Of a stretch of DNA of 64,000 bases, positions 1 to 64,000 are shown piece after piece (within the stretch, counting starts at the first letter, position 1; the number at the start of each line of letters is the position of its first letter). The translations under genes were made by a program, and so were the position numbers. The DNA is from Macrostomum lignano (taxonomy: Eukaryota), in the NCBI GenBank assembly GCA_002269645.1, contig NIVC01002846.1, positions 6,491 through 70,490 of the forward strand, written 5' to 3'. The notes under the pieces are model-generated. The model worked only from the letters and a program-made list of their open reading frames with translations. It was not told the origin of the DNA and did no database searches.

Positions 1-1607
1 GCCAGCAGAGTTACAAAGTGGCTTAAATTGGCATCAACTGCTTCATCAGCGTCAGTTCAGTGAATTTGCATATTCGGCTGCAGCACTTTTCTGACCTCCG
101 TGGCCTCCTCGTGAACTGCTGGGTGTTGGCAACCAGTGCCAGCGGTTCCCCTTTTCTCTCCCTTCATCTCTTATCTGTACCGGCGCCGCTCACGTGCAGA
201 TGCTGCGTTCCGAAATTCCTTCGCCCCAAATTCACCTTATCGACGGGGGGGGGGGGTAACTAAACTAACACACCAGGTGCGCCCCCGAAAGCAATTTGGT
301 GTTGCTGCAGTGCAGGCAACTTGTTCCAGATTCCTTCTGGTCATGTGAAAGGGGAGCTTCGATTCCTTCTGCATCTGCACACTTTCATTGTCATTGTGCT
401 GCGATCGCTGCTGAATCAGAAACAAAATCCGTTATTTTATTACTCTACTCATATTTTGAAAGCTATACGAGCTAACTACTTTCAATTTTTGAAATTTTGA
501 AAACCTTTGATTTAAGAGTGGCAGTGTTTTAGTAAATCTGGAAACAAAACTCTGGATTACAACTCACTCTTGGATCTATAGTTATAAAGTTATTAACATT
601 TTTATGAAACCTGCTCAAAATTCGGGGTCTATTGTTTTAAAAGTCGGAAGTTGTTCCCACACTGTTAAAACTATTTCACCTGCCGCATGATGCGACTTCT
701 GCTATGAAGCAAAGCTGGCAAAGTTCGCAGTTTTTTTGCTTGTGTCTAGAAGAGAGCATATTTTCTTGCAAATTGGGCGCATAAAAGTTCTGTCGCAGAT
801 TTTGCAGAAGCAAAGTTTTTCCTGAAGACGCAGTTATTGCTTCTTTTAGTGCCTCTCAGTGAGGGAGACTGGGAGTGCCCGGCTTGGGTGGGCGCACACT
901 TACTATTTGGGGATCTGGCGGTAGCTGCTTGTAAAACAGAAATGGAAAAAACTCAGTGGGAGAGCAAAAGCAAGTGAACGCGGCTTCTTGCTTGGTTGGG
1001 CAAAGAAACTGCCCAAACCAAGGAACTGCGCCAAGGAGATCCAGGCAGAGGATCTGGAGCGGCAGTCTTGGTTGTGCCTATGCTCGTGAGTTATGATATT
1101 TAGTCCTAGACTAGACTGTTAGTGTCACTATGTTTGTAAGTTATGAATAGCATTTTTAATAGAAATTTTCATCACAAGCTGCAGATAAAAGTCTATACAG
1201 ATTCTAAGAACTACTACAGATTCCTGTCCAGATTTCTTACTAAAGACGTCCATGCCATAAGCTCCTCTCCCCCCCCCCCCGACTTCGCTGCCATTCGCTG
1301 TCCCACTTTTTAGCAAGTCTCTGGGGTGTTGGGATGGGTGGTCAAGCCTCTTTGTGCAGCAAGTGGCGGGCCAGGAACCTCACCTCTGGCTATTTAGCCA
1401 AGATTAATGCGCACCGTCCGATCCCAAACCCTCCCGAACTCCCATATTTCCAATTTCAGAAGCCTCCCTATTCTATAACATTGCATTGGCGCTTGCAGTG
1501 CAAAAGAAGTAGCAGAAAGTAGCGCAGACAAGCAGAAAATTTCTGAAGAGGATAAAACTGCGCCACCGAGCCGAGTTTCGGGCCCACACCTGACCTGAGC
1601 GCGCGCC

Positions 1608-4600
1608 ATGCGCAGCAAGGCCTGGCGATTCCTGCTCGGCAGCGGCTGCGGCGGCGGCAACGCCAGCTGCACCGACGATGACCGGAGACCTCTGTCCAGT
1701 GAGCTCTGCCTTGAGCTTATTGCCATAGATCTTTGTTCAATTGTTCTAGATATTGTAGCAAATTTATTGAGGGACTGGGCTCTACCCACCTCTCAGTTCC
1801 ATATAACCATATTATTCCAGCTAACGATCGATTTAAATCCCCAGAAAAATCCCGAATTCCTAGATAGATTCCGAATCCCCAGAAAGATCCCGAATCCCCA
1901 AACAGAGCCCGAATCCCCAAACAGAGCCCGAATCCCCAGACAGATCCTGAATCCCCAGACAGATCCCGAATCCCCAGACAGATCCCGAATCCCTAGACAG
2001 ATCCCGAATCCCCAAACAGATCCCGAATCCCCAGACAGATCCCGAATCCCCAAACAGAGCCCGAATCCCCAGACAGATCCCGAATCCGCAAACAGATCCC
2101 GAATCCACAAACAGAACTCGGGATCCTCAGACAGAGCCCGAATCTCCAAACAGATCCCGGATCCTCAAACAAATCCCGAATCCCTAGACAGATCCCGAAT
2201 CCCTAGACAGATCCCGAATCCCCAGACAGATACCGAATCCCCAGACAGATCCCGAATCCCCAGACAGATACCGAATCCCCAGACAGAGCCCGAATCTCCA
2301 AACAAATCCCGAATCTCCAAACAAATCCCGAATCTTCAAACAAATCCCGAATTCCCAGACAGATCCCAAATCCCTAGACAGATCCCGAATTCCGAAACCC
2401 CAAATTCAGAATCCCTATTTCTAAGATTCAACTTCTAGATAGGGAGGGGGTCCCACTCTCAGATGCGCAAAGATCTGTCCTCAATCGACCTCAATCAACA
2501 TCTCTATGCACCAACATCCCGACAGTGCTCAACCAATCAGCTGAGTCCATAGTCGGCGAGGACAACCCGATCTCCACTGCCCTGCTGCTCGCCGCGGAAC
2601 TTGAGCTGGAGTCTGAGCTGGCGCCCCAGCAGCAGCAGCATCATCATCATCAACAGCAGCATCATGAGAAGCCGCCACAGCTGCAGAAGTCAGCGCTAAA
2701 ACAGGCAAATGATGTGAGCAGCAGGTTATCTAATGTTAGCCGTGTTCACCGGGGTGCCAGGTGGCTGGGCGGGCCAAGTTCCCCAGTCCGAATTGCAGGC
2801 CAGTTCAGTCCCAGCACAGAGAATTGCCTGTTCCAATTATGGAAATACGCACCTGCGAGAAAGAGAGAAAGGATAGACGGTCCAGGGCCTTTTGCGCACC
2901 TGGCAGTGAAGGTGGGCTGTGGCAGATGGAATGCGATTAGGCAGAGCCTCGCTGTTCGGTTGCGACCAGATGTTGCCGGCAAACTGAAATGTGCCTCTTC
3001 CCCCAGGATCTCGGCTGTTATCCCCTGCTAACTGCGGGGGTTGGAGGAGGCCTAGCGGGCGTTGCAGCATAATTCCAACCCGGGGCATTCGGCGGGCGGC
3101 AGCAACTGGCAACTGCCCTGAAGGTTATTGACTGAGAGATTACGGCAGCCTGTGTTTTTATGATTGCCAGTTGCAATTCGTGACTTCGCTTCTGGCGTGA
3201 ACAATATTTATGAGCATTTTATGCTTCTAGGGAATATAGAATTTCTTGGGTTTGGACGTCTGCGGAACTCTGACCGTGATTCTGGCTTGATCAGTGACTG
3301 GTCCGTGTCAGTGCCCTTTTATCTGCTGGTCAGTGACTCTGATCTGCTGGTCAGTGACTCTGATCTGCTGGTCAGTGACTCTGTGATCTGCTGGTCAGTG
3401 ACTCTGATCTGCTGGTCAGTGACTGATTGGCTGGTCAGTGACTGATTGGCTGGTCAGTGACTGATTGGCTGGTCAGTGACTGATTGGCTGGTCAGTGACT
3501 GATTGGCTGGTCAGTGACTGATTGGCTGGTCAGTGACTGATTGGCTGGTCAGTGACTGATTGGCTGGTCAGTGACTGATTGGCTGGTCAGTGACTGATTG
3601 GCTGGTCAGTGACTGATTGGCTGGTCAGTGACTGATTGGCTGGTCAGTGACTGATTGGCTGGTCAGTGACTGATTGGCTGGTCAGTGACTGATTGGCTGG
3701 TCAGTGACTGATTGGCTGGCCAGTGACTGATTGGCTGGTCAGTAATTGCTACAATTACCTCTCAAACATTTACCTCCCAGCAGTTGCTGTCCCGGCCAGA
3801 GCAGCAGACGACGACAACGGCGCAGCAGCCCGCGAGGGAGTCAGTGCTCAGCGCCGCTGAACAGCTGAGCGTTGGGCAGTGCCAGAGCGGCCATTCCGGC
3901 CTCGGTCGATGGCACCGTCGGCGAACTCACCGGCACAGAGCATGCGGCGTCCCGACTGCCGCTTCAGTTGCAGCCCCCGCCTCCGATGCCGCCACAGGGA
4001 CCGCTGAATGGTCGGTGACACTGTACGACTTCGATGGCCGCGGCTGCATCACTAAGCAGGTTGGCTGATAGCTGCGTCTGCTGTTTCGTTTGACGCTTGT
4101 ACTTTTATTTACAGTGTCGGTAGCTTATGCTTGTTTTCTGTAGTTTATGGTGGGTTTCTGTAGTTTATTGTAGGTTTCTGTAGTTTATGGTTGTTTTCTG
4201 TAGTTTATGGTAGGTTTCTGTAGTTTATTGTAGGTTTCTGTAGTTTATGGTTGTTTTCTGTAGTTTATGGTAGGTTTCTGTAGTTTATGGTAGGTTTCTG
4301 TAGTTTATAGTATGTTTCTGTAGTTTATTGTAGGTTTCTGTAGTTTATGGTTGTTTTCTGTAGTTTATGGTAGGTTTCTGTAGTTTATGGTTGTTTTCTG
4401 TAGTTTATGGTAGGTTTCTGTAGTTTATGGTTGTTTTCTGTAGTTTATAGTAGGTTTCTGTAGTTTATGGTTGGTTTCTGTAGTTTATTGTAGGTTTCTG
4501 TAGTTTATGGTTGTTTTCTGTAGTTTATGGTAGGTTTCTGTAGTTTATGGTAGGTTTCTGTAGTTTATAGTATGTTTCTGTAGTTTATTGTAGGTTTCTG

Positions 4601-6083
4601 TAGTTTATGGTAAGTTTCTGTAGCTTATGGTAGGTTTCTGTAGTTTATGGTTGTTTTCTGTAGTTTATGGTAGGTTTCTGTAGTTTATGGTAGGTTTCTG
4701 TAGTTTATTGTAGGTTTCTGTAGTTTATGGTAGGTTTATGTAGTTTATGGTAGGTTTCTGTAGTTTATGGTAGGTTTCTGTAGTTTATGGTTGTTTTCTG
4801 TAGTTTATGGTTGTTTTCTGTAGTTTATGGTTGTTTTCTGCAGTTTATGGTAGGTGTCTGTAGTTTATGGTAGGTTTCTGTAGTTTATGGTAGGTTTCTG
4901 TAGTTTATGATTGGTTTCTTTAGTTTATGGTAGGTTTCTGTAGTTTATGATTGGTTTCTGTAGTTTATGATTGGTTTCTGTAGTTTATGGTAGGTTTCTG
5001 TAGTTTATGGTAGGTTTCTGTAGTTTATGGCTGGCTTCTGTCTCTGGCTGGTCGTGGGCTGAAAGTTCCATTTAAAGGTGTTGAGTTTTAAACTCGAACG
5101 AAACGCCATCGCGCCTGCAGGACCTGGCCGCTCTGACGCGGTCTCTCTCAGAGGTCCTTCAGCGAGGAATCTGCGGCGCCAGTGGTGACTCTGTCGAGAC
5201 CGGCTGCGGTAGCGGCGGTGGCCGAGTCCCGGCAAGCCTCAGCCTCCGACTGACATTCGTCCCGGCGCCTGACGCCGCAGTGCAGCAGGAGAACCAGCGG
5301 CAGCGGCCCAAGCAGCGGGTCATCAGTGTGCCGTTGTCCGCCTCGGCCGGGCCGCTGCCGAAGCGCCGGCGCCACCGCAGCCATAGCCGCCGGCGCCAAC
5401 AGCCTCAGCACCCGCAGCAGAAGACGCGCCACCGCACGCAGAGGGCCACCTCCGCCAGCTTTGTGGAGACCTCCGCGGCCGCCGACGCCAGAGACGATCG
5501 ACAGCGACGTAGGCAGCAACGACGCCGGCGTCGGGTACGCGACGGCGACGCGGACAACAAAGACGCCGTAGACTTGGCGTCGACCATCGCTGAACCGCCG
5601 GCCCGGCATTCGCCAACAGACCGCGCCGGTAGCGACGGTGGCGGTCGGGGAGCGCGCAGGCAGCAGCGGCGCTTGCGGCGGCGGCAGCTGCGGCACTGGC
5701 CAGCGTCGGCCGACCCGTCGGCGACTGCATCGGAACTTGTCGACGCTCCGACGTCACTAATGCTGCCAGCGTCGGCGCCTCTCCGACATCTGCCGTCGGC
5801 CTCGGCGGCGGCGGCGGCTGATGCCGGTTACCATTGCGTTGCACTGGACGACGCCACCGCCGCCGTAACCAGCGCCGCTGAACACGCCGGCCGTCGGGGG
5901 CATCAGCAGCAGCCGCACCATCATCGCGTTGTCGAGCGTCATCGATGGCGCCGCCTGGACGCCATGCAGCTCGTGGCCGAGTGGCTGCAGCGAGAGCCGC
6001 TGATGCAGCTGCAGCCGCTGCCCAGCCTGGTGCTGCACGAGCACCGGCATCACCACCACTACCACTACCACTTCTACGACTGA
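1608..6083 (+). CDS. nkd: Naked cuticle homolog (EF-hand Wnt/Dishevelled antagonist), 4 exons
   Basis: Exons 1608-1698, 2541-2713, 3781(or 3784)-4059 and 5121-6083, all GT-AG with phases 1/0/0 consistent. The spliced EFX domain EWSVTLYDFDGRGCITKQ|DLAALTRSLSEVL...SLRLTFVPAPD matches the Nkd pattern EWxFTLYDFDxxGKVTREDxxxL...LRVKLTV. The His-rich C-terminus HEHRHHHHYHYHFYD is typical of Nkd. Assignment of exon 1 is less certain. Confidence 0.88.
1845..2400. repeat. 19-bp minisatellite (CCCAGACAGATCCCGAATC)n in nkd intron 1
   Basis: Direct reading of tandem units. It explains the repetitive ORFs 1608-2438 and the antisense ORFs. Confidence 0.95.
3290..3745. repeat. 19-bp minisatellite (CTGGTCAGTGACTGATTGG)n, with 21-bp variants at the 5' end, in nkd intron 2
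   Basis: Direct reading; the core array is highly homogeneous. Confidence 0.95.
4135..5030. repeat. 20-bp minisatellite (TAGTTTATGGTAGGTTTCTG)n in nkd intron 3
   Basis: Direct reading; about 45 units with point variants. Confidence 0.95.
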
Positions 6084-6974
6084 CTCGGGTGCTTCTAGCT
6101 TTTAGGTTCAGAAGGTTCTTTTGAAAAAATAAGGCTCATAAGTTCAATGCTTGATATCTGCTCCTTACTACTAATTTTGACTCACAAGTAGTGGGCTCTG
6201 AAATTAAGCAAAAATCGGCAAAATTGTAAATATTATTTCGTTAATGCTTTTCGTACCGCATGTACTCTTTGACCCCCCGATCCGAGAACTGTCCTCCAGT
6301 CCCCACCCGCTTTGCTCCTACGTTTTTCTCATCCCAGCATCGACCTCAGTTGTAAAATAAATGCGCAACTATTGCTACTGTCAGTAATATACACTCACTG
6401 ATTATTAATTGCGCAATGCATCTCGCGGGGATCTCATTAAGCCATGCTTTGCAGCGTCCTGGTGCCCGGCCGAACTCCAAGGACAACTGGAAGGACCGGA
6501 CGCTTCGTTGCCTGGAAACATTTTTGAAGGCCTAAGACACGATATCCGAAATTCGGTTATGTCTTTTCCGGGTAAACGAAGTGTCGGTTCCGCTTACTTT
6601 CAGTAGTTCTTGTGTAAATTTTCTACGTAGGCAAAAACTAGCAAATATTTAACTGGCAATCACTGTTGCGTTTAAAGCAATAATATACAGTATTTACTGA
6701 TATACTAATACAGCTTTGAGTTCATCCTTGTTGGACCGAACGATAAATAATTGTTGTTTAGACTGGTCGTCTTTCTTAATTTGCTTGTGGAACACGCCGA
6801 CTGTTATAGGGAATATTTTGCAGCCTTTGTTGCTGGGGCAGAATTCAAAGTGCAGGGCTGCCATTGGCTGAGGAACGAACCCTGACCCGCATCCTGACCC
6901 CATTGTTTATCATACTGTCTCAGCTTTTGTCACAAATTTTATTGTCATTCACTCCGTTGACATCAACATCACTC

Positions 6975-7340
6975 AGCCTGTCTCTCACCCTGTCACTCAC
7001 CCTGTCACGCACCCTGTCACTCACCCTGTCACTCACCCTGTCACTCAGTCTGTTACCCTGTCACTCCCGTCAATCACCCTGCCACTCACCCTGTCACTCA
7101 GTCTGTTACCCTGTCACTCCCGTCAATCACCCTGCCACTCACCCTGTCACTCAGCCCGTCACTTACCCTGTCCCACACCCTGTCACGCACCCTGTCACTC
7201 ACCCTGTCACTCACCCTGTCCCACACCCTGTCACTCACCCTGTCCCACACCCTGTAACACACCCTGTCACGCACCCTGTCTGTCACCCTGTCACTCACCC
7301 TATGACTCACCCTGTCCCACACCCTGTCACGCACCCCGTC
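6975..7340. repeat. 12-bp minisatellite (ACCCTGTCACTC)n upstream of the ferroportin start
   Basis: Direct reading; it translates as SLTL/HPVT repeats in the 6864 ORF. Confidence 0.9.
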
Positions 7341-7355
7341 GCCAACCCCCTTGCC

Positions 7356-9443
7356 ATGCACTCTCCCTCGTCTCTCCTGTTCATGCCGTCCCCCTGCTGC
7401 AGCGGCTGCAGCGGCAGCCCCCGCCGCCTGCTGTACGCCCTGTTCTGCCTGTCCTCCTGGGGCGACCGCATGTGGACTTTCGCGGTTGGCGTCTACCTGG
7501 TGCAGATCTCGCCCGGCTCGCTGTCGCTCACGGCGGTGTACGGCCTCTCCTGCAGCCTCGGTGTGTTCTCGCTGGGCTCGGCCATCGGCAACCTCATCGA
7601 CCGGTCGCCCCGGCTGCTGGCCGCTCGCACCAGCCTGGTCATGCAGAATGGTCTCGTCAGCGTGTGCGCTGTGATCGTCTGCCTGATTCTCTCCGGCCTG
7701 GTGACCGCTCAGGCCGCTGCCGCCTTCGAGGCCGCCAAGGTGCTGGTGGTGGCGACGGCCCTGCTGGCTCAGCTGGCCAGCGTAGCGTCGAAGATCTGCG
7801 TCTCCAAGGACTGGATTGTCGCCATCTGCGGCTCGGACAAAGAGCTGCTAGCGACGGCCACCGCGCACCTGCGCCGCATCGACCTGTCCTGCCAGGTGCT
7901 GGCGCCGCTGCTATTCGGCATGGTGACCACCTTCGTGTCGCCGCTGGCCTCGGCCATCACCGTGGCCTGCTGGAACCTCGTCTCCATGTGCGTCGAGTGG
8001 ACGCTGCTGGGCCACATCTACGCCTCGGTGCCGCGGCTGGCTGAGAAAAACCAGCCGGCTGAAGCGGCTCAGCAGGACGCCGACGTTCTTGTTGAGGACG
8101 CCAATGATGACGCTGCACCCGCCGCCGCACCCGCCGCCGATTCCCGTTTGCGGACCCGAATAGTTGGTCAGATTCGCGACCAGGTGGCGGGCTGGCAGCT
8201 GTACTTCCGGCAGCCCGTGTTCTGTGCCGGCCTGGCCCTGTCCAGCCTGTACCTGACCGTGCTGGGCTTCGACAATGTCACCACTGGCTACGTGTACTCA
8301 CAGGCGGTGCCAGCGGCCGTGCTGTCCGGCTGCCTGGCCGTGTCGGCCGTGTTCGGCCTGCTGGGCACCCTGCTGTTCCCGGCGCTGCGGTCCCGCTTCG
8401 GCCTGCTGAGCTCCGGCCAGACCGGCTTCGTTCTGCAGGCGCTCAGCCTCCTGCCTTGCGTGCTGTCCGTCTTCGCGCCAGGCAGCCCCTTCGACCTGAC
8501 GGCCGCGCCGCCCGTCCAGCAGATCAACGTTACGCAGCCGCAGTTCACCGAGCTGATGCTGTTCACCTTCGATGTCGGAGGCGCCGCTGGCGGCAACGGC
8601 ACCGACGGCAGCGGTGGCGATCGACCGTCTTCCTACGCGTCGGTGGCGCTGCTGCTGGCGGGCATCGTGGTGTCGCGCACGGGGCTGTGGCTGGCCGACC
8701 TCAGCATCACCCAGCTGTTCCTGGAGACCGTGCCGGAGCGGGAGCGTGGCCGGGTGTACGGAGTTCAGGAGAGCCTCAACCAGCTGCTGGACCTGGCCAA
8801 GTTCGGCCTGGTGGCCGCCCTGCCGCTGGTCACCCAGTTCGGCCTGCTGGTCTGCCTCTCCTATGCGGCCATCTGCTGCGGCGGCTGTCTTCACCTGCTG
8901 CAGGTGAGCCTTGCTGCCGTCACCACTGCTGCCAACCTCATCTCAGATCATTAAGGTCACATTGCAGGGGTTCTGCAATGGCTCCCTTCCAGGGCCGGGC
9001 TTGTGCAAGAAAACTGGTCGTGGGTTGTCCCCAAGGCACAGAGTCTACTGTACATGCCTGAAGATTAGAATTCAGGGCCGCTGCACACCCCGTGTACATC
9101 ATGAGCAAACACAGCCTAAAAAGCATTGAAATGGCACGGCTCGACTCATTGGTTTTATGAGTCTATGAAGATACCGACAGACCTTTTTTAGTATATGGAC
9201 TAGATATTTCGGCGAAATCCAGCCTCTTAAAGCTGTCCTTGGCAACCCCGCACCCGAACCCACGATTCTCCGCAGATATTCCGAAGCCGCAGTCGCAGCC
9301 GCACGGATTCCGCTGACAGCCGCAGCCTGACGAAGAGGCTCTTGACGGCCTGCTGCCCGAGCTCCGCCGCGTCTCTGCCGGTGAACCCGCCGCTGCAGTC
9401 GCCGATGTACCTGGACACGATCCCGACTGACGGGGCAGTCTAG
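7356..9443 (+). CDS. SLC40A1: Ferroportin (SLC40 iron exporter), 2 exons
   Basis: Exons 7356-8903 (donor cag|gtgagc) and 9276-9443 (phase 0, stop TAG). Motifs LSSWGDRMWTFAV, LRRIDLSCQVLAP, LYLTVLGFD, SRTGLWLADL and GVQESLNQLLDL are ferroportin hallmarks. The start codon is uncertain; there is also an in-frame ATG at 7302. Confidence 0.93.
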
Positions 9444-11844
9444 CCGGCCTGTTGCTTGGCGCTTCAGTTTTTATTGCTCACTTTCTTCAACTTTACAGGT
9501 GCCACCGTGTCGCAGGAGTGACAGCTGTGGCAGGTGCGCTGACATTCCTTTAAGCTCAGTGCTCACATTTGTCTAGTAAGCTTTAGGAAGATTTATCAGA
9601 ATTGTGACCTTCTAAAATGATTCAATGATCGATCGACTGCGTTATTTTTAATCGTGCAAACTTTAATCTCGCTACTTCGAACTCAAGTAGTATGGCTGTC
9701 AAATTTAAATCTAAAACTATTAAAAAACTTCAATTTATCAAATTACTGGTATTCTCCACAGATGCAGTTTTAACTGTCCAGATGTACAAATGTTTTTGAA
9801 GCCATTTCAGAAATTTATATAACTCTGCTTTCTCATTCCTTTGGTGGCTTTCCTGGCTTCTAATTTTGCACAGACCTGCCAAACTGATCAAACCGAATTC
9901 AACCTCCCTAGAGTCCAATTTTAAAGTCCACTTGTATTGCTCTCGGCGTCCCTTTATTTTTTTATTCCTCAGATTTATTTTTTCTCTATTTTAATCTTAA
10001 TTTTGTTGTGCTGTATTACAAATTTATTTTGAGTTTGTCGTTTCAAAGAAACACACTATCTTTTATTGCTATAAGAAATAGCATATTAGTAATTTTAGTG
10101 CACTTTTAAGTGCAAACGCAGATCCAGAAATTCAGAGATTAAAGCAACTGCTTCAGAGCAGGAGCTGCTTAACTCAAATTTCTGGATCCGCGCTGATTCT
10201 ATTGCGTCAAGTGCACAGTATTTTGATTAAAAGTACATATACAGTACTTGTAGTGTGAGATGAAGAATGTGTTATACAGAGCTCCGCTTCGTGTCGCCAT
10301 GAACATGAAGCCATGCGAACCATATTCTATCCATCAACTTTTACATGTGAATGCAAATATAGGTAAATATCAAGCCTACCATTTTTGTAGTAATAGGAGG
10401 CTCAAGCATGACTTAGACAGCTCCTGTTTGGCCACTACGAAAAACTAAACTTTGTTTGATGAATATTTTTTAACTTTCAATTAAGAGTTTAGCAGTAAAC
10501 AGTATCTATAAATATCGATCTGTATGCAGGAATAGAAATCACTGGACTTAGTAAACTAATCCTGAACTTATGCAGTCCCAGTGTAATTTCCCTTTAAAGT
10601 CAGTACATGTAATTTAAAAGTTATGTACATCCTAACTGCCAGGTTTTTTCAATCTTCACGGAATGGCCGATTCTAGCTGATTTCCGAAACGTTTTCTTAC
10701 TGAATTTCACTTGATGAATTTGCGTAAGCACAATTAGCTTCGTTAGCTCCACAACTCCGCGAAATATCGATGTTCTTATGAACCTTGAGTTCCTAATTTT
10801 CTACTTTAATATTCCGCGGTGTAACATGTATTCAGGTCAAAAAGAAAATATAACTCTATACAATAAGCGCCGCATAGAAGAACAGCAATTTGTTATTTTT
10901 CGTTAGTAAACAGTAGTAAACAGCCATTTGTTGGCTGTGACTGCTACCCAGTACAATTCACTTGTCGTACATTGTAAAAATTGTATATCGTACATGTAAA
11001 TTCTAGTACATATAAAAATACACGTACATGTTTATGTACTAAAAATATATCTTCATGCACCGCAATTTAATTTTTTCAATTAAGTGGCAGTCCAACTTTC
11101 TTGCTAACTCGATCACTGTCACCTTTTCTACTACCCACCCCTCCTCCGCCCAGATACAATTGCATAATAATTGTTCTGTTGAAATCTCTACACACCTTAC
11201 TTGTTTTTACTTTACTATGTACCACCCAAGGACCACTATATAGCTCTATATAATTCTATATACAGTGGTCCTTGGTACCACCCCATATACCACCACCACT
11301 TTTGTTGCTTTTGATTTTCACTGCTTGAAAACAAAATACTTATACTGCGTCATGACAAGCCTTACGCCGAAACTTCTGTCGCCAAAATAACTTTTCGCTG
11401 AGATGACTGGATTCCTCTGAGACTGATAAACTCACTTCACCTTTCCTGATTGTTAAAATGAAAAAAATTCATAGAAATGCCTGACTATTTCAAACAGCGA
11501 TTTTTTCTCCACGCTTGCGCGCTGCTCGAATACAAGTTATATTCTTAGGGCCTACTTTAGTTATTAAAACGATTTTGTACCTAATGTGAACTATTTCCAA
11601 TTAATATAATTAGCTTAATTAAATTAAATTGCTAAAATTCTTAAAAATTTCCTAAAAAATTAATAGGTGTCACTTGTCCGGTGACTTTCTTTAAATTAAG
11701 ACTACATCATAATTGATTAGGCTTAATTTAAAAATTGTGCTTCTGTTTCAATTCAATTAGTTTTTATAGCTAGACTAGGCTCTAATTTGATTGGTTTAAC
11801 ATTTAGTGCATCTCTTCCTTGATGTTTTGAACTTGAAAATTGTC

Positions 11845-14800
11845 ATGTCAGGAATTGGTTCCACTTTGCTAAAAAAGATGGGATGGAAAGAAGGTAAGTT
11901 TTGTAAATGAAGTGAGCATTAATGTTATAATTTATTCATTTTTTATTTGGTTTATTTTTACTTCTACCAAATATAGGTCTATTTGGCAAATATCAGGGTT
12001 TTTTTAAATTCATTTTTGGTGATTTGAAAGCAAGAAAACTATAAGGCAAAATCCAAAAACGTGGGATAAAAGTAAAAACGGAAATGGTAAAACAAATCTG
12101 CGGACATTCAATAGAAATTAATATATCTAAAAAAAGGGTTTTTAATAGATAGATAGGTCTTTAAAAAATAGTTCTGGATAAAAACTATTGTTTTCATGCT
12201 TTATATCATTAAATAAATAAGAAAAAACCACAAAAAAGCATTTTAAAAGTCTGAGTTGACCAATTTGCAATTTTTTGTTTCACTTTTTTCATTATTAAAC
12301 AAATAATTTTAAGACTTGTAGGCCTTAAAGAAGGCTAATTTTTTACTACTTATGAAACAAAAAGTAATCTGTGTTTTACTTTTTATTCTATTTAAAAAGA
12401 TGAAGTATTTATAAGGATTTCAAAGTTTTTCTAAAACCACATAAACTCACAAAAATTCATACTAATTTAAAGTGCAAAGTTTGCCAGCAAACATCTTTCT
12501 CTAAAAGTAAATATGAGTATATTGCTGATTGATTCCTTGTTGCAAAATAATCTTTAAGTTGTTTTCTTTCATTTAAATATCAACTTGCATAGTATTAGTA
12601 TTTGTAACATGCCTATATTTAGACTTAAAAATTTTGGGTAAAAAATGGTACCACAAAATGTGAACCATTGTATATGTGTATGCCGAATGTGTATCATTGC
12701 GGCATGTATGCAGGAAAAAAATAATTTTCCAAATTACTTTGGTAGAAGCTGAGTAAAATGCAATTTTCCAATCCTTACGGCAATTTGTATGTTTAAATAA
12801 TAGGCCTAAACTTACATTGAATACAATTTATTGCAAACAAACTCTACAAAATATATGTTGTCAAGAGTAATGAAAGTGATAAATAAATAAACCCTAAAAA
12901 TATTGTTAAATATGTTGTAGAATTATAGTGTAACATTATAAGATAGTTAAAGTTAATAAAATATAATATTATAGCTTTTCTATCATTTTCATTAGAGTCA
13001 TTTTAGGTCATAATTAAACTTACCATTTTAACAAATCATTTTATTAAAAATAAAGCTATACATAAATAATATGTGCTCTTATAGACTTTTTACCTTTTAA
13101 AAACTTAAATAAATTTATTTTATAGCTTTATTGCTTTCAAATTGCCAAAAAACAAATTTTCATAAAACTTGCCCCCAATTTTTGGATTTTGCCATAAAAA
13201 TAAATTTATTTAAGTTTTAAAAAGTTAAAAAACATCTATAAAGGCACCAATTATTCACATATAGTCTTATTTTTAATAAAATGATTTGTTAAAATGGTTA
13301 AATAAATTATGACCTAGGCTAAAATGACTAATAAAAATAATAGAAAAGCTCAAACAATGTATTTATTAACTTTTAAGTATCTCATAATATTACGTTCTAT
13401 TAGGCTACAATATATTTAACATTCTTTTTAAAGGTTTATTTGTTTATCACTTTCGTTACTATTGACAATGTGTATTTTGTAGAGTTTGTTTGCAATAAAT
13501 GCTGTATTTAATGTAAGTTTATTATTTAAGCATACGAATTCCCATAAGGATCAAAAAATTGCATTTTACTCAGCTTCTACTGAAGAAATTTGGAAAATTC
13601 TTTTTTTGCATACATGCTGCAATAATACATATTTAAGTGTAATTTCATTGTTTTTCATCACTTAACAAGCATACAGTAAGTGTCAAAGGCATGATTGCTC
13701 TCACTGAAATTATCCTACCACTGAGTCACCAAAGTTATGCTAGCAGTGTTCCTGTACAACATGAAATCCCACCGGTTAGCCACCAAGTTGTTGAAGGGCT
13801 GATTCTTCTGTCTCTACAAATGATTCTATAGCTGTCACTAAAGTTGTCAAAGGGCTTAACTTCTGTCTTTATAAATGATTCCACAATGCTACCAAGTTGT
13901 ACTAGGGGTTATACTTCTTTCTATTAAATGTCTTAATGTTAGTAGCTGCCACCAAGACTAAATTATGAGTTTATTAATCTTAGAATAAGTCTAAGAAATG
14001 TTTTTTGGAATTAGTCTGAGTATATATCTGAGTAGTTGTCTGAGTATCTATTTGAGAATTTTTCTGAGTATATTGTTCTTAGAATACTATTTAGGCCTTA
14101 CAAGTATTGTTCTCCTGTTATTCTGGCCTGAGCCTGAGCGGTATATTGGCTTACTGGTATATGTATTGCATGTACTTCCAATCCTAGGTATTACCAAGAT
14201 CAGAGGGTCACAGCCTCTGGTTATTCTTTCATGTATCAATTTAGGATCTACTTCATAGTCTCTTACTACTTCCACTTCTTAGTAGTATATACTGTATGTG
14301 TTCTCTGCCACTTCACTTCTCTTCTGCAAATGAATAACTTGAAAAACAATCTTCAATAATGTTTACTTGGAACTCTTACTATTCACTTTAACTGTCTTGC
14401 TATCAAACTGCGATATGCAAGGTTGGTCTCTCCTCTGCCGAAAATGCTTCTATTTATACTAAAATTTACTGCTAGTTTAAACAAAAATTAGTTTGTGTAA
14501 AATATTATTAAAAATATGTGTATTATAACAAATGTGTTTTCCTTTTGGCACGCAAGATTTGGCACGCATTCAAAATGAGTTATACGATTATCAATTTTAT
14601 AAAAGAATCGGGAGGGGCCCTGCACATAAGCATCTGATTTGGAAGCCAGGTAACACATTGGAATTCCTATAAGGATTGGAAAATTGCATTTTACTCAGCT
14701 TCTACTGAAGCATTTTGGAAAATTCTTTTTCCTGCATACACACCGCATCCGCAATAATACATATTTTAGTGTAATTTCATTGTTCTTTGTTGCCTCATAA

Positions 14801-17800
14801 GCCTACAAGAAGCATTTGATTTGGATGCCGGGTTCACATTTTGTGGTACCATTTTTCCCCCAATTTTTAAATCTAAATATAGGTAAATTACATACACTAA
14901 TACTATACAAGTTAATATTTAAATGAAAGAAAACAACTTGAAGATTATTTTGCAACAAAGAATTAGCAGTATATTTACTTTTAGAGAAAGATGCTTGCTA
15001 GCAAACTTTGCACTTTAAATAAGTATGAATCTTTGCAAGTTAAGTGGTTTTAAAGAAACTCAGAAATCCTTTAAAATACTGCAGCTTTTTGAATAAAATA
15101 AAAAGTAAAACACAGATTACTTTCTATTTTGTAAGTAGTAAAATATGAGCCTTCTTAAATGTCTAAAAGTCTTAAAAAAATTGTTTAATTATGAAAAAAG
15201 TGAAACAAAAATGTGAATCAGTCAACTTAGACTTTTAAAATGCTTTTTTTGTGGTTTTTTACTCATTTATTAAATAATGCAAAGCATAAAAACAATAGTT
15301 TTCATCCAGAAATATTTTTAAAGACTTAAAGTCCAAATTGACCATTGTGATTTTTTGTATCCCTAGGCTCATTTCTATCCTCTGAGATGATCTTGCTACT
15401 GTCACCAAAAATGTTGAAAGGCCAAACTTCTCTCTTTAAATCTCAATTGCTACTACCAAAGTAGTGTTCTGCTGTAACTATGGCTATGGCTATGGGATCT
15501 TATGGCAAATATGGTAAAATAAGTGCCTATGGCAACTATGGATATGCCTATAGTAGCAATGTTGGGCACCAGTCCATTAATAAGTATTAATAAGCATTAA
15601 GATTATACATTAAAGTTAATAGACTGCCATTAATGGATTAATAGACTAATGGATTACAAATTTGTGTTAATAATTTTGTAAGTTAATAACAAATTCATTG
15701 TTAATGTTAATGGCAATGTTAATGACCAGAGATGCAAAGAAAGAACAAAAATATAAGTCTAAAAAGAAGTTACAACATTATGAATATGTTTGAATTTACC
15801 TACATGCCTGATTAATCTCTTTAATAATGCATTAAAATTGTGAACTTTATTGCTTGTGTGTAAGCATCAATTGCTTTTATTCACTTCATCACTTTTTAGC
15901 TTTTAAATTGCTTAGATGATCTTTGTGTTTCACTAAAAAGATGGAAAAGCAAAGACAGTACATTGTAAAGTCTGTTTTGTAAAAAAGTGTTAGATTTCTA
16001 TATTTTCTGTGTTAACTTTAATGGATTAATGCTTATTAATAATTATAAATTAACTTTTAGTTACCTTAACAAAATTAAGAGTTAATAAGTTAGGATTTTT
16101 TTGTTTTAATGCTGACACTTGCCATTAATGGAAGTTAAGATTTTCATTAATGGTGCCTAACACTGTATAGTAGATACTGCTCTTATGCTTGACTATGGAA
16201 ATGTGGTAGTTGTTGTCATATTCAGTAGATTTCCATAGCCATAGTTAGTAATTAAAAAATATTAGAAATAGGTAGAATAAAACAAAGATACTTTGGTAAA
16301 CTATATTGGAGACTTATAAACTTATAGATTATACCTAATAAAGTACAATAAAACATTAGCAAACTCTAACTCTTATCAATGTGAAAAAGTTTAGCGTTAG
16401 TACTTTCTGTAGTTATTAAAATTGTTACACTAAAAAAGATAAAATATAATCTTTCAAAGGCAATCAAGTGTTTGTTTTATTTCCATCTTAATTTGCAGTT
16501 GTTTAAGCACAAGGTTATCTTCTCAATTCAAAATAGTTTGTTTCCTAGACTTATTGTTAAAACTATGCAGCTATGGCTATAGGAATTATAAGAATATGGT
16601 AATATTGAGTTCCTTATGGCTACTGAATATAGAGAATTGGAATAAGCCACAGTTTTGCTTATGGCTATAGCTACGACACATAGACCCCCCTTATAGCAGA
16701 ACACTACCAAAGGTTGTTCTACTAGTTCCTAATGTTTATACTTTTATAGATATTGCATGAATATGCATATATGCTTCTGGTAGCATGTATTGTTATGCCT
16801 TTATATGCAGGCTTAACAACAAGTAATTCTTCTGCGGCTGCATACCAACTAGCTGCAGAATTCATTATTTATCTATTGGTAGTGACTATATTTATCTGCT
16901 GGCCCAAGCGGTCCTATGGCATTATCCTATTCCTATATTTATATTTTACTCTTATAAAGGGTTCTTCTATTAGTCCTAGGTATTCTTGGGTTCTTTGACT
17001 TTTTTACTCTGATTCAAATAGAATATTTGGTTGATTTGATATCTCTACCAGAGAGTGGATATGATATTAAACAATAAAAAGAGTAGACATGGTAGAGTAA
17101 GTATAGTAAAGAGAGTATGTATAAATATTATGAAAGTTGTGGCTATCTTGTTCTTATACTAAATATACTATTATCGCCTCAATGATCCTAGTTTTGAGAT
17201 AAGATATCTAGCTGAAGTTTATTTTAGACCTATTGATCCACCCTATAGTAAAGCTACTAATGCACACTAGAAAATGATAATGCCATACTTAAGAAGGTGG
17301 CCTTTGCTGTAAAAAATCGAAATCAATCACCTATGAACTCAAGGGCTCCAGTGGTTTACTAGATATACCCATACAGGAAATTATGTTTTTATAATGATAT
17401 CTATATCCTAGGTTTTTGAGGCCATATAGGCCCCTTGAAAATCTCACTGGAAACTGGATTTTTGGCATCAGAGGCATATCTGACAACTTCATTTTCCCCA
17501 TGCCAGTTGCCAATTTAAAAAAATGATTTTGTAAATATAATAAAAGTGCCATATGAATCAATATGATGGAATTAGTTTTTTTTGGTTGCAGCATATACTG
17601 TATAGCAAATCTTAGAGTTGAGAGAAAAAAATTCTGCTTTTCAAACATAGCCTTGGAAACATCCTCGAGAATTTGGCTAGGCCTAGTTGCCAATGGGCAA
17701 CCAAAAATAGCCATTGGCAACTGGATTTTGAGCCTTAAGGGCCAGCTGGCAACTGGATTTTGAGCCCTAAGGGCCAAATGGCAACTGGATTTCCAACCTT

Positions 17801-18824
17801 AAAAAAACCTAGTCTATATCTATATATTCTGTCTAAAAAACCTCCATATGTTGCTTCAATGACCAACCAATGCCTAATGATAATTATCATCTTAATTACC
17901 TTAGGAACTGCAATTGGCAAGTCTGGAAATGGAATCGTGGAGCCAATTAAGCCAAAACTGAAAATTGGTACTGAAGGTGTAAGTCAACTTTTTATTACTT
18001 CAAATTTAATAGGCTTGTATTCATGAGCTCAATTGTCCCTAACGTTTTTAATGCTTAGCCTGAAATAATGATGAGTTTGAGTTTCTCTGATCAAAAAACT
18101 GAAAGATTACTGCTTGAAATGGCTTGACTTGAGCACAAAGTGCCCTAGCTAAGCTTGGCGCTCAACTTGGGACTTGCCAAATTCCCCTGCCTGGCTCAGT
18201 GTGCAGTGCACTTCATGACCCTAAAAAATTAATAATGCAGCTACAATGCGTCACCCCCAAAATCACCTGAAGATGGGCTTCAAAGAGTCTGAGCGCCTCT
18301 GCTCGGGCTGGTGGATGGACGCCTTCAACCGAGCGGCCGGCGCCTCCGCCTCGCCCGCAACAGCCACTGCCGCACAGGCAACCGCGGCGCCCGTTCTGGG
18401 CCGGCCCTACGGCACGGCCTTCTCCGCGGCCAGCGCCGTCCTTTGCGACGGCCGCGAGCAGCCGTCGGGTGCAGCCCCGTCGCCGGCAGAGCTCCCGGTG
18501 CCAGCTCATCTGCCGCGGACACCGTCGGACGCGGATCTGCTGGCGGCCTGCGGCGGTCGCACGGCTCACTGCGCCGCCAGATTCGGCTTGAGTCTGTCGG
18601 GCAAACTCGCCCGGGTTCGAGCTCAGGACCTCCAGACAGGCGGCAGCGACTCGACGACCGAATCAGCGGGAGCAGCTGTCGAATCAACGAAAAAGAGTAA
18701 AAAGGCGAAAAAGCGAAGGCGCGAGAAAGAGGCGGAACTGGAGACCCCCAGCGGCTCAGTTGTCAAAGCGGTTAAGATGAAGCGGAAACGAACTCGAACT
18801 CCTGACAGAGAAGAAGCTGAGTGA
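11845..18824 (+). CDS. GPATCH4: G-patch domain-containing protein 4-like, 3 exons with a 6-kb first intron
   Basis: Exons 11845-11893, 17905-17978 and 18273-18824. Spliced N-terminus MSGIGSTLLKKMGWKEG|TAIGKSGNGIVEPIKPKLKIGTEG|MGFKESERLCSGWWMDAFNRAA is a G-patch followed by GxG-x10-WW-xx-FN as in GPATCH4. The C-terminus is Lys-rich. Confidence 0.85.
12157..15326. mobile_element. Composite foldback/MITE-like structure: outer ~500-bp inverted repeats and an inner ~430-bp hairpin
   Basis: 12157-12666 is the reverse complement of 14831-15326 (aaaaatggtaccacaaaatgtgaacc / ggttcacattttgtggtaccattttt). 12700-13125 is the reverse complement of 13194-13625. 14665-14790 is a direct copy of 13540-13650. 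Confidence 0.8.
15557..16165. mobile_element. Decayed MITE with short TIRs and TTAAT/GTTAA-rich subterminal repeats
   Basis: The left end caatgttgggcacc...cattaat matches the reverse complement of the right end attaatggtgcctaacactg. Confidence 0.55.
17408..17812. mobile_element. MITE-like element with TIR CTAGGTTTTT and internal GGCAACTGGATTTT repeats
   Basis: Ends ctaggttttt and aaaaacctag. Three ~30-bp direct repeats lie at 17712-17795, with inverted copies near 17490 and 17685. Confidence 0.5.
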
Positions 18825-19322
18825 CATGACTTGCGTGTAGACTGTAGAGTTTCATAATTCATACCATACGACCATACATGTGGGTTGGCTGCTGTCAGTC
18901 TTAATAAACCGTTACGCTTCCAGTGTATTGCAAGTGACAGGTTAATTAAAAATGAGAACTCAGAAATCGGAAAGATTGTCATTTAATTATCAAGTCAAGA
19001 GGAACGTCTGGGCGAATGTCTTTATTTGGCAATTTGTAAGCAAGGAACGCGGTTTAAGAGTTAAGGCATGGATTGTGCAAGTGCATTTTACAAGGTGGCA
19101 GGGGAAATTCGGTTGTCTTAGTTCAGCAGTTCAGCTACAGTTTGGGTTTATCACAAACCTGGACGGAAAGGTAATTGTAAAATTTTCACAGCAACACTGA
19201 GACCGGCCCGCCCATTGGAGTGGGAAGAGAGCAGGGTAGTCTCAATTTTGCACCTGAAGTGACGTCATGAAAAATATCTCATTAGCTCAATCGTCAATTC
19301 TATAGCCATACTCGTCTGCAGT

Positions 19323-21535
19323 CTAGCTGTACATGTGAGTCTGCATCATGACCTTGACGAACTCTTCAACATCGACTGCATTGTCGCCGTTTGTGTCGGC
19401 TTCCTGGATCATCTCCTCCAGCTCAGAGTCCGGTATGCGCACTTTGTAGTCACGGCAGAGCTTCTTCAGGTTGGCCAGGGTCACCTTGCCGGTGCCATCT
19501 GCGTTCGGGATGAGGGAGAGGAGGATTTGGACTCGTGATTTTGACTAGCTTGATAAGACGTTTTCAGGTTTGAGCATTAAATCCCACCTTCTGAACTTCT
19601 GAATATAAAATGCAGCATGTGTGTTGTCCAAGGTTTAATTCAAATGTTCTCAGGCTAACGATCGGGTTTCAAGACCATTTCAACTGTCCTTATCTCTTCA
19701 ATGCGTCTCAAGGGTTTCTGGGCTGAATTTTGTCCAGCGCCCCAGATTGTGCAAAGAAGCAAATCTTGAGAAAATCAGTTTACAGAAGTCGATAACTTCT
19801 ACATGTAGCTTTATCTTGCCGGTGCATTTTGCAACGATAACCGGCCTTCCTGCAGAGAAATTTGCATGATAACGCAACAACCTTTGTTGTTTCAATTCTT
19901 ACCCAAGTCGAAGTGCTTGAATCCCAGCACGATCTCGTCGTGCAGGTCCCTCACGTCGCCTTGTCGGTCGATGACAAAGTTTAGAAATGCGTTGAAGTCA
20001 GTGGCGCTGGAATGAATTGTTGGGATGGCCCGAATGGACATTATTAACTGCCTTGGGAACTCTGCTGGTTCGTTCCACCAAACCAAACCACTCGTCCTTT
20101 CTGTGTGCATTCAGTATCTGCACTATACATCAACCTCAATGCACCCAACACCCAAACTCACACAAGCCCTTTGTTAAGCTCGGTCGCCATCTTGTGCACC
20201 TGGTCCATGTCGGTCTTGAAGCCCAGAGCTCGCAGGGCCAGACGGACTTCGGCCAGACTCAGATTGCTGCATGGAATGAGCAGGCATTTTTGCAAGCCTA
20301 TAGCTTCTAACTAGCATGAGCTTAAAATAACTCCGGGCCTCACCCGTCTAGATCTGAGTCGAACACGTCAAACACGAGCTTGAGGTCGCGAATCTCCTGC
20401 GGCGTGAGCTCATCCAGGGCCCGTACCCCAATTTTCATGTTGTGCAGCTCTTTCTCCTCGACTTCGTGCGTTTTTAACACGTGCAGAAGCTATGGGATGT
20501 GGCGTTTTGCATTGTCATTGTCACATGCATTTGCTTTTTTTACAAACTAAAACTGTGCCTTTGCATAAAACCTGTGTGCGTACTGATTAAAGTGCCGCGG
20601 AGCTACATGTACATGTATATGTGGGGGTCACGCTCACCCCGCAACAACTGCGCCGCCACCATTGAAATTGCGCTCTAAAAACTAAATGAGAAGTATAGCC
20701 AAAGCTCGACAAATTACAGGCGCTGAACAGTTGTCACTTGTTTGACATCGCATCGACCCACCTACAGACAGGGGCACCCACCAAGAGACAGGTGCAGTGG
20801 TCCCTACGCCACTGTCTGAGGCTTCGGAGTCAACTAAAGTGCGTAATATGCGATTTTAGGAGATTTTTTGTCTTGGGATCTGTAAATTGGGGCGGGAGTG
20901 TGCTTTTGAGGTTCATTTAATTTGCACTGCCATCAACTGAAGCCTATTTTGGTGATCACACTCAGGGAAACGACAAAACTTGGAGGCCGATCTATTAATA
21001 ACTTAGTTCTCGAAAAGCATTACCTCGATATGCTCTACCTTGTAGTCAGTGATGTCTGTGGTAAAAACCAATTAATAGGCCTCCAAGTTTGTCGTTTCCT
21101 GTCCCGAGTATTGAGTAGTCCCTGATCACACTGTACATGATTTTTTGTCACCTTTTATACCAGTCACGTGATTTTATTGCAATGTTTTGTAAAGAAGGAT
21201 CAGTAAGGATGTTGCAGTAGTGAGTGAAAAACAAGGGTGAAATTGTTAAAAAATTGGAACCCCATGCTTCTGCAGTGTTCTTTAAATGGTATTTTCAAAG
21301 GTGCTATCAAAAGGCAAAATTTATTTCATAGTTTAGGACAGTGGCTACTTACATTTTCTCCCAGCAGTGGTATGTTTGGTGGCAGTGGCTTGGGCATCAG
21401 GACACTGCCAGAATCTTGTGCACCTCCATCAGCTTTGGGCAGATCAGAACGCCCAGCAATGCTTGCCTTGTTGCCCAACTTCTTGCTGCCTTTCTTGCCA
21501 CCCTTTTTACCACCTTTCTTGCCACCTTTTGGCAT
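19323..21535 (-). CDS. Centrin/caltractin-like EF-hand protein with a GGKK-repeat N-terminus, 5 exons
   Basis: Exons 21535-21353, 20489-20344, 20266-20162, 20006-19903 and 19498-19323, with phases 0/2/2/1 all consistent. EF1 DSDLDGNLSLAE, then ALRALGF; EF3 DLDGTGKVTLAN ends in N as in centrins; EF4 DTNGDNAVDVEE. Confidence 0.85.
20963..21101. mobile_element. ~140-bp MITE with ~30-bp TIRs in centrin-like intron 1
   Basis: cagggaaacgacaaaacttggaggccgatctattaat is nearly the reverse complement of attaataggcctccaagtttgtcgtttcctg. Its CpGs are retained. Confidence 0.75.
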
Positions 21536-24222
21536 AGCTTGAGCTGAAACATGTAGTCAAACATTTTAAGTGATTTTTATCAAGAAATTTTTACATTGCA
21601 AACAATAAAAATAAATATTTCAATGATAGTTCAGTAAAATTTTAAAATGTGACTTTAACTTTCTTTTTTTAACTTTTAACAAAGAGTTAGGCTGTCAGGC
21701 CCTATATCTATCTTGTTATTATTATTTCAAACAAGAAATAAAAAATGCTAACAAATATTTATCAATCATCATATTCATAGTACTAAACTATCCATATACA
21801 TTAATAAGTTCAAAGGAAAACAGTCATATGAAAAAACTTTTTATGAGCTTCTATTTTATATGAGATATATTATCATATATATATATATATATATACATCT
21901 TAGTATAACAATATTCAGTGTGTATATATATATATATAGTATTACTGTACTATTATTTATTTGACCGAAAGTCTTTTAAAGCTTGACAGTGCAATTTCAT
22001 CTAGAAAAAAGCTTTTTAGTTTCTTTGCTATATGTGATATATTTTAAGTATAACTTCTCTTTCAATTGTTTAAGTTTTCCAAGAATTTCATGATTGATTT
22101 ATTATGCCCAGCTCATGTCTAATAATATATTGATCCACAACATTACAATACAGATTTTTCTTTGTATATTTTTTTTTTAATTTGGACTAAAAATTTTTTT
22201 CTAACGGACTAAATAGATTTACTAATTCTGCCTTACATCTGAATTATTATACTTTATTCTTGACATTAATTTAATACATCATTTTATTTGTCATTATAGC
22301 TATTACCTATTTAGCTATAAATACTTCGAGTACTGTTGATCTACTTACAATACAACAGACAATAGTATGATTGTATAGAGTTAGGTTCTACACTGTACAG
22401 ATCCAGTAGTTATTATTTTGTACCTTCTGTGCAAATATGCATAATTCAGTAATTATAGGCCTTCCTTACTAACTTCATTCCATGTATCCAAGATTTATCC
22501 ATAAATGATGGATAAATGAATGAATGAATAAGTTTTCGTAAGACTACGTTAAAAGGTAATAGAAACGATGAAGCTGCACTAAGTAAAGCTAAGCAGACAT
22601 CTTTTCATAGGGAAAAAGTAACTTTGTTAAGAAAAAGCTAAAACCATGTTAGCGGTTTTTAAACTAGCTATTTGGGTTTTGCATAATGCATTCTACTTTT
22701 TGTTTTAAATCTGTTTTTTACAACGAAGAGTGTATCACGCACCGACCGAAGTTTTTAGTAATGTTACACAGACACAGTACTATAGTGCGCACTCGGAATG
22801 AAAGTCTTCTAAAAACAATTCGCATCATTCTATCAAACTAAAGCGCACCCAAAAACGGTTTTTAACTTTTTGTTTGGTATTTTTGCCAGCTGAGCTAGAC
22901 CAAATATACATAGTAGTGCGCATGCGTGTGCATTGCCGCGTAGTCCAGAATTTTGGTACTTGACGATCAACGGGGGGGGGGTAAAATTGTAAGGAGGCCA
23001 AGAGAATTTCACCTCCCTCGTCACCCTATTGGGAATGTATACCGAGCCCTATAGCTTTACCCGTAGCTATACAGCTAGTACATGTACATTTGTTCAGTTA
23101 TCTACAAAATTTCAATCTTGTAAAAATTTGTCTATTCTCACGAAGTAAAACGTTTAACTTTCATAAATTAAATGATCAGGTCGTCTAACATGTACGAGGG
23201 CTGTTGTATAAAGATATGTACAGGGACGGCGACAACTATATTTAAAACAAGTGTTTTTTAGTAATTGAAACAAGTTTTTTTAGTTGTCCCTGGTGATGTA
23301 ATAATTATATATTTAATTAACGTCATGTTGTAAACTATACAACGTCACGTACATGATCCCCGGAAGATATTTTGTTGGGGACTGCATGGAAGACTCGAAG
23401 AATCAAAAATAAAAATGTTTCAATTGTATGTGATAGATGCATGTGTATATACATGTAAACGGATCATGAATGTCAATTAGTTCAGTCCCTCCATTCAATG
23501 AGCTTGGTTATCGATTTAGTTATTGCAGGAGAGCAACTTTTAGTCGGCTATATAGTCGGCTATAGCCGATTTGGTCGGCTATATAGCCTGTTGCCATATT
23601 TTACATGTATCTTGAAGGCATGATGTATGCATGCATACTTTTAGTTTTGTTTCAACATAAGCTATATAGAGCTTTCTGCGTCGAACTAGGCAATTGTACT
23701 GTATATACCTGTACGTCGATCTAAACGATTTAGATCGATGCAATAGCGATGCATGCACATGTGTAGTAGGCCGCGGATTTCTGACGCTGACAAATTCGAA
23801 TATTTGCATATAATGTATGTAAAATGCATAAACTTTTTTCAAGTCAGCAGCGCTTACGAACAAGTCGAAATTCCGGGCTGATGGTATCGCAATGTGTTTG
23901 CTAAAACCAAATATGTCCCTTAATAGCATATTTCAAATATACTGTATCACTGACTTCGTCTACACGTCTACATGGCTTATTTTGCAACGAGAAATTAATA
24001 CAAGACAGCTTGGAAACCATACTTTTCTGCTTTGCTTCAAGCGCTTGTATATAAGCCAAACAAACTGTATTTTCATGAGCTACATACATGTACACGCAGG
24101 GATGCCAAAAGAATAGATAAAGAAGAGTGAATTTAAAACTGCACTACACGCCCTACTGATTCACACCAGTGAAACAAACACAACTGTAATCAGAAACTCC
24201 TAGCCATCAAGCATCAGCAGAA

Positions 24223-25707
24223 ATGCCATCCACTGAATCCAGCGGCAGTCTGGGTGAGTCCACAGAACTCCTGACTCCGGGCAGGTCGCGGATGAGCGGC
24301 TCCAGCAAGGTATCCGTGGCCATGCTGCTCGTGATGAAACTCTGCGGACACATGTACGAAAATCAAATGGCCACTTTCGACGTAAAAGCGTTCAATCAGA
24401 CAGCTGCCAACGCCGGGATTTGCGTCTACGAAAAGCAGACGCCGACTAGCATGCTCAATATTGTTGTAATCGCCATGGCAATTGCAGCGCTTTGTTTACC
24501 AACTCTGGGCGGCCTGCTGTCCGATGCTTTCCTCGGGTGCCTCAGGACTCTGTGGATCGGCGTCGGACTGCAGCTGTGCGGCAGCGCCATGCTGACGGCC
24601 TTCGACTCGGCTGGCCTGGTTTGCCGAATGCCGATGTACCTGCTGGCCTGGGTTCCCGTTCTGCTGTTCCTGGGCTTCAGCGACTCGCTGACGCTCTACG
24701 CGCCGATGCAAATCGCCACGAGCAGCCGCACCAGGCAGCTGCTGCTCTGCCTGTACTTTTTCGCCGCGGCCACCGGCGAGACGATTGGCAACGTGCCATC
24801 CATGCTGAAGTACTTCACGGAGAGAAGCTACGAGTACTTGTGCGTCATCTTCGCCGTCTGCAGCTTTCTTTGCCTGACGGTGCTGACGTTGCAAAGCGAA
24901 GACGCCGTGCTGAGACACGAAAATGTCGAGAACTTCGTGATGCCTAGAAGAAAGCGGCTGATAAAATTTTATCTGATCGCAGCGGGCACGATTCCGCATC
25001 TGGCCTCCATCACGATGTGCCGAGTCACTCTGTACTGGTACCAGATCCGGCTGTTTACTCACGCTTACGGCGACAAGGACGTCCTGGCCTACTTTATCCC
25101 GCTTGGTGGCTATCAGACAGCTACGATTTCCTTGAGCCTGCTGGGAGCAGCTGCAATCTACAAGCTCGGAGCACCTGGCTGGGCGAGCTTAATGACCCGC
25201 ATTCGAGCCGGTCTCTGCCTGATGACCGCCTCAAAAATCCCGCTTATGCTGTTGAGTCTGCTCGACTTCCATCAGGTGATCAGCATGGAGAGCTGGAGCT
25301 CCGCAACAGTGTGGACCGTCTACTTCGTGTCCGCCTTTTGCGACGGAGTCACCAATGTGCTCACCACAATGGCCATCTACGAGATGATCTACCGCATTGC
25401 TGACGCCGGCGCCAAAGCGACCATGGTGGGCATTTTCTACACAGTCTGGGGACTCGCCATCTTCCTCAACGGCGCCATTTTGCTGTCTCTGCAGGCTTGC
25501 AACGTGCTGCATTTGGACCTTAACGACAGAGTTAAGCCGAAGTCGCACTACGCATACGGCTGCGTCATCTGCCTGCTGCTGATCGAAATCGCCTACTGGG
25601 AGAAGATCTCGTGGCCTCTGGCCTCCGGGCTGCTGTCGGATCACGAGGCTGAGGAGGCCGAAGGGCAGGATGGACCTCAGCTGAGCTCATTTGCCGGGCG
25701 GGACTGA
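24223..25707 (+). CDS. Intronless MFS transporter, divergent POT/PTR (SLC15-like) family, 494 aa
   Basis: Long GC3-rich ORF with about 12 hydrophobic segments. LGGLLSDAFLGCLRTLWIG resembles the PTR motif GGxxAD-x2-LGxxxT, and YEMIYRIADAGAKATMVGIF resembles the PTR2 late-loop motif. Confidence 0.7.
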   Translation: MPSTESSGSLGESTELLTPGRSRMSGSSKVSVAMLLVMKLCGHMYENQMATFDVKAFNQTAANAGICVYEKQTPTSMLNIVVIAMAIAALCLPTLGGLLSDAFLGCLRTLWIGVGLQLCGSAMLTAFDSAGLVCRMPMYLLAWVPVLLFLGFSDSLTLYAPMQIATSSRTRQLLLCLYFFAAATGETIGNVPSMLKYFTERSYEYLCVIFAVCSFLCLTVLTLQSEDAVLRHENVENFVMPRRKRLIKFYLIAAGTIPHLASITMCRVTLYWYQIRLFTHAYGDKDVLAYFIPLGGYQTATISLSLLGAAAIYKLGAPGWASLMTRIRAGLCLMTASKIPLMLLSLLDFHQVISMESWSSATVWTVYFVSAFCDGVTNVLTTMAIYEMIYRIADAGAKATMVGIFYTVWGLAIFLNGAILLSLQACNVLHLDLNDRVKPKSHYAYGCVICLLLIEIAYWEKISWPLASGLLSDHEAEEAEGQDGPQLSSFAGRD

Positions 25708-26620
25708 CGCGTGGATCGCTTGCACTTCTTATGTGCAGTACATTCAGTAATTCTTCAGAGTAGATAAAAGGTGCAAGACTTAGTGATCTGAATGCTTCTG
25801 TTGCGAGTAATTTTGAGCTGAAAAAAAACTGTCACGAGGTTCACAAGAACAGACAAATTTACTATTTAAACTGTAATTTACTGCTCCAATAAATTTAATC
25901 TTCTATCACGCAAATTTTGTAGCTTAAAAATTGATTCGAATTTGTTTGTGCTGTAATCCATCTAATCAAACTCCGGAGATGCACTCAGCAACATGCTTAA
26001 GTTTCCACCACGCCTGCGGTTCTCGTCTCAACAGTGGGTGATGCGATTTGCGTCACAAGGCCCCCCCCCCAGCTCAGGCTGTTAAGGAGAAAGCGGAGAG
26101 CGATGGCTTTTAGAGTTGAATTAACTAAAGGCTGAAACATGTTGCTGGGGGACCTTGCTTTGAAAACTTGACATGTAAGGCTCGTTCATACTGCTCGGAC
26201 TTGTACACCAATTTGCGTTGGCTTTGTAAACTAGCTGTGCTACCTAATGGCAAGGACCACTAGGTACACTTTGTTCTAGTCTAGTAGCCCTTGTTTAATT
26301 ACAGAGTGAGGGGCCGCTATAAGACGGCCAAACCAGTCGGTCGATCTGCCAAATGCAAAGTTAAGATAAGCTTCGTGTCGAAACTGTACTTAAGCCGAGA
26401 GAGCAACAGCGTACATTTTTAGAATCCTAACTAAGCGTGGGGCTACATGCTCCGATTGTGTGCAGCTGTGTAAAATTGCTGTGAGCGCTGTGATACGAGC
26501 TCCGCTGTAAACAAGTCAGTCGGCTGTTTTTGAATGCTATATTCAAGCTTTTAATCAAAGCCACAATTTTATGGTAGAAGGCTACGTAAAAGTTCGAGCA
26601 AAACTCCATTTGCTAGAGGA

Positions 26621-28363
26621 TTGAAAGCCAAAAACCTCGTCCTCGGTCTAGCGGTGGCGGTGGCGGCCGCTGCCGCACTGCTGGCCAACAGCGGCCTGCT
26701 GCACTCGGCGCTTCCCGGCGGAATCGAAGACCCGGAGCCGCTGCAGCGCATTCTGCCTACGTTCAACTTTGTGTTTTACACGGGCGTTGCCTCATGGATG
26801 CTGGGTGCCACTCGGAAAGTGTTCGAACCTGCCAAGTTTCTGTTGCGAATCATCAGGTCGAGCAATGCGGCCGTCAGCTTTCCTGAGCTTGAGTCTCGAA
26901 TTGAGAGCATTACAAGGGTGAGCAATGGGGCGCAGGGTAGCTCTGCGGTTAGAGTGTCTTAACTGTACGGATCGACCGTCCCTTGATTTGCGAGAAGTAT
27001 TACCGTTGAAACCATTAGAGTTAATCCGTAATGTGACGTTAACTCCCGCACTGAAGGCTGACGGATCGCAGCTCACACTGAAGATCGATGCTCCAAACAA
27101 GTAGCAGATGAAGTCGCAGAAACCATCGCCCGCCATCCTATTCCTGCACGGCGGAGGCTATGTGCTCAACAGCCCGGCTGAGTACAGCTACCTTACTGGG
27201 AACCTGTCCTCCAGCCTAGGCGTGCCAGTCTTCTCGCCCGACTATCGCAAGAGTCCGACGTGGACGCATCCGGCTGCGCTGGAGGACGCCCTGGCGACGC
27301 TGCGCCACCTGCGGTCGAATGCCGAGGCTTACGGGCGTACGGCATCGATCCCGAGCGGCTTCTGCTCGGCGGGGACAGCGCCGGCGGCCACCTCAGCATC
27401 GGCGTCACCCTGCGGCTCCTGCAGGCTGGCGAGGCCGTGCCGTCGGCCCTGCTGCTCATCTACCCTGCCACGCAGCTCGTCACTTTCTGCCTGCCCAGCC
27501 ACCTGGAGAATCGATTCGACGTTTTCTTGTCCGAGTCAACGGCGTGCGCATTTCGACTGGCCTACCTGGTTGGCGACACGGCCGACGTGCCGGTGTGGAA
27601 GGCCAGCAACCACAGCAGCCCAGCCATCAGGTAGGCCGTCTGGACATATCATTTTTAGTGCTTCCCTTCTTTAAACTACAGAAGGGGGTTTTGCAGAGCT
27701 TTCAGAAGCTCAAAGCTAAACATCGTAGATTTCTAATCGCACTGGGAAGTGACTAGCAAGCTGCAAGTATCCAAGCCTAAGCAATGCCCGCAACCATTAG
27801 ACAACCATGACCGCTTTGTACCCGGAGTGTACTTTGAGGACGCAGTCGAATGTAGACATGCAGCATTCTGTTGATGCTTGGAGCAGTTAACATGTAGTTC
27901 ATCGCTGCGACACCGCTCTGCCACGAAGCCCAGCATTCAGTCCCGTCAGCACTCGCATTACAGGTCGGAGTTGGCCAAGAAGTTCGGCCTGCCTCAGCTG
28001 GCCAGCCAGTGCCCCAAGGATATCGGGGGAGCCGGACTGGACTGGGCCATCAGCCGGTACGAGTTCGCCTACAGGGACTGGCTGCTGTCTCCGCTGTTCG
28101 CTCCGGACGAGTTGCTGGCGAAATTTCCACCCAGCCTCACGCAGACCTGCCAGTTTGATGTACTGCGCGACGAGGGCCGCATGTTCCACGAGCGGCTGGT
28201 GCGAGCCGGCGCCGCAGGCGGTTCCAGAAGCCACAGGCACCGGCGCTACGCCTCAGTGCACGGCATGTACGGCTTCCTGCGGACCGGTCACGCACCAGCC
28301 GTTGCCGCAATGGACGAAGCCAAGGCCTTCGTTGCTTCGGTCCTCGGACTGGACAAAAACTAG
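26621..28363 (+). pseudogene. Arylacetamide deacetylase / hormone-sensitive lipase family esterase with three apparent lesions
   Basis: Exons ~26621-26917, ~27021-27630 and 27964-28363. Motifs: N-terminal hydrophobic anchor, HGGGY, DYRKSP, GDSAGG, FDVLRDEG and HGMY. Lesions: no in-frame ATG, in-frame TAG at 27102-27104, and an 8-nt duplication frameshift near 27324-27339. These could be assembly errors. Confidence 0.7.
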
Positions 28364-28539
28364 AAAATTTGTAGCTGTTTTATGCTCACACCATCGGCGC
28401 AGGCACTCCTCCGCGGTCCTTGGCAGGCACATGAAACTCTCAAGGCAGAGAAGAACAGAAACTCGCTAAAACAAATCAAAATGATATAAAAACAAATGGG
28501 CAACAATATAATCAAGATTTGGTAGCAAGACTGCAACTG

Positions 28540-28905
28540 CAGCAACTGCTTCCTTCAGTGCGCGACAAGAGACGCGATTTGTGGGAAGCCAACTCGTGGT
28601 TCCTTCATCAGGACAATGCGCCAGCTCACTATGTGTCAGGCAGTATCTGGCGAATAGGAATGTCATGGCAGTGCTAGACCAGTCTTCATATTCACCCAAT
28701 CTAGCTCCCTGCGATATTTTCCTATTTCCCATGCTCAAGGAGGTTCTCAAAGGTACTCAATTTCCTGATGCTGATACCATCAGAAGGGCCACGACGACAA
28801 AACTGCAAAGTTATTCCCAAAGAAGCCTTCCAGGGCTGCACGGAGGCCTGGCGCACGGAGGAATGGACAAGTGCGTTCGACTCAGGGGGGGGGACTTATA
28901 TTAAC
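28540..28905 (+). mobile_element. Mariner (DD34D) transposase C-terminal fragment, frameshifted
   Basis: WFLHQDNAPAH followed by YSPNLAPCDIFLFPMLKEVLKG and KCV at the end match the mariner HDNAxPH / YSPDLAP-x-D / RWxKCV motifs. Confidence 0.88.
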
Positions 28906-29039
28906 TGCGTTATTAAGGAATTAAGAAAATTTAGTAAAACAAACTAATGACAAATATTTGACAGCACAATACATTTCTGCAGTAGTATAACGCGCATTTT
29001 ACTTAGAGTTAAATATTAAGCCTTGCAAAGGGAACAACA

Positions 29040-29430
29040 AAGCTGCTAGGCGGATTATATTTCTGGCCTACAATACAGCAAAATGGTGCTAAAGCTGCTT
29101 TCTAGTGCTAGAAAAAGAGGTGCTTACAGTTAATAAATACTCTACAGCATAAATACAGGTGTATAAATATCGTAATAACAAGTAATCATAATGAGACATG
29201 ACATCCGCAAGAGAGAGTGAATGCAATGCACTGACTTCAACAGCCAGCTGCTTGAGTTGAGGGTGGAAGTTAGTGCGATATTGTTCTGTAAAAAACAGAA
29301 TAAAAACTGCTAAAAAGTTCAGTGGAGACAGCTCAGAGTGAAACTTGAGATCCGCATTAACGGGAAATTTCCCTCTGAATAAAAAGAGAAAAAAAGTAAA
29401 ACAAAAAATCAAACTGCAGCGTGCTGGAGT
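29040..29430 (-). mobile_element. Possible decayed hAT transposase C-terminal (dimerization) remnant
   Basis: Minus-strand fragments HPQLKQLA, YLLTVSTSFSS-(frameshift)-ESSFSTI and RLAAF resemble hATC FPxLxxLA...LLTxPxTSxSxERSFS...ERL. Confidence 0.35.
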
Positions 29431-29814
29431 GGACACTAATGGATTTCGCAGACATTTAATATAATAAAACTACTACATGAACTACTCGCAGTAGGAATAA
29501 CAGCGCTTGTGCGCTGAGCGGGAATTAAAAAGTGAATTATGATGGTACAGCTATGTTGCGGAAACAGATATGTACAGCTGGGATATAAGGGCATGGCCAA
29601 TAAACTGGCGCCCTTGTTGTTCACAAGATTGCTGCAGAAAATGAAAAAGCCAAATGGGAAAAAACTTGAAATGTGCGCGAATTTTCGGAATACACGAGTG
29701 TTGCTAAATAAAGAGGCTTGGCTCACCAGGTGAAGCAAGCTTAAACAAGGTGGTATAAAGTTAGTGGCAGTGTAAAAAGGCAACGTAAAACTGGCTTTTG
29801 TAGGCTTAACAAAC

Positions 29815-30650
29815 TGCTCAGATCTGCTCATACCCAGCTGCACTGCTCAGATCTGCTCATACCCATCTGCACTGCTCAGATCTGCTCATACCCAGCTGCA
29901 ACCAGTGCTCAGATCTGCTCATACCCATCTGCACTGCTCAGATCTGCTCATACCCATCTGCACTGCTCAGATCTGCTCATACCCATCTGCAACCAGTGCT
30001 CAGATCTGCTCATACCCATCTGCAACCAGTGCTCAGATCTGCTCATACCCATCTGCACTGCTCAGATCTGCTCATACCCATCTGCAACCAGTGCTCAGAT
30101 CTGCTCATACCCATCTGCAACCAGTGCTCAGATCTGCTCATACCCATCTGCAACCAGTGCTCAGATCTGCTCATACCCATCTGCAACCAGTGCTCAGATC
30201 TGCTCATACCCATCTGCACTGCTCAGATCTGCTCATACCCATCTGCAACCAGTGCTCAGATCTGCTCATACCCATCTGCAACCAGTGCTCAGATCTGCTC
30301 ATACCCATCTGCAACCAGTGCTCAGATCTGCTCATACCCATCTGCAACCAGTGCTCAGATCTGCTCATACCCATCTGCAACCAGTGCTCAGATCTGCTCA
30401 TACCCATCTGCACTGCTCAGATCTGCTCATACCCATCTGCAACCAGTGCTCAGATCTGCTCATACCCATCTGCAACCAGTGCTCAGATCTGCTCATACCC
30501 ATCTGCAACCAGTGCTCAGATCTGCTCATACCCATCTGCAACCAGTGCTCAGATCTGCTCATACCCATCTGCAACCAGTGCTCAGATCTGCTCATACCCA
30601 TCTGAAACCAGTGCTCAGATCTGCTCATACCCATCTGAAACCAGTGCTCA
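29815..30650. repeat. 33/29-bp minisatellite (CTCAGATCTGCTCATACCCATCTGCAACCAGTG)n downstream of LASP
   Basis: Direct reading; two unit lengths are interspersed. Confidence 0.95.
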
Positions 30651-30924
30651 ACAAAAGCAGTCCATAAAATAGCAGTGACACAAATACTGATAAATGTAAC
30701 AATCAAAATTGAAAATTTCCAGATTCCAAATAAGCAAACGAAAAAAGTGGAACAAGCCAGTTTGACCAGAAAAGTTGACAATGAAGGTTTTCATTTTTTC
30801 AACAGATACAGAACACTGCTCGCAAAGATTAAAGGATATAAAAATTTGTTAGTAAGTCAACTACCCCTACTTTGTCCAGGCATATTGAGCTGGCAGTTTA
30901 GCAAAACCTGCTCAGTGAATGAGC

Positions 30925-33900
30925 TCACACGGCGGACACGTAATTGGCTGGCAGCATGCCAAACTCCCCAGTCCGCTCCACCCTGCCGTACATCCAGCCC
31001 TCGTCAATCGGATCGCCATTGGTGATCAGGTCCCCTTCGTTGAAGGACACCTCGTCTGTGTCGCTGGCGGCGTAGGCGTACAAGGCTCGGTAGCAGCGCT
31101 GCGGAGCGGGGGAGGGAACTCGTTACCCTGACTCCACACCCCCGGTAGCATCTGACTCCACACCCCCAATTACACCGGACTGCACACCCCCAATTACACC
31201 TGACTGCACACCCCCAATTACACCTGACTGCACACCCCCAATTACACCTGACTGCACACCCCCAATTACACCGGACTGCACACCCCCAATTACACCTGAC
31301 TGCACACCCCCAATTACACCGGACTGCACACCCCCAATTACACCTGACTGCACACCCCCAATTACACCTGACTGCACACCCCCAATTACACCTGACTGCA
31401 CACCCCCAATTACACCTGACTGCACACCCCCAATTACACCTGACTGCACACCCCCAATTACACCTGACTGCACACCCCCAATTACACCTGACTGCACACC
31501 CCCAATTACACCGGACTGCACACCCCCAATTACACCGGACTGCACACCCCCAATTACACCTGACTGCACACCCCCAATTACACCTGACTGCACACCCCAA
31601 TTACACCGGACTGCACACCCCCAATTACACCTGACTGCACACCCCCAATTACACCGGACTGCACACCCCCAATTACACCGGACTGCACACCCCCAATTAC
31701 ACCGGACTGCACACCCCCAATTACACCGGACTGCACACCCCCAATTACACCTGACTGCACACCCCCAATTACACCGGACTGCACACCCCCAATTACACCT
31801 GACTGCACACCCCCACTTACACCGGACTGCACACCCCCAATTACACCGGACTGCACACCCCCAATTACACCTGACTGCACACCCCCAATTACACCGGACT
31901 GCACACCCCCAATTACACCTGACTGCACACCCCCACTTACACCTGACTGCACACCCCCACTTACACCGGACTGCACACCCCCAATTACACCTGACTCCAC
32001 ACGGCACACCCCCACTACACCTGACTCCACACCCTTAATCACATGAGTCCACAATCTCCTTTCTCGCTTGCAAAAGAATAACCGGCCTAGGAAAACGGCC
32101 TTGGCTCGCCAGGAATATTTAATATTTAATTCCAGTCTGTACTGCCGATATGACAGAAATTTTAATGCAATGCAGAGAAGCTGCTAACTAATTTCAATAT
32201 CGAAACGAGTTTTCACATCCTAGATGGGTGACATCTTTAGTAGCTAAAAGATCTAAGTCAAATAAAAACCAAAACATGCATCTGAAAATCTTGTACTCAT
32301 ACGTACCCCCCGATCTGAAACAGCAGCTGCTTTGGGCTGCTGCTGCTGTTGATACTGCGGCTGTTGCTGGTACTGGGGCTGCTGCTGGTGCTGCGGCTGT
32401 TGCTGGTACTGGGGCTGCTGCTGGTGCTGCGGCTGTTGCTGGTACTGGGGCTGCTGCTGGTGCTGCGGCTGTTGCTTGTACTGAGGTTGCTGCTGGTGCT
32501 GCGGCTGTTGCTTGTACTGAGGTTGCTGCTGGTACTGCGGCTGCTGCTGGTACTGAGGTTGCTGCTGGTACTGAGGTTGCTGCTGGTACTGCGGCTGTTG
32601 CTTGTACAGGGGTTGCTGCTGGTACTGCGGCTGTTGCTGGTACTGCGGCTGTTGCTGTTGCTGGTACTGCGACTGTTGCTGCTGCCGCTGCTGCTGATAC
32701 TGTTGGTACTGAGGCGGCTGCTGAATCTGTGGCTGCCGCTTCTCAGCAGCGGACGTGTACGACACCCCTCCGATGCTGTGCGGGTTGAACCCGCCAGAGC
32801 CCACGCCGCCAGCCTGCCGTTGCTGCTGCGGCTCCCAGCCGTCGTTGTTGGCCGTTTCGGCCGCCTTGGCGCCGCGGGCTTTTTCGAAGTCCTCGTGGTA
32901 CTTTACCTGTGTGGCGCGGCGACCGATTTAATGAGGAACTTCAGGTTAATGAGACTGACACTTGATAGACTTCCGGTGGGTGAAACTGACACTTAATAGA
33001 CTTCTGGTGGGTGAGACTGACACTTGAGAAACATCCAGTGGGTGAGACTGACACTTGAGGAACATCCGGTGGGTGAGACTGACACTTGAGGAACATCCAG
33101 TGGGTGAGACTGACACTTGAGGAACATCCAGTGGGTGAGACTGACACTTGAGGAACATCCGGTGGGTGAGACTGACACTTGAGGAACATCCGGTGGGTGA
33201 GACTGACACTTGAGGAACATCCAGTGGGTGAGACTGACACTTGAGGAACATCCAGTGGGTGAGACTGACACTTGAGGAACATCCAGTGGGTGAGACTGAC
33301 ACTTGAGGAACATCCGGTGGGTGAGACTGACACTTGAGGAATATCCGGTGGGTGAGACTGACACTTGAGGAACATCCAGTGGGTGAGACTGACACTTGAG
33401 GAACATCCAGTGGGTGAGACTGACACTTGAGGAACATCCAGTGGGTGAGACTGACACTTGAGGAACATCCAGTGGGTGAGACTGACACTTGAGGAACATC
33501 CAGTGGGTGAGACTGACACTTGAGGAACATCCGGTGGGTGAGACTGACACTTGAGGAACATCCGGTGGGTGAGACTGACACTTGAGGAACATCCAGTGGG
33601 TGAGACTGACACTTGAGGAACATCCGGTGGGTGAGACTGACACTTGAGGAACATCCGGTGGGTGAGACTGACACTTGAGGAACATCCGGTTGGTGAGACT
33701 GACACTTAAGTAACTTCCGGTGGGTGAGACTGACACTTGAGGAACATCCGGTGGGTGAGACTGACACTTAAGTGACTTCCGGTGGGTGAGACTGACACTT
33801 GAGGAACATCCGGTTGGTGAGACTGACACTTGAGGAACATCCGGTTGGTGAGACTGACACTTAAGTGACTTCCGGTGGGTGAGACTGACACTTGAGGAAC

Positions 33901-36900
33901 ATCCGGTGGGTGAGACTGACACTTAAGTGACTTCCGGTGGGTGAGACTGACACTTGAGGAACATCCGGTGGGTGAGACTGACACTTGAGGAACATCCGGT
34001 GGGTGAGACTGACACTTGAGGAACATCCGGTGGGTGAATCTAGCTGACACTGCGGGGCAGTGATGTCAGGGACACATTGCTGGGTTTACTTACATTAGAC
34101 ACCACCTGCGCATTTTGGCGATGGCGGAGACTTTCCGGATCGTCAGTCACCGCCGTGTAACGACCTTTAGCCTTCTCAAAGTCGCTGTGGTATTGCACCT
34201 GCAAATTCATATCACCCCTATAGTAACTAAAAGTTATTCAATCTAGAAAGCTTTGACAACTACTAAAATGCAACTTACATTGCTAATAACAGCCGTGTTC
34301 TGTTTAACTCTCTGCATCTCTGGGTTGTCGCTCACAAAAGTGTAGGTCTTCGGCTGTGGATAGTGACTGCGGGAAAATTCATGTGTATCACAGGTTGTAT
34401 TGTAATAGAATTGTAAAAATAAAGGAGCATAAAAAAGACTCAATTTTATTTTTAGACTCACGCTCCGCAGTAGGGTTTCTTCTCAAAGCCTTTGTAGTTC
34501 TTCATGTTGAGGGTCATGCCACACACCTGGCATTTGAAACAGCCCTTGTGCCAGACCTGTGCATCAATAGATAAACATTATTGGTTATATTTGGCATAAT
34601 TAGGAAAAAAAGTTAAATATTGTACATATTGTAACACATTATATATATTATTATACATATTATAACAATATAGAATAATTATTGATTAGACCTATGAAGT
34701 ACACCTGCCCTAATAGGCAGATATGCAATTAATAGGTCAGTTGCAGCATTTATGTGGCATATCTAAAGGCTGCATATGGCTATTTAGCCCCTACACACCC
34801 TCAATTACCCTTACCCAACCCTAGCTAATGCTAATAGCTATTCTATAGCTGGGGACTGAAGCAATGCAGGGTTAAGGGCATCATTGTTCAAGGACACAAA
34901 ATGTTCCAAAATGAGTTAAGAAATGAGAATTTAACCCATAACCTTTTAGCTGACTTTAAAACTCCATCCACTAGGCTTTAACCCTTTTATATAAAGATTA
35001 TGTATAGCAAGAAAAATATGTTTCAAGATAGTTATAGACATTAGAAATGATTAAAGACTAAAGTAGTAAAAAGTTAATAAAATGTTTAATACCAATTAAT
35101 TGATGATAGGCCTGATCCTTGATCTTCATGTCTCTATTTTGCTAATGTATTTTATAGGCTAAGCAATAATTTTGGAAAAAAATGTTTCAACAAATAATGC
35201 ATTGGCAATATATATAATGTTTTGTCAAAATCATTTTCTAGGGCTGTACATTTTTAAGCCACAATGTTATACATTTAAAAAAATCAAGTGACTATAATGC
35301 CAATATTTATAATATATATTTTATGTTTGTTTAATTTTTTGTCATTTTAATTAGTAAGGTAAAAGTTAACACCACACTTAGAGACACAGCGGCCATGTCT
35401 CTAATAGTGACTAGGTCCATACTTATACTATCACTAAGGACACCTAAGTACTATTGATCAAAGAGCTGCTGCCTTTGCAGCTTTGCTTTGCTGTGGATTG
35501 GAAAAATCAATCATTAGAGAAATTGTAACATCAACGAATTAACAGAATCTCATTTTCAGAATCTGCCTACAATGTCAACAAATAATTTGGCATAATTGAA
35601 GAGTGTATAACAAGATTTTGTTTGCCATTAATAAACACTCGAGTTTGCAGTGGAGGGTGGCAGCAAGTGTGCATGTAGTAAAACAAATGCCAACTTTGGT
35701 CAATCTTGGCAGGTTTGGACAAGGGGGGCAACAATGGGGGAGTGGGCAAAAATTGAGCATTGAGATAAACAGGCGAGGCTAAGCAGTTCAAAGCTGTAAA
35801 AATTAATTAGTTAGAGTAAAATAATTGTGAAATTGAGGTGCAACAAAAAACCAGTAGCATTGGGAGAGTGGGCAAAGCAAAGTGTCTGAAGAGCATCGCA
35901 TTCAGCAGAGTAACTCAGCCAGTTATTTAGCATATTAGGAGAATGGGAGTGGCGAGCATGCAGAACAAAACTGAGTGTTAAATAAATATATATAATAAAT
36001 ATTTGGCAGCCATGTCTCTAATAGTGACTAGGTTCATACTTATAGACATAGCAGCCATGTCTATAATGCAGAAACTTATAGACATGATGGCATTATTAGA
36101 GACACAGCTGCTGTGTCAATGAAACTTTCATAGCAGCAGTGTTGTTAATATTGGATGGGTTCACACTTAGAAACAAAAGTGGATGGCCATGTTATTAATA
36201 TTAAATGGTTTTGCACTTAGAAACATGGTGGGTGGCTGTGTTGTTAATATTGAATGGGTTTGAACTTAGAGACACAATGGATGGCCATGTTAATATTGAA
36301 TGGGTTTGCACTTAGAGACACAATGGATGGCCATGTTAATATTGAATAGGTTTGCACTTAGAGACACAATGGATGGCCATGTTAATATTGAATAGGTTCA
36401 CACTTAGAGACACAATGGATGGCCATGTTAATATTGAATGGGTTTGCACTTAGAGACACAATGGATGGCCATGTTAATATTGAATAGGTTTGCACTTAGA
36501 GACACAATGGATGGCCATGTTAATATTGAATAGGTTCACACTTAGAGACACAATGGATGGCCATGTTAATATTGAATAGGTTTGCACTTAGAGACACAAT
36601 GGATGGCCATGTTAATATTGAATAGGTTTGCACTTAGAGACACAATGGATGGCCATGTTAATATTGAATAGGTTTGCACTTAGAGACACAATGGATGGCC
36701 ATGTTAATATTGAATAGGTTCACACTTAGAGACACAATGGATGGCCATGTTAATATTGAATAGGTTTGCACTTAGAGACACAATGGATGGCCATGTTAAT
36801 ATTGAATAGGTTCACACTTAGAGACACAATGGATAGACATATTAATATTGAATTGGTTCACACTTAGAGACACAATGGATGGCCATGTTAATATTGAATG

Positions 36901-39359
36901 GGTTTGCACTTGGAGACACAATGGATGGGCAGGATGGCCATGTTAATATTGAATGGATTTGCACTCAGAGACATGGTGGGTGGCCATGTTAATAATATTG
37001 GAACTTATACTATAGGCATAGCTATCATGTATATAATCATCAATATAAAATGTGTGTTCTGTAGGGCTCTTTCATATGCAAATTGTGGCTTAGTGGATAA
37101 GTTAATTGCCTTGTGATTGCATGAAAAGGTTTGAATCTCAATTGGTTAGAGTTTAAAAATTTTAAATTTCTTAAAATTAAATTAATTTATTTTTTTAAGA
37201 ATAACACTAAATCTTAAAGTGTGGCCACAATTATATATATATAGCTACAAAAAAGAAATTTTTTTCAATATATATTGGCCACACTTTGTCATGAGTTAAA
37301 CATTATACAGCCTTACTAAAGCTAGTGACATTTGTAGTGACATTTCCTACCTAACAAGGCAATAACTAAACTAAATATAGCCCAATAAGCTTTCTTAGTA
37401 CATAATATTAAGGCTAAATAAATAAACAATTAAAACACAATACCTATTGTCCCATCTTATAAATGACAAGGAAGGCTAGTAATGGGGTAGGCACTAGCTA
37501 CCCTCATACCCTTGGCTTTAATAAAGCTATATAATATTTAACTCATGACAAAGTGCAATCAATATGTATTGAAAAAAAATTATTTCTTTTCAATAGCTAC
37601 ATATATATATTGGGCCACACTTTAAGACTTAGTGTTACTCTTAAAAATTTAATTTAATTTGTTATTTTATCTTAATTAAAAAAACTTAAACAGTTCAAGA
37701 TGCAAAAATTTCTATTCACTAAAAAAATTTCAAACTAATAAAAAAACTAACCACTTGAGAATTGAACCTTTTTACATGCAATCACAAGGCATTGACTTAT
37801 CCACTTAGCTACCATACATGCGCAACCTTGTGAATCACTCGGCTGTTTCTACTGGCAACACACACATGTAAGTCGCTATTGGCTGAGAGCAGTCACGTGA
37901 CTACTATTCCATCCAATAGCAACTTATATGTGTATGTTGCCAATGAAATGGCTGGGTGAATCCCTAGGTTATGCTCAAGTATGTTAGCTACCATTGGCTT
38001 GTTAGAGAGCCCTATAGAAAATGCATTTTATATCAATGATCCATACTCAGGAATTTTCCCGCGTGCGCAAGCCACACTAAAATTTTGGCATGCAAAGTTG
38101 GCGTGCAAATAGGGGTCTCAAGCCACGCCTAAATTTTCAGCGTACAAGTTTTTTACTTGGCGTGTAACCTTGGCGTGCAATTACAAACTGACAGTATATC
38201 AACAAGTCAGATATAGATGTATACACTATATATATACAATATATAAAGTTAAACGTGAACAATTGAATTTGAATATTGATTAAACCAACTAGTTGAGGCT
38301 ACAGCCTAGCCTACAGCCAGGCCTACACTCTACAGCCTACATTAAAATTAAAATATCCAATAACTTCTAAACACTCTTATTTTGTGACTCTTGTAGACTT
38401 TTAGTTTATTTGTTTCTTGAAATGTGAAGAAAAAGTTTTTGATACTCACTATGTTCTTTGTAGCGAATTTCCTTTTTTATATAAACTTTGTTTAACGTAA
38501 ATAGAAAATTTATTTAAAAATAGTATCTAATACGGTTAATATTCAAATCAAGAATGCAAATACAATTTTTGGCGTACATGATTTTTGGTATTCAAGATTT
38601 TTGGCATGCAACAGAAACGTCATGTTAAGGGTTTTAAAAAATTGGCGTACATTGGCGTGCACCAAGGATTTTTCCATAAATTGATTCCTGTGTGCACTTG
38701 CCACCTTCCTGACTATGGTCAATGATTATAACCATGCCTATAAGCTCAAATATTATAGACATGGCTGCCATGCCTATAAGTTCTAATATTAAAGACATGA
38801 CTACTATGTCTATAAGCTCTATACTTATAGACATGGCCACAATGCCTATAAGTACTCCAAAAAGTTATTTGTTTGTAAAAGTAAAAGTAAATAAAAGATA
38901 AAAAATAAAAAGTTAAAGATAAAATTTTGTTGCACAATCTGTCAATTATATTTTTAGCTTAATTGCAAAATTTATAATATTTTTCTATAATTTTTCCATC
39001 CTAGCCTAGCATTATCTTAAAATTATAAAAATAGTCATTGGCAAAAATGCTTAGCAAAATTTAGCAAACTAAAAGACACTTGCCAAAATTAATCAGTCAG
39101 TTGCCAGTCATTAGGCCTAGTTTTGATAACCAAACTATTGTGGGGAGTATTATATTAGTAATGATATTGAATATTGTCATTGACATCAGTATTAATATGA
39201 TTAAAACAATATTATCTTAAATTTTAAAACATTCCTAATGTTTTTGCATTTGATTAGTATAATACAAATATTAAAACAAATTTAACCAACCTGATCCAAG
39301 CATTTTAGCTGTTCAATAGGATACACTACTTTATCACACCCAGCACACCTTTTGTCCAT
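30925..39359 (-). CDS. LASP1: LIM and SH3 domain protein (LASP): LIM, nebulin repeats, Q/P/Y linker, SH3; 6 exons
   Basis: Exons 39359-39291 ([23 protein letters not shown]), 34556-34462 ([30 protein letters not shown]), 34366-34279, 34198-34094, 32906-32307 and 31098-30925 (RCYRALYAY...[21 protein letters not shown]). All splice phases are consistent. Confidence 0.95.
31130..32030. repeat. 24-bp minisatellite (CACACCCCCAATTACACCTGACTG)n in LASP intron 5
   Basis: Direct reading; it explains the GVQSGVIG and CAVRCNWG ORFs. Confidence 0.95.
32350..32690 (-). repeat. Coding 18-bp tandem repeat encoding (Y/H)QQQPQ in LASP exon 5
   Basis: It lies inside the spliced frame between the nebulin repeat and the SH3 domain. 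Confidence 0.9.
32960..34040. repeat. 31-bp minisatellite (GGGTGAGACTGACACTTGAGGAACATCC[A/G]GT)n in LASP intron 4
   Basis: Direct reading. Confidence 0.95.
36150..36990. repeat. 46-bp minisatellite (GCACTTAGAGACACAATGGATGGCCATGTTAATATTGAATAGGTTT)n in LASP intron 1
   Basis: Direct reading; the units contain no CpG. Related degenerate units occur at ~35380-35460, ~36005-36110 and ~38730-38860. Confidence 0.92.
37035..38040. mobile_element. Decayed inverted-repeat element with tRNA-like A/B-box segments and an internal hairpin
   Basis: 37085-37320 is approximately the reverse complement of 37510-37815. Outer ends 37035-37070 and 38005-38040 also match. There is an internal palindrome at 37845-37935 centred on CACGTG. 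Confidence 0.65.
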
Positions 39360-42074
39360 AACAAAACTTTGTGTTTAATCAATCAATAAAAAATAATTGC
39401 AAAACTGAAAATAAGCAACAAAAAGCAAAACTGTAGCCACAACAGCACAGCACAGTGAACAGCTTAGTATGCAACAGACATTAGGAGACTAAAACAAGTC
39501 GTAAGCTAAACTAGAACTTTTATGTATAAGCTAAATTGTTAATTGAAGGGCAGGAAGTCAAATCAACCCTCTATCTATAGCATGCAGCAGAAACGTAAAA
39601 ATGTATGCAAATAGCAGAGAGCTTAGTTTAGGCAGCAGGAATAATTAATTAATTCTAGGTTGGGTTGGCCAACGTCCTTAAGATCGAAATAATGTAGGTG
39701 TGGTCAAAGCCCCGCCCTTTTCTAAGATTTATAATAGTAAAACAAAAAGGTGACTTTTGGGTCGATACATTTGATCGTAATCAAACACAATTATTGATGC
39801 ATCCAATTTTATAATGCTCAAAAAACAGTATTTATGCACCAGTAAACGTTGGGAACGTTTTCAATTGCGACTATTTATTTTAACCACTTGAAAGAACAAT
39901 ATTTCATGGCATGTGATGAGCCACACAACCACCGAGCTTACACTTACACATCGGTGCCTTCGAGATCGAAATGAGTACTTAAGGACCACTAAAAGTTGCC
40001 GTTGAAACACCGTTAATTTAGTTATTCCTGTGAGTGAGCATGCAGTTAGCTGCTGGTAACAAATTTCCCAAGAATTTTATCAGAATTTTCCTGATCCTAC
40101 TAGAAGGTGCTTCTTGTTGTGTACGTATTGCAAAGGCATGCAATGCGTAGGGATAGTTCGGGGACAGCGTTTCAAGAAACTTCCACCGCGGACTTGTTTA
40201 CGCATAGTTCCAGAAGTTTCCTCCCCCGGTCTTTCTAGAACTTTCCTTCCCCGCGTGTATAAATATACGAGCCGCCCTCCTATTGGCCAAACCCTCTTTT
40301 GGTGCCACTGGGCGCCCGGATAATTATCTATCTAGTTTCTGCGTTCGTTAATTCAACAACAGAACACTTCTAACATGGTAATTTGCATTCACCATCCAGT
40401 ATCATAGAATAATTAGATGATTGATATACAATATGTTGGGAAAATCTATGGTAAAAGTTAAATGCACGTACGTGTAGTGTTATGTACATATACATGCATG
40501 AAAATATTACAAATTGCACGTGACATGTACGTGCAATTTAGTTCATGTAGTTCATGGCCTACAAAATTTATAGGACATGTAGTAAACACGTACACACAAC
40601 ATATGTTTCAGTTTTACATGTTGAAAAAATTCCTATCACCTCATCATCAAATGAATTAGGCCACATATTTAAAATGATCGCACGTAACGGCTTGCAGATA
40701 TTTTTTGTCGCTTCGTGAGATGTGCATGGTTTTATAGTGCGTTGTGACGATAGCCATACGTGCGTACGAGAGAATAATCAAGAATGCAATGACGAAGAGA
40801 ACCCGCGGCGATTGATAAGTCTGAATGGAGTTGGTAATGCATGGGCGCTGTCACGCAAAGAGAACCATTTTTTCTAACGAATACGGTACAATTCTTTAAA
40901 AATTCTTTCAAGAAACAATGTACATGTGTAAACATCGCCTTACACATACAGTTTGCATACTTCTGACACAGCTCTCACGTAGCAGTTCATTGCCGTTTAC
41001 TCTTGGGTTGTACGGCAAAAGTACGATCGTACATGTAGTATTTTGTATGTAGATATGGATTGATCTCCGGTACACTTAAATTGCTCCCCTAGCTCTTTGC
41101 TATTGTGTCCTAGCTTTTGTCCTCTGCCTATATCAGCTGTAATAAAAAGTGAGACTAAAGGCATTACTCGACAAGAGCAGACCGCAGTTGTGATCAATAT
41201 ACATGTAGCCTTATTAGTAGAGCTGTAAAAATTGAGCGAGGCTTGCAATTGTATTTTTTATAAAATTCACAACTCTCAGCACGATTCCTATAAAATTATA
41301 GGATATGGAGTAGTTCTTTGACTGCACTGCACTGCACTGCATCCATAACTCATTTGCTAGTGAAAACTTTATTTGAAAAGGCCCATTCTTCCTCGAAATG
41401 CATTAATGAGGCGTACGCTGCTTGAGAGCTCTTGCTTTATACTTTAGATAATATCGAGGCTCGTCGATTAGTCTAAAAAGCAGATCGGATTCCTAATCTT
41501 GATAATGCATTCCAAATCAAAAATAGGTCTCATATCGGCTGCTGGTTTCTCATATTAAGAGTGACATGCTGGTCCTTGGTGGAAGCTGCACTCTCAGTGT
41601 GGTTACAGTGCATGTATGTCAGAAAGTAAATCGTTGGAATTCTACACTCAGATAAAACACATTTGTTAGAGGAAATGGAAAATAAACAATGTTCAAAAGG
41701 AGATTAAAAACGAAGGGAAAAAGGTTAGTAAAACAAATTAAAAGCCGCACAATCCAGTGTGTTACGCTGAAGAAAAATTTCGTTTTCAAGTCAACGACGA
41801 GTACATTGTACGCTAATTGAGCCGCTGTAAAACAAATACACGTGATGCTAAATGTATCAGACCCGAGATGCAATGTATAACTATTTGTTATGGTCATCAT
41901 GCTATGTAAGCCTGTAGTATTTCAGAATTTTTTCTTGACTACGAGCGTAAAATATATATACAACAAACTTGGTTAGCCTGGATGTCCCATTAGCCTACGA
42001 TAGCTTCGTGCCTGCAAGCCTCGCTGATCTTCGTAATTTCACACCTTGCTTTCTCGGCATCATTATTCACTCCT

Positions 42075-45000
42075 TCACATGGCAGTCATGTTCTCCATGG
42101 CATAGTTGGGAACGCCGTTGTGGTGGTGCTGCTTCATGTGGTTGAACCGGTCGTAGTTGATGGCCACCTCCGGCAGCATCTCGGAGGCACCGATTTCTGG
42201 CACGGCGTTGTCTGTTAAAAACGAAAAGTGGAGCCAGGTTTTATTGAACTTCGGGAGTACTGTGTCTGAGAGCTGCATTACTGCAGTATAAGTAATTTGT
42301 ATTCCAGGGGATGAAAAGAAACTCAGACTGAACTGCACTAATCGTCCTTCTCACCTTCCTTCCAGCCGTGGCCGTAGGCAGTCAGAGGATAGGCCATCTC
42401 GCCGTGCTTAGGGAAATCCAGACCTGAAATTGGGAAACGTTAGGAAAAGACTCTATGAACTTTTCACGCCCTCACGACCAACTTTTATGTGCAGCGTTGA
42501 ACCAGAGGCTTCAGGAAGCCTTTGAACAAAGGAAACTCTCACCTTTGATCTCGTACTCCCTGCTGACTCGGAACACCTTGAGCAGGCGAAGTGCCGAACA
42601 CGATGATGGAGACGCCGCCGCTCCACGCCGTGATGGCCAGAACGCCGACGAGCTGCACGGCCAGGTCGAGTCCGCTCTGCTGGTCGAAGGTCATCACGAT
42701 GCCCCGGCTGCGGTGCAGGAAGGCTACCGCGATGACGCCCCAGAGACCTCCGCCGTAGTGCACGGCCACCGCGTCAAGCGGGTCGTCGATCTTGAGCGCC
42801 AGCAGCAGCATGGACCAGCAGGTGTAGGAGATGGCGGCGAAGAAGCCGATGATGCAGGCGCCCCACGGATAGACGACGTCGCAGCCGGCGCAGATGGCCA
42901 CCATGCCGGCCAGGCCGCCGTTGATTGTCTGCAGCAGCGACCAGTGCGGTCCGCGGATGCGCCCGAGCAGCAGGGTGGCAAAGGCAGCGACGCTGCCGCT
43001 GAGGATCGTGTTGACCATCGCGATGGCCACGACAGAGCCGTCTCCTGAATTCGAGATCGATAGCTGGCTGCCGCCGTTGAAGGCGAAGAAGCCGAAGAAC
43101 AGGATGAAGCCGCCGAGAGAGGCGAGCGGCACCGAGTGGCCGCGGATATCGAGCGGCTTCTTGGTTTCGTCGTCGAAGCGTCCGATTCGCGGGCCGAGGA
43201 TGGCCGCCGCCACGAAAGCTGCGCAGCCTCCGGTGACGTGGACGACTCCGGAGCCGGCGAAATCCTGGAGATTGGAGACATTTCATCAGGACTTTGAATT
43301 TGAATTTGAGTGGAAAGTCGTTTTTGTAGGAAAATACATAATTTTGAGTTGCTTTAAGTTGTTTTGACTACTCAGATCCTACATTCTAGAAAGAAAGTTT
43401 GAGTCCAAGATATTATTAGGGGCAGGGAACTATGCAATCCACTCACGTGATAGGTAGAAACCAGGCTGCCGTTCTGAGCCTTGATGCCGATCGAGAGCCA
43501 GCCAATGTCGCCGTCCCAGGCCCAGTGCGACACGATCGGGTAGACGATGCCTGCGGTGCCGGGGTGTTGTTGGCGGTGTGACTTTGCAAATAGATTCTCG
43601 CAATTGGTCTCATTTTTATTTTTGTGGCTCGTATTTTATGAAATCACTGAACAGGGCGGGGCGTATAGTCATAGCTTGAGTCAGATTTTCGAACAGTACG
43701 AATTAAAAGTGCAAAGAGCGCAACCAGAGCCGGTAAATGCAAGTCGATCCATACAGAGCTGCGTTAGTGCCACGTTACACATGTAAAGGGCTCTCGGCAA
43801 CTGCTTATTCAGTGCCTCGGAAAGTTACGCTTGGTCTGGCAGCATCCGTTTCCTCTCCATGCCTTGTGATCGCTATAAACCTGGCCATCTGCCCTACTGT
43901 CTGTGCATAATTAATGCTGAAAACCGCGCCAACGACTTTAGGCGTCGCCTCCCTATGCGTCTCGTTGCCCCTCACTTCCGCCCGCTCCCACATGAAATAC
44001 GCGATCGTGACTCGCGTGATGAAAACAAGCGACACTGCACTGCTCAAAAAGAAGCCAGCTCAGTAGTTATATTTGCATTAATATCTATCTACGGTATACT
44101 TCTAAGCATAATTAATATTGTTAGCGAGTCTTAGTTTATGCAGGTATGCTGAGAAAAAGATAGAAGGCATCCTTACTTCTATTTCATTGCGACAGCACAG
44201 CGCTCCTTCATGCTTTGATAGGAGCGGTGTGAGAACAGCGAGAGATAAAGAGAAAAGAATGCAGATACAGCTTTAAAATGTTGTGGGGCATAAAATCCGT
44301 TTGCCTCAGAGTGCGTTTCACGCAGAGGTCAGAAGAGTATTGCAGCAAAAACTCAAAACTTGATTGCTAGTCTAGCAAGCCGTGCAAAATGCATTGTGAA
44401 GCGGATTGAAAAGGCTCGAGTATGGAGTATGGAACTTGCTAGTTGGCCTTCCATCTCTGCCTCATCTCTCTGAGCGGCAACTTCTCTACTCTGGCGGTTC
44501 GGTCCTTCTTTTATTGTTCACTTTTAGCCAAGGCTAAGAGCTTGCAATCTGCAGCCTTTCCTGGGAAGGGGGGACGCTGCAGTCGTATTTGTTATTGCAG
44601 CGCTGGAAACTGGCGAACACGAGACCAAACCAAAAGATGGGCTGGGCAGGGGCGAGGGCTTTGTCACAATTGTGTGCCTTTTGGAAAATTTCTGTTTACT
44701 AAAGACTAAAGAATGCAACTCCGGGGCTGCTCTACATACGATGTCTGTCTGCCCGCCTGCTTAAATATATCTGCAATGCTGGGCGGGCAGGGGGCGGTGC
44801 AATGGGTGGCGCGACCCCCTGTGCAAGTACAGCTGATACTAAAAATCCAAAGAAACGTTAAACAAAGAAGAAAAGAATTATTTTACTCCGTTGCTACTAG
44901 TCTTAACAGTCGTTTCAATCTTTGCGGGCCTTCGGTATCTGTGTCGTTTTCTTCAACAGTGACAGGGTGAAACAAGTCGCCAAGGATGTAATTTTATCTA

Positions 45001-45567
45001 TTATGTTTAGGGAAAGCTTGGGACTTCTTGTATTACTCGCTGCTGTTGAATTGTTGATTGCTAATGCAGACATTTATATTTGTGTAATACTCGTAAATAG
45101 ACAAACGGAAAAGAAGGCTGCTCACCCGTAATGATGAAGGAGTAGGTGATGTAAGCCAGGAACTCGCACCTCTCTGCTACAGCACCGGAAACGATCGTAG
45201 CGGCAGTGGCGGCAAAGACGAACTGGAAGAACCAGTGGGAGAACTTCGATTCGGGCAGGTAGGACATGGCAAAGTAGCCGCTGCCGCAGAACGGGTTTCC
45301 GTTCGGAGCTCCGAACGCCAGGCCGTAGCCGATTACGTAATAGGCGATGCCGCCGATGAACGAGTCCAGGATGTTCTTGATCAGGATGTTTGTAGTATTT
45401 TTCGAACGTACGGCGCCCGCCTCCAGGAAGGCGAAGCCGCACTGCATGAAGTACACGACAATGGCCATGGTGCACAAGAAGAAGGAGTCCAGGGATTCGT
45501 TGGTTCCCCGGATCTGCGTCTTCAGCTCCTGTAGAGTTCCGTTGAGTAATTCGGCAGACGAAGCCAT
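42075..45567 (-). CDS. amt: Ammonium transporter (Amt) copy A, 5 exons, with a 2-nt deletion near the end of exon 3
   Basis: Exons 45567-45126, 43550-43447, 43264-42543, ~42421-42354 and ~42211-42075. Motifs MQCGFAFLEAG, FQFVFAATAATIVSGAVAER, DFAGSGVVH, GFFAFNGGS and DDPLDAVAVH. Exon 3 is 722 nt versus 724 nt in copy B. Confidence 0.9.
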
Positions 45568-46869
45568 GGTGCGTCTTGCTGGTAAACAGCAAAATGAGAG
45601 TCTCGATCAGCCCAGTTCAGGTTGCAACCGCCCTTCTACTCTGCTTTTCAGACTATTGAATTGTCGAAGCAAGTACGTTTTTTTAAATAGACAAACGCTG
45701 CAGCCATTGGTCAAGAAGCCCATGCGGCTCATACGGGAGAGGAGGGTGAAGTGAGAGGGTAGGCTGTTCAGTGTATGCAGACGCAAGCACGAGATCTGGT
45801 CGAAATAAAGCCGCGTGCAGTGAGTTAACTGCGCACACAAAACCCCCATCTCCCACCTCCGATTAATTATTAGCGATCTGAGAAATTCTGTAACTATCAA
45901 GCCGCCGACTCACCAATTAAGGAGAAAGTTTAAGAAATAAAATAGCTCGTAGTTATGAATTTTGTTACGTAGACCGACAGCTCCAACTCTCAGTACGATG
46001 GATGGAGGGTCTCGACTATAGCTAAGGGTGGAGCTCAATTTAGTACTTGTGCCTTGTGGCTTGTAGCTTGAGTAGCAAATCGCTTCTTACCTACTCGCTT
46101 CAGAATAGTTATACAGCTGATTCTCGATTTCACCTTGCATAACTACCTCCCGTGAGGCTTGTACTCGTTTGATGACTGATTTGTCCAGCGGATACTAAAA
46201 ACACCCTAGGAGCATTGACAGAGCGATTGCAACTTCAGCTCACTACGCTGACGCAATGACACTGTTTTCCAGCCTAACTCAGACGCACTGGGTCTGGGGT
46301 GGCGGTTCTCAATGTTGCTGAGTGTACTTTAGCAGCTCGATTGATTGCTCGATGCAATTTGTGTTTGTGCAAGTACCTAAGTTAGACGCAATATTCAAAG
46401 TAGCTTTAACAAAACAAAAGAAAACTGATCATTTACTTGATGCTGTAAACGTTTCATTTAGTTATGGGAAATTGATCATTTTGTGTAGCTGGTGATAGAG
46501 TTATTTTTCATTCCCTTTGCTTCAAGATCGATTGATTAAGCATAAAACAGATGCAATTAAAACAAGAACATCAACATCTAATAGATGCATGTACACTCAC
46601 GGACACACACACTCCGTGGGTGTACATAAAAGACCATAATTACTATACCTAGATGTATTTTCAGCTACTAACATGTAGCTCGTAAGCTGGTCGTTAAATT
46701 GACTTAAGCCACAAGTGACATGCGTTGTAGGGTCTTCGCGGGCAATATTTTCTCTCATATTACAGACGTGAAGAGTAGGCTAGTGTAATTAGTTAATTGA
46801 GGTAAAAAACCTGACGGGCAAACGTCTGGTGGGTAAACATCCAGCGGGAAATCGAGTATATGCGTCGGC

Positions 46870-47115
46870 GGGCAACGTCCGGTGAGCAAACGTCCGGTGA
46901 GCAAACTTCCGGTGAGCAAACTTCCGGTGAGCAAACTTCCGGTGAGCAAACTTCCGGTGAGCAAACTTCCGGTGAGCAAACGTCCGGTGAGCAAACGTCC
47001 GGTGAGCAACGTCCGGTGAGCAAACTTCCGGTGAGCAAACTTCCGGTGAGCAAACGTCCAGTGAGCAAACGTCCAGTGAGCAAACGTCCAGTGAGCAAAC
47101 GTCCGGTGAGCAAAC
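46870..47115. repeat. 15-bp tandem repeat (AAAC[G/T]TCCGGTGAGC)n, probably the subterminal array of a MITE
   Basis: Direct reading; flanked by a duplicated aaacatccagcgggaaa at ~46836 and ~47113. Confidence 0.85.
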
Positions 47116-47808
47116 ATCCAGCGGGAAAATTTCTCACAGGCAAAGACAAACGGGGTGTATCTCGCTTTGCTGTTCAAACATTATCTTATAGATTAATCGA
47201 GAAAACTGATCTGGGTAGCTTTAATCCGTTCGACCCTCGCGCACCGCTCCTCCCACTTCATTCCTCAACCCCAGTCTGCCGTGGCGTAGCTGAGTTGCGT
47301 CACTCGCAGAGATTGAGAGACTTGCCTGCACTCTCAAAAGTGGCGACCACAGACAGAATCTTCTGTGATGGCGATTTTTCGATGATTTTTCAGAAACGAA
47401 TTGACCTGGGTCGTTCTATTAGGCCCCTTTTTTGGGGGGGGGGGCAAAGTCCCTTTATTACGCGTATCTGCAGTGTTCTCTGGACCCTGCAGGCATTCTC
47501 GCGCCTGATGCAGCTTGATGTAAAATGCGTAAGATGAAGGTGCTTAAATAAAGTTTGTTTGAGACTAGTTCGTGTATAAGGCAAGCAGCATTGTGGAACT
47601 CGCAGTAAATAGTAAGTAATTTATTGATTGCCGATAGTGTAAATTAGTTATTGACATGACATGACTGATTTCTTTTTAGTGTCCACGCACTTTTATCTTC
47701 TGAAGCTACAGGCGGAGTAGGTGCATAAAATCCTAATAAAATAGAAGACCTGTTACTATTTTTCACTATCACTGAGTTAATGGTTCACTCATCGTCGAGC
47801 TTTCGAAA

Positions 47809-50720
47809 TCACATAGCAGTAGCATCTTCCATAGCGTCGTTTTGAGCTCCTTTGAGCTGATGGTGGCGAGTCATGTTATGGAAACGGTCGTAGTTGATGA
47901 GCACCTCGGGCAGCATCTCTGTGGCTCCGATCTCCGGCACAACATTGTCTAAAACGATGGCAATAGGATCAGTTGTTTGCTAAACCCTGATTTGTACCGT
48001 CAGTTACAGTTAGTTTAGTTATGCCTAGTTATGCCGTTTCAATGCGTTAGATCAGCATTGAAAATTTTCAAATGTCACCAATGCGAGCTACGGATTAAAA
48101 GAAAAATATAGCATTTTGCAGCCCATTTGGGCTTACGCGCATTTAATTTAATCCAAGATACGTTTGCCAATGTAACAGAGCTTTTGTCTATGGTAGCAAG
48201 GCTGGCGCAGCGGCATTTAATTTGGTCCAAACACTCGTGAGCCATTGGACAAACTCTTGCCTTCTCTCAACCGTCTTCAGGTTGTTGCGCACCGCTGGAA
48301 TGTCAGCGTCTCTACCAGCAATTTTCAGTTACTTTTCCAGAGCTCTGCTGATAGTCGAAATCTGATAACCAACTGGAGCTGTTCCCTCAACTTCTGCTGC
48401 ATTTTCTGAAACGTCAACAAAGGGTTCGTCTCCACTGCATCGAGTAGCAGTTGGACCTGAGGCTCTCGAGCAAATTTCCTTGGCGATTGCCACCCTTTCG
48501 CAGGCAATCTCTGCCGGCAGAGTTTCAAGGCGCTGCTGGATGCTGTAAACCACCTTTTCTTTTACATTCAGCAACCTTGCAATGTCCTTTGGGTGTTTAC
48601 CTCCGTCGAGTGCTTCGATCACAAGCCAATGACATTCGTTCAACAGCCTAGCATATGGTCCACAATTCTGGGACTGAGCTGCAAATGGACTAAATAGACC
48701 AAATTGACGCTTGTTGGACCAAATTAAATGCCGCTGCGCCAGCCTTGCTACCATAGACAAAAGCTCTGTTACTTTGACAAACATATCTTGGGTTAAATTC
48801 AATGCGCGTAAGCCCAAATGGGCTGCAAAAAGCTATATTAAAAACTACGAGCTATGTTTAAAGCCGATTTACATTAGATGCAGGTATGGCACCTGGAGCC
48901 GAAAGCTCACTCACCTTCTTTCCAACCATGGCCGTACGAGGTCAAAGGATAGGCCATTTCTCCATGCTTTGGAAAGTCAAGACCTGTAGAGGTTAATAAA
49001 ATTGAAAATAATAGGAACTGTCTGCCAAAACACCAGCAAAACAAGCAAACTTAGTCATTCACTTCCCACAAAGCTGGCAATCGAAAAACTCCAAAATCGT
49101 CTTTATAACCAAATTGGAATACAGATCAAACATATTCAACGAACTCCGTCCTCTGATTTATTATTGGTCGGCATCAGACTGATTAAAACCAAAAAGTTTC
49201 ATAACCAATCTTAAGCTTCTCACCTTTGATCTCGTACTCCCTGCTGACTCGGAACACCTTGAGCAGGCGAAGGATGCCGAACACGATGATGGAGACGCCG
49301 CCGCTCCACGCCGTGATGGCCAGAACGCCGACGAGCTGCACGGCCAGGAAGAGTCCGCTCTGCTGGTCGAAGGTCATCACGATGCCCTGGCTGCGGTGCA
49401 GGAAGGCTACCGCGATGACGCCCCAGAGACCTCCGCCGTAGTGCACGGCCACCGCGTCAAGCGGGTCGTCGATCTTGAGCGCCAGCAGCAGCATGGACCA
49501 GCAGGTGTAGGAGATGGCGGCGAAGAAGCCGATGATGCAGGCGCCCCACGGATAGACGACGTCGCAGCCGGCGCAGATGGCCACCATGCCGGCCAGGCTG
49601 CCGTTGATTGTCTGCAGCAGCGACCAGTGCGGTCCGCGGATGCGCCCGAGCAGCAGGGTGACAAAGGCAGCGACGCTGCCGCTGAGGATCGTGTTGACCA
49701 TCGCGATGGCCACGACAGAGCCGTCTCCTGAATTCGAGATCGATAGCTGGCTGCCACCGTTGAAGGCGAAGAAGCCGAAGAATAGGATGAAGCCGCCGAG
49801 AGAGGCGAGCGGCACCGAGTGGCCGCGGATGTCGAGCGGCTTCTTGGTTTCGTCGTCGAAGCGTCCGATTCGCGGGCCGAGGATGGCCGCCGCCACGAAA
49901 GCTGCGCAGCCTCCGGTGACGTGGACGACTCCGGAGCCGGCGAAATCCTGTGAGCATTCGGAGATGATGAAGTGATTCTATCAGATATTTGTTTCTCTGA
50001 TTTTCAGTCAGGATCTAATATCAGAAATTTGATTTTGTCCCAAACTGTAGGCCAACGGCAGAATTAAGCCAGATCACTCACGTGAAAAGTGGAGGCCAGA
50101 GCGCCGTTGTGGGCGGTGATACTGACCGACAGCCAGCCAACGCCTGTGTCCCAGACCCAGTGCGACACAATGGGGTAGAGAAAGCCTGCAGTTTGATGCG
50201 TCAAGTGAATGTTAGTTTCCTTAATTAACTTAGTCGTGGGCTACTCACTCGTTTGTGAAAAGTCTCTCTGTTACTCACCTGTGATAACAAAGGAGTAGGC
50301 TATGTAGGCCTTAAAGTCACACCTCTCTGCTACGGCCCCAGAAACAATTGTTGAAGCAGTGGCGGCAAAGACGAACTGGAAGAACCAGTGGGAGAACTTC
50401 GATTCGGGCAGGTAGGACATGGCAAAGTAGCCGCTGCCGCAGAACGGGTTTCCGTTCGGAGCTCCGAACGCCAGGCCGTAGCCGATTACGTAATAGGCGA
50501 TGCCGCCGATGAACGAGTCCAGGATGTTCTTGATCAGGATGTTTGTAGTATTTTTCGAACGTACGGCGCCCGCCTCCAGAAAGGCGAAGCCGCACTGCAT
50601 GAAGTACACGACAATGGCCATGGTGCACAAGAAGAAGGAGTCCAGGGATTCGTTGGTTCCCCGGATCTGCGTCTTCAGCTCCTGTAGAGTTCCGTTGAGT
50701 AATTCGGCAGACGAAGCCAT
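47809..50720 (-). CDS. amt: Ammonium transporter (Amt) copy B, 5 exons, intact
   Basis: Exons 50720-50279, 50185-50082, 49947-49224, ~48984-48915 and ~47948-47809. It has the same intron positions and phases as copy A and an uninterrupted frame. Confidence 0.93.
48105..48840 (-). mobile_element. Internally deleted Tc1/IS630-like transposon with ~125-bp TIRs in Amt-B intron 4
   Basis: 48105-48230 is nearly the reverse complement of 48714-48840, with TA at the outer ends. Internal minus-strand frameshifted fragments ALDGGKHPKDIARLLNVKEKVVYSI, SPRK...AVETNPLLT and PAVRNNLKTVERRQEFVQW resemble the Tc1 HTH region. Confidence 0.75.
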
Positions 50721-52329
50721 GGTGCGTCTTGCTGGTAAACAGCAAAATGAGAGTCTCGATCAGCCCAGTTCAGGTTGTTGCTAAGCAAATCTGCTCAATT
50801 TTTCATCTCCATGCAGTGCAGGTCTCTTTAAACGCTGCCTGAATTAGACAGAAACGGTGTGCTGCAGCCTTTGGTCAAGGTGCAGCCGCGGATCATTAAG
50901 AGGTGGTTGAAGGAGCAGCGTGCATGAAGTAGTTGACTGGTAGAAGAAGCACGTTGGGGGTTTAAACGTCATGCAACCCCTAACCGACGAGGCCACATGC
51001 AACTAAATAGAAGAGCTGAACTGCAACTGCCCTTCCCCCAGATATGTTTGAATGTGAAGGAACAACGTGAGCTCCTAATTTGTTGGTAAGATCCTACAAG
51101 AGCTCCACATGTGTGCTCAGCAACATTGAAAAGTCGCCATCACAAAAGATTCCGTCTGTGGTCGCCACTTTTGAGAGCGCAGGTAAAATCTCTATCGAAA
51201 TGGTTGGCCCGGTGATGATAGACGCTGGTCGAAAGACGCTGCTCGCTGGGGCAGAGGGTCTTTTTTGCCCACTCAAGGTTGGCATAAGTTTACAAGTACT
51301 CGCTTACATCAGACTTAATCAGTTCACTTCGAAAGAGCTGCAGAACTGAGTGAAACTGGAACGCAGTCCATACAAGTTGTGCTGGAGCATTGGAGTTGCT
51401 AAGATTTTTGGGCCTGCACACGAGCGACAGGCAGGCAGTACCAGCCGTATTCTGTAAGAGCATGCGTTACGCAACAGCTACTGTTGCACGTATATCAATT
51501 TACACTCCATCCAGGGACCTGTCACTCCCTTGGCTGACTGGAAGGTCAGAAGAAGGTCATTTGGAGTTGCGTCTCGCTCATGCTGTTTACCAGTGCCGCC
51601 AGTCCCTAGAGAGAGAAATTCTCACGAAGGAATGTGTCCATAATTAAAGGCCAAATGTAATTAGAGCATTCCATAGCATAAATATGAATGCAATTAAATG
51701 CGATAAATGCTGGATTTCCCTTGTCAATTCAGCCTTATGTTGGAACTTTTATAGTTGCTCTCCGTGATAAATTTGAGCAGGAACTCTCGAATAATGACTC
51801 AAGAAGATGGAGAGGAGCTGGGTGTCCCATTTGTCCCACTTCAAAGCAGGCAATGGCGAGGCCAAGTGAAAAAATACGAAATGGCAAAAATGTACTAAAA
51901 AAGGTCAGCACCCGTACGTACAAACGCGCATTACATACGGAAGAGTGTTGCATTGCAGTCTATATAATAAACGGCAGTTTGACGAAAACACAGCGCGGCA
52001 GCCTTGAGCTCAGGCACGTGACACGCAGCAAGCAGCTCAGCTCCCAACTATTCTCATAGCTATGCTGCCACATGCATATATGCTTGCTCTCTCTCTGCCA
52101 ACAATAGCAGAAATAAAATAAGAAAGCAGCCGGTCCCGCCGTTCTTGATCGATGGCAGAGTGAGTTTCCATTGCCGGGGTTTCCCACAGCAGCTCTCAAA
52201 GCAGGCAGAGAGGATAAATGAATTGACACAATGGCCGAATGCAGTTCTCTCGGCAGGAAATGGTCATAGCTACGAGTACCTGAGATAACAGTCAACTTGA
52301 GTCTCCCAGCGCCCTCTGCTTGCCACATA

Positions 52330-54070
52330 GGCGTAGGAACGTTTCAAAAAGTGGGGGATATAGGGGGGAGGGGGCGTACAGGGTGCACGCATTTATATGG
52401 AAAATGCACATTATCATGTACCGATTATTTTCAGAATCGGTGTTGTCAGCACTCATTTTAGCGCCGCAGGCCCCATTTTAGCGCCGCAGGCCCCATTTTA
52501 GCGCCGCAGGCACCCATTTTAGCGCTCACAGGCCCCATTTTTAGCGCCGCAGGCATCCATTTTAGCGCCGCAGGCACCCATTTTAGCGCCGCAGGCACCC
52601 ATTTTAGCGCCGCAGGCCCCATTTTAGCGCCGCAGGCACTCATTTTAGCGCTCACAGGCCCCATTTTTAGCGCCGCAGGCATCCATTTTAGCGCCGCAGG
52701 CACCCATTTTAGCGCCGCAGGCCCCATTTTAGCGCCGCAGGCACTCATTTTAGCGCTCACAGGCCCCATTTTTAGCGCCGCAGGCATCCATTTTAGCGCC
52801 GCAGGCACCCATTTTAGCGCTCACAGGCCCCATTTTTAGCGCCGCAGGCACTCATTTTAGCGCTCACAGGCCCCATTTTTAGCGCCGCAGGCACTTATAT
52901 TAGCGCCGCAGGCACTCATTTTAGCGCTCACAGGCCCCATTTTTAGCGCCGCAGGCACCCATTTTAGCGTCGCAGGCACCCATTTTAGCGCCGCAGGCAC
53001 TCATTTTAGCGCCGCAGGCACCCATTTTAGCGTCGCAGGCACCCATTTTTAGCGCCGCAGGCACTCATTTTAGCGCCGCAGGCACCCATTTTAGCGTCGC
53101 AGGCACCCATTTTAGCGCCGCAGGCACTCATTTTAGCGCCGCAGGCACTCATTTTAGCGCCACAGGCACCCATTTTAGCGCCGCAGGCACTCATTTTAGC
53201 GCTCACAGGCCCCATTTTTAGCGCCGCAAGCACTCATTTTAGCGCTCACAGGCCCCATTTTTAGCGCCGCAGGCACCCATTTTAGCGGCGCAGGCACTCA
53301 TTTTAGCGCTCACAGGCCCCATTTTAGCGCCGCAGCCACCCATTTTAGCGCCGCAGGCACCCATTTTAGCGCCGCAGGCACCCATTTTAGCGCCGCAGGC
53401 ACTCATTTTAGCGCTCACAGGCCCCATTTTAGCGCCGCAGCCACCCATTTTAGCGCCGCAGGCACCCATTTTAGCGCCGCAGGCACCCATTTTAGCGCCG
53501 CAGGCACTCATTTTAGCGCCGCAGGCACCCATTTTAGCGCCGCAGGCACTCATTTTAGCGCCGCAGGCACCCATTTTAGCGCCGCAGGCACTCATTTTAG
53601 CGCCGCAGGCACCCATTTTAGCGGCGCAGGCACTCATTTTAGCGCTCACAGGCCCCATTTTAGCGCCGCAGGCACCCATTTTAGCGCCGCAGGCACCCAT
53701 TTTAGCGCCGCAGCCACCCATTTTAGCGCCGCAGCCACCCATTTTAGCGTCGCAGGCACCCATTTTAGCGCCGCAGGCACCCATTTTAGCGCCGCAGGCA
53801 CCCATTTTAGCGCCGCAGGCACCCATTTTAGCGCCGCAGGCACCCATTTTAGCGCCGCAGCCACCCATTTTAGCGTCGCAGGCACCCATTTTAGCGCCGC
53901 AGGCACCCATTTTAGCGCCACAGACGCTATGTTTTGTCACCCTGCAGCAAAATGCATTGACGCAGAGCAGCAAAAATAAAAAATAAGAGTAAAAAATAAG
54001 GAAAAAGTCTACATTTTGTGTTTAAAAAGTGGGGGGCGGGGGCCATGGCCCCACTGCCCCCCCCGTTCAA
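52330..54070. mobile_element. Probable MITE-like element enclosing a 21-bp minisatellite (CATTTTAGCGCCGCAGGCACC)n at 52450-53925
   Basis: The left end reads ggcgtaggaacgtttcaaaaagtggggg. The right end reads aaaaagtgggggg...ccatggccccactgccccccccgttcaagcc, a partial inverted match to GGCGTAGGAACG. The array itself is unambiguous; the element boundaries are inferred. Confidence 0.55.
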
Positions 54071-54600
54071 GCCAAACATTTAACCTCTTGGTGGAAACCA
54101 TCTTCAGGCTGTCAATCTTGCTTGATGAAGCTTGAAACTGCATGGCCCCATGGTGAGGAATAAATTCGGCAACAGAAATGAGAAAGTGGCTGTCCAGACT
54201 AGCAGCGGGTTAAATGTTATGCAGCATTCGATAAGCGCCAGTGCCAATCAGAAGAACTGGCCGCCGAAAATAAACACAAAAATTTATTTCAAATCTGCAC
54301 AGGAAATCATTAAAATTAACAATTAAAGCAAAGGCGTTGCTGCTCTACTACAAGTAGCAGTACGAGTAAATTAGTGCCAAATTATCAAATGAATTTTTAG
54401 CATCGAATTGAAATGGCAAATACTGGCTTCACCTATATAGCTAGCACACTGTAGACTCAGTAGAGAATAATTTATGTCAATTACTGAGTCAATTACTGAT
54501 TTAGACTCTAGATGGTTTTAACTGGATAGTCTCGGGGGTCTAACGATTCCAATTAGATGAACTGGTGTCTCAATTCACATCAATTCACAAATAGGTTCAT

Positions 54601-54906
54601 TAAGGTCTCAATTAGGTCTATGATGACAAAGGTCTCAGGTCAATCAAGGTCACCATTAGGTCAAATGACAAGGTCACAGGTCAATCAAGGTCACCATTAG
54701 GTCAATGATGACAAAGGTCTCAGGTCAATCAAGGTCACCATTAGGTCAATGATGACAAAGGTCTCAGGTCAATCAATTACCATTAGGTCAATGATGACAA
54801 AGGTCTCAGGTCAATCAAGGTCACCATTAGGTCAATGATGACAAAGGTCTCAGGTCAATCAATTACCATTAGGTCAATGATGACAAGGTCACAGGTCAAT
54901 CAAGGT
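54601..54906. repeat. 44-bp minisatellite made of AGGTCA motifs, immediately downstream of the PHYH stop
   Basis: Unit CAGGTCAATCAAGGTCACCATTAGGTCAATGATGACAAAGGTCT, about 6 copies. Confidence 0.9.
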
Positions 54907-54929
54907 CGCGCCGCTGAAGTCATCGAAGG

Positions 54930-57756
54930 TCACAGCTTGGCCTCCCGGCCGCGCACGTGGCGAGCCCGCAGCCGCCAGACGTCCTCGTAGGACAGCTTGG
55001 CGTCGGGGCCAAGACGCTGGCGGACGATTTCGTCAACCTCATCGGCGATCTTCTGCTGATGGGTGCCAGTGACGTCGATGTATTCCACGTGCGCGGAGGC
55101 GTAGTGGCAGGAGATGGCCTTACGGTAGCCCTCAGTCCGGTTCGCGCCGCTGCCGTGGATCAGCAGGGGGTGGAACAGCACCGTGTCGCCGGCGGACATC
55201 TCCAGGTAGGTCAGGGGCAGGGAGCCCGGGTCCAGGTCCACGATGCCGTGGAAGGCTTTGTTCACCTTGCCCTGTGGATTAGGGATTATCGATGAGAACT
55301 AGCCTGATTAGAGTTTGGATTTGGGGAGGTGAATTAAGATTTGGATTAGTGGTGTCTGTAAATTTTGATTTGGATTAGCCGTGTTTATAAGACCGGGATT
55401 TGGATTAGCCGTGTTTATAAGACTGGGATTTGGATTAGCGGTGTTTTTTAAGAATGGGATTTGGATTAGGAGAACGAGTGTTTAAATGAGAACTTGGAGC
55501 ATGAAAATTTAGATTGGAGAAGAACAAAATAATCCCAGAAAAGCTTTTCAGAATCCCCAAACCTCACCCCCCAATTTGGATAATCGTGCGGCAGCAGCCG
55601 GCCGTCCAGGTGCGAACCGGGCACGGCCACCAGGCAGCCGTTGGCCCGCGTGACCGGCTCCAAGGCGGTCCAGGCGCAAACCACCCTGTCCGCCGGGCGG
55701 AACGGGAAATAGTACAGGTCCTGGTGCAGCGGGTGCCTGCTGCTCAGGGTGCCGCGGTCGGGCGGCTTGCTGATCAGCATTGTGTGCATCGCCGCGACGT
55801 CCGGCCCGATGATGTCCACGACGTAGTCCAGCACCTGGCGGGAGCGGATATGGATTCTTCAGGAGGCGGATATGGATTCTTCAGGGTGCGGAAACGGATT
55901 CTTCAGGGAGCAGATATGGATTCTTCAGGGAACAGATATGGATTCTTCAGGGAGCAGATATGGGTTCTTCAGGGAGCAGATATGGATTCTTCAGGGGGCA
56001 GATATAAATTCTTCAGGGAGCAGATATGAATTATTCAGGGAGCAGATATGAATTATTCAGGGAGCAGATATGAATTCTTCAGGGAGCAGATATGAATTCT
56101 TCAGGGAGCAGATATGAATTCTTCAGGGAGCAGATATGAATTCTTCAGGGGGGATATGGATTCTTCAGGGAGAGGATTTGAGTTCCCCAGGGGACAGCTA
56201 ACAATCGCACCTGCGGCAGCTGGCAGTAGGCAAAAAGCCGATCGTCATTCTGGAAGTCCTGCAGCTTGTACACCGCCCGCTCACCGCCGCCGCTGTCGTC
56301 CAAGGCGCTGACGTCGCGCATCACCGTCAGGCCTGGCGGGCGCTGGGCGCCGGCGCAGATTTCCTGGAAACGGGCGCTGCCGACCGGCGGAAAAAATAAA
56401 TTGTGAAGATTTCATAAAAGCAGCTCAGATAAGAAATAACATGTAGCGTTACAGTCCATAGTATCTGGGGCACCAAGATGAGTATCGGGGGTGCCAAGAT
56501 GAGTATCAGGGGCAACAAGATGAGCATTGGGGTGTCAAGATGAGTATCGGGGGGGGGGGCAAGATGAGTATCGGGGGGGCAAGATGAGTATCAGGGGCAA
56601 CAAAATGAGCATTGGGGAGAGGCGCCAAGATGAGCATCGGGGGTGCCAAGATGAGTATCGGGGGAGAGGGGGGGGCAAGATGAGCATCAGGAGGGGGTGA
56701 CAAGATGAGTGTGTCGGGGGGGGCAAGATGAGCATCAGGAGGCGCCAAGATGAGTATCAGGAGGGGGGGGGCAAGATGAGCATCGGGAGGCGCCAAGATG
56801 AGTATCAGGAGGGGGGGGCAAGATGAGCATCAGGAGGCGCCAAGATGAGTATCAGGAGGGGGGGCAAGATAAGCATCGGGAGGCGCCAAGATGAGTATCA
56901 GGAGGGGGGGGCAAGATGAGCATCGGGAGGCGCCAAGATGAGTATCAGGAGGGGGGGCAAGATGAGCATCAGGAGGCGCCAAGATGAGTATCAGGAGGGG
57001 GGGCAAGATAAGCATCGGGAGGCGCCAAGATGAGTATCAGGAGGGGGGCAAGATGAGCATCGGGAGGCGCCAAGATGAGTATCGGGGGGGGGCAAGATGA
57101 GCATCGGGAGGCGCCAAGATGAGTATCAGGAGGGGGGGGCAAGATGAGCATCGGGAGGCGCCAAGATGAGTATCAGGAGGGGGGGGGGCAAGATGAGCAT
57201 CGGGAGGCGCCAAGATGAGTATCAGGAGGGGGGGGGCAAGATGAGCATCAGGAGGCGCCAAGATGAGTATCAGGAGGGGGGGGGCAAGATGAGCATCGGG
57301 GGTGCCGAGATGAGTATCTGGGGGGGGCCCAAGATGAGCATCGGGGGGAGGCGCCAAGGTGAGCATAAGGGACACCAAACATGTAGTGAAGGTAGCCAAG
57401 ATAGTTGCTAGATAAAGAAAAGATTTAACGCAGACGCCAAAATACAAGCTGGTTGTCTGAGCCTTTAAAAAGCTTGCATATTTTTAAAAGTGCAGACAAA
57501 ACCCAGGGGTTATTAAAATCGGCAGTTAGATCTGCAGCAAGGGCAGATTGATAAGGAGGATATCAGCTGACTTGGAAGCCAAGGCAAAGAAGGCAAAGTC
57601 AGGTTGCACGCACATGTAATCTCGCACGCAGTGCTCGGGCACCAGGCCTTTCACCACAATAAAGCCGTTCTTTTCGTAGAACAGCCGGTCAGATGGGCTG
57701 AGCTGCCCGCCGCCGACAGAGTATCTGAGTGGCGTCTCTGCCATGCCTGCTGGCAT
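54930..57756 (-). CDS. PHYH: Phytanoyl-CoA dioxygenase (peroxisomal 2OG-Fe(II) oxygenase), 4 exons
   Basis: Exons 57756-57614, 56376-56211, 55834-55568 and 55271-54930, phases consistent. Motifs [51 protein letters not shown] and [15 protein letters not shown]. The protein ends in AKL. Confidence 0.93.
55315..55470. repeat. ~30-bp repeat (GATTTGGATTAGCCGTGTTTATAAGACCGG) x3-4 in PHYH intron 3
   Basis: Direct reading. Confidence 0.75.
55840..56175. repeat. 22-bp minisatellite (GGAGCAGATATGGATTCTTCAG)n filling PHYH intron 2
   Basis: Direct reading; the array abuts the splice acceptor. Confidence 0.92.
56465..57365. repeat. Dimeric G-run minisatellite (CAAGATGAGTATCAGGAGn / CAAGATGAGCATCGGGAGGCGC) in PHYH intron 1
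   Basis: Direct reading; G-runs of 5-10 nt. Confidence 0.92.
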
Positions 57757-57824
57757 GCATTCAATGCGATGGAGCCGCTCTCTGATTTATAAACTTAACA
57801 CATCTCAGGGAAAGGTTGCTGGGA

Positions 57825-58675
57825 GATGGAGACAGGGAGTCTGAGAGGAGGGAGAGGGGGAAGGGGATTTGGGCAAAAGGGCGAAGGGAGAAAGGAGAGC
57901 CAGGGAGAGAATGATGGACAGAGAGGAGTAGGGGAGAGAGAGAGAGGGGAACGAGAGGAGATGGACAAACGCTGAGAGGAAGATGGGGAGAGGGAGTTGG
58001 GAGAGGGAGAGGGGAGAGGGAGATGGGGAGAGGGAGATGAGGGAGAGGGAGATGAGGGAGAGGGAGATGAGGGAGAGGGAGAGGGGGAGAGGGAGATGGG
58101 GAGAGGGAGATGGGGGAGAGGGAGATGGGGAGAGCGATTAGGGAGATAGGGATAATAGAGGGAGATGAGGGACAGGGAGATGGGGAGAGGGAGATGAGGC
58201 AGAGGGACATGGGGAGAGGGAGATGAGGGAGAGGGAGATGGGGAGAGCGATTAGGGAGATAGGGATAATAGAGGGAGATGAGGGACAGGGAGATGGGGAG
58301 AGAGAGATGAGGCAGAGGGACATGGGGAGAGGGAGATGAGGGAGAGGGAGATGGGAGAGGGAGAGGGGGAGAGGGAGATGGGGAGAGGGAGATGGGGGAG
58401 AGGGAGATGGGGAGAGGGAGATGGGAGAGGGAGAGGGGGAGAGGGAGATGGGGAGAGCGATTAGGGAGATAGGGATAATAGAGGGAGATGAGGGAGAGGG
58501 AGATGGGGAGAGGGAGATGGGAGAGGGAGGGGGGAGGGAGATGGGGAGAGGGAGATGGGAGAGGGAGATGGGAGAGGGAGATGGGGAGAGCGATTAGGGA
58601 GATAGGGATAATAGAGGGAGATGAGGGACAGGGAGATAGGGAGAAGGGAGAGGGACATAGGAGAGGGAAAGTCTG
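57825..58675. repeat. Polypurine (GA-rich) tract built of GGGAGAGGGAGAT units
   Basis: The + strand is almost entirely G/A, with a recurring cgattagggagatagggataatag subunit. Confidence 0.92.
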
Positions 58676-58984
58676 ATAGGAAAGATAAGGAGAGGAAGTG
58701 CAGGATGAAAAGTATATTTCAGCCCAATTTTACTCAATAAAATATAAATGCTGCCAGACAAGGTGAAAAATGCACAGAGGCTCGCAAATAATTTCCAGAG
58801 CCTGGGCTTGGCTGCACTTTTTTATTTATTAATAAAATTTTGCTAAAATTGCACCAGCAGAGCAAACTTTGCCAGAAATGTCATAACAGGCTTAAACAAT
58901 ATCATAATTGCAATTTATTTTCATACCGGAAAAGGACTCTACGAAAAGTGAGATTTTAGGCTTAGGTTGGAGGACTTTACAATT

Positions 58985-59700
58985 CAGGAATTCCATGGAT
59001 AATGAGGGGAATTCCATGGATAATGAGGGGAATTCCATGGATAATGAGGGAAATTCCATGGATAATGAGGGAAATTCCATGGATAATGAGGGGAATTCCA
59101 GGGATAACGAGGGAAATTCCTTGGATATTGAGGTGAATTCCATGGATATTGAGGGGAATTCCATGGATATTGAGGGGAATTCCATGGATATTGAGGGGAA
59201 TTCCATGGATATTGAGGGGAATTCCATGGATATTGAGGGGAATTCCATGGATATTGAGGGGAATTCCATGGATATTGAGGGGAATTCCATGGATATTGAG
59301 GGGAATTCCTTGGATATTGAGGGGAATTCCATGGATATTGAGGGGAATTCCATGGATATTGAGGGGAATTCCATGGATATTGAGGGGAATTCCATGGATA
59401 TTGAGGGGAATTCCATGAATATTGAGGGGAATTCCATGGATATTGAGGGGGAATTCCATGAATAATGAGAGAAATTCCATGGATATTGAGGGAATTCCAT
59501 GGATATTGAGGGGAATTCCATGGATATTGAGGGGAATTCCATGGATATTGAGGGGAATTCCATGGATATTGAGGGGAATTCCATGGATAATGAGATAATA
59601 GATAACAAGGGGAATTCCATGAATGAGTAGAATTCCATGGATATTCAAGGGAATTTCGTGGATGAGGGACATTCCATGGATAATGAAGTGAATTCCACTG
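58985..59700. repeat. 21-bp minisatellite (GGAATTCCATGGATATTGAGG)n directly after the METTL18 stop
   Basis: Direct reading; it explains the MEFPSIS and EGNSMDI ORFs. Confidence 0.95.
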
Positions 59701-59730
59701 ATAATGAGAATGCGATGGAATCAGAACCGG

Positions 59731-61139
59731 TCACCGCCGCCGCCGCAGCTCAAGAATCACTCGGGCCAGAGCCGCCGACTCCGTGCGCATGGCGGTCGAG
59801 TGGCTGAACTGGCCGCGACGGTCGAGGAAGTCGCAAAACAAAGACTCGGAGCCGCCGACGCCGAAGTAGCTGACCTTGGCGGCAACCAGAGCGACACCGT
59901 CCGGGGCCAGCAGATGGCTTAGCGCGTCGTGGAGCTGCTGGTAATAGTCGGATTGTAAATAGTCTCAGCTGTCAGCACCAGATCGAAGGCGCCGCGCGCC
60001 GCCTCCCAAGCCGCCAGGCCGGCCCAGCTACCGGCCAGGAACTCCAGCTGCGGCGGCCGCGCCAGATCGGCGAGGTTTAACCGGCAGTTCGGCATCGTCC
60101 AGGCTCGGAGCACTTCCGGGTTGAAGTCCTGAGAAGAGAATGAAGTGACAAGGGATAAAAGTGCAAATTTTGTGAACCACTGTGAAACGTCACGGACACC
60201 TCACCTGAAAGGCCACCTTCACTGGCCGGTGCCTTCTCAGGCAGCTCAGCCCAGGCAGTCCAGCTCCGCAGCCCAGCTCCATCACTCGGAGACCCGGCTG
60301 CAGCTCCGCCTTGTCCAGCAGCCATGTGGCCAAGTCTTCCGAGCACTCCCACAGCTGCAAGCCGCCTTCGTACACGCCGCTTACCTAGCAGTTAGGGAGA
60401 TGCTTTTAATTGGTGTCACTCAGTGAGGTTGCTTACCTAGCAGTTAGGGAGATGCTTTTAATTGGTGTCACTCAGTGAGGTTGCACACAAACAGACTCTC
60501 AGTGAGATTGCACACAAACAGACTCTCAGTGAGATTGCATACATTTAAACAGACTCTCAGTGAGATTGCATACATCCAAAAAGACTCTCAGTGAGATTGC
60601 ACAAATTAAAAAAACTCTCAGTGAGATTGCACACATTAAAAAACTCTCAGTGAGATTGCACACATTAAAAAACTCTCAGTGAGATAATTATTCATAATTT
60701 CAAAACTTGCAAAGCTTGCAACTTGTAACTTTAGGGGTAAACTGTGGCCTAATTTCTTTCCATTTTCCTCAGTAGCAAATAAAAAAGCAATACCAAAATA
60801 CAGACTAACCAAGTCTGTGCTTTGCTCAGAGTCTACAGGCATCAGGTCATTCGCCTTGGCCCATAGGCTGACCTCCTCAGGACAATAGTAGCTGACAGAT
60901 GCATTGGGGTCAGTTGATCCCTTTAGCAGCTGCACTGAGGTCACAAACATCATCCTCACAGACTGGCAGTTCATCTAGCTCTAGGCTGAGCTCCTTCAAT
61001 TGACCTGATGACTTATCTGATATTAGACCTATAGATTTGCTTTTGTTAGCCTGATTTTCACAGCTAGTTGAAATGCCAAACTGTCAATATCATTGCCAAT
61101 ATCCTTAGGGTCAATTTGGAAGTTGAATGAGAAGGCCAT
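59731..61139 (-). CDS. METTL18: Histidine protein methyltransferase 1 homolog, with apparent indels
   Basis: The start reads MAFSFNF at 61139. Exon segments are 61139-60810 (...QSTDL), 60384-60205 (VSGVYEGGLQLWECS...RVMELGCGAGLPG) and 60128-59731 (DFNPEV...FDLVLTAETIYNP-[+1]-DYYQQLHDAL...AAKVSYFGVGG). There is a 1-nt deletion near 59950. The 5' segment needs either two compensating indels or a short intron. Confidence 0.85.
60375..60685. repeat. ~54-bp tandem duplication of the METTL18 splice acceptor region, followed by a ~27-30-bp repeat (ACTCTCAGTGAGATTGCA core)
   Basis: gcttacctagcagttagggagatgcttttaattggtgtcactcagtgaggtt occurs twice, followed by about 7 units of the shorter repeat. Confidence 0.85.
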
Positions 61140-61588
61140 TTTTCCTCTGAAATTTTTATACAATTTAAATTTTAAAAAATTATTTTATTATATTTGGCTT
61201 GCATTTTGGTCTATAAAATTATCAATTTAATTTACAAAATAGCTATTTATTAGAAACTAGGCTTAATTACTCTAGTCTAAACTTTTCTAAATTTAAACTA
61301 TATACTTACAAGTTATATTGGCCAAACTAAAACTAAAAGTAAGAATATTGTCAAATAAAACCTAGGGCCTAACACTTGGAAATAGTTATTTATTAGAAAG
61401 TCTATTTATTTCATTGTTCTATGGTAAAAGTACACATATAATTATGTTTTTAACATTAATATTATAATATATATATATATATATATAAGTAAACATATTT
61501 TACAAATATTGATTTTGATAATTTCTAAAGAGTTTGACTAGGGCCTACTTTCTCTAGTATAGCTCTCTTTGATATATTGATAACCTAG

Positions 61589-62180
61589 AATTCTGGTTGT
61601 TTTGCCCCAAACTATTTTGGCCATAGACAGTTCACCCCAGACCATTTTGACCATAAACCAGTTTGGCTATAGGCATTTTGGCCAAAATGGTAATTATGTA
61701 ATTTAGAGATATAGCCATCTTTACATCTTTATTTTCTTTTTTCAATACTAATTTTTAGTTTTAATATATAATAAAATATGATCTAAATTGTTGCTGTAAC
61801 AATTGTGCTATTGTAATTTTTTATTTACAAATTTTATTTACAAAAAAATTGTAAATTATTATAAGTATTTTTAAAAAGTCATTCCTTTTGAAAGTGTGAT
61901 AACTAAAGCCAATTTTAAACAATCTGAGGATGAGAAAGGTTTTGTTTACAAGCAAGGTAAAGCTAGAAATACTAAAAGAATAAAATTTGTCACCAAAATT
62001 AAGAATTAAAGCACAAAGTTTAAAATCATAAAGTTTAAAAATGGTCCATGGCTGAAACTGTCTATGGGTGAAATGGTCTGTGGACAAAACAGTCTGTGGG
62101 CAAAATGGTCTGTTGGCAAAATGGTCTGGGAGCAAAATGTCCATGGCCAAAATGGTTTATGGGCAAAATGACCAGTTACC
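61589..62180. mobile_element. CpG-decayed MITE with inverted subterminal repeats (GGCAAAATGGTC..)
   Basis: The left end ctggttgttttgccc (61593-61607) matches the reverse complement of the right end gggcaaaatgaccag (62161-62175). Arrays of ~15-bp units run in opposite orientations at the two ends. Confidence 0.65.
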
Positions 62181-64000
62181 ATTTGTCATAAGTATAAATC
62201 TTAAAATTTTGCCTTCTAGCTAGCTCAGACTATTTTTAATTATAAAGATAGGCTATGGTCCATAGCCATATACTTATGACTGTGTTGTGCATGATTTTTT
62301 AAGGTGTAGCTTGTTAAGCGACAAAAAACTTAAATTAAAAAATAAGTTTTTAAAAATGTATATATTTGCTAGGCCTATTTATATTAGATGTATTATTAAA
62401 AAAGATCTAGAATCTTATTGAAAAGGCTTAGATATAATTGGATCTAGAACAGAAGCTAAACATGAATGGTGAACCTACTTTATTAAGTTTGTAATTTGGA
62501 ACCTAAAAGTAAATACTATAGGCCTACCAAGTATACCAAGTCGCAAGTGGTAAAGTTCAATATACATTTCTAAGATCGGTCAATAAGCTTAGTATAATAG
62601 CTCACTAATTTCTAGCCTACAAACTTTGAAATTGTGCACTTTGCAATAGCAGATTTGTAGCGTTTCTTTTATTTTACTAAATCTCAAATTTCTAATCATT
62701 TCACATGTAATCATTTCAAGTATTCCACATATATTTCAAGTGAGAAATTTTATTTTTTAAATCGCTCTTTTCTTTAGCCCAAATTACTACATGATCTGAA
62801 AAGCTCCATGATAAGACATTAGGACTTGCGTTAGCTAATTAAGTTTTGTTGACTTGAAGCTTTCGAGCTTGATCCCTTGCTGCCCAGGACGTTACGTCCA
62901 TGCCCATGCACGCAAAAGTTTTAAATTAAACAACATTAAAATCTTGGATTGAATACGATGCACGCGCTCGGTGGCACATAAGTCTATTAAATATTTAGTA
63001 AGAAATACTTTATATTTCTTTAATATTATATTTTCTGAAATGTAAATCGCACAGAGTATTTTCAGTAAATTATATCACTGGCACTTTGGTATACTGCATT
63101 ATTGTTTCGTTATTCAATCGTCGCGTCCCGTCGATAGATGGCAGTCAAAGAATGAGAGACCAATTTGAAAAAAAATGCACACTAACTATAGTTACGGTAA
63201 GAAAGAAGATAATGACTTATTTTTATATCAACAGGATAAGAGAGATCGAGAGATCAAGGAAGGAAGAAACAGGAATTAGAAGAAGCCGAAACAGAGGTTT
63301 TGCACAACTACTTCATGGTTGCTTCATGCGCAAAGCCCTATAATTTACGGCGTAATCAACAGTGCGAATTGGATGTACACGTTACAGGCTAGGTAGAAGA
63401 AGGATATATGTACGAGCGTATGGACCCAGAGAGATGAGCAGTGCAGGGTTTGTCTTAGATTGGTTCTTTGACAGGGTTGGAAAGAGCCTACATACACAAG
63501 TACAAGTACTTTCGACATCTAAGAGCGAAATCGACTGAAAAAATATTACCTAGGCCCATGGGTTTGCTATAACGTAATAAATGCAGACTGAAAACCAACT
63601 CTCTTTCCAAATCAACAGCTGCAGATTCCCGCAGATTGCAAAGTCAAGGCAGCATATTAGTAACGACTGGAACTAAACGGTGCTATAGCCTAAACCAAAT
63701 CAGAGAAAGCAGATTCTGCGCTCCGTTTCTTCTTTTCTTTTACAATATTCTCAAAATCTTGCAAGTTCCTTTTGAGGTGGGGGTAGCCTTCACAACAGTA
63801 CATTAGCCGCTGTTTGGGGGGACACATGCAGGGCCAGCTGATCCGATAAATTGAAGTCTAGCCCAAAACACTAAACATAGCCCGTTGCTAGGTTGGGGTC
63901 CGCTCTGCCCTCACAGAATTGGGGATTTTAATGCATTTGTTGAATTTGACGCCCTCTCCTTTCCTAGGCCGCTGCGATCCCCAAGCTAGTACACTTTTTT

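Follow-up and report, generated by a model that had tools for sequence, protein, structure and literature searches.

The sequence analysed, hereafter the window, is a 64-kb stretch of contig NIVC01002846.1 of the Macrostomum lignano assembly Mlig_3_7. It carries the genes for GPATCH4, a centrin-like EF-hand protein, LASP and METTL18, together with genes for ferroportin, an esterase, PHYH and two Amt proteins, and two genes named 'nkd' and 'SLC15-like' in the first-pass annotation. The names held up in most cases: Pfam matches supported seven families (G-patch, EF-hand, LIM+nebulin+SH3, FPN1, Abhydrolase_3, Ammonium_transp and PhyH) and homologues supported METTL18, whereas 'nkd' and 'SLC15-like' gave no match in the Pfam search. 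CpG-poor DNA was delimited by 1-kb sliding windows and by a two-state HMM in which the C->CpG emission was scaled by the local G content. Four CpG-poor domains that do not consist of tandem repeats were detected by the HMM (A-D, Table 1); the four domains described in the first-pass annotation were thus all recovered, with slightly different edges. Observed/expected (o/e) CpG was 0.76 for the window as a whole and approximately 0.93 outside the domains, and depleted DNA made up 15 of the 64 kb. Every domain contains one start codon, that of GPATCH4, the centrin-like gene, LASP or METTL18, and all four domains stop short of the CpG-rich 3' exons.

Table 1. Domains, exons and reference regions in the 64-kb window (positions are those of the window)
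Feature	Position	Strand	Remarks
Domain A	11685..18289	+	HMM: 6605 nt, 31 CpG, o/e 0.21, GpC o/e 1.56
Domain B	21120..22500	-	HMM: 5 CpG, o/e 0.16
Domain C	34468..39588	-	HMM: 34468-37817 o/e 0.07, 38660-39588 o/e 0.05
Domain D	60380..62537	-	HMM: 2 CpG, o/e 0.04
GPATCH4 exon 1 (ATG, G-patch start)	11845..11893	+	peptide MSGIGSTLLKKMGWKE, GTAAGT donor; 0 CpG
GPATCH4 exon 2 (G-patch core)	17905..17978	+	AG/GT-flanked; 1 CpG
GPATCH4 last exon, CpG-rich	18273..18824	+	domain A stops at its acceptor
Centrin-like (EF-hand) exon 1	21353..21535	-	GTAAGT donor; 1 CpG vs 11.7 expected
Centrin-like exons 2-5 and introns, CpG-normal	19335..20408	-	exon CpG o/e 0.70-1.46; EF-hand Pfam matches
LASP exon 1 (first half of LIM domain)	39291..39359	-	peptide; 0 CpG
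LASP exon 2 (second half of LIM domain)	34461..34556	-	downstream edge of domain C; 2 CpG, both at 3' end
LASP exons 3-6 (nebulin repeats, Q-rich exon, SH3)	30928..34365	-	outside domain; CpG o/e 0.65-1.25
CpG-normal island in domain C (LASP intron 1)	37821..38656	.	HMM: 19 CpG, o/e 0.74
METTL18 5' coding part	60806..61139	-	conserved MAFSFNF start, motif matches to homologues; 1 CpG vs 16.6 expected
METTL18 3' exons (methyltransferase fold), CpG-rich	59734..60384	-	tblastn to 91 homologues; 61 CpG, o/e 0.94
AT-rich CpG-normal control flank upstream of GPATCH4	9480..11684	.	pooled flanks GC 0.37, CpG odds ratio 0.93
Equivalent control flanks	22537-24150, 39594-42050, 62542-63994		pooled with 9480..11684
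Low-CpG tandem arrays, unit without CpG	3309-3792, 4124-5048, 29704-30928, 32939-33624, 54549-54901, 58629-59646		HMM

The upstream edge of domain A lies 160 nt before the GPATCH4 ATG. From there the domain takes in the first two exons and both introns, of which intron 1 is 6 kb long, up to the acceptor of the last exon; the 18283-18824 part of this exon contains 68 CpG (o/e 1.14, GC 0.66). The spliced three-exon model encodes 224 aa, the same length as the annotated product, and matches the Pfam G-patch family with E=4e-11. Two old inverted repeats, 78% identical, lie in this domain at 12154-12785 and 14662-15328. Domain C has a similar layout: its upstream edge is ~230 nt before the LASP ATG, and it spans the first two exons and the 4.7-kb intron between them; a 46-mer array lies in this domain at 36143-36994. 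The domain is split by a CpG-normal island, which the first-pass annotation had not mentioned. All seven matches to TTGGCRTRCA in the window fall at 38085-38661. LASP exons 3-6, with Pfam Nebulin and SH3 matches, are separated by introns filled by tandem repeats.

In GPATCH4 and LASP, where the upstream edge is 160-230 nt before the ATG, 95% of the domain is downstream of the start codon. The other two domains are placed differently. In the centrin-like gene, whose annotated product is an EF-hand protein of 232 aa, 965 nt of domain B precede the ATG; the domain also includes exon 1, but only the first ~230 nt of intron 1. In METTL18, 1398 nt of domain D precede the ATG, followed by the 5' coding part and an intron of 421 nt, and the end of the domain coincides exactly with the exon-3 acceptor. 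The earlier description of the domains as covering first exons and first-intron DNA therefore applies to the start codons, first exons and introns of all four genes, but leaves out that approximately two thirds of domains B and D precede the ATG. The centrin-like ATG is preceded at 8 nt by a strong 3' splice site (TGTTTCAG), and the METTL18 ATG at the same distance by a TTTCAG acceptor. The reading frame of the METTL18 5' coding part is interrupted; the 3' exons contain a 76-nt intron (60129-60204) and an apparent frameshift. No Macrostomum protein was returned by the METTL18 homologue search, the best match being 41-45% identical.

Compared with the domain-flanking AT-rich non-coding DNA, the domains showed a loss that was specific to CpG. 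The presence of CpG-normal DNA further upstream, stated in the first-pass annotation, was confirmed. The strand-symmetrised CpG odds ratio was 0.13 in the domains and 0.93 in the neighbouring DNA, whereas the corresponding values were 1.56 and 1.35 for GpC and, reflecting a modest excess, 1.22 and 1.12 for TpG/CpA. CC/GG was likewise undepleted; CpG alone was reduced, seven-fold. In terms of o/e, CpG ranged from 0.04 to 0.21 and GpC from 1.4 to 1.6 in the four domains, and the Poisson probabilities of the CpG counts at the flank level (o/e 0.93) were 2e-28 (A), 9e-8 (B), 8e-28 (C) and 3e-19 (D). No other DNA in the window is as AT-rich as the domains (GC ~0.30); their GC content is 0.31 as opposed to 0.37 in the neighbouring AT-rich non-coding DNA, and the loss of CpG alone explains about half of this drop. 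Flanks with a GC content of 0.32-0.40 keep a normal CpG level in 1-kb sliding windows. Because GpC is undepleted and AT-rich flanks are CpG-normal, the depletion is not driven by GC content, and a GC-content artefact could be ruled out; the comparison of CpG and GpC o/e that had been proposed as a check, carried out here in the window, came out in favour of CpG-specific loss. A tandem-repeat artefact was also ruled out for domains A-D, although it does account for six other low-CpG stretches (Table 1). The domain edges are abrupt: over a few tens of bp, CpG sites that are tens of bp apart give way to sites spaced at 400-1900 bp.

The depletion affects coding and non-coding DNA alike. Using the exon models of this analysis, the 804 nt of coding DNA within the domains contain 5 CpG where 41 are expected (o/e 0.12, GC 0.46), whereas the later exons of the same four genes, 2195 nt in total, contain 213 (o/e 1.02, GC 0.62). 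These values replace the first-pass count of 3 CpG in about 705 nt and bear out its substance, namely that the exons in the domains are CpG-poor and the later ones CpG-dense. The 4.7-6 kb introns are depleted as fully as the exons (o/e 0.04-0.2). None of the other genes in the window, which had been listed as lacking a domain (nkd, ferroportin, the SLC15-like gene, the esterase, both Amt genes and PHYH), overlaps any non-tandem low-CpG block called by the HMM; PHYH, which is plausibly broadly expressed, is among them. With random placement of the domains in this window, the association with start codons had a probability of P=0.057, and within this one window the link between domains and start codons is only suggestive.

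A fifth domain was found in an old LASP paralogue (locus L002), where depleted DNA at 7101-12659 and 17120-18203 extends over the first two exons and the intron between them and likewise includes the start codon. The depletion has its downstream edge at the same exon in LASP and in the paralogue. In a related-species transcript of this paralogue exon 1 is CpG-free, and the CpG o/e is 0.49 for exons 1-2 and 1.14 for the rest. The depleted block of L002 begins at the start codon of a divergently oriented cortactin gene, the body of which is CpG-normal.

To compare mutation at CpG sites inside and outside a domain, the window was aligned with a second copy of the locus (L001, NIVC01000709.1), which is ~96.5% identical; this comparison covers domain A only, with 9 CpG sites in 1.7 kb. 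CpG<->TpG/CpA differences were found at 6 of these 9 sites, but only at 27 of 599 sites outside (Fisher p=1.2e-6) and, in the adjacent AT-rich flank (9169-11684), at 5 of 88 (p=3.4e-5). Overall divergence was similar, 2.7% inside the domain and 2.25% outside. The Amt tandem duplicates, serving as a second control of unmethylated type, differed at 9 of 133 CpG sites at 2.4% divergence. From these counts, CpG sites in domain A can be estimated to mutate about 15 times faster than those outside, the pattern that deamination of 5mC would be expected to leave.

According to published work, both DNMT1 and DNMT3 are retained in M. lignano, and bisulfite sequencing shows 5mC at a low level (PMC11292947, PMC9246332, PMC10658182). 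The DNMT1 and DNMT3 genes are not within the 64-kb window. Taking these data together, we consider it likely that long-standing germline CpG methylation by DNMT1/DNMT3 in 5' blocks has left the domains as its mutational footprint, and this methylation is probably still active. We infer 5mC as the agent, the germline or neoblast lineage as the site and the TSS as the upstream edge. According to this model DNMT1/DNMT3 would deposit germline methylation in discrete blocks, each with its start at a gene's 5' end or close to it, i.e. 160-230 nt (GPATCH4, LASP) or ~1-1.4 kb (centrin-like gene, METTL18) before the ATG, where the longer upstream part is perhaps a trans-spliced outron. The block would run through the first exon(s) and the long first intron and halt before the 3' exons. 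As 5mC deaminates spontaneously, CpG would be converted to TpG/CpA, so that ~85-95% of the CpGs and some of the G+C of the blocks would have disappeared, from exons and introns alike, and unmethylated neighbouring DNA would retain CpG at the expected frequency.

The position of the upstream edge bears on a different reading, in which methylation is TSS-proximal or promoter-centred, as reported for centipede and mealybug, or is an outron/first-intron mark of trans-spliced genes. M. lignano genes are trans-spliced, and the blocks of the centrin-like gene and METTL18 may represent promoter or outron DNA and not gene body. The long parts of domains B and D that precede the ATG, the strong 3' splice sites 8 nt before both ATGs, which fit SL trans-splicing or a 5'UTR intron, and the L002 block, which begins right at the start codon of the CpG-normal cortactin gene, all agree with such a placement, but the edges in GPATCH4 and LASP, with nearly the whole block downstream of the ATG, do not, and we regard this reading as unlikely. 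TA and GC strand skews in the parts upstream of the ATG gave no transcription signal. A related proposal, to which we give some credence but only tentatively, is that targeting is non-canonical: in a conserved set of genes, methylation would be directed to blocks close to the TSS that comprise promoter-proximal DNA or outron together with the first exon and the first long intron, with the 3' body completely unmethylated and the edge exon fixed over long periods as in the LASP paralogues. If true, such targeting would differ from H3K36me3-type gene-body methylation, and a link to SL trans-splicing outrons or to the control of first-intron or cryptic initiation would be possible.

Methylation could also be aimed at transposable elements (TEs) or repeats in long first introns and spread from there to exons, the 5' link being a by-product of TE location. 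Domain A does hold old inverted repeat copies, structural polymorphism of its intron involves a hAT element, and domain C holds MITE-like inverted repeats besides the 46-mer array. However, recognisable recent TEs within such domains are their least depleted parts: an intact LTR retrotransposon in the L002 block, where it splits a 66-mer array, has a CpG o/e of 0.78, and a 5.8-kb hAT element inserted in the L001 block has values of 0.4-1.3. A mariner-like element with 95% TIRs sits in CpG-normal DNA (48.1-48.8 kb), domains B and D showed no dispersed-repeat or TE-protein similarity among the loci compared, and the tandem arrays with which LASP and PHYH 3' introns are filled lie outside such domains unless their unit lacks CpG. 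When domains A-D were compared with the hAT and LTR elements of the related loci, no TE-protein or TE-DNA similarity was found. Since the inserted LTR and hAT elements are little depleted and the mariner-like element is in CpG-normal DNA, spreading from TEs, the alternative considered in the first-pass annotation, is disfavoured and in our estimate very unlikely; the LTR, hAT and mariner-like elements examined do not behave as primary targets. Nor do the domains resemble the products of RIP-like or TE-directed C->T mutagenesis: the depletion extends to unique exons and introns and affects CpG only. We find it still harder to credit that no methylation is involved and that the domains arose by regional AT-biased mutation, lack of GC-biased gene conversion or selection against CpG. 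The AT-richness of the domains and the half of the GC difference that is not covered by CpG loss would suit such a process. It would not be expected, however, to deplete CpG seven-fold and spare GpC and CC/GG, to leave flanks of GC 0.32-0.40 with normal CpG, or to make CpG transitions ~15 times commoner in the block at equal overall divergence, and the species has the DNMT1/3 toolkit.

Germline methylation of 5' blocks can be compared with known systems. Mosaic methylation, as in Ciona, oyster, annelids and sea anemone, is DNMT1/DNMT3-dependent, covers constitutively expressed units and is accompanied by low CpG o/e. The M. lignano domains share with it the alternation of CpG-depleted and CpG-normal DNA with sharp edges, the depletion of exons and introns alike, the marking of putatively housekeeping-type genes with tissue-type genes (transporters, esterase, Amt) unmarked, TEs that are not the primary target, and the presence of DNMT1 and DNMT3 in the species. 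Discrete, CpG-specific depletion was found in all domains, and a raised rate of CpG->TpG/CpA change in one domain with few sites. The M. lignano domains differ in that they end well before the 3' end of the gene, the 3' exons being fully CpG-normal, and in that most of the domain precedes the ATG in two of the genes. Canonical gene-body methylation covers the gene body and spares the TSS. 5'-biased gene methylation is known from Hymenoptera, and insect gene-body methylation is mainly exonic and sparse, with introns largely spared. The insect type is resembled by the signal in the 5' part of the transcription unit, strongest in the 5' exons (o/e 0.12 in the domains and 1.02 in downstream exons), by the low global methylation and by the subset of conserved, putative housekeeping genes that is marked. 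No exon bias was observed, however: unlike in insects, the multi-kb introns are eroded as completely as the exons. Since Platyhelminthes are unrelated to insects, the likeness is at most convergent. The ~10-15 fold CpG hypermutability and the CpG-rich patch within depleted DNA (37821-38656) recall vertebrate global methylation, but in contrast to vertebrates the default state in M. lignano is apparently unmethylated (CpG o/e ~0.93 outside the blocks) and depleted DNA is the minority. bioRxiv 10.1101/2025.01.09.632173 describes a drop of methylation at the TSS and cites a 2020 study for 5'-biased gene methylation. The best reading is ordinary DNMT-based invertebrate mosaic methylation with a 5' bias. 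The first-pass interpretation in terms of methylation is thus supported in part, by the CpG-specific loss, the 5' placement, the hypermutability and the DNMT1/DNMT3 and 5mC of the species, but not its suggestion of a new 'system'.

The flatworm phylum is commonly described as having lost canonical DNA methylation, and M. lignano is an experimentally workable exception, with transgenesis, RNAi and neoblasts. In the literature examined, which did not include Wasik et al. 2015, no description of the methylation layout of a free-living flatworm was found. Judged from the sequence, methylation in M. lignano seems to be focused in sharply delimited, kb-scale blocks in the 5' parts of particular genes and not to be diffuse low-level noise, with an effect strong and lasting enough to strip nearly all CpGs and to shift codon usage inside one gene. 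The domains are concrete loci with defined edges for studying the boundaries of methylated domains and the role of 5' gene methylation, and segmentation by CpG o/e can map the methylated compartment genome-wide in M. lignano and its relatives. Should the non-canonical targeting outlined above be true, it would be a separate solution peculiar to flatworms, in a phylum otherwise believed to have lost most of its 5mC.

The GC content of the window is 0.45 and its overall CpG observed/expected ratio (o/e) is 0.76. In sliding windows CpG o/e was 0-0.3 over long stretches, where GpC o/e was 1.2-1.9. A two-state HMM of CpG level, in which each C was scored for a following G with scaling by local G content, yielded CpG-normal segments with o/e of 0.9-1.0 and two kinds of low-CpG segments: six were tandem arrays with a CpG-free repeat unit and thus trivial, and four were non-tandem (domains A-D, Table). 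Compared with neighbouring AT-rich non-coding DNA, the domains had a CpG odds ratio of 0.13 vs 0.93 (GC 0.31 vs 0.37), GpC of 1.56 vs 1.35 and slightly higher TpG/CpA (1.22 vs 1.12), other dinucleotides being almost unchanged. At the domain edges the distance between successive CpGs, tens of bases outside, rises to 400-1900 bases over a few dozen bases. An effect of GC content alone, under which GpC should be equally depleted, was rejected, because similarly AT-rich neighbouring DNA is CpG-normal and the edges are abrupt. The four CpG-depleted domains proposed in the first-pass annotation were thus confirmed by the HMM, the Poisson probabilities and the AT-rich non-coding control.

Features of the window and of two compared loci: L001, second copy, in the same assembly, of the window's left part (NIVC01000709.1); L002, locus on another contig with the old LASP paralogue. 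Poisson P is against the flank CpG level.
Feature	Coordinates	Strand	Remarks
Domain A (GPATCH4)	11685-18289		31 CpG, o/e 0.21, P=2e-28
Domain B (centrin-like)	21120-22500		5 CpG, o/e 0.16, P=9e-8
Domain C (LASP)	34468-39588		27 CpG, o/e 0.07 and 0.05 (two parts), P=8e-28
Domain D (METTL18)	60380-62537		2 CpG, o/e 0.04, P=3e-19
GPATCH4	exon 1 11845-11893, exon 2 17905-17978, last exon 18273-18824	+	
Centrin-like gene	exon 1 21535-21353, later exons 20408-19335	-	
LASP	exon 1 39359-39291, exon 2 34556-34461, later exons to 30928	-	
METTL18	ATG 61139, donor 60806, 3' exons 60384-59734	-	
3' splice site, centrin-like	21543-21536		TGTTTCAG
3' splice site, METTL18	61147-61140		AATTTCAG
3' splice site, LASP	~39407		TTATTTTCAG
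METTL18 apparent frameshift	59940-59959	-	TAETIYN / DYYQQL junction
METTL18 in-frame TAG	61026-61040	-	
METTL18 52-nt duplication	60379-60484		
Island in domain C	37821-38656		836 nt, CpG-normal
TTGGCRTRCA matches	38085-38661	+	
Segment missing from L001	13055-14669		1.6 kb
Amt genes	42537-45624, 49218-50777		
Mariner-like HTH ORF	48332-48832		
Mariner-like terminal inverted repeats	48105-48230, 48714-48839		126 nt
Minisatellites (examples)	1836-2390, 3325-5041, 29815-30650, 31123-34037, 52449-53923, 56473-59708		
Minisatellites in coding DNA	6969-7340, 32337-32693		ferroportin N-terminus, LASP Q-rich exon
L001 hAT element	15830-21669		5.8 kb; vs window 12666-12800
L002 depleted DNA	7101-12659, 17120-18203		
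L002 LTR retrotransposon	12670-17118		4.4 kb
L002 66-mer array, two parts	12201-12635, 17149-17527		
L002 cortactin gene	5725-7146	-	

Pfam matches agreed with the earlier naming of GPATCH4 (G-patch), the centrin-like gene (EF-hand), LASP (LIM, nebulin repeats, SH3), ferroportin, the esterase (Abhydrolase_3), the ammonium transporters (Amt) and PHYH (PhyH), and METTL18 was supported by 91 homologues; the Pfam search gave no match for the ORFs called 'nkd' and 'SLC15-like'. The ferroportin ORF is 100% identical to an M. lignano protein, and a single-exon ORF at 24223-25704 is annotated on Mlig_3_7 contig NIVC01002846.1; the locus obtained with that ORF matches window positions 14223-35707 without a difference, which gives contig coordinates 6491-70490 for the window. 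The GPATCH4 exon model encodes 224 aa, the annotated product length. Each domain contains the start codon of its gene. The distance from the upstream edge to the ATG is 160 nt in domain A and 230 nt in domain C, both of which consist mostly of a long first intron; it is 965 nt in domain B and 1398 nt in domain D. All four end ahead of the 3' exons, and in GPATCH4 and METTL18 the end coincides exactly with the acceptor of the following exon. The contrast claimed earlier between CpG-poor and CpG-dense exons of the same genes holds: coding DNA within the domains (804 nt, GC 0.46) has 5 CpGs vs 41 expected (o/e 0.12), and the later exons (2195 nt, GC 0.62) have 213 (o/e 1.02). In exons of genes lacking a domain, CpG o/e was 0.89-1.18. 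Since four randomly placed domains of the same sizes would each cover a start codon with P=0.057, the 5' association in this one window is suggestive, not proven.

Strong 3' splice sites lie 8 nt upstream of the centrin-like and METTL18 start codons and 48 nt upstream of that of LASP. SL trans-splicing occurs in M. lignano, and these sites are compatible with trans-splice acceptors or with introns in the 5'UTR; TA and GC skews of the pre-ATG domain parts did not separate transcribed outron from promoter. The METTL18 frame is broken in the assembly by an apparent -1 frameshift in the last exon and a TAG in the 5' coding part, which reflect either assembly indels or a decaying copy in a duplicated genome. 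A perfect 52-nt tandem duplication over the acceptor and first bases of its exon 3 creates two identical candidate 3' splice sites, and adjoins a 29-31-nt array filling the intron. The window is very densely packed throughout with minisatellites of 12-46-nt units, which fill many introns and intergenic spaces and in places reach into coding DNA.

The old LASP paralogue in L002 is alignable at the DNA level only in exons 2-3 (76% identity). There, CpG depletion spans exon 1, intron 1 and exon 2, and stops downstream at the exon where it also stops in the window. That two old paralogues share an edge at exon 2 speaks for a cue from gene structure or chromatin and against coincidence. A Logan transcript contig from another sequencing run (SRR28338165), 85-91% identical to the paralogue and probably derived from a related Macrostomum, has no CpG in exon 1 and an o/e of 0.49 in exons 1-2 vs 1.14 in the remainder, a first hint that 5' erosion may be common to more than one species. 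The L002 block starts right at the start codon of a divergent cortactin gene that has a CpG-normal body of a single exon, so two genes may share one block at their 5' ends. In the window, LASP intron 1 carries an island that splits domain C. All seven window matches to TTGGCRTRCA (0.9 expected per 64 kb) are clustered at this island, and could be factor-binding sites that keep methylation away from it or belong to a repeat element.

CpG decay was assessed between the window and L001 (~96.5% identical over aligned blocks, substitutions 1.5-3.4% per block) by setting CpG<->TpG/CpA differences beside overall divergence. Inside domain A (1698 aligned nt, divergence 2.7%) 6 of 9 CpG sites differed by transition, vs 27 of 599 outside (10.2 kb, 2.25%; Fisher p=1.2e-6) and 5 of 88 in the adjacent AT-rich flank (~2.2%, 56 mismatches/2507 nt; p=3.4e-5). 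In the CpG-normal tandem Amt duplicates the count was 9 of 133 (divergence 2.4%). The CpG-specific transition rate is thus raised ~15-fold, for nine sites in one domain; in this small sample the excess is consistent with the pattern produced by 5mC deamination. GPATCH4 intron 1 differs structurally between the copies, a segment of the window being missing from L001.

The alternative raised in the first-pass annotation, that methylation is aimed at transposable elements (TEs) and spreads into exons, is unlikely, because inserted TEs are CpG-normal or only partly depleted and domains B and D showed no repeat or TE-protein similarity among the loci compared. The depleted L002 intron is interrupted by an intact, CpG-normal LTR retrotransposon (1257-aa gag-pol ORF with protease, RT, RNase H and integrase domains), clearly a later insertion, since it splits a pre-existing 66-mer minisatellite. 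In L001, GPATCH4 intron 1 holds a hAT element (533-aa ORF with hAT dimerisation domain), missing from the window, which is depleted only partly. Between the Amt genes (exons 96-98% identical) a mariner-like remnant, with 95% complementary terminal repeats, sits in CpG-normal DNA. The repeats looked for in domains B and D without a match were dispersed ones. The erosion falls on unique intronic and exonic DNA; recent TEs are either too young for decay or protected.

According to published work, DNMT1 and DNMT3 have both been kept in M. lignano, and bisulfite sequencing shows a low level of 5mC, in contrast to planarians and parasitic flatworms (PMC11292947, PMC10658182). The domains most likely stem from CpG methylation that depends on DNMT1/DNMT3 and takes place in the germline or the neoblast lineage; it would be restricted to blocks that start close to the 5' end of particular genes and stop within the gene, and deamination of 5mC would then erode CpG. 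By our rough estimate CpG loss accounts for about half of the decrease in GC within the domains; the remainder may come from long-term equilibrium or from a further regional bias.

By analogy, the domain pattern as a whole is the mosaic methylation of invertebrates. Its 5' bias resembles that of some insects, such as Nicrophorus, for which a bias of methylation to the first three exons is reported (cited in bioRxiv 10.1101/2025.01.09.632173). In contrast to the textbook forms, introns are eroded as fully as exons and the 3' gene body escapes completely. DNMT1/3 as the agent and the presence of 5mC are already published for M. lignano, whereas no description of the block-like 5' layout was found in the accessible literature. 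Experimental work is feasible in this flatworm, for which the domains supply defined loci.

What the first reader, a model, noticed from the sequence alone, without database searches (positions are those of the whole stretch)
42075..50777. Tandem Amt paralogs are mosaics of ~99%-identical tracts and anciently diverged exons: patchy gene conversion
Seen: 45203-45624 vs 50356-50777 (5'UTR plus most of exon 1) match at 421 of 422 nt, and exon 3 (724 nt) differs at about 7 sites plus one indel. Yet the last 77 nt of exon 1 and exons 2, 4 and 5 are strongly diverged (exon 2 GIVYPIVSHWAWDGDIGW vs GFLYPIVSHWVWDTGVGW; exon 4 nearly the same peptide with many synonymous changes), and introns are unalignable. 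Tract 2 stops exactly at both splice sites; tract 1 stops inside the exon. The homogenised tracts have the GC-rich wobble style of copy A, suggesting A-to-B transfer. Inference: recent ectopic or cDNA-templated conversion, producing a chimeric channel with shared pore regions but distinct loop and C-tail.
Basis: partly seen in the sequence, partly recalled or inferred. Interest (0 to 1): 0.72.

Follow-up and report, generated by a model that had tools for sequence, protein, structure and literature searches.

The report
Exon-limited gene conversion between tandem Amt genes

Summary
Two head-to-tail Amt genes lie on the minus strand: A at 42075-45624 and B at 47809-50777, each with 5 exons. They share two near-identical tracts. 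Tract 1 is 422 nt (57 nt of 5'UTR plus 365 nt of CDS) with 1 difference. Tract 2 is the whole of exon 3 (722/724 nt) with 8 substitutions and a 2-bp indel.

The rest of the coding sequence is about 25% diverged, with dS of 1.1 or more. Introns and 3' flanks show no detectable homology. Third-codon-position differences are 4/362 inside the tracts and 63/128 outside (p=4e-38). The same exons differ normally from a related species' transcript (dS 0.5-1.1), so selection cannot explain the identity.

The best explanation is interlocus gene conversion confined to the only long stretches of uninterrupted homology. Exons 1 and 3 are long and intron-depleted. The escaped exons are 69-140 nt.

Additions and corrections:
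- The "indel" is a 2-bp frameshift in copy A that gives a premature stop, so A is either a very young pseudogene or an assembly error.
- A-to-B direction is only weakly supported.
- cDNA templating is not supported.

This is a known phenomenon and a new example of it.

The parts
42075..45624 (-). Amt copy A (downstream copy), from the 5' edge of tract 1 to the stop codon. Exons: 45567-45126, 43550-43447, 43264-42543, 42423-42355, 42211-42075. Reading frame broken in exon 3.
   Evidence: Exon model with canonical AG/GT at every junction. tblastn with copy B. Frameshift seen.
47809..50777 (-). Amt copy B (upstream copy), intact 492-aa ORF. Exons: 50720-50279, 50185-50082, 49947-49224, 48983-48915, 47948-47809.
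   Evidence: Spliced ORF of 1479 nt. Pfam PF00909 E=8e-114 over profile positions 2-399 of 399. Matches solved Amt structures, E down to 2.7e-59.
45203..45624 (-). Tract 1 in copy A: 57 nt upstream of the ATG plus the first 365 nt of CDS.
   Evidence: 421/422 identical to 50356-50777. dS 0.012.
50356..50777 (-). Tract 1 in copy B.
42543..43264 (-). Tract 2 in copy A: all of exon 3 (722 nt).
   Evidence: 8 substitutions and a 2-nt deletion relative to B. dS 0.016.
49224..49947 (-). Tract 2 in copy B: all of exon 3 (724 nt).
42591..42592 (-). Site of the 2-bp deletion in copy A. B has TC at 49274-49273. The result is a frameshift after ...IIVFG and a stop 14 nt into exon 4.
   Evidence: Base-by-base alignment. 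Translation.
45126..45202 (-). Unconverted last 77 nt of exon 1 in copy A (B: 50279-50355). The identity drops abruptly inside the exon.
   Evidence: 21/77 differences beginning immediately at 45202.
45697..45751 (-). Old, diverged promoter homology in copy A: a 55-nt block of about 75% identity containing GACCAATGGCTGCAGC (CCAAT-box-like), about 130 nt upstream of the ATG.
   Evidence: Smith-Waterman score 23 against a shuffle mean of 10.6, z=8. Sequence read.
50861..50912 (-). The matching promoter block in copy B, about 141 nt upstream of the ATG.
48105..48839 (.). Transposon-like insertion inside intron 4 of copy B: 126-nt terminal inverted repeats (95%) around an ORF with a weak helix-turn-helix match. 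It accounts for much of that intron's 966 nt, against 143 nt in A.
   Evidence: Weak HTH_29 hit, below Pfam's cut-off.

Best explanation
A and B are old tandem (head-to-tail) duplicates of an Amt-family ammonium channel gene. Neutral sequence between them is saturated: introns, 3' flanks and most of the 5' flank no longer align. Short exons and the exon 1 tail are about 25% diverged.

DNA-templated interlocus (ectopic) gene conversion still operates, or operated very recently (dS about 0.01-0.02). It acts only where uninterrupted homology is long enough to support strand invasion and heteroduplex formation. Those places are the two long, intron-depleted exons: exon 1 with its 5'UTR (about 500 nt) and exon 3 (724 nt). 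Exons of 69-140 nt, flanked by non-homologous introns, fall below that length and have escaped. The tracts therefore end at splice sites because homology ends there.

Once a segment escapes, its mismatches further suppress conversion. That would explain the sharp internal boundary in exon 1.

The homogenised sequence is probably A-type, but this is weakly supported.

Shown here: the mosaic, its statistical significance, homogenised synonymous sites, the region-specific tree conflict, and the link with exon length.

Inferred: the recombination mechanism, the direction of transfer, and whether conversion is recurrent or was one or two events.

Copy A has since acquired a 2-bp frameshift in the converted exon. 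It is either a very young pseudogene or null allele, or the deletion is an assembly error.
For: - dS(A,B) is 0.012 in tract 1 and 0.016 in exon 3. It is 1.1 or saturated elsewhere.
- Third-position differences are 4/362 vs 63/128, p=4e-38. Permutation p<=5e-5.
- The same exons are not intrinsically invariant. A vs P0001 has dS of 1.15 in tract 1 and 0.53 in exon 3.
- Tree conflict: A+P0001 at about 85% in exon-1-tail plus exon 2, and A+B at 100% in the tracts. M. lignano falls outside all three.
- Introns and 3' flank have no homology (z<1.5). A conserved promoter block (z=8) shows that the old duplication extended upstream of the tract edge.
- Only the 442-nt (+UTR) and 724-nt exons are homogenised. 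The 104-, 69- and 137/140-nt exons are not.
- Exon 3 is long because it lacks two introns present in M. lignano, and more that are present in Haliotis.
- The two tracts do not differ significantly in divergence (Fisher p=0.17). This fits either recurrent conversion at equilibrium or events close in time.
- Published work describes the same exon-biased mosaic pattern and divergence-dependent escape: PMC3966223, and bioRxiv 10.1101/2025.10.29.685298.
Against: - Tract 1 starts abruptly 57 nt upstream of the ATG, in sequence with no detectable homology for the next 70 nt or so. A purely homology-bounded tract end is not obviously expected there. It needs either a 'terminator' indel just upstream or an end-joining finish.
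- Both ends of tract 2 lie within about 10 nt of the splice sites. For a single event that is a tight fit. It is easier to explain if many events have accumulated.
- There is no independent read, transcript or population evidence for this species.
- The exon 4+5 tree is unresolved.
- Direction could not be settled because no B-type ortholog was found.
Confidence: 0.78

Rival explanations
1. Reverse-transcript (cDNA) templated conversion. A spliced mRNA of one copy was reverse-transcribed and recombined with the other gene in a single event, with patchy mismatch repair. On this view the tracts end at exon edges and at the mRNA 5' end.
For: - Tract 2 ends within about 10 nt of both splice sites.
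- Tract 1 begins 57 nt upstream of the ATG. The related species' transcript contigs carry 56 and 42 nt of 5'UTR, so -57 could be near the mRNA 5' end.
- The two tracts have statistically equal divergence.
- Exon 3 itself is intron-depleted relative to M. lignano and Haliotis. From general knowledge, intron loss is usually attributed to RT-mediated recombination.
Against: - The last 77 nt of exon 1 and all of exon 2 lie between the tracts and are unconverted.
- All four introns are retained in both copies.
- The 3' exons 4 and 5 are unconverted, and cDNAs primed from the poly(A) tail should favour them.
- The TTTAAA-like boxes lie 55-65 nt upstream of the tract edge, not the usual 30 nt or so, and the nearest upstream AG is at different offsets in A and B. 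The edge is therefore not demonstrably a TSS or a trans-splice site.
- Exon-bounded tracts are equally expected from genomic templating when introns lack homology.
Confidence: 0.1
2. Assembly or polishing artefact. Reads from one copy were cross-mapped during consensus or polishing and overwrote the other copy's exons 1 and 3. The true copies would then be more diverged.
For: - Cross-mapped short reads would be clipped at exon edges, which would mimic exon-bounded identity.
- The window contains two frame-disrupting indels in otherwise conserved genes: Amt copy A and the Abhydrolase_3 gene near 27330-27340. This could hint at imperfect consensus quality.
- No independent data for this species could be found.
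Against: - Reads cannot cross-map at the 25% divergence seen in neighbouring exons. An artefact would therefore need exons 1 and 3 to be unusually similar already, which itself implies conversion.
- Nine copy-specific substitutions are retained inside the tracts.
- Tract 1 ends inside an exon with no change in mappability.
- A collapse or mis-join would carry introns along.
- Three other long ORFs are intact: ferroportin, the 494-aa membrane protein and Amt B.
Confidence: 0.05
3. A and B are recent duplicates (about 1% diverged), and the divergent exons were imported into one of them from a third, distant paralog elsewhere in the genome.
For: P0001 shows that other A-like sequences exist. The exon 4+5 tree is unresolved.
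Against: - If the duplication were recent, the introns directly flanking exon 3 and the flanks of exon 1 would be about 99% identical. All four intron pairs and the 3' flank are unalignable, and intron lengths differ greatly: 1575/182/119/143 in A vs 93/134/240/966 in B.
- The promoter block is about 75% identical, not 99%.
- There is no third Amt copy in the window.
Confidence: 0.02
4. No transfer at all. Extreme purifying selection or codon bias on the nucleotide sequence of exon 3 and the 5' part of exon 1 has kept them identical since the duplication.
For: Exon 3 has very high GC3 (0.88) and a lower dS to P0001 (0.53) than other regions. Some extra synonymous constraint, or GC-biased conversion, therefore exists.
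Against: The same regions show 31-45% third-position differences between A and P0001, against 0.8-1.2% between A and B. The 57-nt 5'UTR is identical between A and B but has no visible similarity to the P0001 5'UTR.
Confidence: 0.01

Closest known systems
Exon-specific gene conversion between human RHD and RHCE (Rh proteins belong to the Amt/MEP/Rh superfamily).
   Same: Closely linked paralogs of the same transporter superfamily. Individual exons are exchanged and give hybrid genes. Other exons stay distinct, possibly maintained by selection against conversion.
   Different: RHD and RHCE are young (over 90% identical overall, with alignable introns) and lie in opposite orientation. Here the paralogs are saturated at neutral sites and head-to-tail, and conversion is restricted to the two long exons.
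Mosaic divergence by interlocus gene conversion in tandem paralogs, e.g. HMA4 in Arabidopsis halleri (bioRxiv 10.1101/2025.10.29.685298)
   Same: Tandem transporter paralogs. Coding exons are homogenised while long introns escape and keep the time signal. Conversion frequency falls as divergence rises, which produces a mosaic.
   Different: In HMA4 the short introns are co-converted and total divergence is a few percent. Here every intron has escaped completely, and so have the short exons.
Interlocus gene conversion in Caenorhabditis paralogs (review PMC3966223), and the GOT1 paralogs of Tigriopus (PMC3728101; title and abstract seen only)
   Same: Spatially conflicting similarity: near-identical modules next to fully diverged flanks. 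Tracts run from tens of bases to about 1 kb. Islands that resist conversion are interpreted as functionally diverging.
   Different: Those reports often find introns inside tracts, because Caenorhabditis introns are very short. There is no link to intron-depleted long exons.
Pseudogene-gene conversion pairs such as CYP21A1P/CYP21A2 (from my own knowledge)
   Same: A frameshifted tandem copy remains in conversion contact with an intact copy. Disabling or repairing mutations can therefore move between them.
   Different: No transfer of the frameshift has been observed here, and the frameshift itself is unverified.
RT-mediated (cDNA) gene conversion and intron loss, e.g. Derr and Strathern 1993 in yeast (from my own knowledge)
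   Same: Tract ends coincide with exon ends. The converted exon is intron-depleted compared with outgroups.
   Different: Introns between and around the tracts are retained, the intervening exon 2 is untouched, and there is no 3' bias.

Membership tests
Amt/MEP/Rh ammonium transporter family (Pfam PF00909) | Full-length match to the family profile | tested here: met
   Copy B: E=8e-114, 380.9 bits, profile positions 2-399 of 399. Top homologs are animal 'ammonium transporter 1' proteins.
Amt/MEP/Rh ammonium transporter family (Pfam PF00909) | Sequence similarity to solved Amt/Mep structures across the 11-TM core | tested here: met
   Matches 8qj3, 6eu6, 2b2f, AmtB (1xqe/1u7g) and Mep2, with E from 2.7e-59 to 5e-22 over residues about 27-436.
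Amt/MEP/Rh ammonium transporter family (Pfam PF00909) | Conserved pore signature: DFAGSxVVH (Asp plus first pore His) and the second pore His in VHxxGG | tested here: met
   D183, H191 and H351 (copy A numbering) are invariant columns in the 12-sequence alignment. Their identification with AmtB D160, H168 and H318 is from my own knowledge.
Amt/MEP/Rh ammonium transporter family (Pfam PF00909) | Ammonium transport activity | not testable with these tools
   Needs yeast mep-deletion complementation or oocyte electrophysiology.
Interlocus (ectopic) gene conversion between paralogs | Stretches of identity significantly longer than expected from the overall density of differences (GENECONV-type test) | tested here: met
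   Best-fragment score 611 vs a maximum of 308 in 20,000 permutations. Third positions only: 218 vs 125. p<=5e-5.
Interlocus (ectopic) gene conversion between paralogs | Synonymous sites homogenised, not only amino acids, and the same sites free to vary between species | tested here: met
   dS(A,B) is 0.012 and 0.016 in the tracts and at least 1.1 outside. dS(A,P0001) is 1.15 and 0.53 in the same tracts.
Interlocus (ectopic) gene conversion between paralogs | Phylogenetic incongruence between converted and unconverted segments | tested here: met
   Exon-1-tail plus exon 2: A+P0001 in 83-86% of bootstraps. Tracts: A+B in 100%. Exons 4+5 on their own are unresolved.
Interlocus (ectopic) gene conversion between paralogs | Flanking non-coding sequence diverged (old duplication), which excludes a recent duplication | tested here: met
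   All four intron pairs and the 3' flank give z<1.5. The promoter block is only about 75% identical.
Interlocus (ectopic) gene conversion between paralogs | Identified donor and recipient | tested here: inconclusive
   GC3 and the polarised differences favour A-type sequence in B. No B-type ortholog was found.
Interlocus (ectopic) gene conversion between paralogs | Pattern present in independent reads or individuals (not an assembly artefact), with shared polymorphism | not testable with these tools
   No reads or second assembly are available. The protein collection holds no sequence from this species.
RT-mediated (cDNA-templated) conversion | Tract ends coincide with exon ends or the transcript start | tested here: inconclusive
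   Both exon 3 ends lie within about 10 nt of the splice sites. The -57 edge cannot be tied to a TSS or trans-splice acceptor. The other end of tract 1 lies inside exon 1.
RT-mediated (cDNA-templated) conversion | Adjacent exons co-converted and/or introns removed in the recipient; bias toward the 3' end | tested here: not met
   Exon 2 lies between the tracts and is 74% identical. All introns are retained. Exons 4 and 5 are unconverted.
Pseudogene (copy A) | Disabling mutation in an otherwise conserved ORF | tested here: met
   A 2-bp deletion at 42591/42592 gives a frameshift and a stop in exon 4. No other defect was found: all splice sites are canonical, and exons 4 and 5 still encode conserved peptide in the original frame.
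Pseudogene (copy A) | The mutation is real in the organism, and functional product is lost | not testable with these tools
   Needs reads, PCR and cDNA.

The most novel reading that the evidence does not exclude
Both tracts come from one RNA-templated event. A spliced transcript of copy A was reverse-transcribed and used to repair copy B. On this reading, identity begins at the mRNA 5' end (-57), fills exon 3 exactly from splice site to splice site, and is of equal age in both tracts. The intron-depleted state of exon 3 in both copies would be a legacy of the same kind of RT-mediated recombination. This would be a rare natural footprint of cDNA-mediated gene conversion in an animal germ line, without intron loss.
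Probability: 0.1. Interest if true: 0.65.

Novelty: new member of a known kind. Interest (0 to 1): 0.33.

Why it matters
This is a very clean natural example of how exon-intron architecture decides which parts of old duplicates stay in recombinational contact. Only the long, intron-depleted exons are homogenised, and every short exon has escaped.

Practical consequences:
- Gene trees or dS estimates built on whole Amt coding sequences in this lineage will badly misdate the duplication. Only exons 2, 4 and 5 and the exon 1 tail carry the true signal.
- Short-read mapping, variant calling and expression quantification will confuse the two copies in exons 1 and 3.
- The two proteins share the pore-forming core. 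They differ in TM4 with the following external loop, and in the cytosolic C-tail, which is the regulatory part of Amt proteins (my own knowledge). Any sub-functionalisation should map there.
- If copy A's frameshift is real, an intact gene sits next to a broken copy with which it exchanges exactly that exon. The defect can then be repaired or spread by conversion.

None of this changes current understanding of gene conversion.

Tried and rejected
The three homology searches returned nothing above 83% identity, so this species is not in the protein collection.

2. Searched for a B-type ortholog with a chimeric query made only of the unconverted B segments. It gave only 41 word candidates and nothing relevant. 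An exon-3-only query, meant to surface short same-species fragments, gave a best hit of 62%. Per-exon trees could therefore use only P0001, M. lignano and distant outgroups.

3. A full NJ bootstrap with Biopython timed out. I replaced it with four-point quartet bootstraps.

4. Tested whether the -57 edge is the duplication breakpoint. Rejected: a significant block of old homology lies further upstream.

5. Tested whether -57 is a TSS or a trans-splice acceptor. The TTTAAA-like boxes are 55-65 nt upstream, and the nearest AGs lie at different offsets in A and B. Inconclusive.

6. Looked for a third Amt copy in the window. None found.

7. Checked whether the 63-nt inverted repeat flanking copy B belongs to a larger or multi-copy element. 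There are only those two short copies in the window, and it remains unexplained.

8. Looked up Lingula (P0047) for intron positions. It is not on record, so Haliotis was used alone.

9. Considered selection, a recent duplication with import of exons, and assembly collapse. These are rejected as set out under the rival explanations.

Full report
**What is there**

The region holds two ammonium-transporter (Amt) genes on the minus strand, arranged head to tail, each with five exons.
- The upstream copy, B, has exons 50720-50279, 50185-50082, 49947-49224, 48983-48915 and 47948-47809. It encodes an intact 492-aa protein.
- The downstream copy, A, has exons 45567-45126, 43550-43447, 43264-42543, 42423-42355 and 42211-42075. 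All its splice sites are canonical.
- 2,184 nt separate B's stop codon from the 5' edge of A's tract 1.
- B matches Pfam PF00909 over the whole profile (E=8e-114) and matches solved Amt/AmtB/Mep2 structures (E down to 2.7e-59).
- The Asp and the two pore histidines are invariant in a 12-species alignment.
- The closest named relative is a Macrostomum lignano Amt at 70% identity. Molluscan and other invertebrate Amt1 proteins follow at 60% or below. The window therefore most likely comes from a macrostomid-like flatworm.
- There is no third Amt copy in the window.

**Check of the observation**

BLAST of the two loci finds five colinear blocks and nothing else.

| Segment | A vs B |
|---|---|
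| 45203-45624 vs 50356-50777 (57 nt upstream of ATG + 365 nt CDS) | 421/422 identical |
| Last 77 nt of exon 1 | 21 differences |
| Exon 2 | 74.0% |
| Exon 3 | 98.9% (8 substitutions, one 2-nt indel) |
| Exon 4 | 79.7% (one amino-acid change) |
| Exon 5 | 74.5% |

- None of the four intron pairs, nor the 3' flanks, scores above dinucleotide-shuffled controls.
- Intron lengths are quite different: 1575/182/119/143 nt in A against 93/134/240/966 nt in B.
- Permuting the differences never reproduces the observed identical fragments, using all sites or third codon positions only (p<=5e-5).
- Third-position differences are 4/362 inside the tracts and 63/128 outside (p=4e-38).

The 'one indel' in exon 3 is a 2-bp deletion in copy A. 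A reads GGCA--CTTCG between 42592 and 42591, and B has TC at 49274-49273.
- It shifts the frame after ...GGVSIIVFG and leads to a stop 14 nt into exon 4.
- As assembled, A would lose the end of TM11 and the whole cytosolic C-tail.
- Everything else about A looks functional. Splice sites are intact, and exons 4 and 5 still encode conserved peptide in the original frame, with dN 0.07 to the ortholog.
- The lesion must therefore be very recent, younger than the last homogenisation of that exon, or it is a consensus error.
- A second conserved gene in the window, an Abhydrolase_3 esterase, also has a frame break between its HGGG and GDSAGG motifs near 27330-27340. It looks like an 8-nt imperfect tandem duplication or a 1-nt deletion.
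- Two frame breaks in about 7 kb of coding sequence leaves both readings open: real decay or imperfect consensus.

**Why it is gene conversion**

- Synonymous divergence between A and B is 0.012 in tract 1 and 0.016 in exon 3. It is 1.1 in the exon-1-tail plus exon-2 block and beyond saturation in exons 4+5.
- The identity is not due to constraint. A transcript contig from another sample (P0001, Logan runs SRR28338163/4, 491 aa, intronless) differs from A at 45% of third positions in tract 1 and 31% in exon 3 (dS 1.15 and 0.53). Its 5'UTR shows no visible similarity to the shared 57-nt leader.
- Quartet bootstraps put A with P0001 in the exon-1-tail plus exon-2 block (83-86%), whereas A and B pair in 100% of replicates in the tracts. 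M. lignano falls outside all three sequences.
- The duplication is therefore old. It probably predates the split from the P0001 species, although I cannot strictly exclude that P0001 is a third paralog of the same species. The tracts are recent.
- The reverse scenario, a recent duplication with foreign exons imported, is excluded because the introns that touch exon 3 on both sides are unalignable.

**Why these exons**

All four introns sit at positions shared with M. lignano. Three of them are also shared with the mollusc Haliotis.
- M. lignano has two further introns inside the region matching exon 3, at about residues 296 and 344/345.
- Haliotis has about four there, plus two inside the region matching exon 1.
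- In this lineage exons 1 and 3 are therefore long, intron-depleted exons (442 nt plus UTR, and 724 nt), while the other exons are 69-140 nt.
- Exactly the two long exons are homogenised.

This is what homology-length-dependent recombination predicts. Uninterrupted homology of several hundred nt supports strand invasion and heteroduplex formation. A 70-140-nt exon embedded in non-homologous introns does not. Tracts ending at splice sites then need no special explanation, because homology ends there. The same logic appears in the literature I read: exon-biased tracts, escape of diverged introns, and conversion frequency falling with divergence (PMC3966223; HMA4 model, bioRxiv 10.1101/2025.10.29.685298).

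**The 5' edge**

Identity stops abruptly 57 nt upstream of the ATG.
- It is not the breakpoint of the original duplication. A 55-nt block of about 75% identity, containing a CCAAT-box-like GACCAA(T/A)GGCTGCAGC, lies 130-141 nt upstream of each ATG (z=8). TTTAAA-like boxes follow it. Both copies thus keep the ancestral core promoter.
- Between that block and -57 nothing aligns. The tract end therefore sits next to non-homologous sequence.
- Three readings are possible: a 'terminator' indel that stopped formerly continuous homogenisation, a repair event finished by end joining, or the mRNA 5' end if a cDNA was the template.
- The TTTAAA-like boxes are 55-65 nt from the edge rather than about 30 nt, and the nearest upstream AGs are at different offsets in A and B. 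I cannot tie the edge to a transcription start or a trans-splice site.

**cDNA or genomic template**

In favour of a cDNA:
- Exon 3 is filled to within about 10 nt of both splice sites.
- The two tracts are statistically equally old (1/422 vs 8/722, p=0.17).
- The related transcript's 5'UTR is about as long as the shared leader.
- The lineage has lost introns in exon 3.

Against a cDNA:
- The 181 nt of mRNA between the tracts (exon 1 tail and exon 2) are unconverted.
- No intron was removed.
- The 3' exons are untouched.
- One tract end lies inside an exon.

Recurrent genomic conversion at a mutation-conversion balance explains both the equal divergence and the complete filling of the homologous block. 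I put the cDNA reading at about 10%.

**Direction**

Copy A's unconverted exons have GC3 of 0.78-0.82, and B's have 0.56-0.65. The tracts have 0.79 and 0.88.
- However, P0001 shows the same exon-specific GC3 (0.77 and 0.89), and GC-biased conversion would raise GC in any case. The composition argument is therefore weak.
- A somewhat better hint comes from the within-tract differences that P0001 can polarise. Four of five are derived on B: CTG>CTA, GGC>GGT, CGG>CAG and GAC>TTC. Most run GC-to-AT, as if GC-rich sequence were decaying toward B's local composition, or as if they were small unconverted B patches.
- Exon 3's amino-acid distance to P0001, scaled by the P0001-M. lignano distance (0.45), is nearer the A-type value (0.39) than the B-type value (0.88) of the exon 2 block. 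Exons 4+5 do not discriminate.
- No B-type ortholog could be found. Direction remains probable, not shown.

**Artefact**

I cannot examine reads. A pure artefact is unlikely for four reasons.
- Reads do not cross-map at 25% divergence.
- Nine copy-specific substitutions persist inside the tracts.
- One boundary lies within an exon.
- A collapse or mis-join would carry introns along.

Polishing could at most have exaggerated a similarity that already needed conversion to exist.

**Consequences for the proteins**

A (if repaired) and B would be 92% identical overall. They share the N-terminal three helices and the whole core from the DFAGSGVVH motif to TM11. They differ in the segment encoded by the exon 1 tail and exon 2 (18/60 residues) and in the C-tail (15/67 residues). 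From my own knowledge of AmtB, the first segment is TM4 and the following external loop, next to the conserved HW(V/A)W ammonium-recruitment tryptophan. The tail is the regulatory region in Amt proteins. dN/dS in the unconverted block is about 0.16, so there is no sign of positive selection, only of long independent evolution.

**Verdict**

This is a real, statistically overwhelming and tidy example of interlocus gene conversion between old tandem paralogs. It carries a useful lesson about exon length, plus an unverified frameshift in one copy. The phenomenon is well known, so it is a new member of a known kind and of modest interest.

Noticed in passing
window 27108-28363 (+), break near 27330-27340: An Abhydrolase_3-type esterase gene changes reading frame between its HGGG motif and its GDSAGG motif. 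The sequence gcttacgggcgtacggcatcgat looks like an 8-nt imperfect tandem duplication, or alternatively a 1-nt deletion. This is the second frame-disrupting indel in a conserved gene in this window.
   Followed up: partly
window 48105-48839, inside intron 4 of Amt copy B: A transposon-like insertion with 126-nt terminal inverted repeats (95% complementary). They flank a 162-aa ORF with a weak helix-turn-helix match that is below Pfam's cut-off.
   Followed up: partly
window 47322-47384 and 51124-51186: A 63-nt inverted repeat (90%) brackets copy B. One arm lies about 425 nt downstream of its stop, and the other about 350 nt upstream of tract 1. There are only these two copies in the window. Its meaning is unknown: a dispersed repeat fragment, or a relic of how the copy arose.
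   Followed up: partly
window 45697-45751 and 50861-50912 (- strand): A conserved CCAAT-box-like promoter block (about 75% identity) is shared by both Amt copies. It is followed by TTTAAA-like boxes. Both copies seem to keep the ancestral core promoter.
   Followed up: yes
L003 (M. lignano NIVC01000906.1) 13672-16227; L004 (Haliotis rufescens): The region matching the window's exon 3 is split by two extra introns in M. lignano and by about four in Haliotis. Exon 1 is split by two more in Haliotis. The window lineage has intron-depleted long exons.
   Followed up: yes
window 6864-8954 (+): An intact ferroportin (FPN1, PF06963, E=9e-123) lies in a single long ORF. The 5' part of that ORF reads through a 12-nt minisatellite (6933-7378), so the true start is probably downstream.
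   Followed up: no
window 24223-25707 (+): An intact 494-aa single-exon ORF that looks like a multi-pass membrane protein and has no Pfam match.
   Followed up: no
window-wide, e.g. 1723-2512, 3328-3840, 3974-4900, 29812-30640, 30996-32050, 32265-32786, 32839-34040, 36104-37047, 46821-47174, 52403-54000, 55774-56213, 56458-57331, 57844-58668, 58903-59721: The density of minisatellites is extraordinary (periods 10-48 nt, often hundreds of nt long). They create long spurious ORFs and strong local GC and AT skews. One of them (46821-47174, period 15) lies between the two Amt genes.
   Followed up: no
window 12161-15322: A cluster of nested inverted repeats (arms 66-160 nt, 76-89% complementary) in an AT-rich stretch. 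It may be a large foldback or transposon-derived structure.
   Followed up: no
exon 3 of copy B, 49350-49349 (A: 42667-42666): Two adjacent substitutions (GAC>TTC, Asp>Phe) at a position where A, P0001 and M. lignano all have Asp. This is either a multinucleotide mutation in B or a tiny unconverted patch of B's original sequence.
   Followed up: partly
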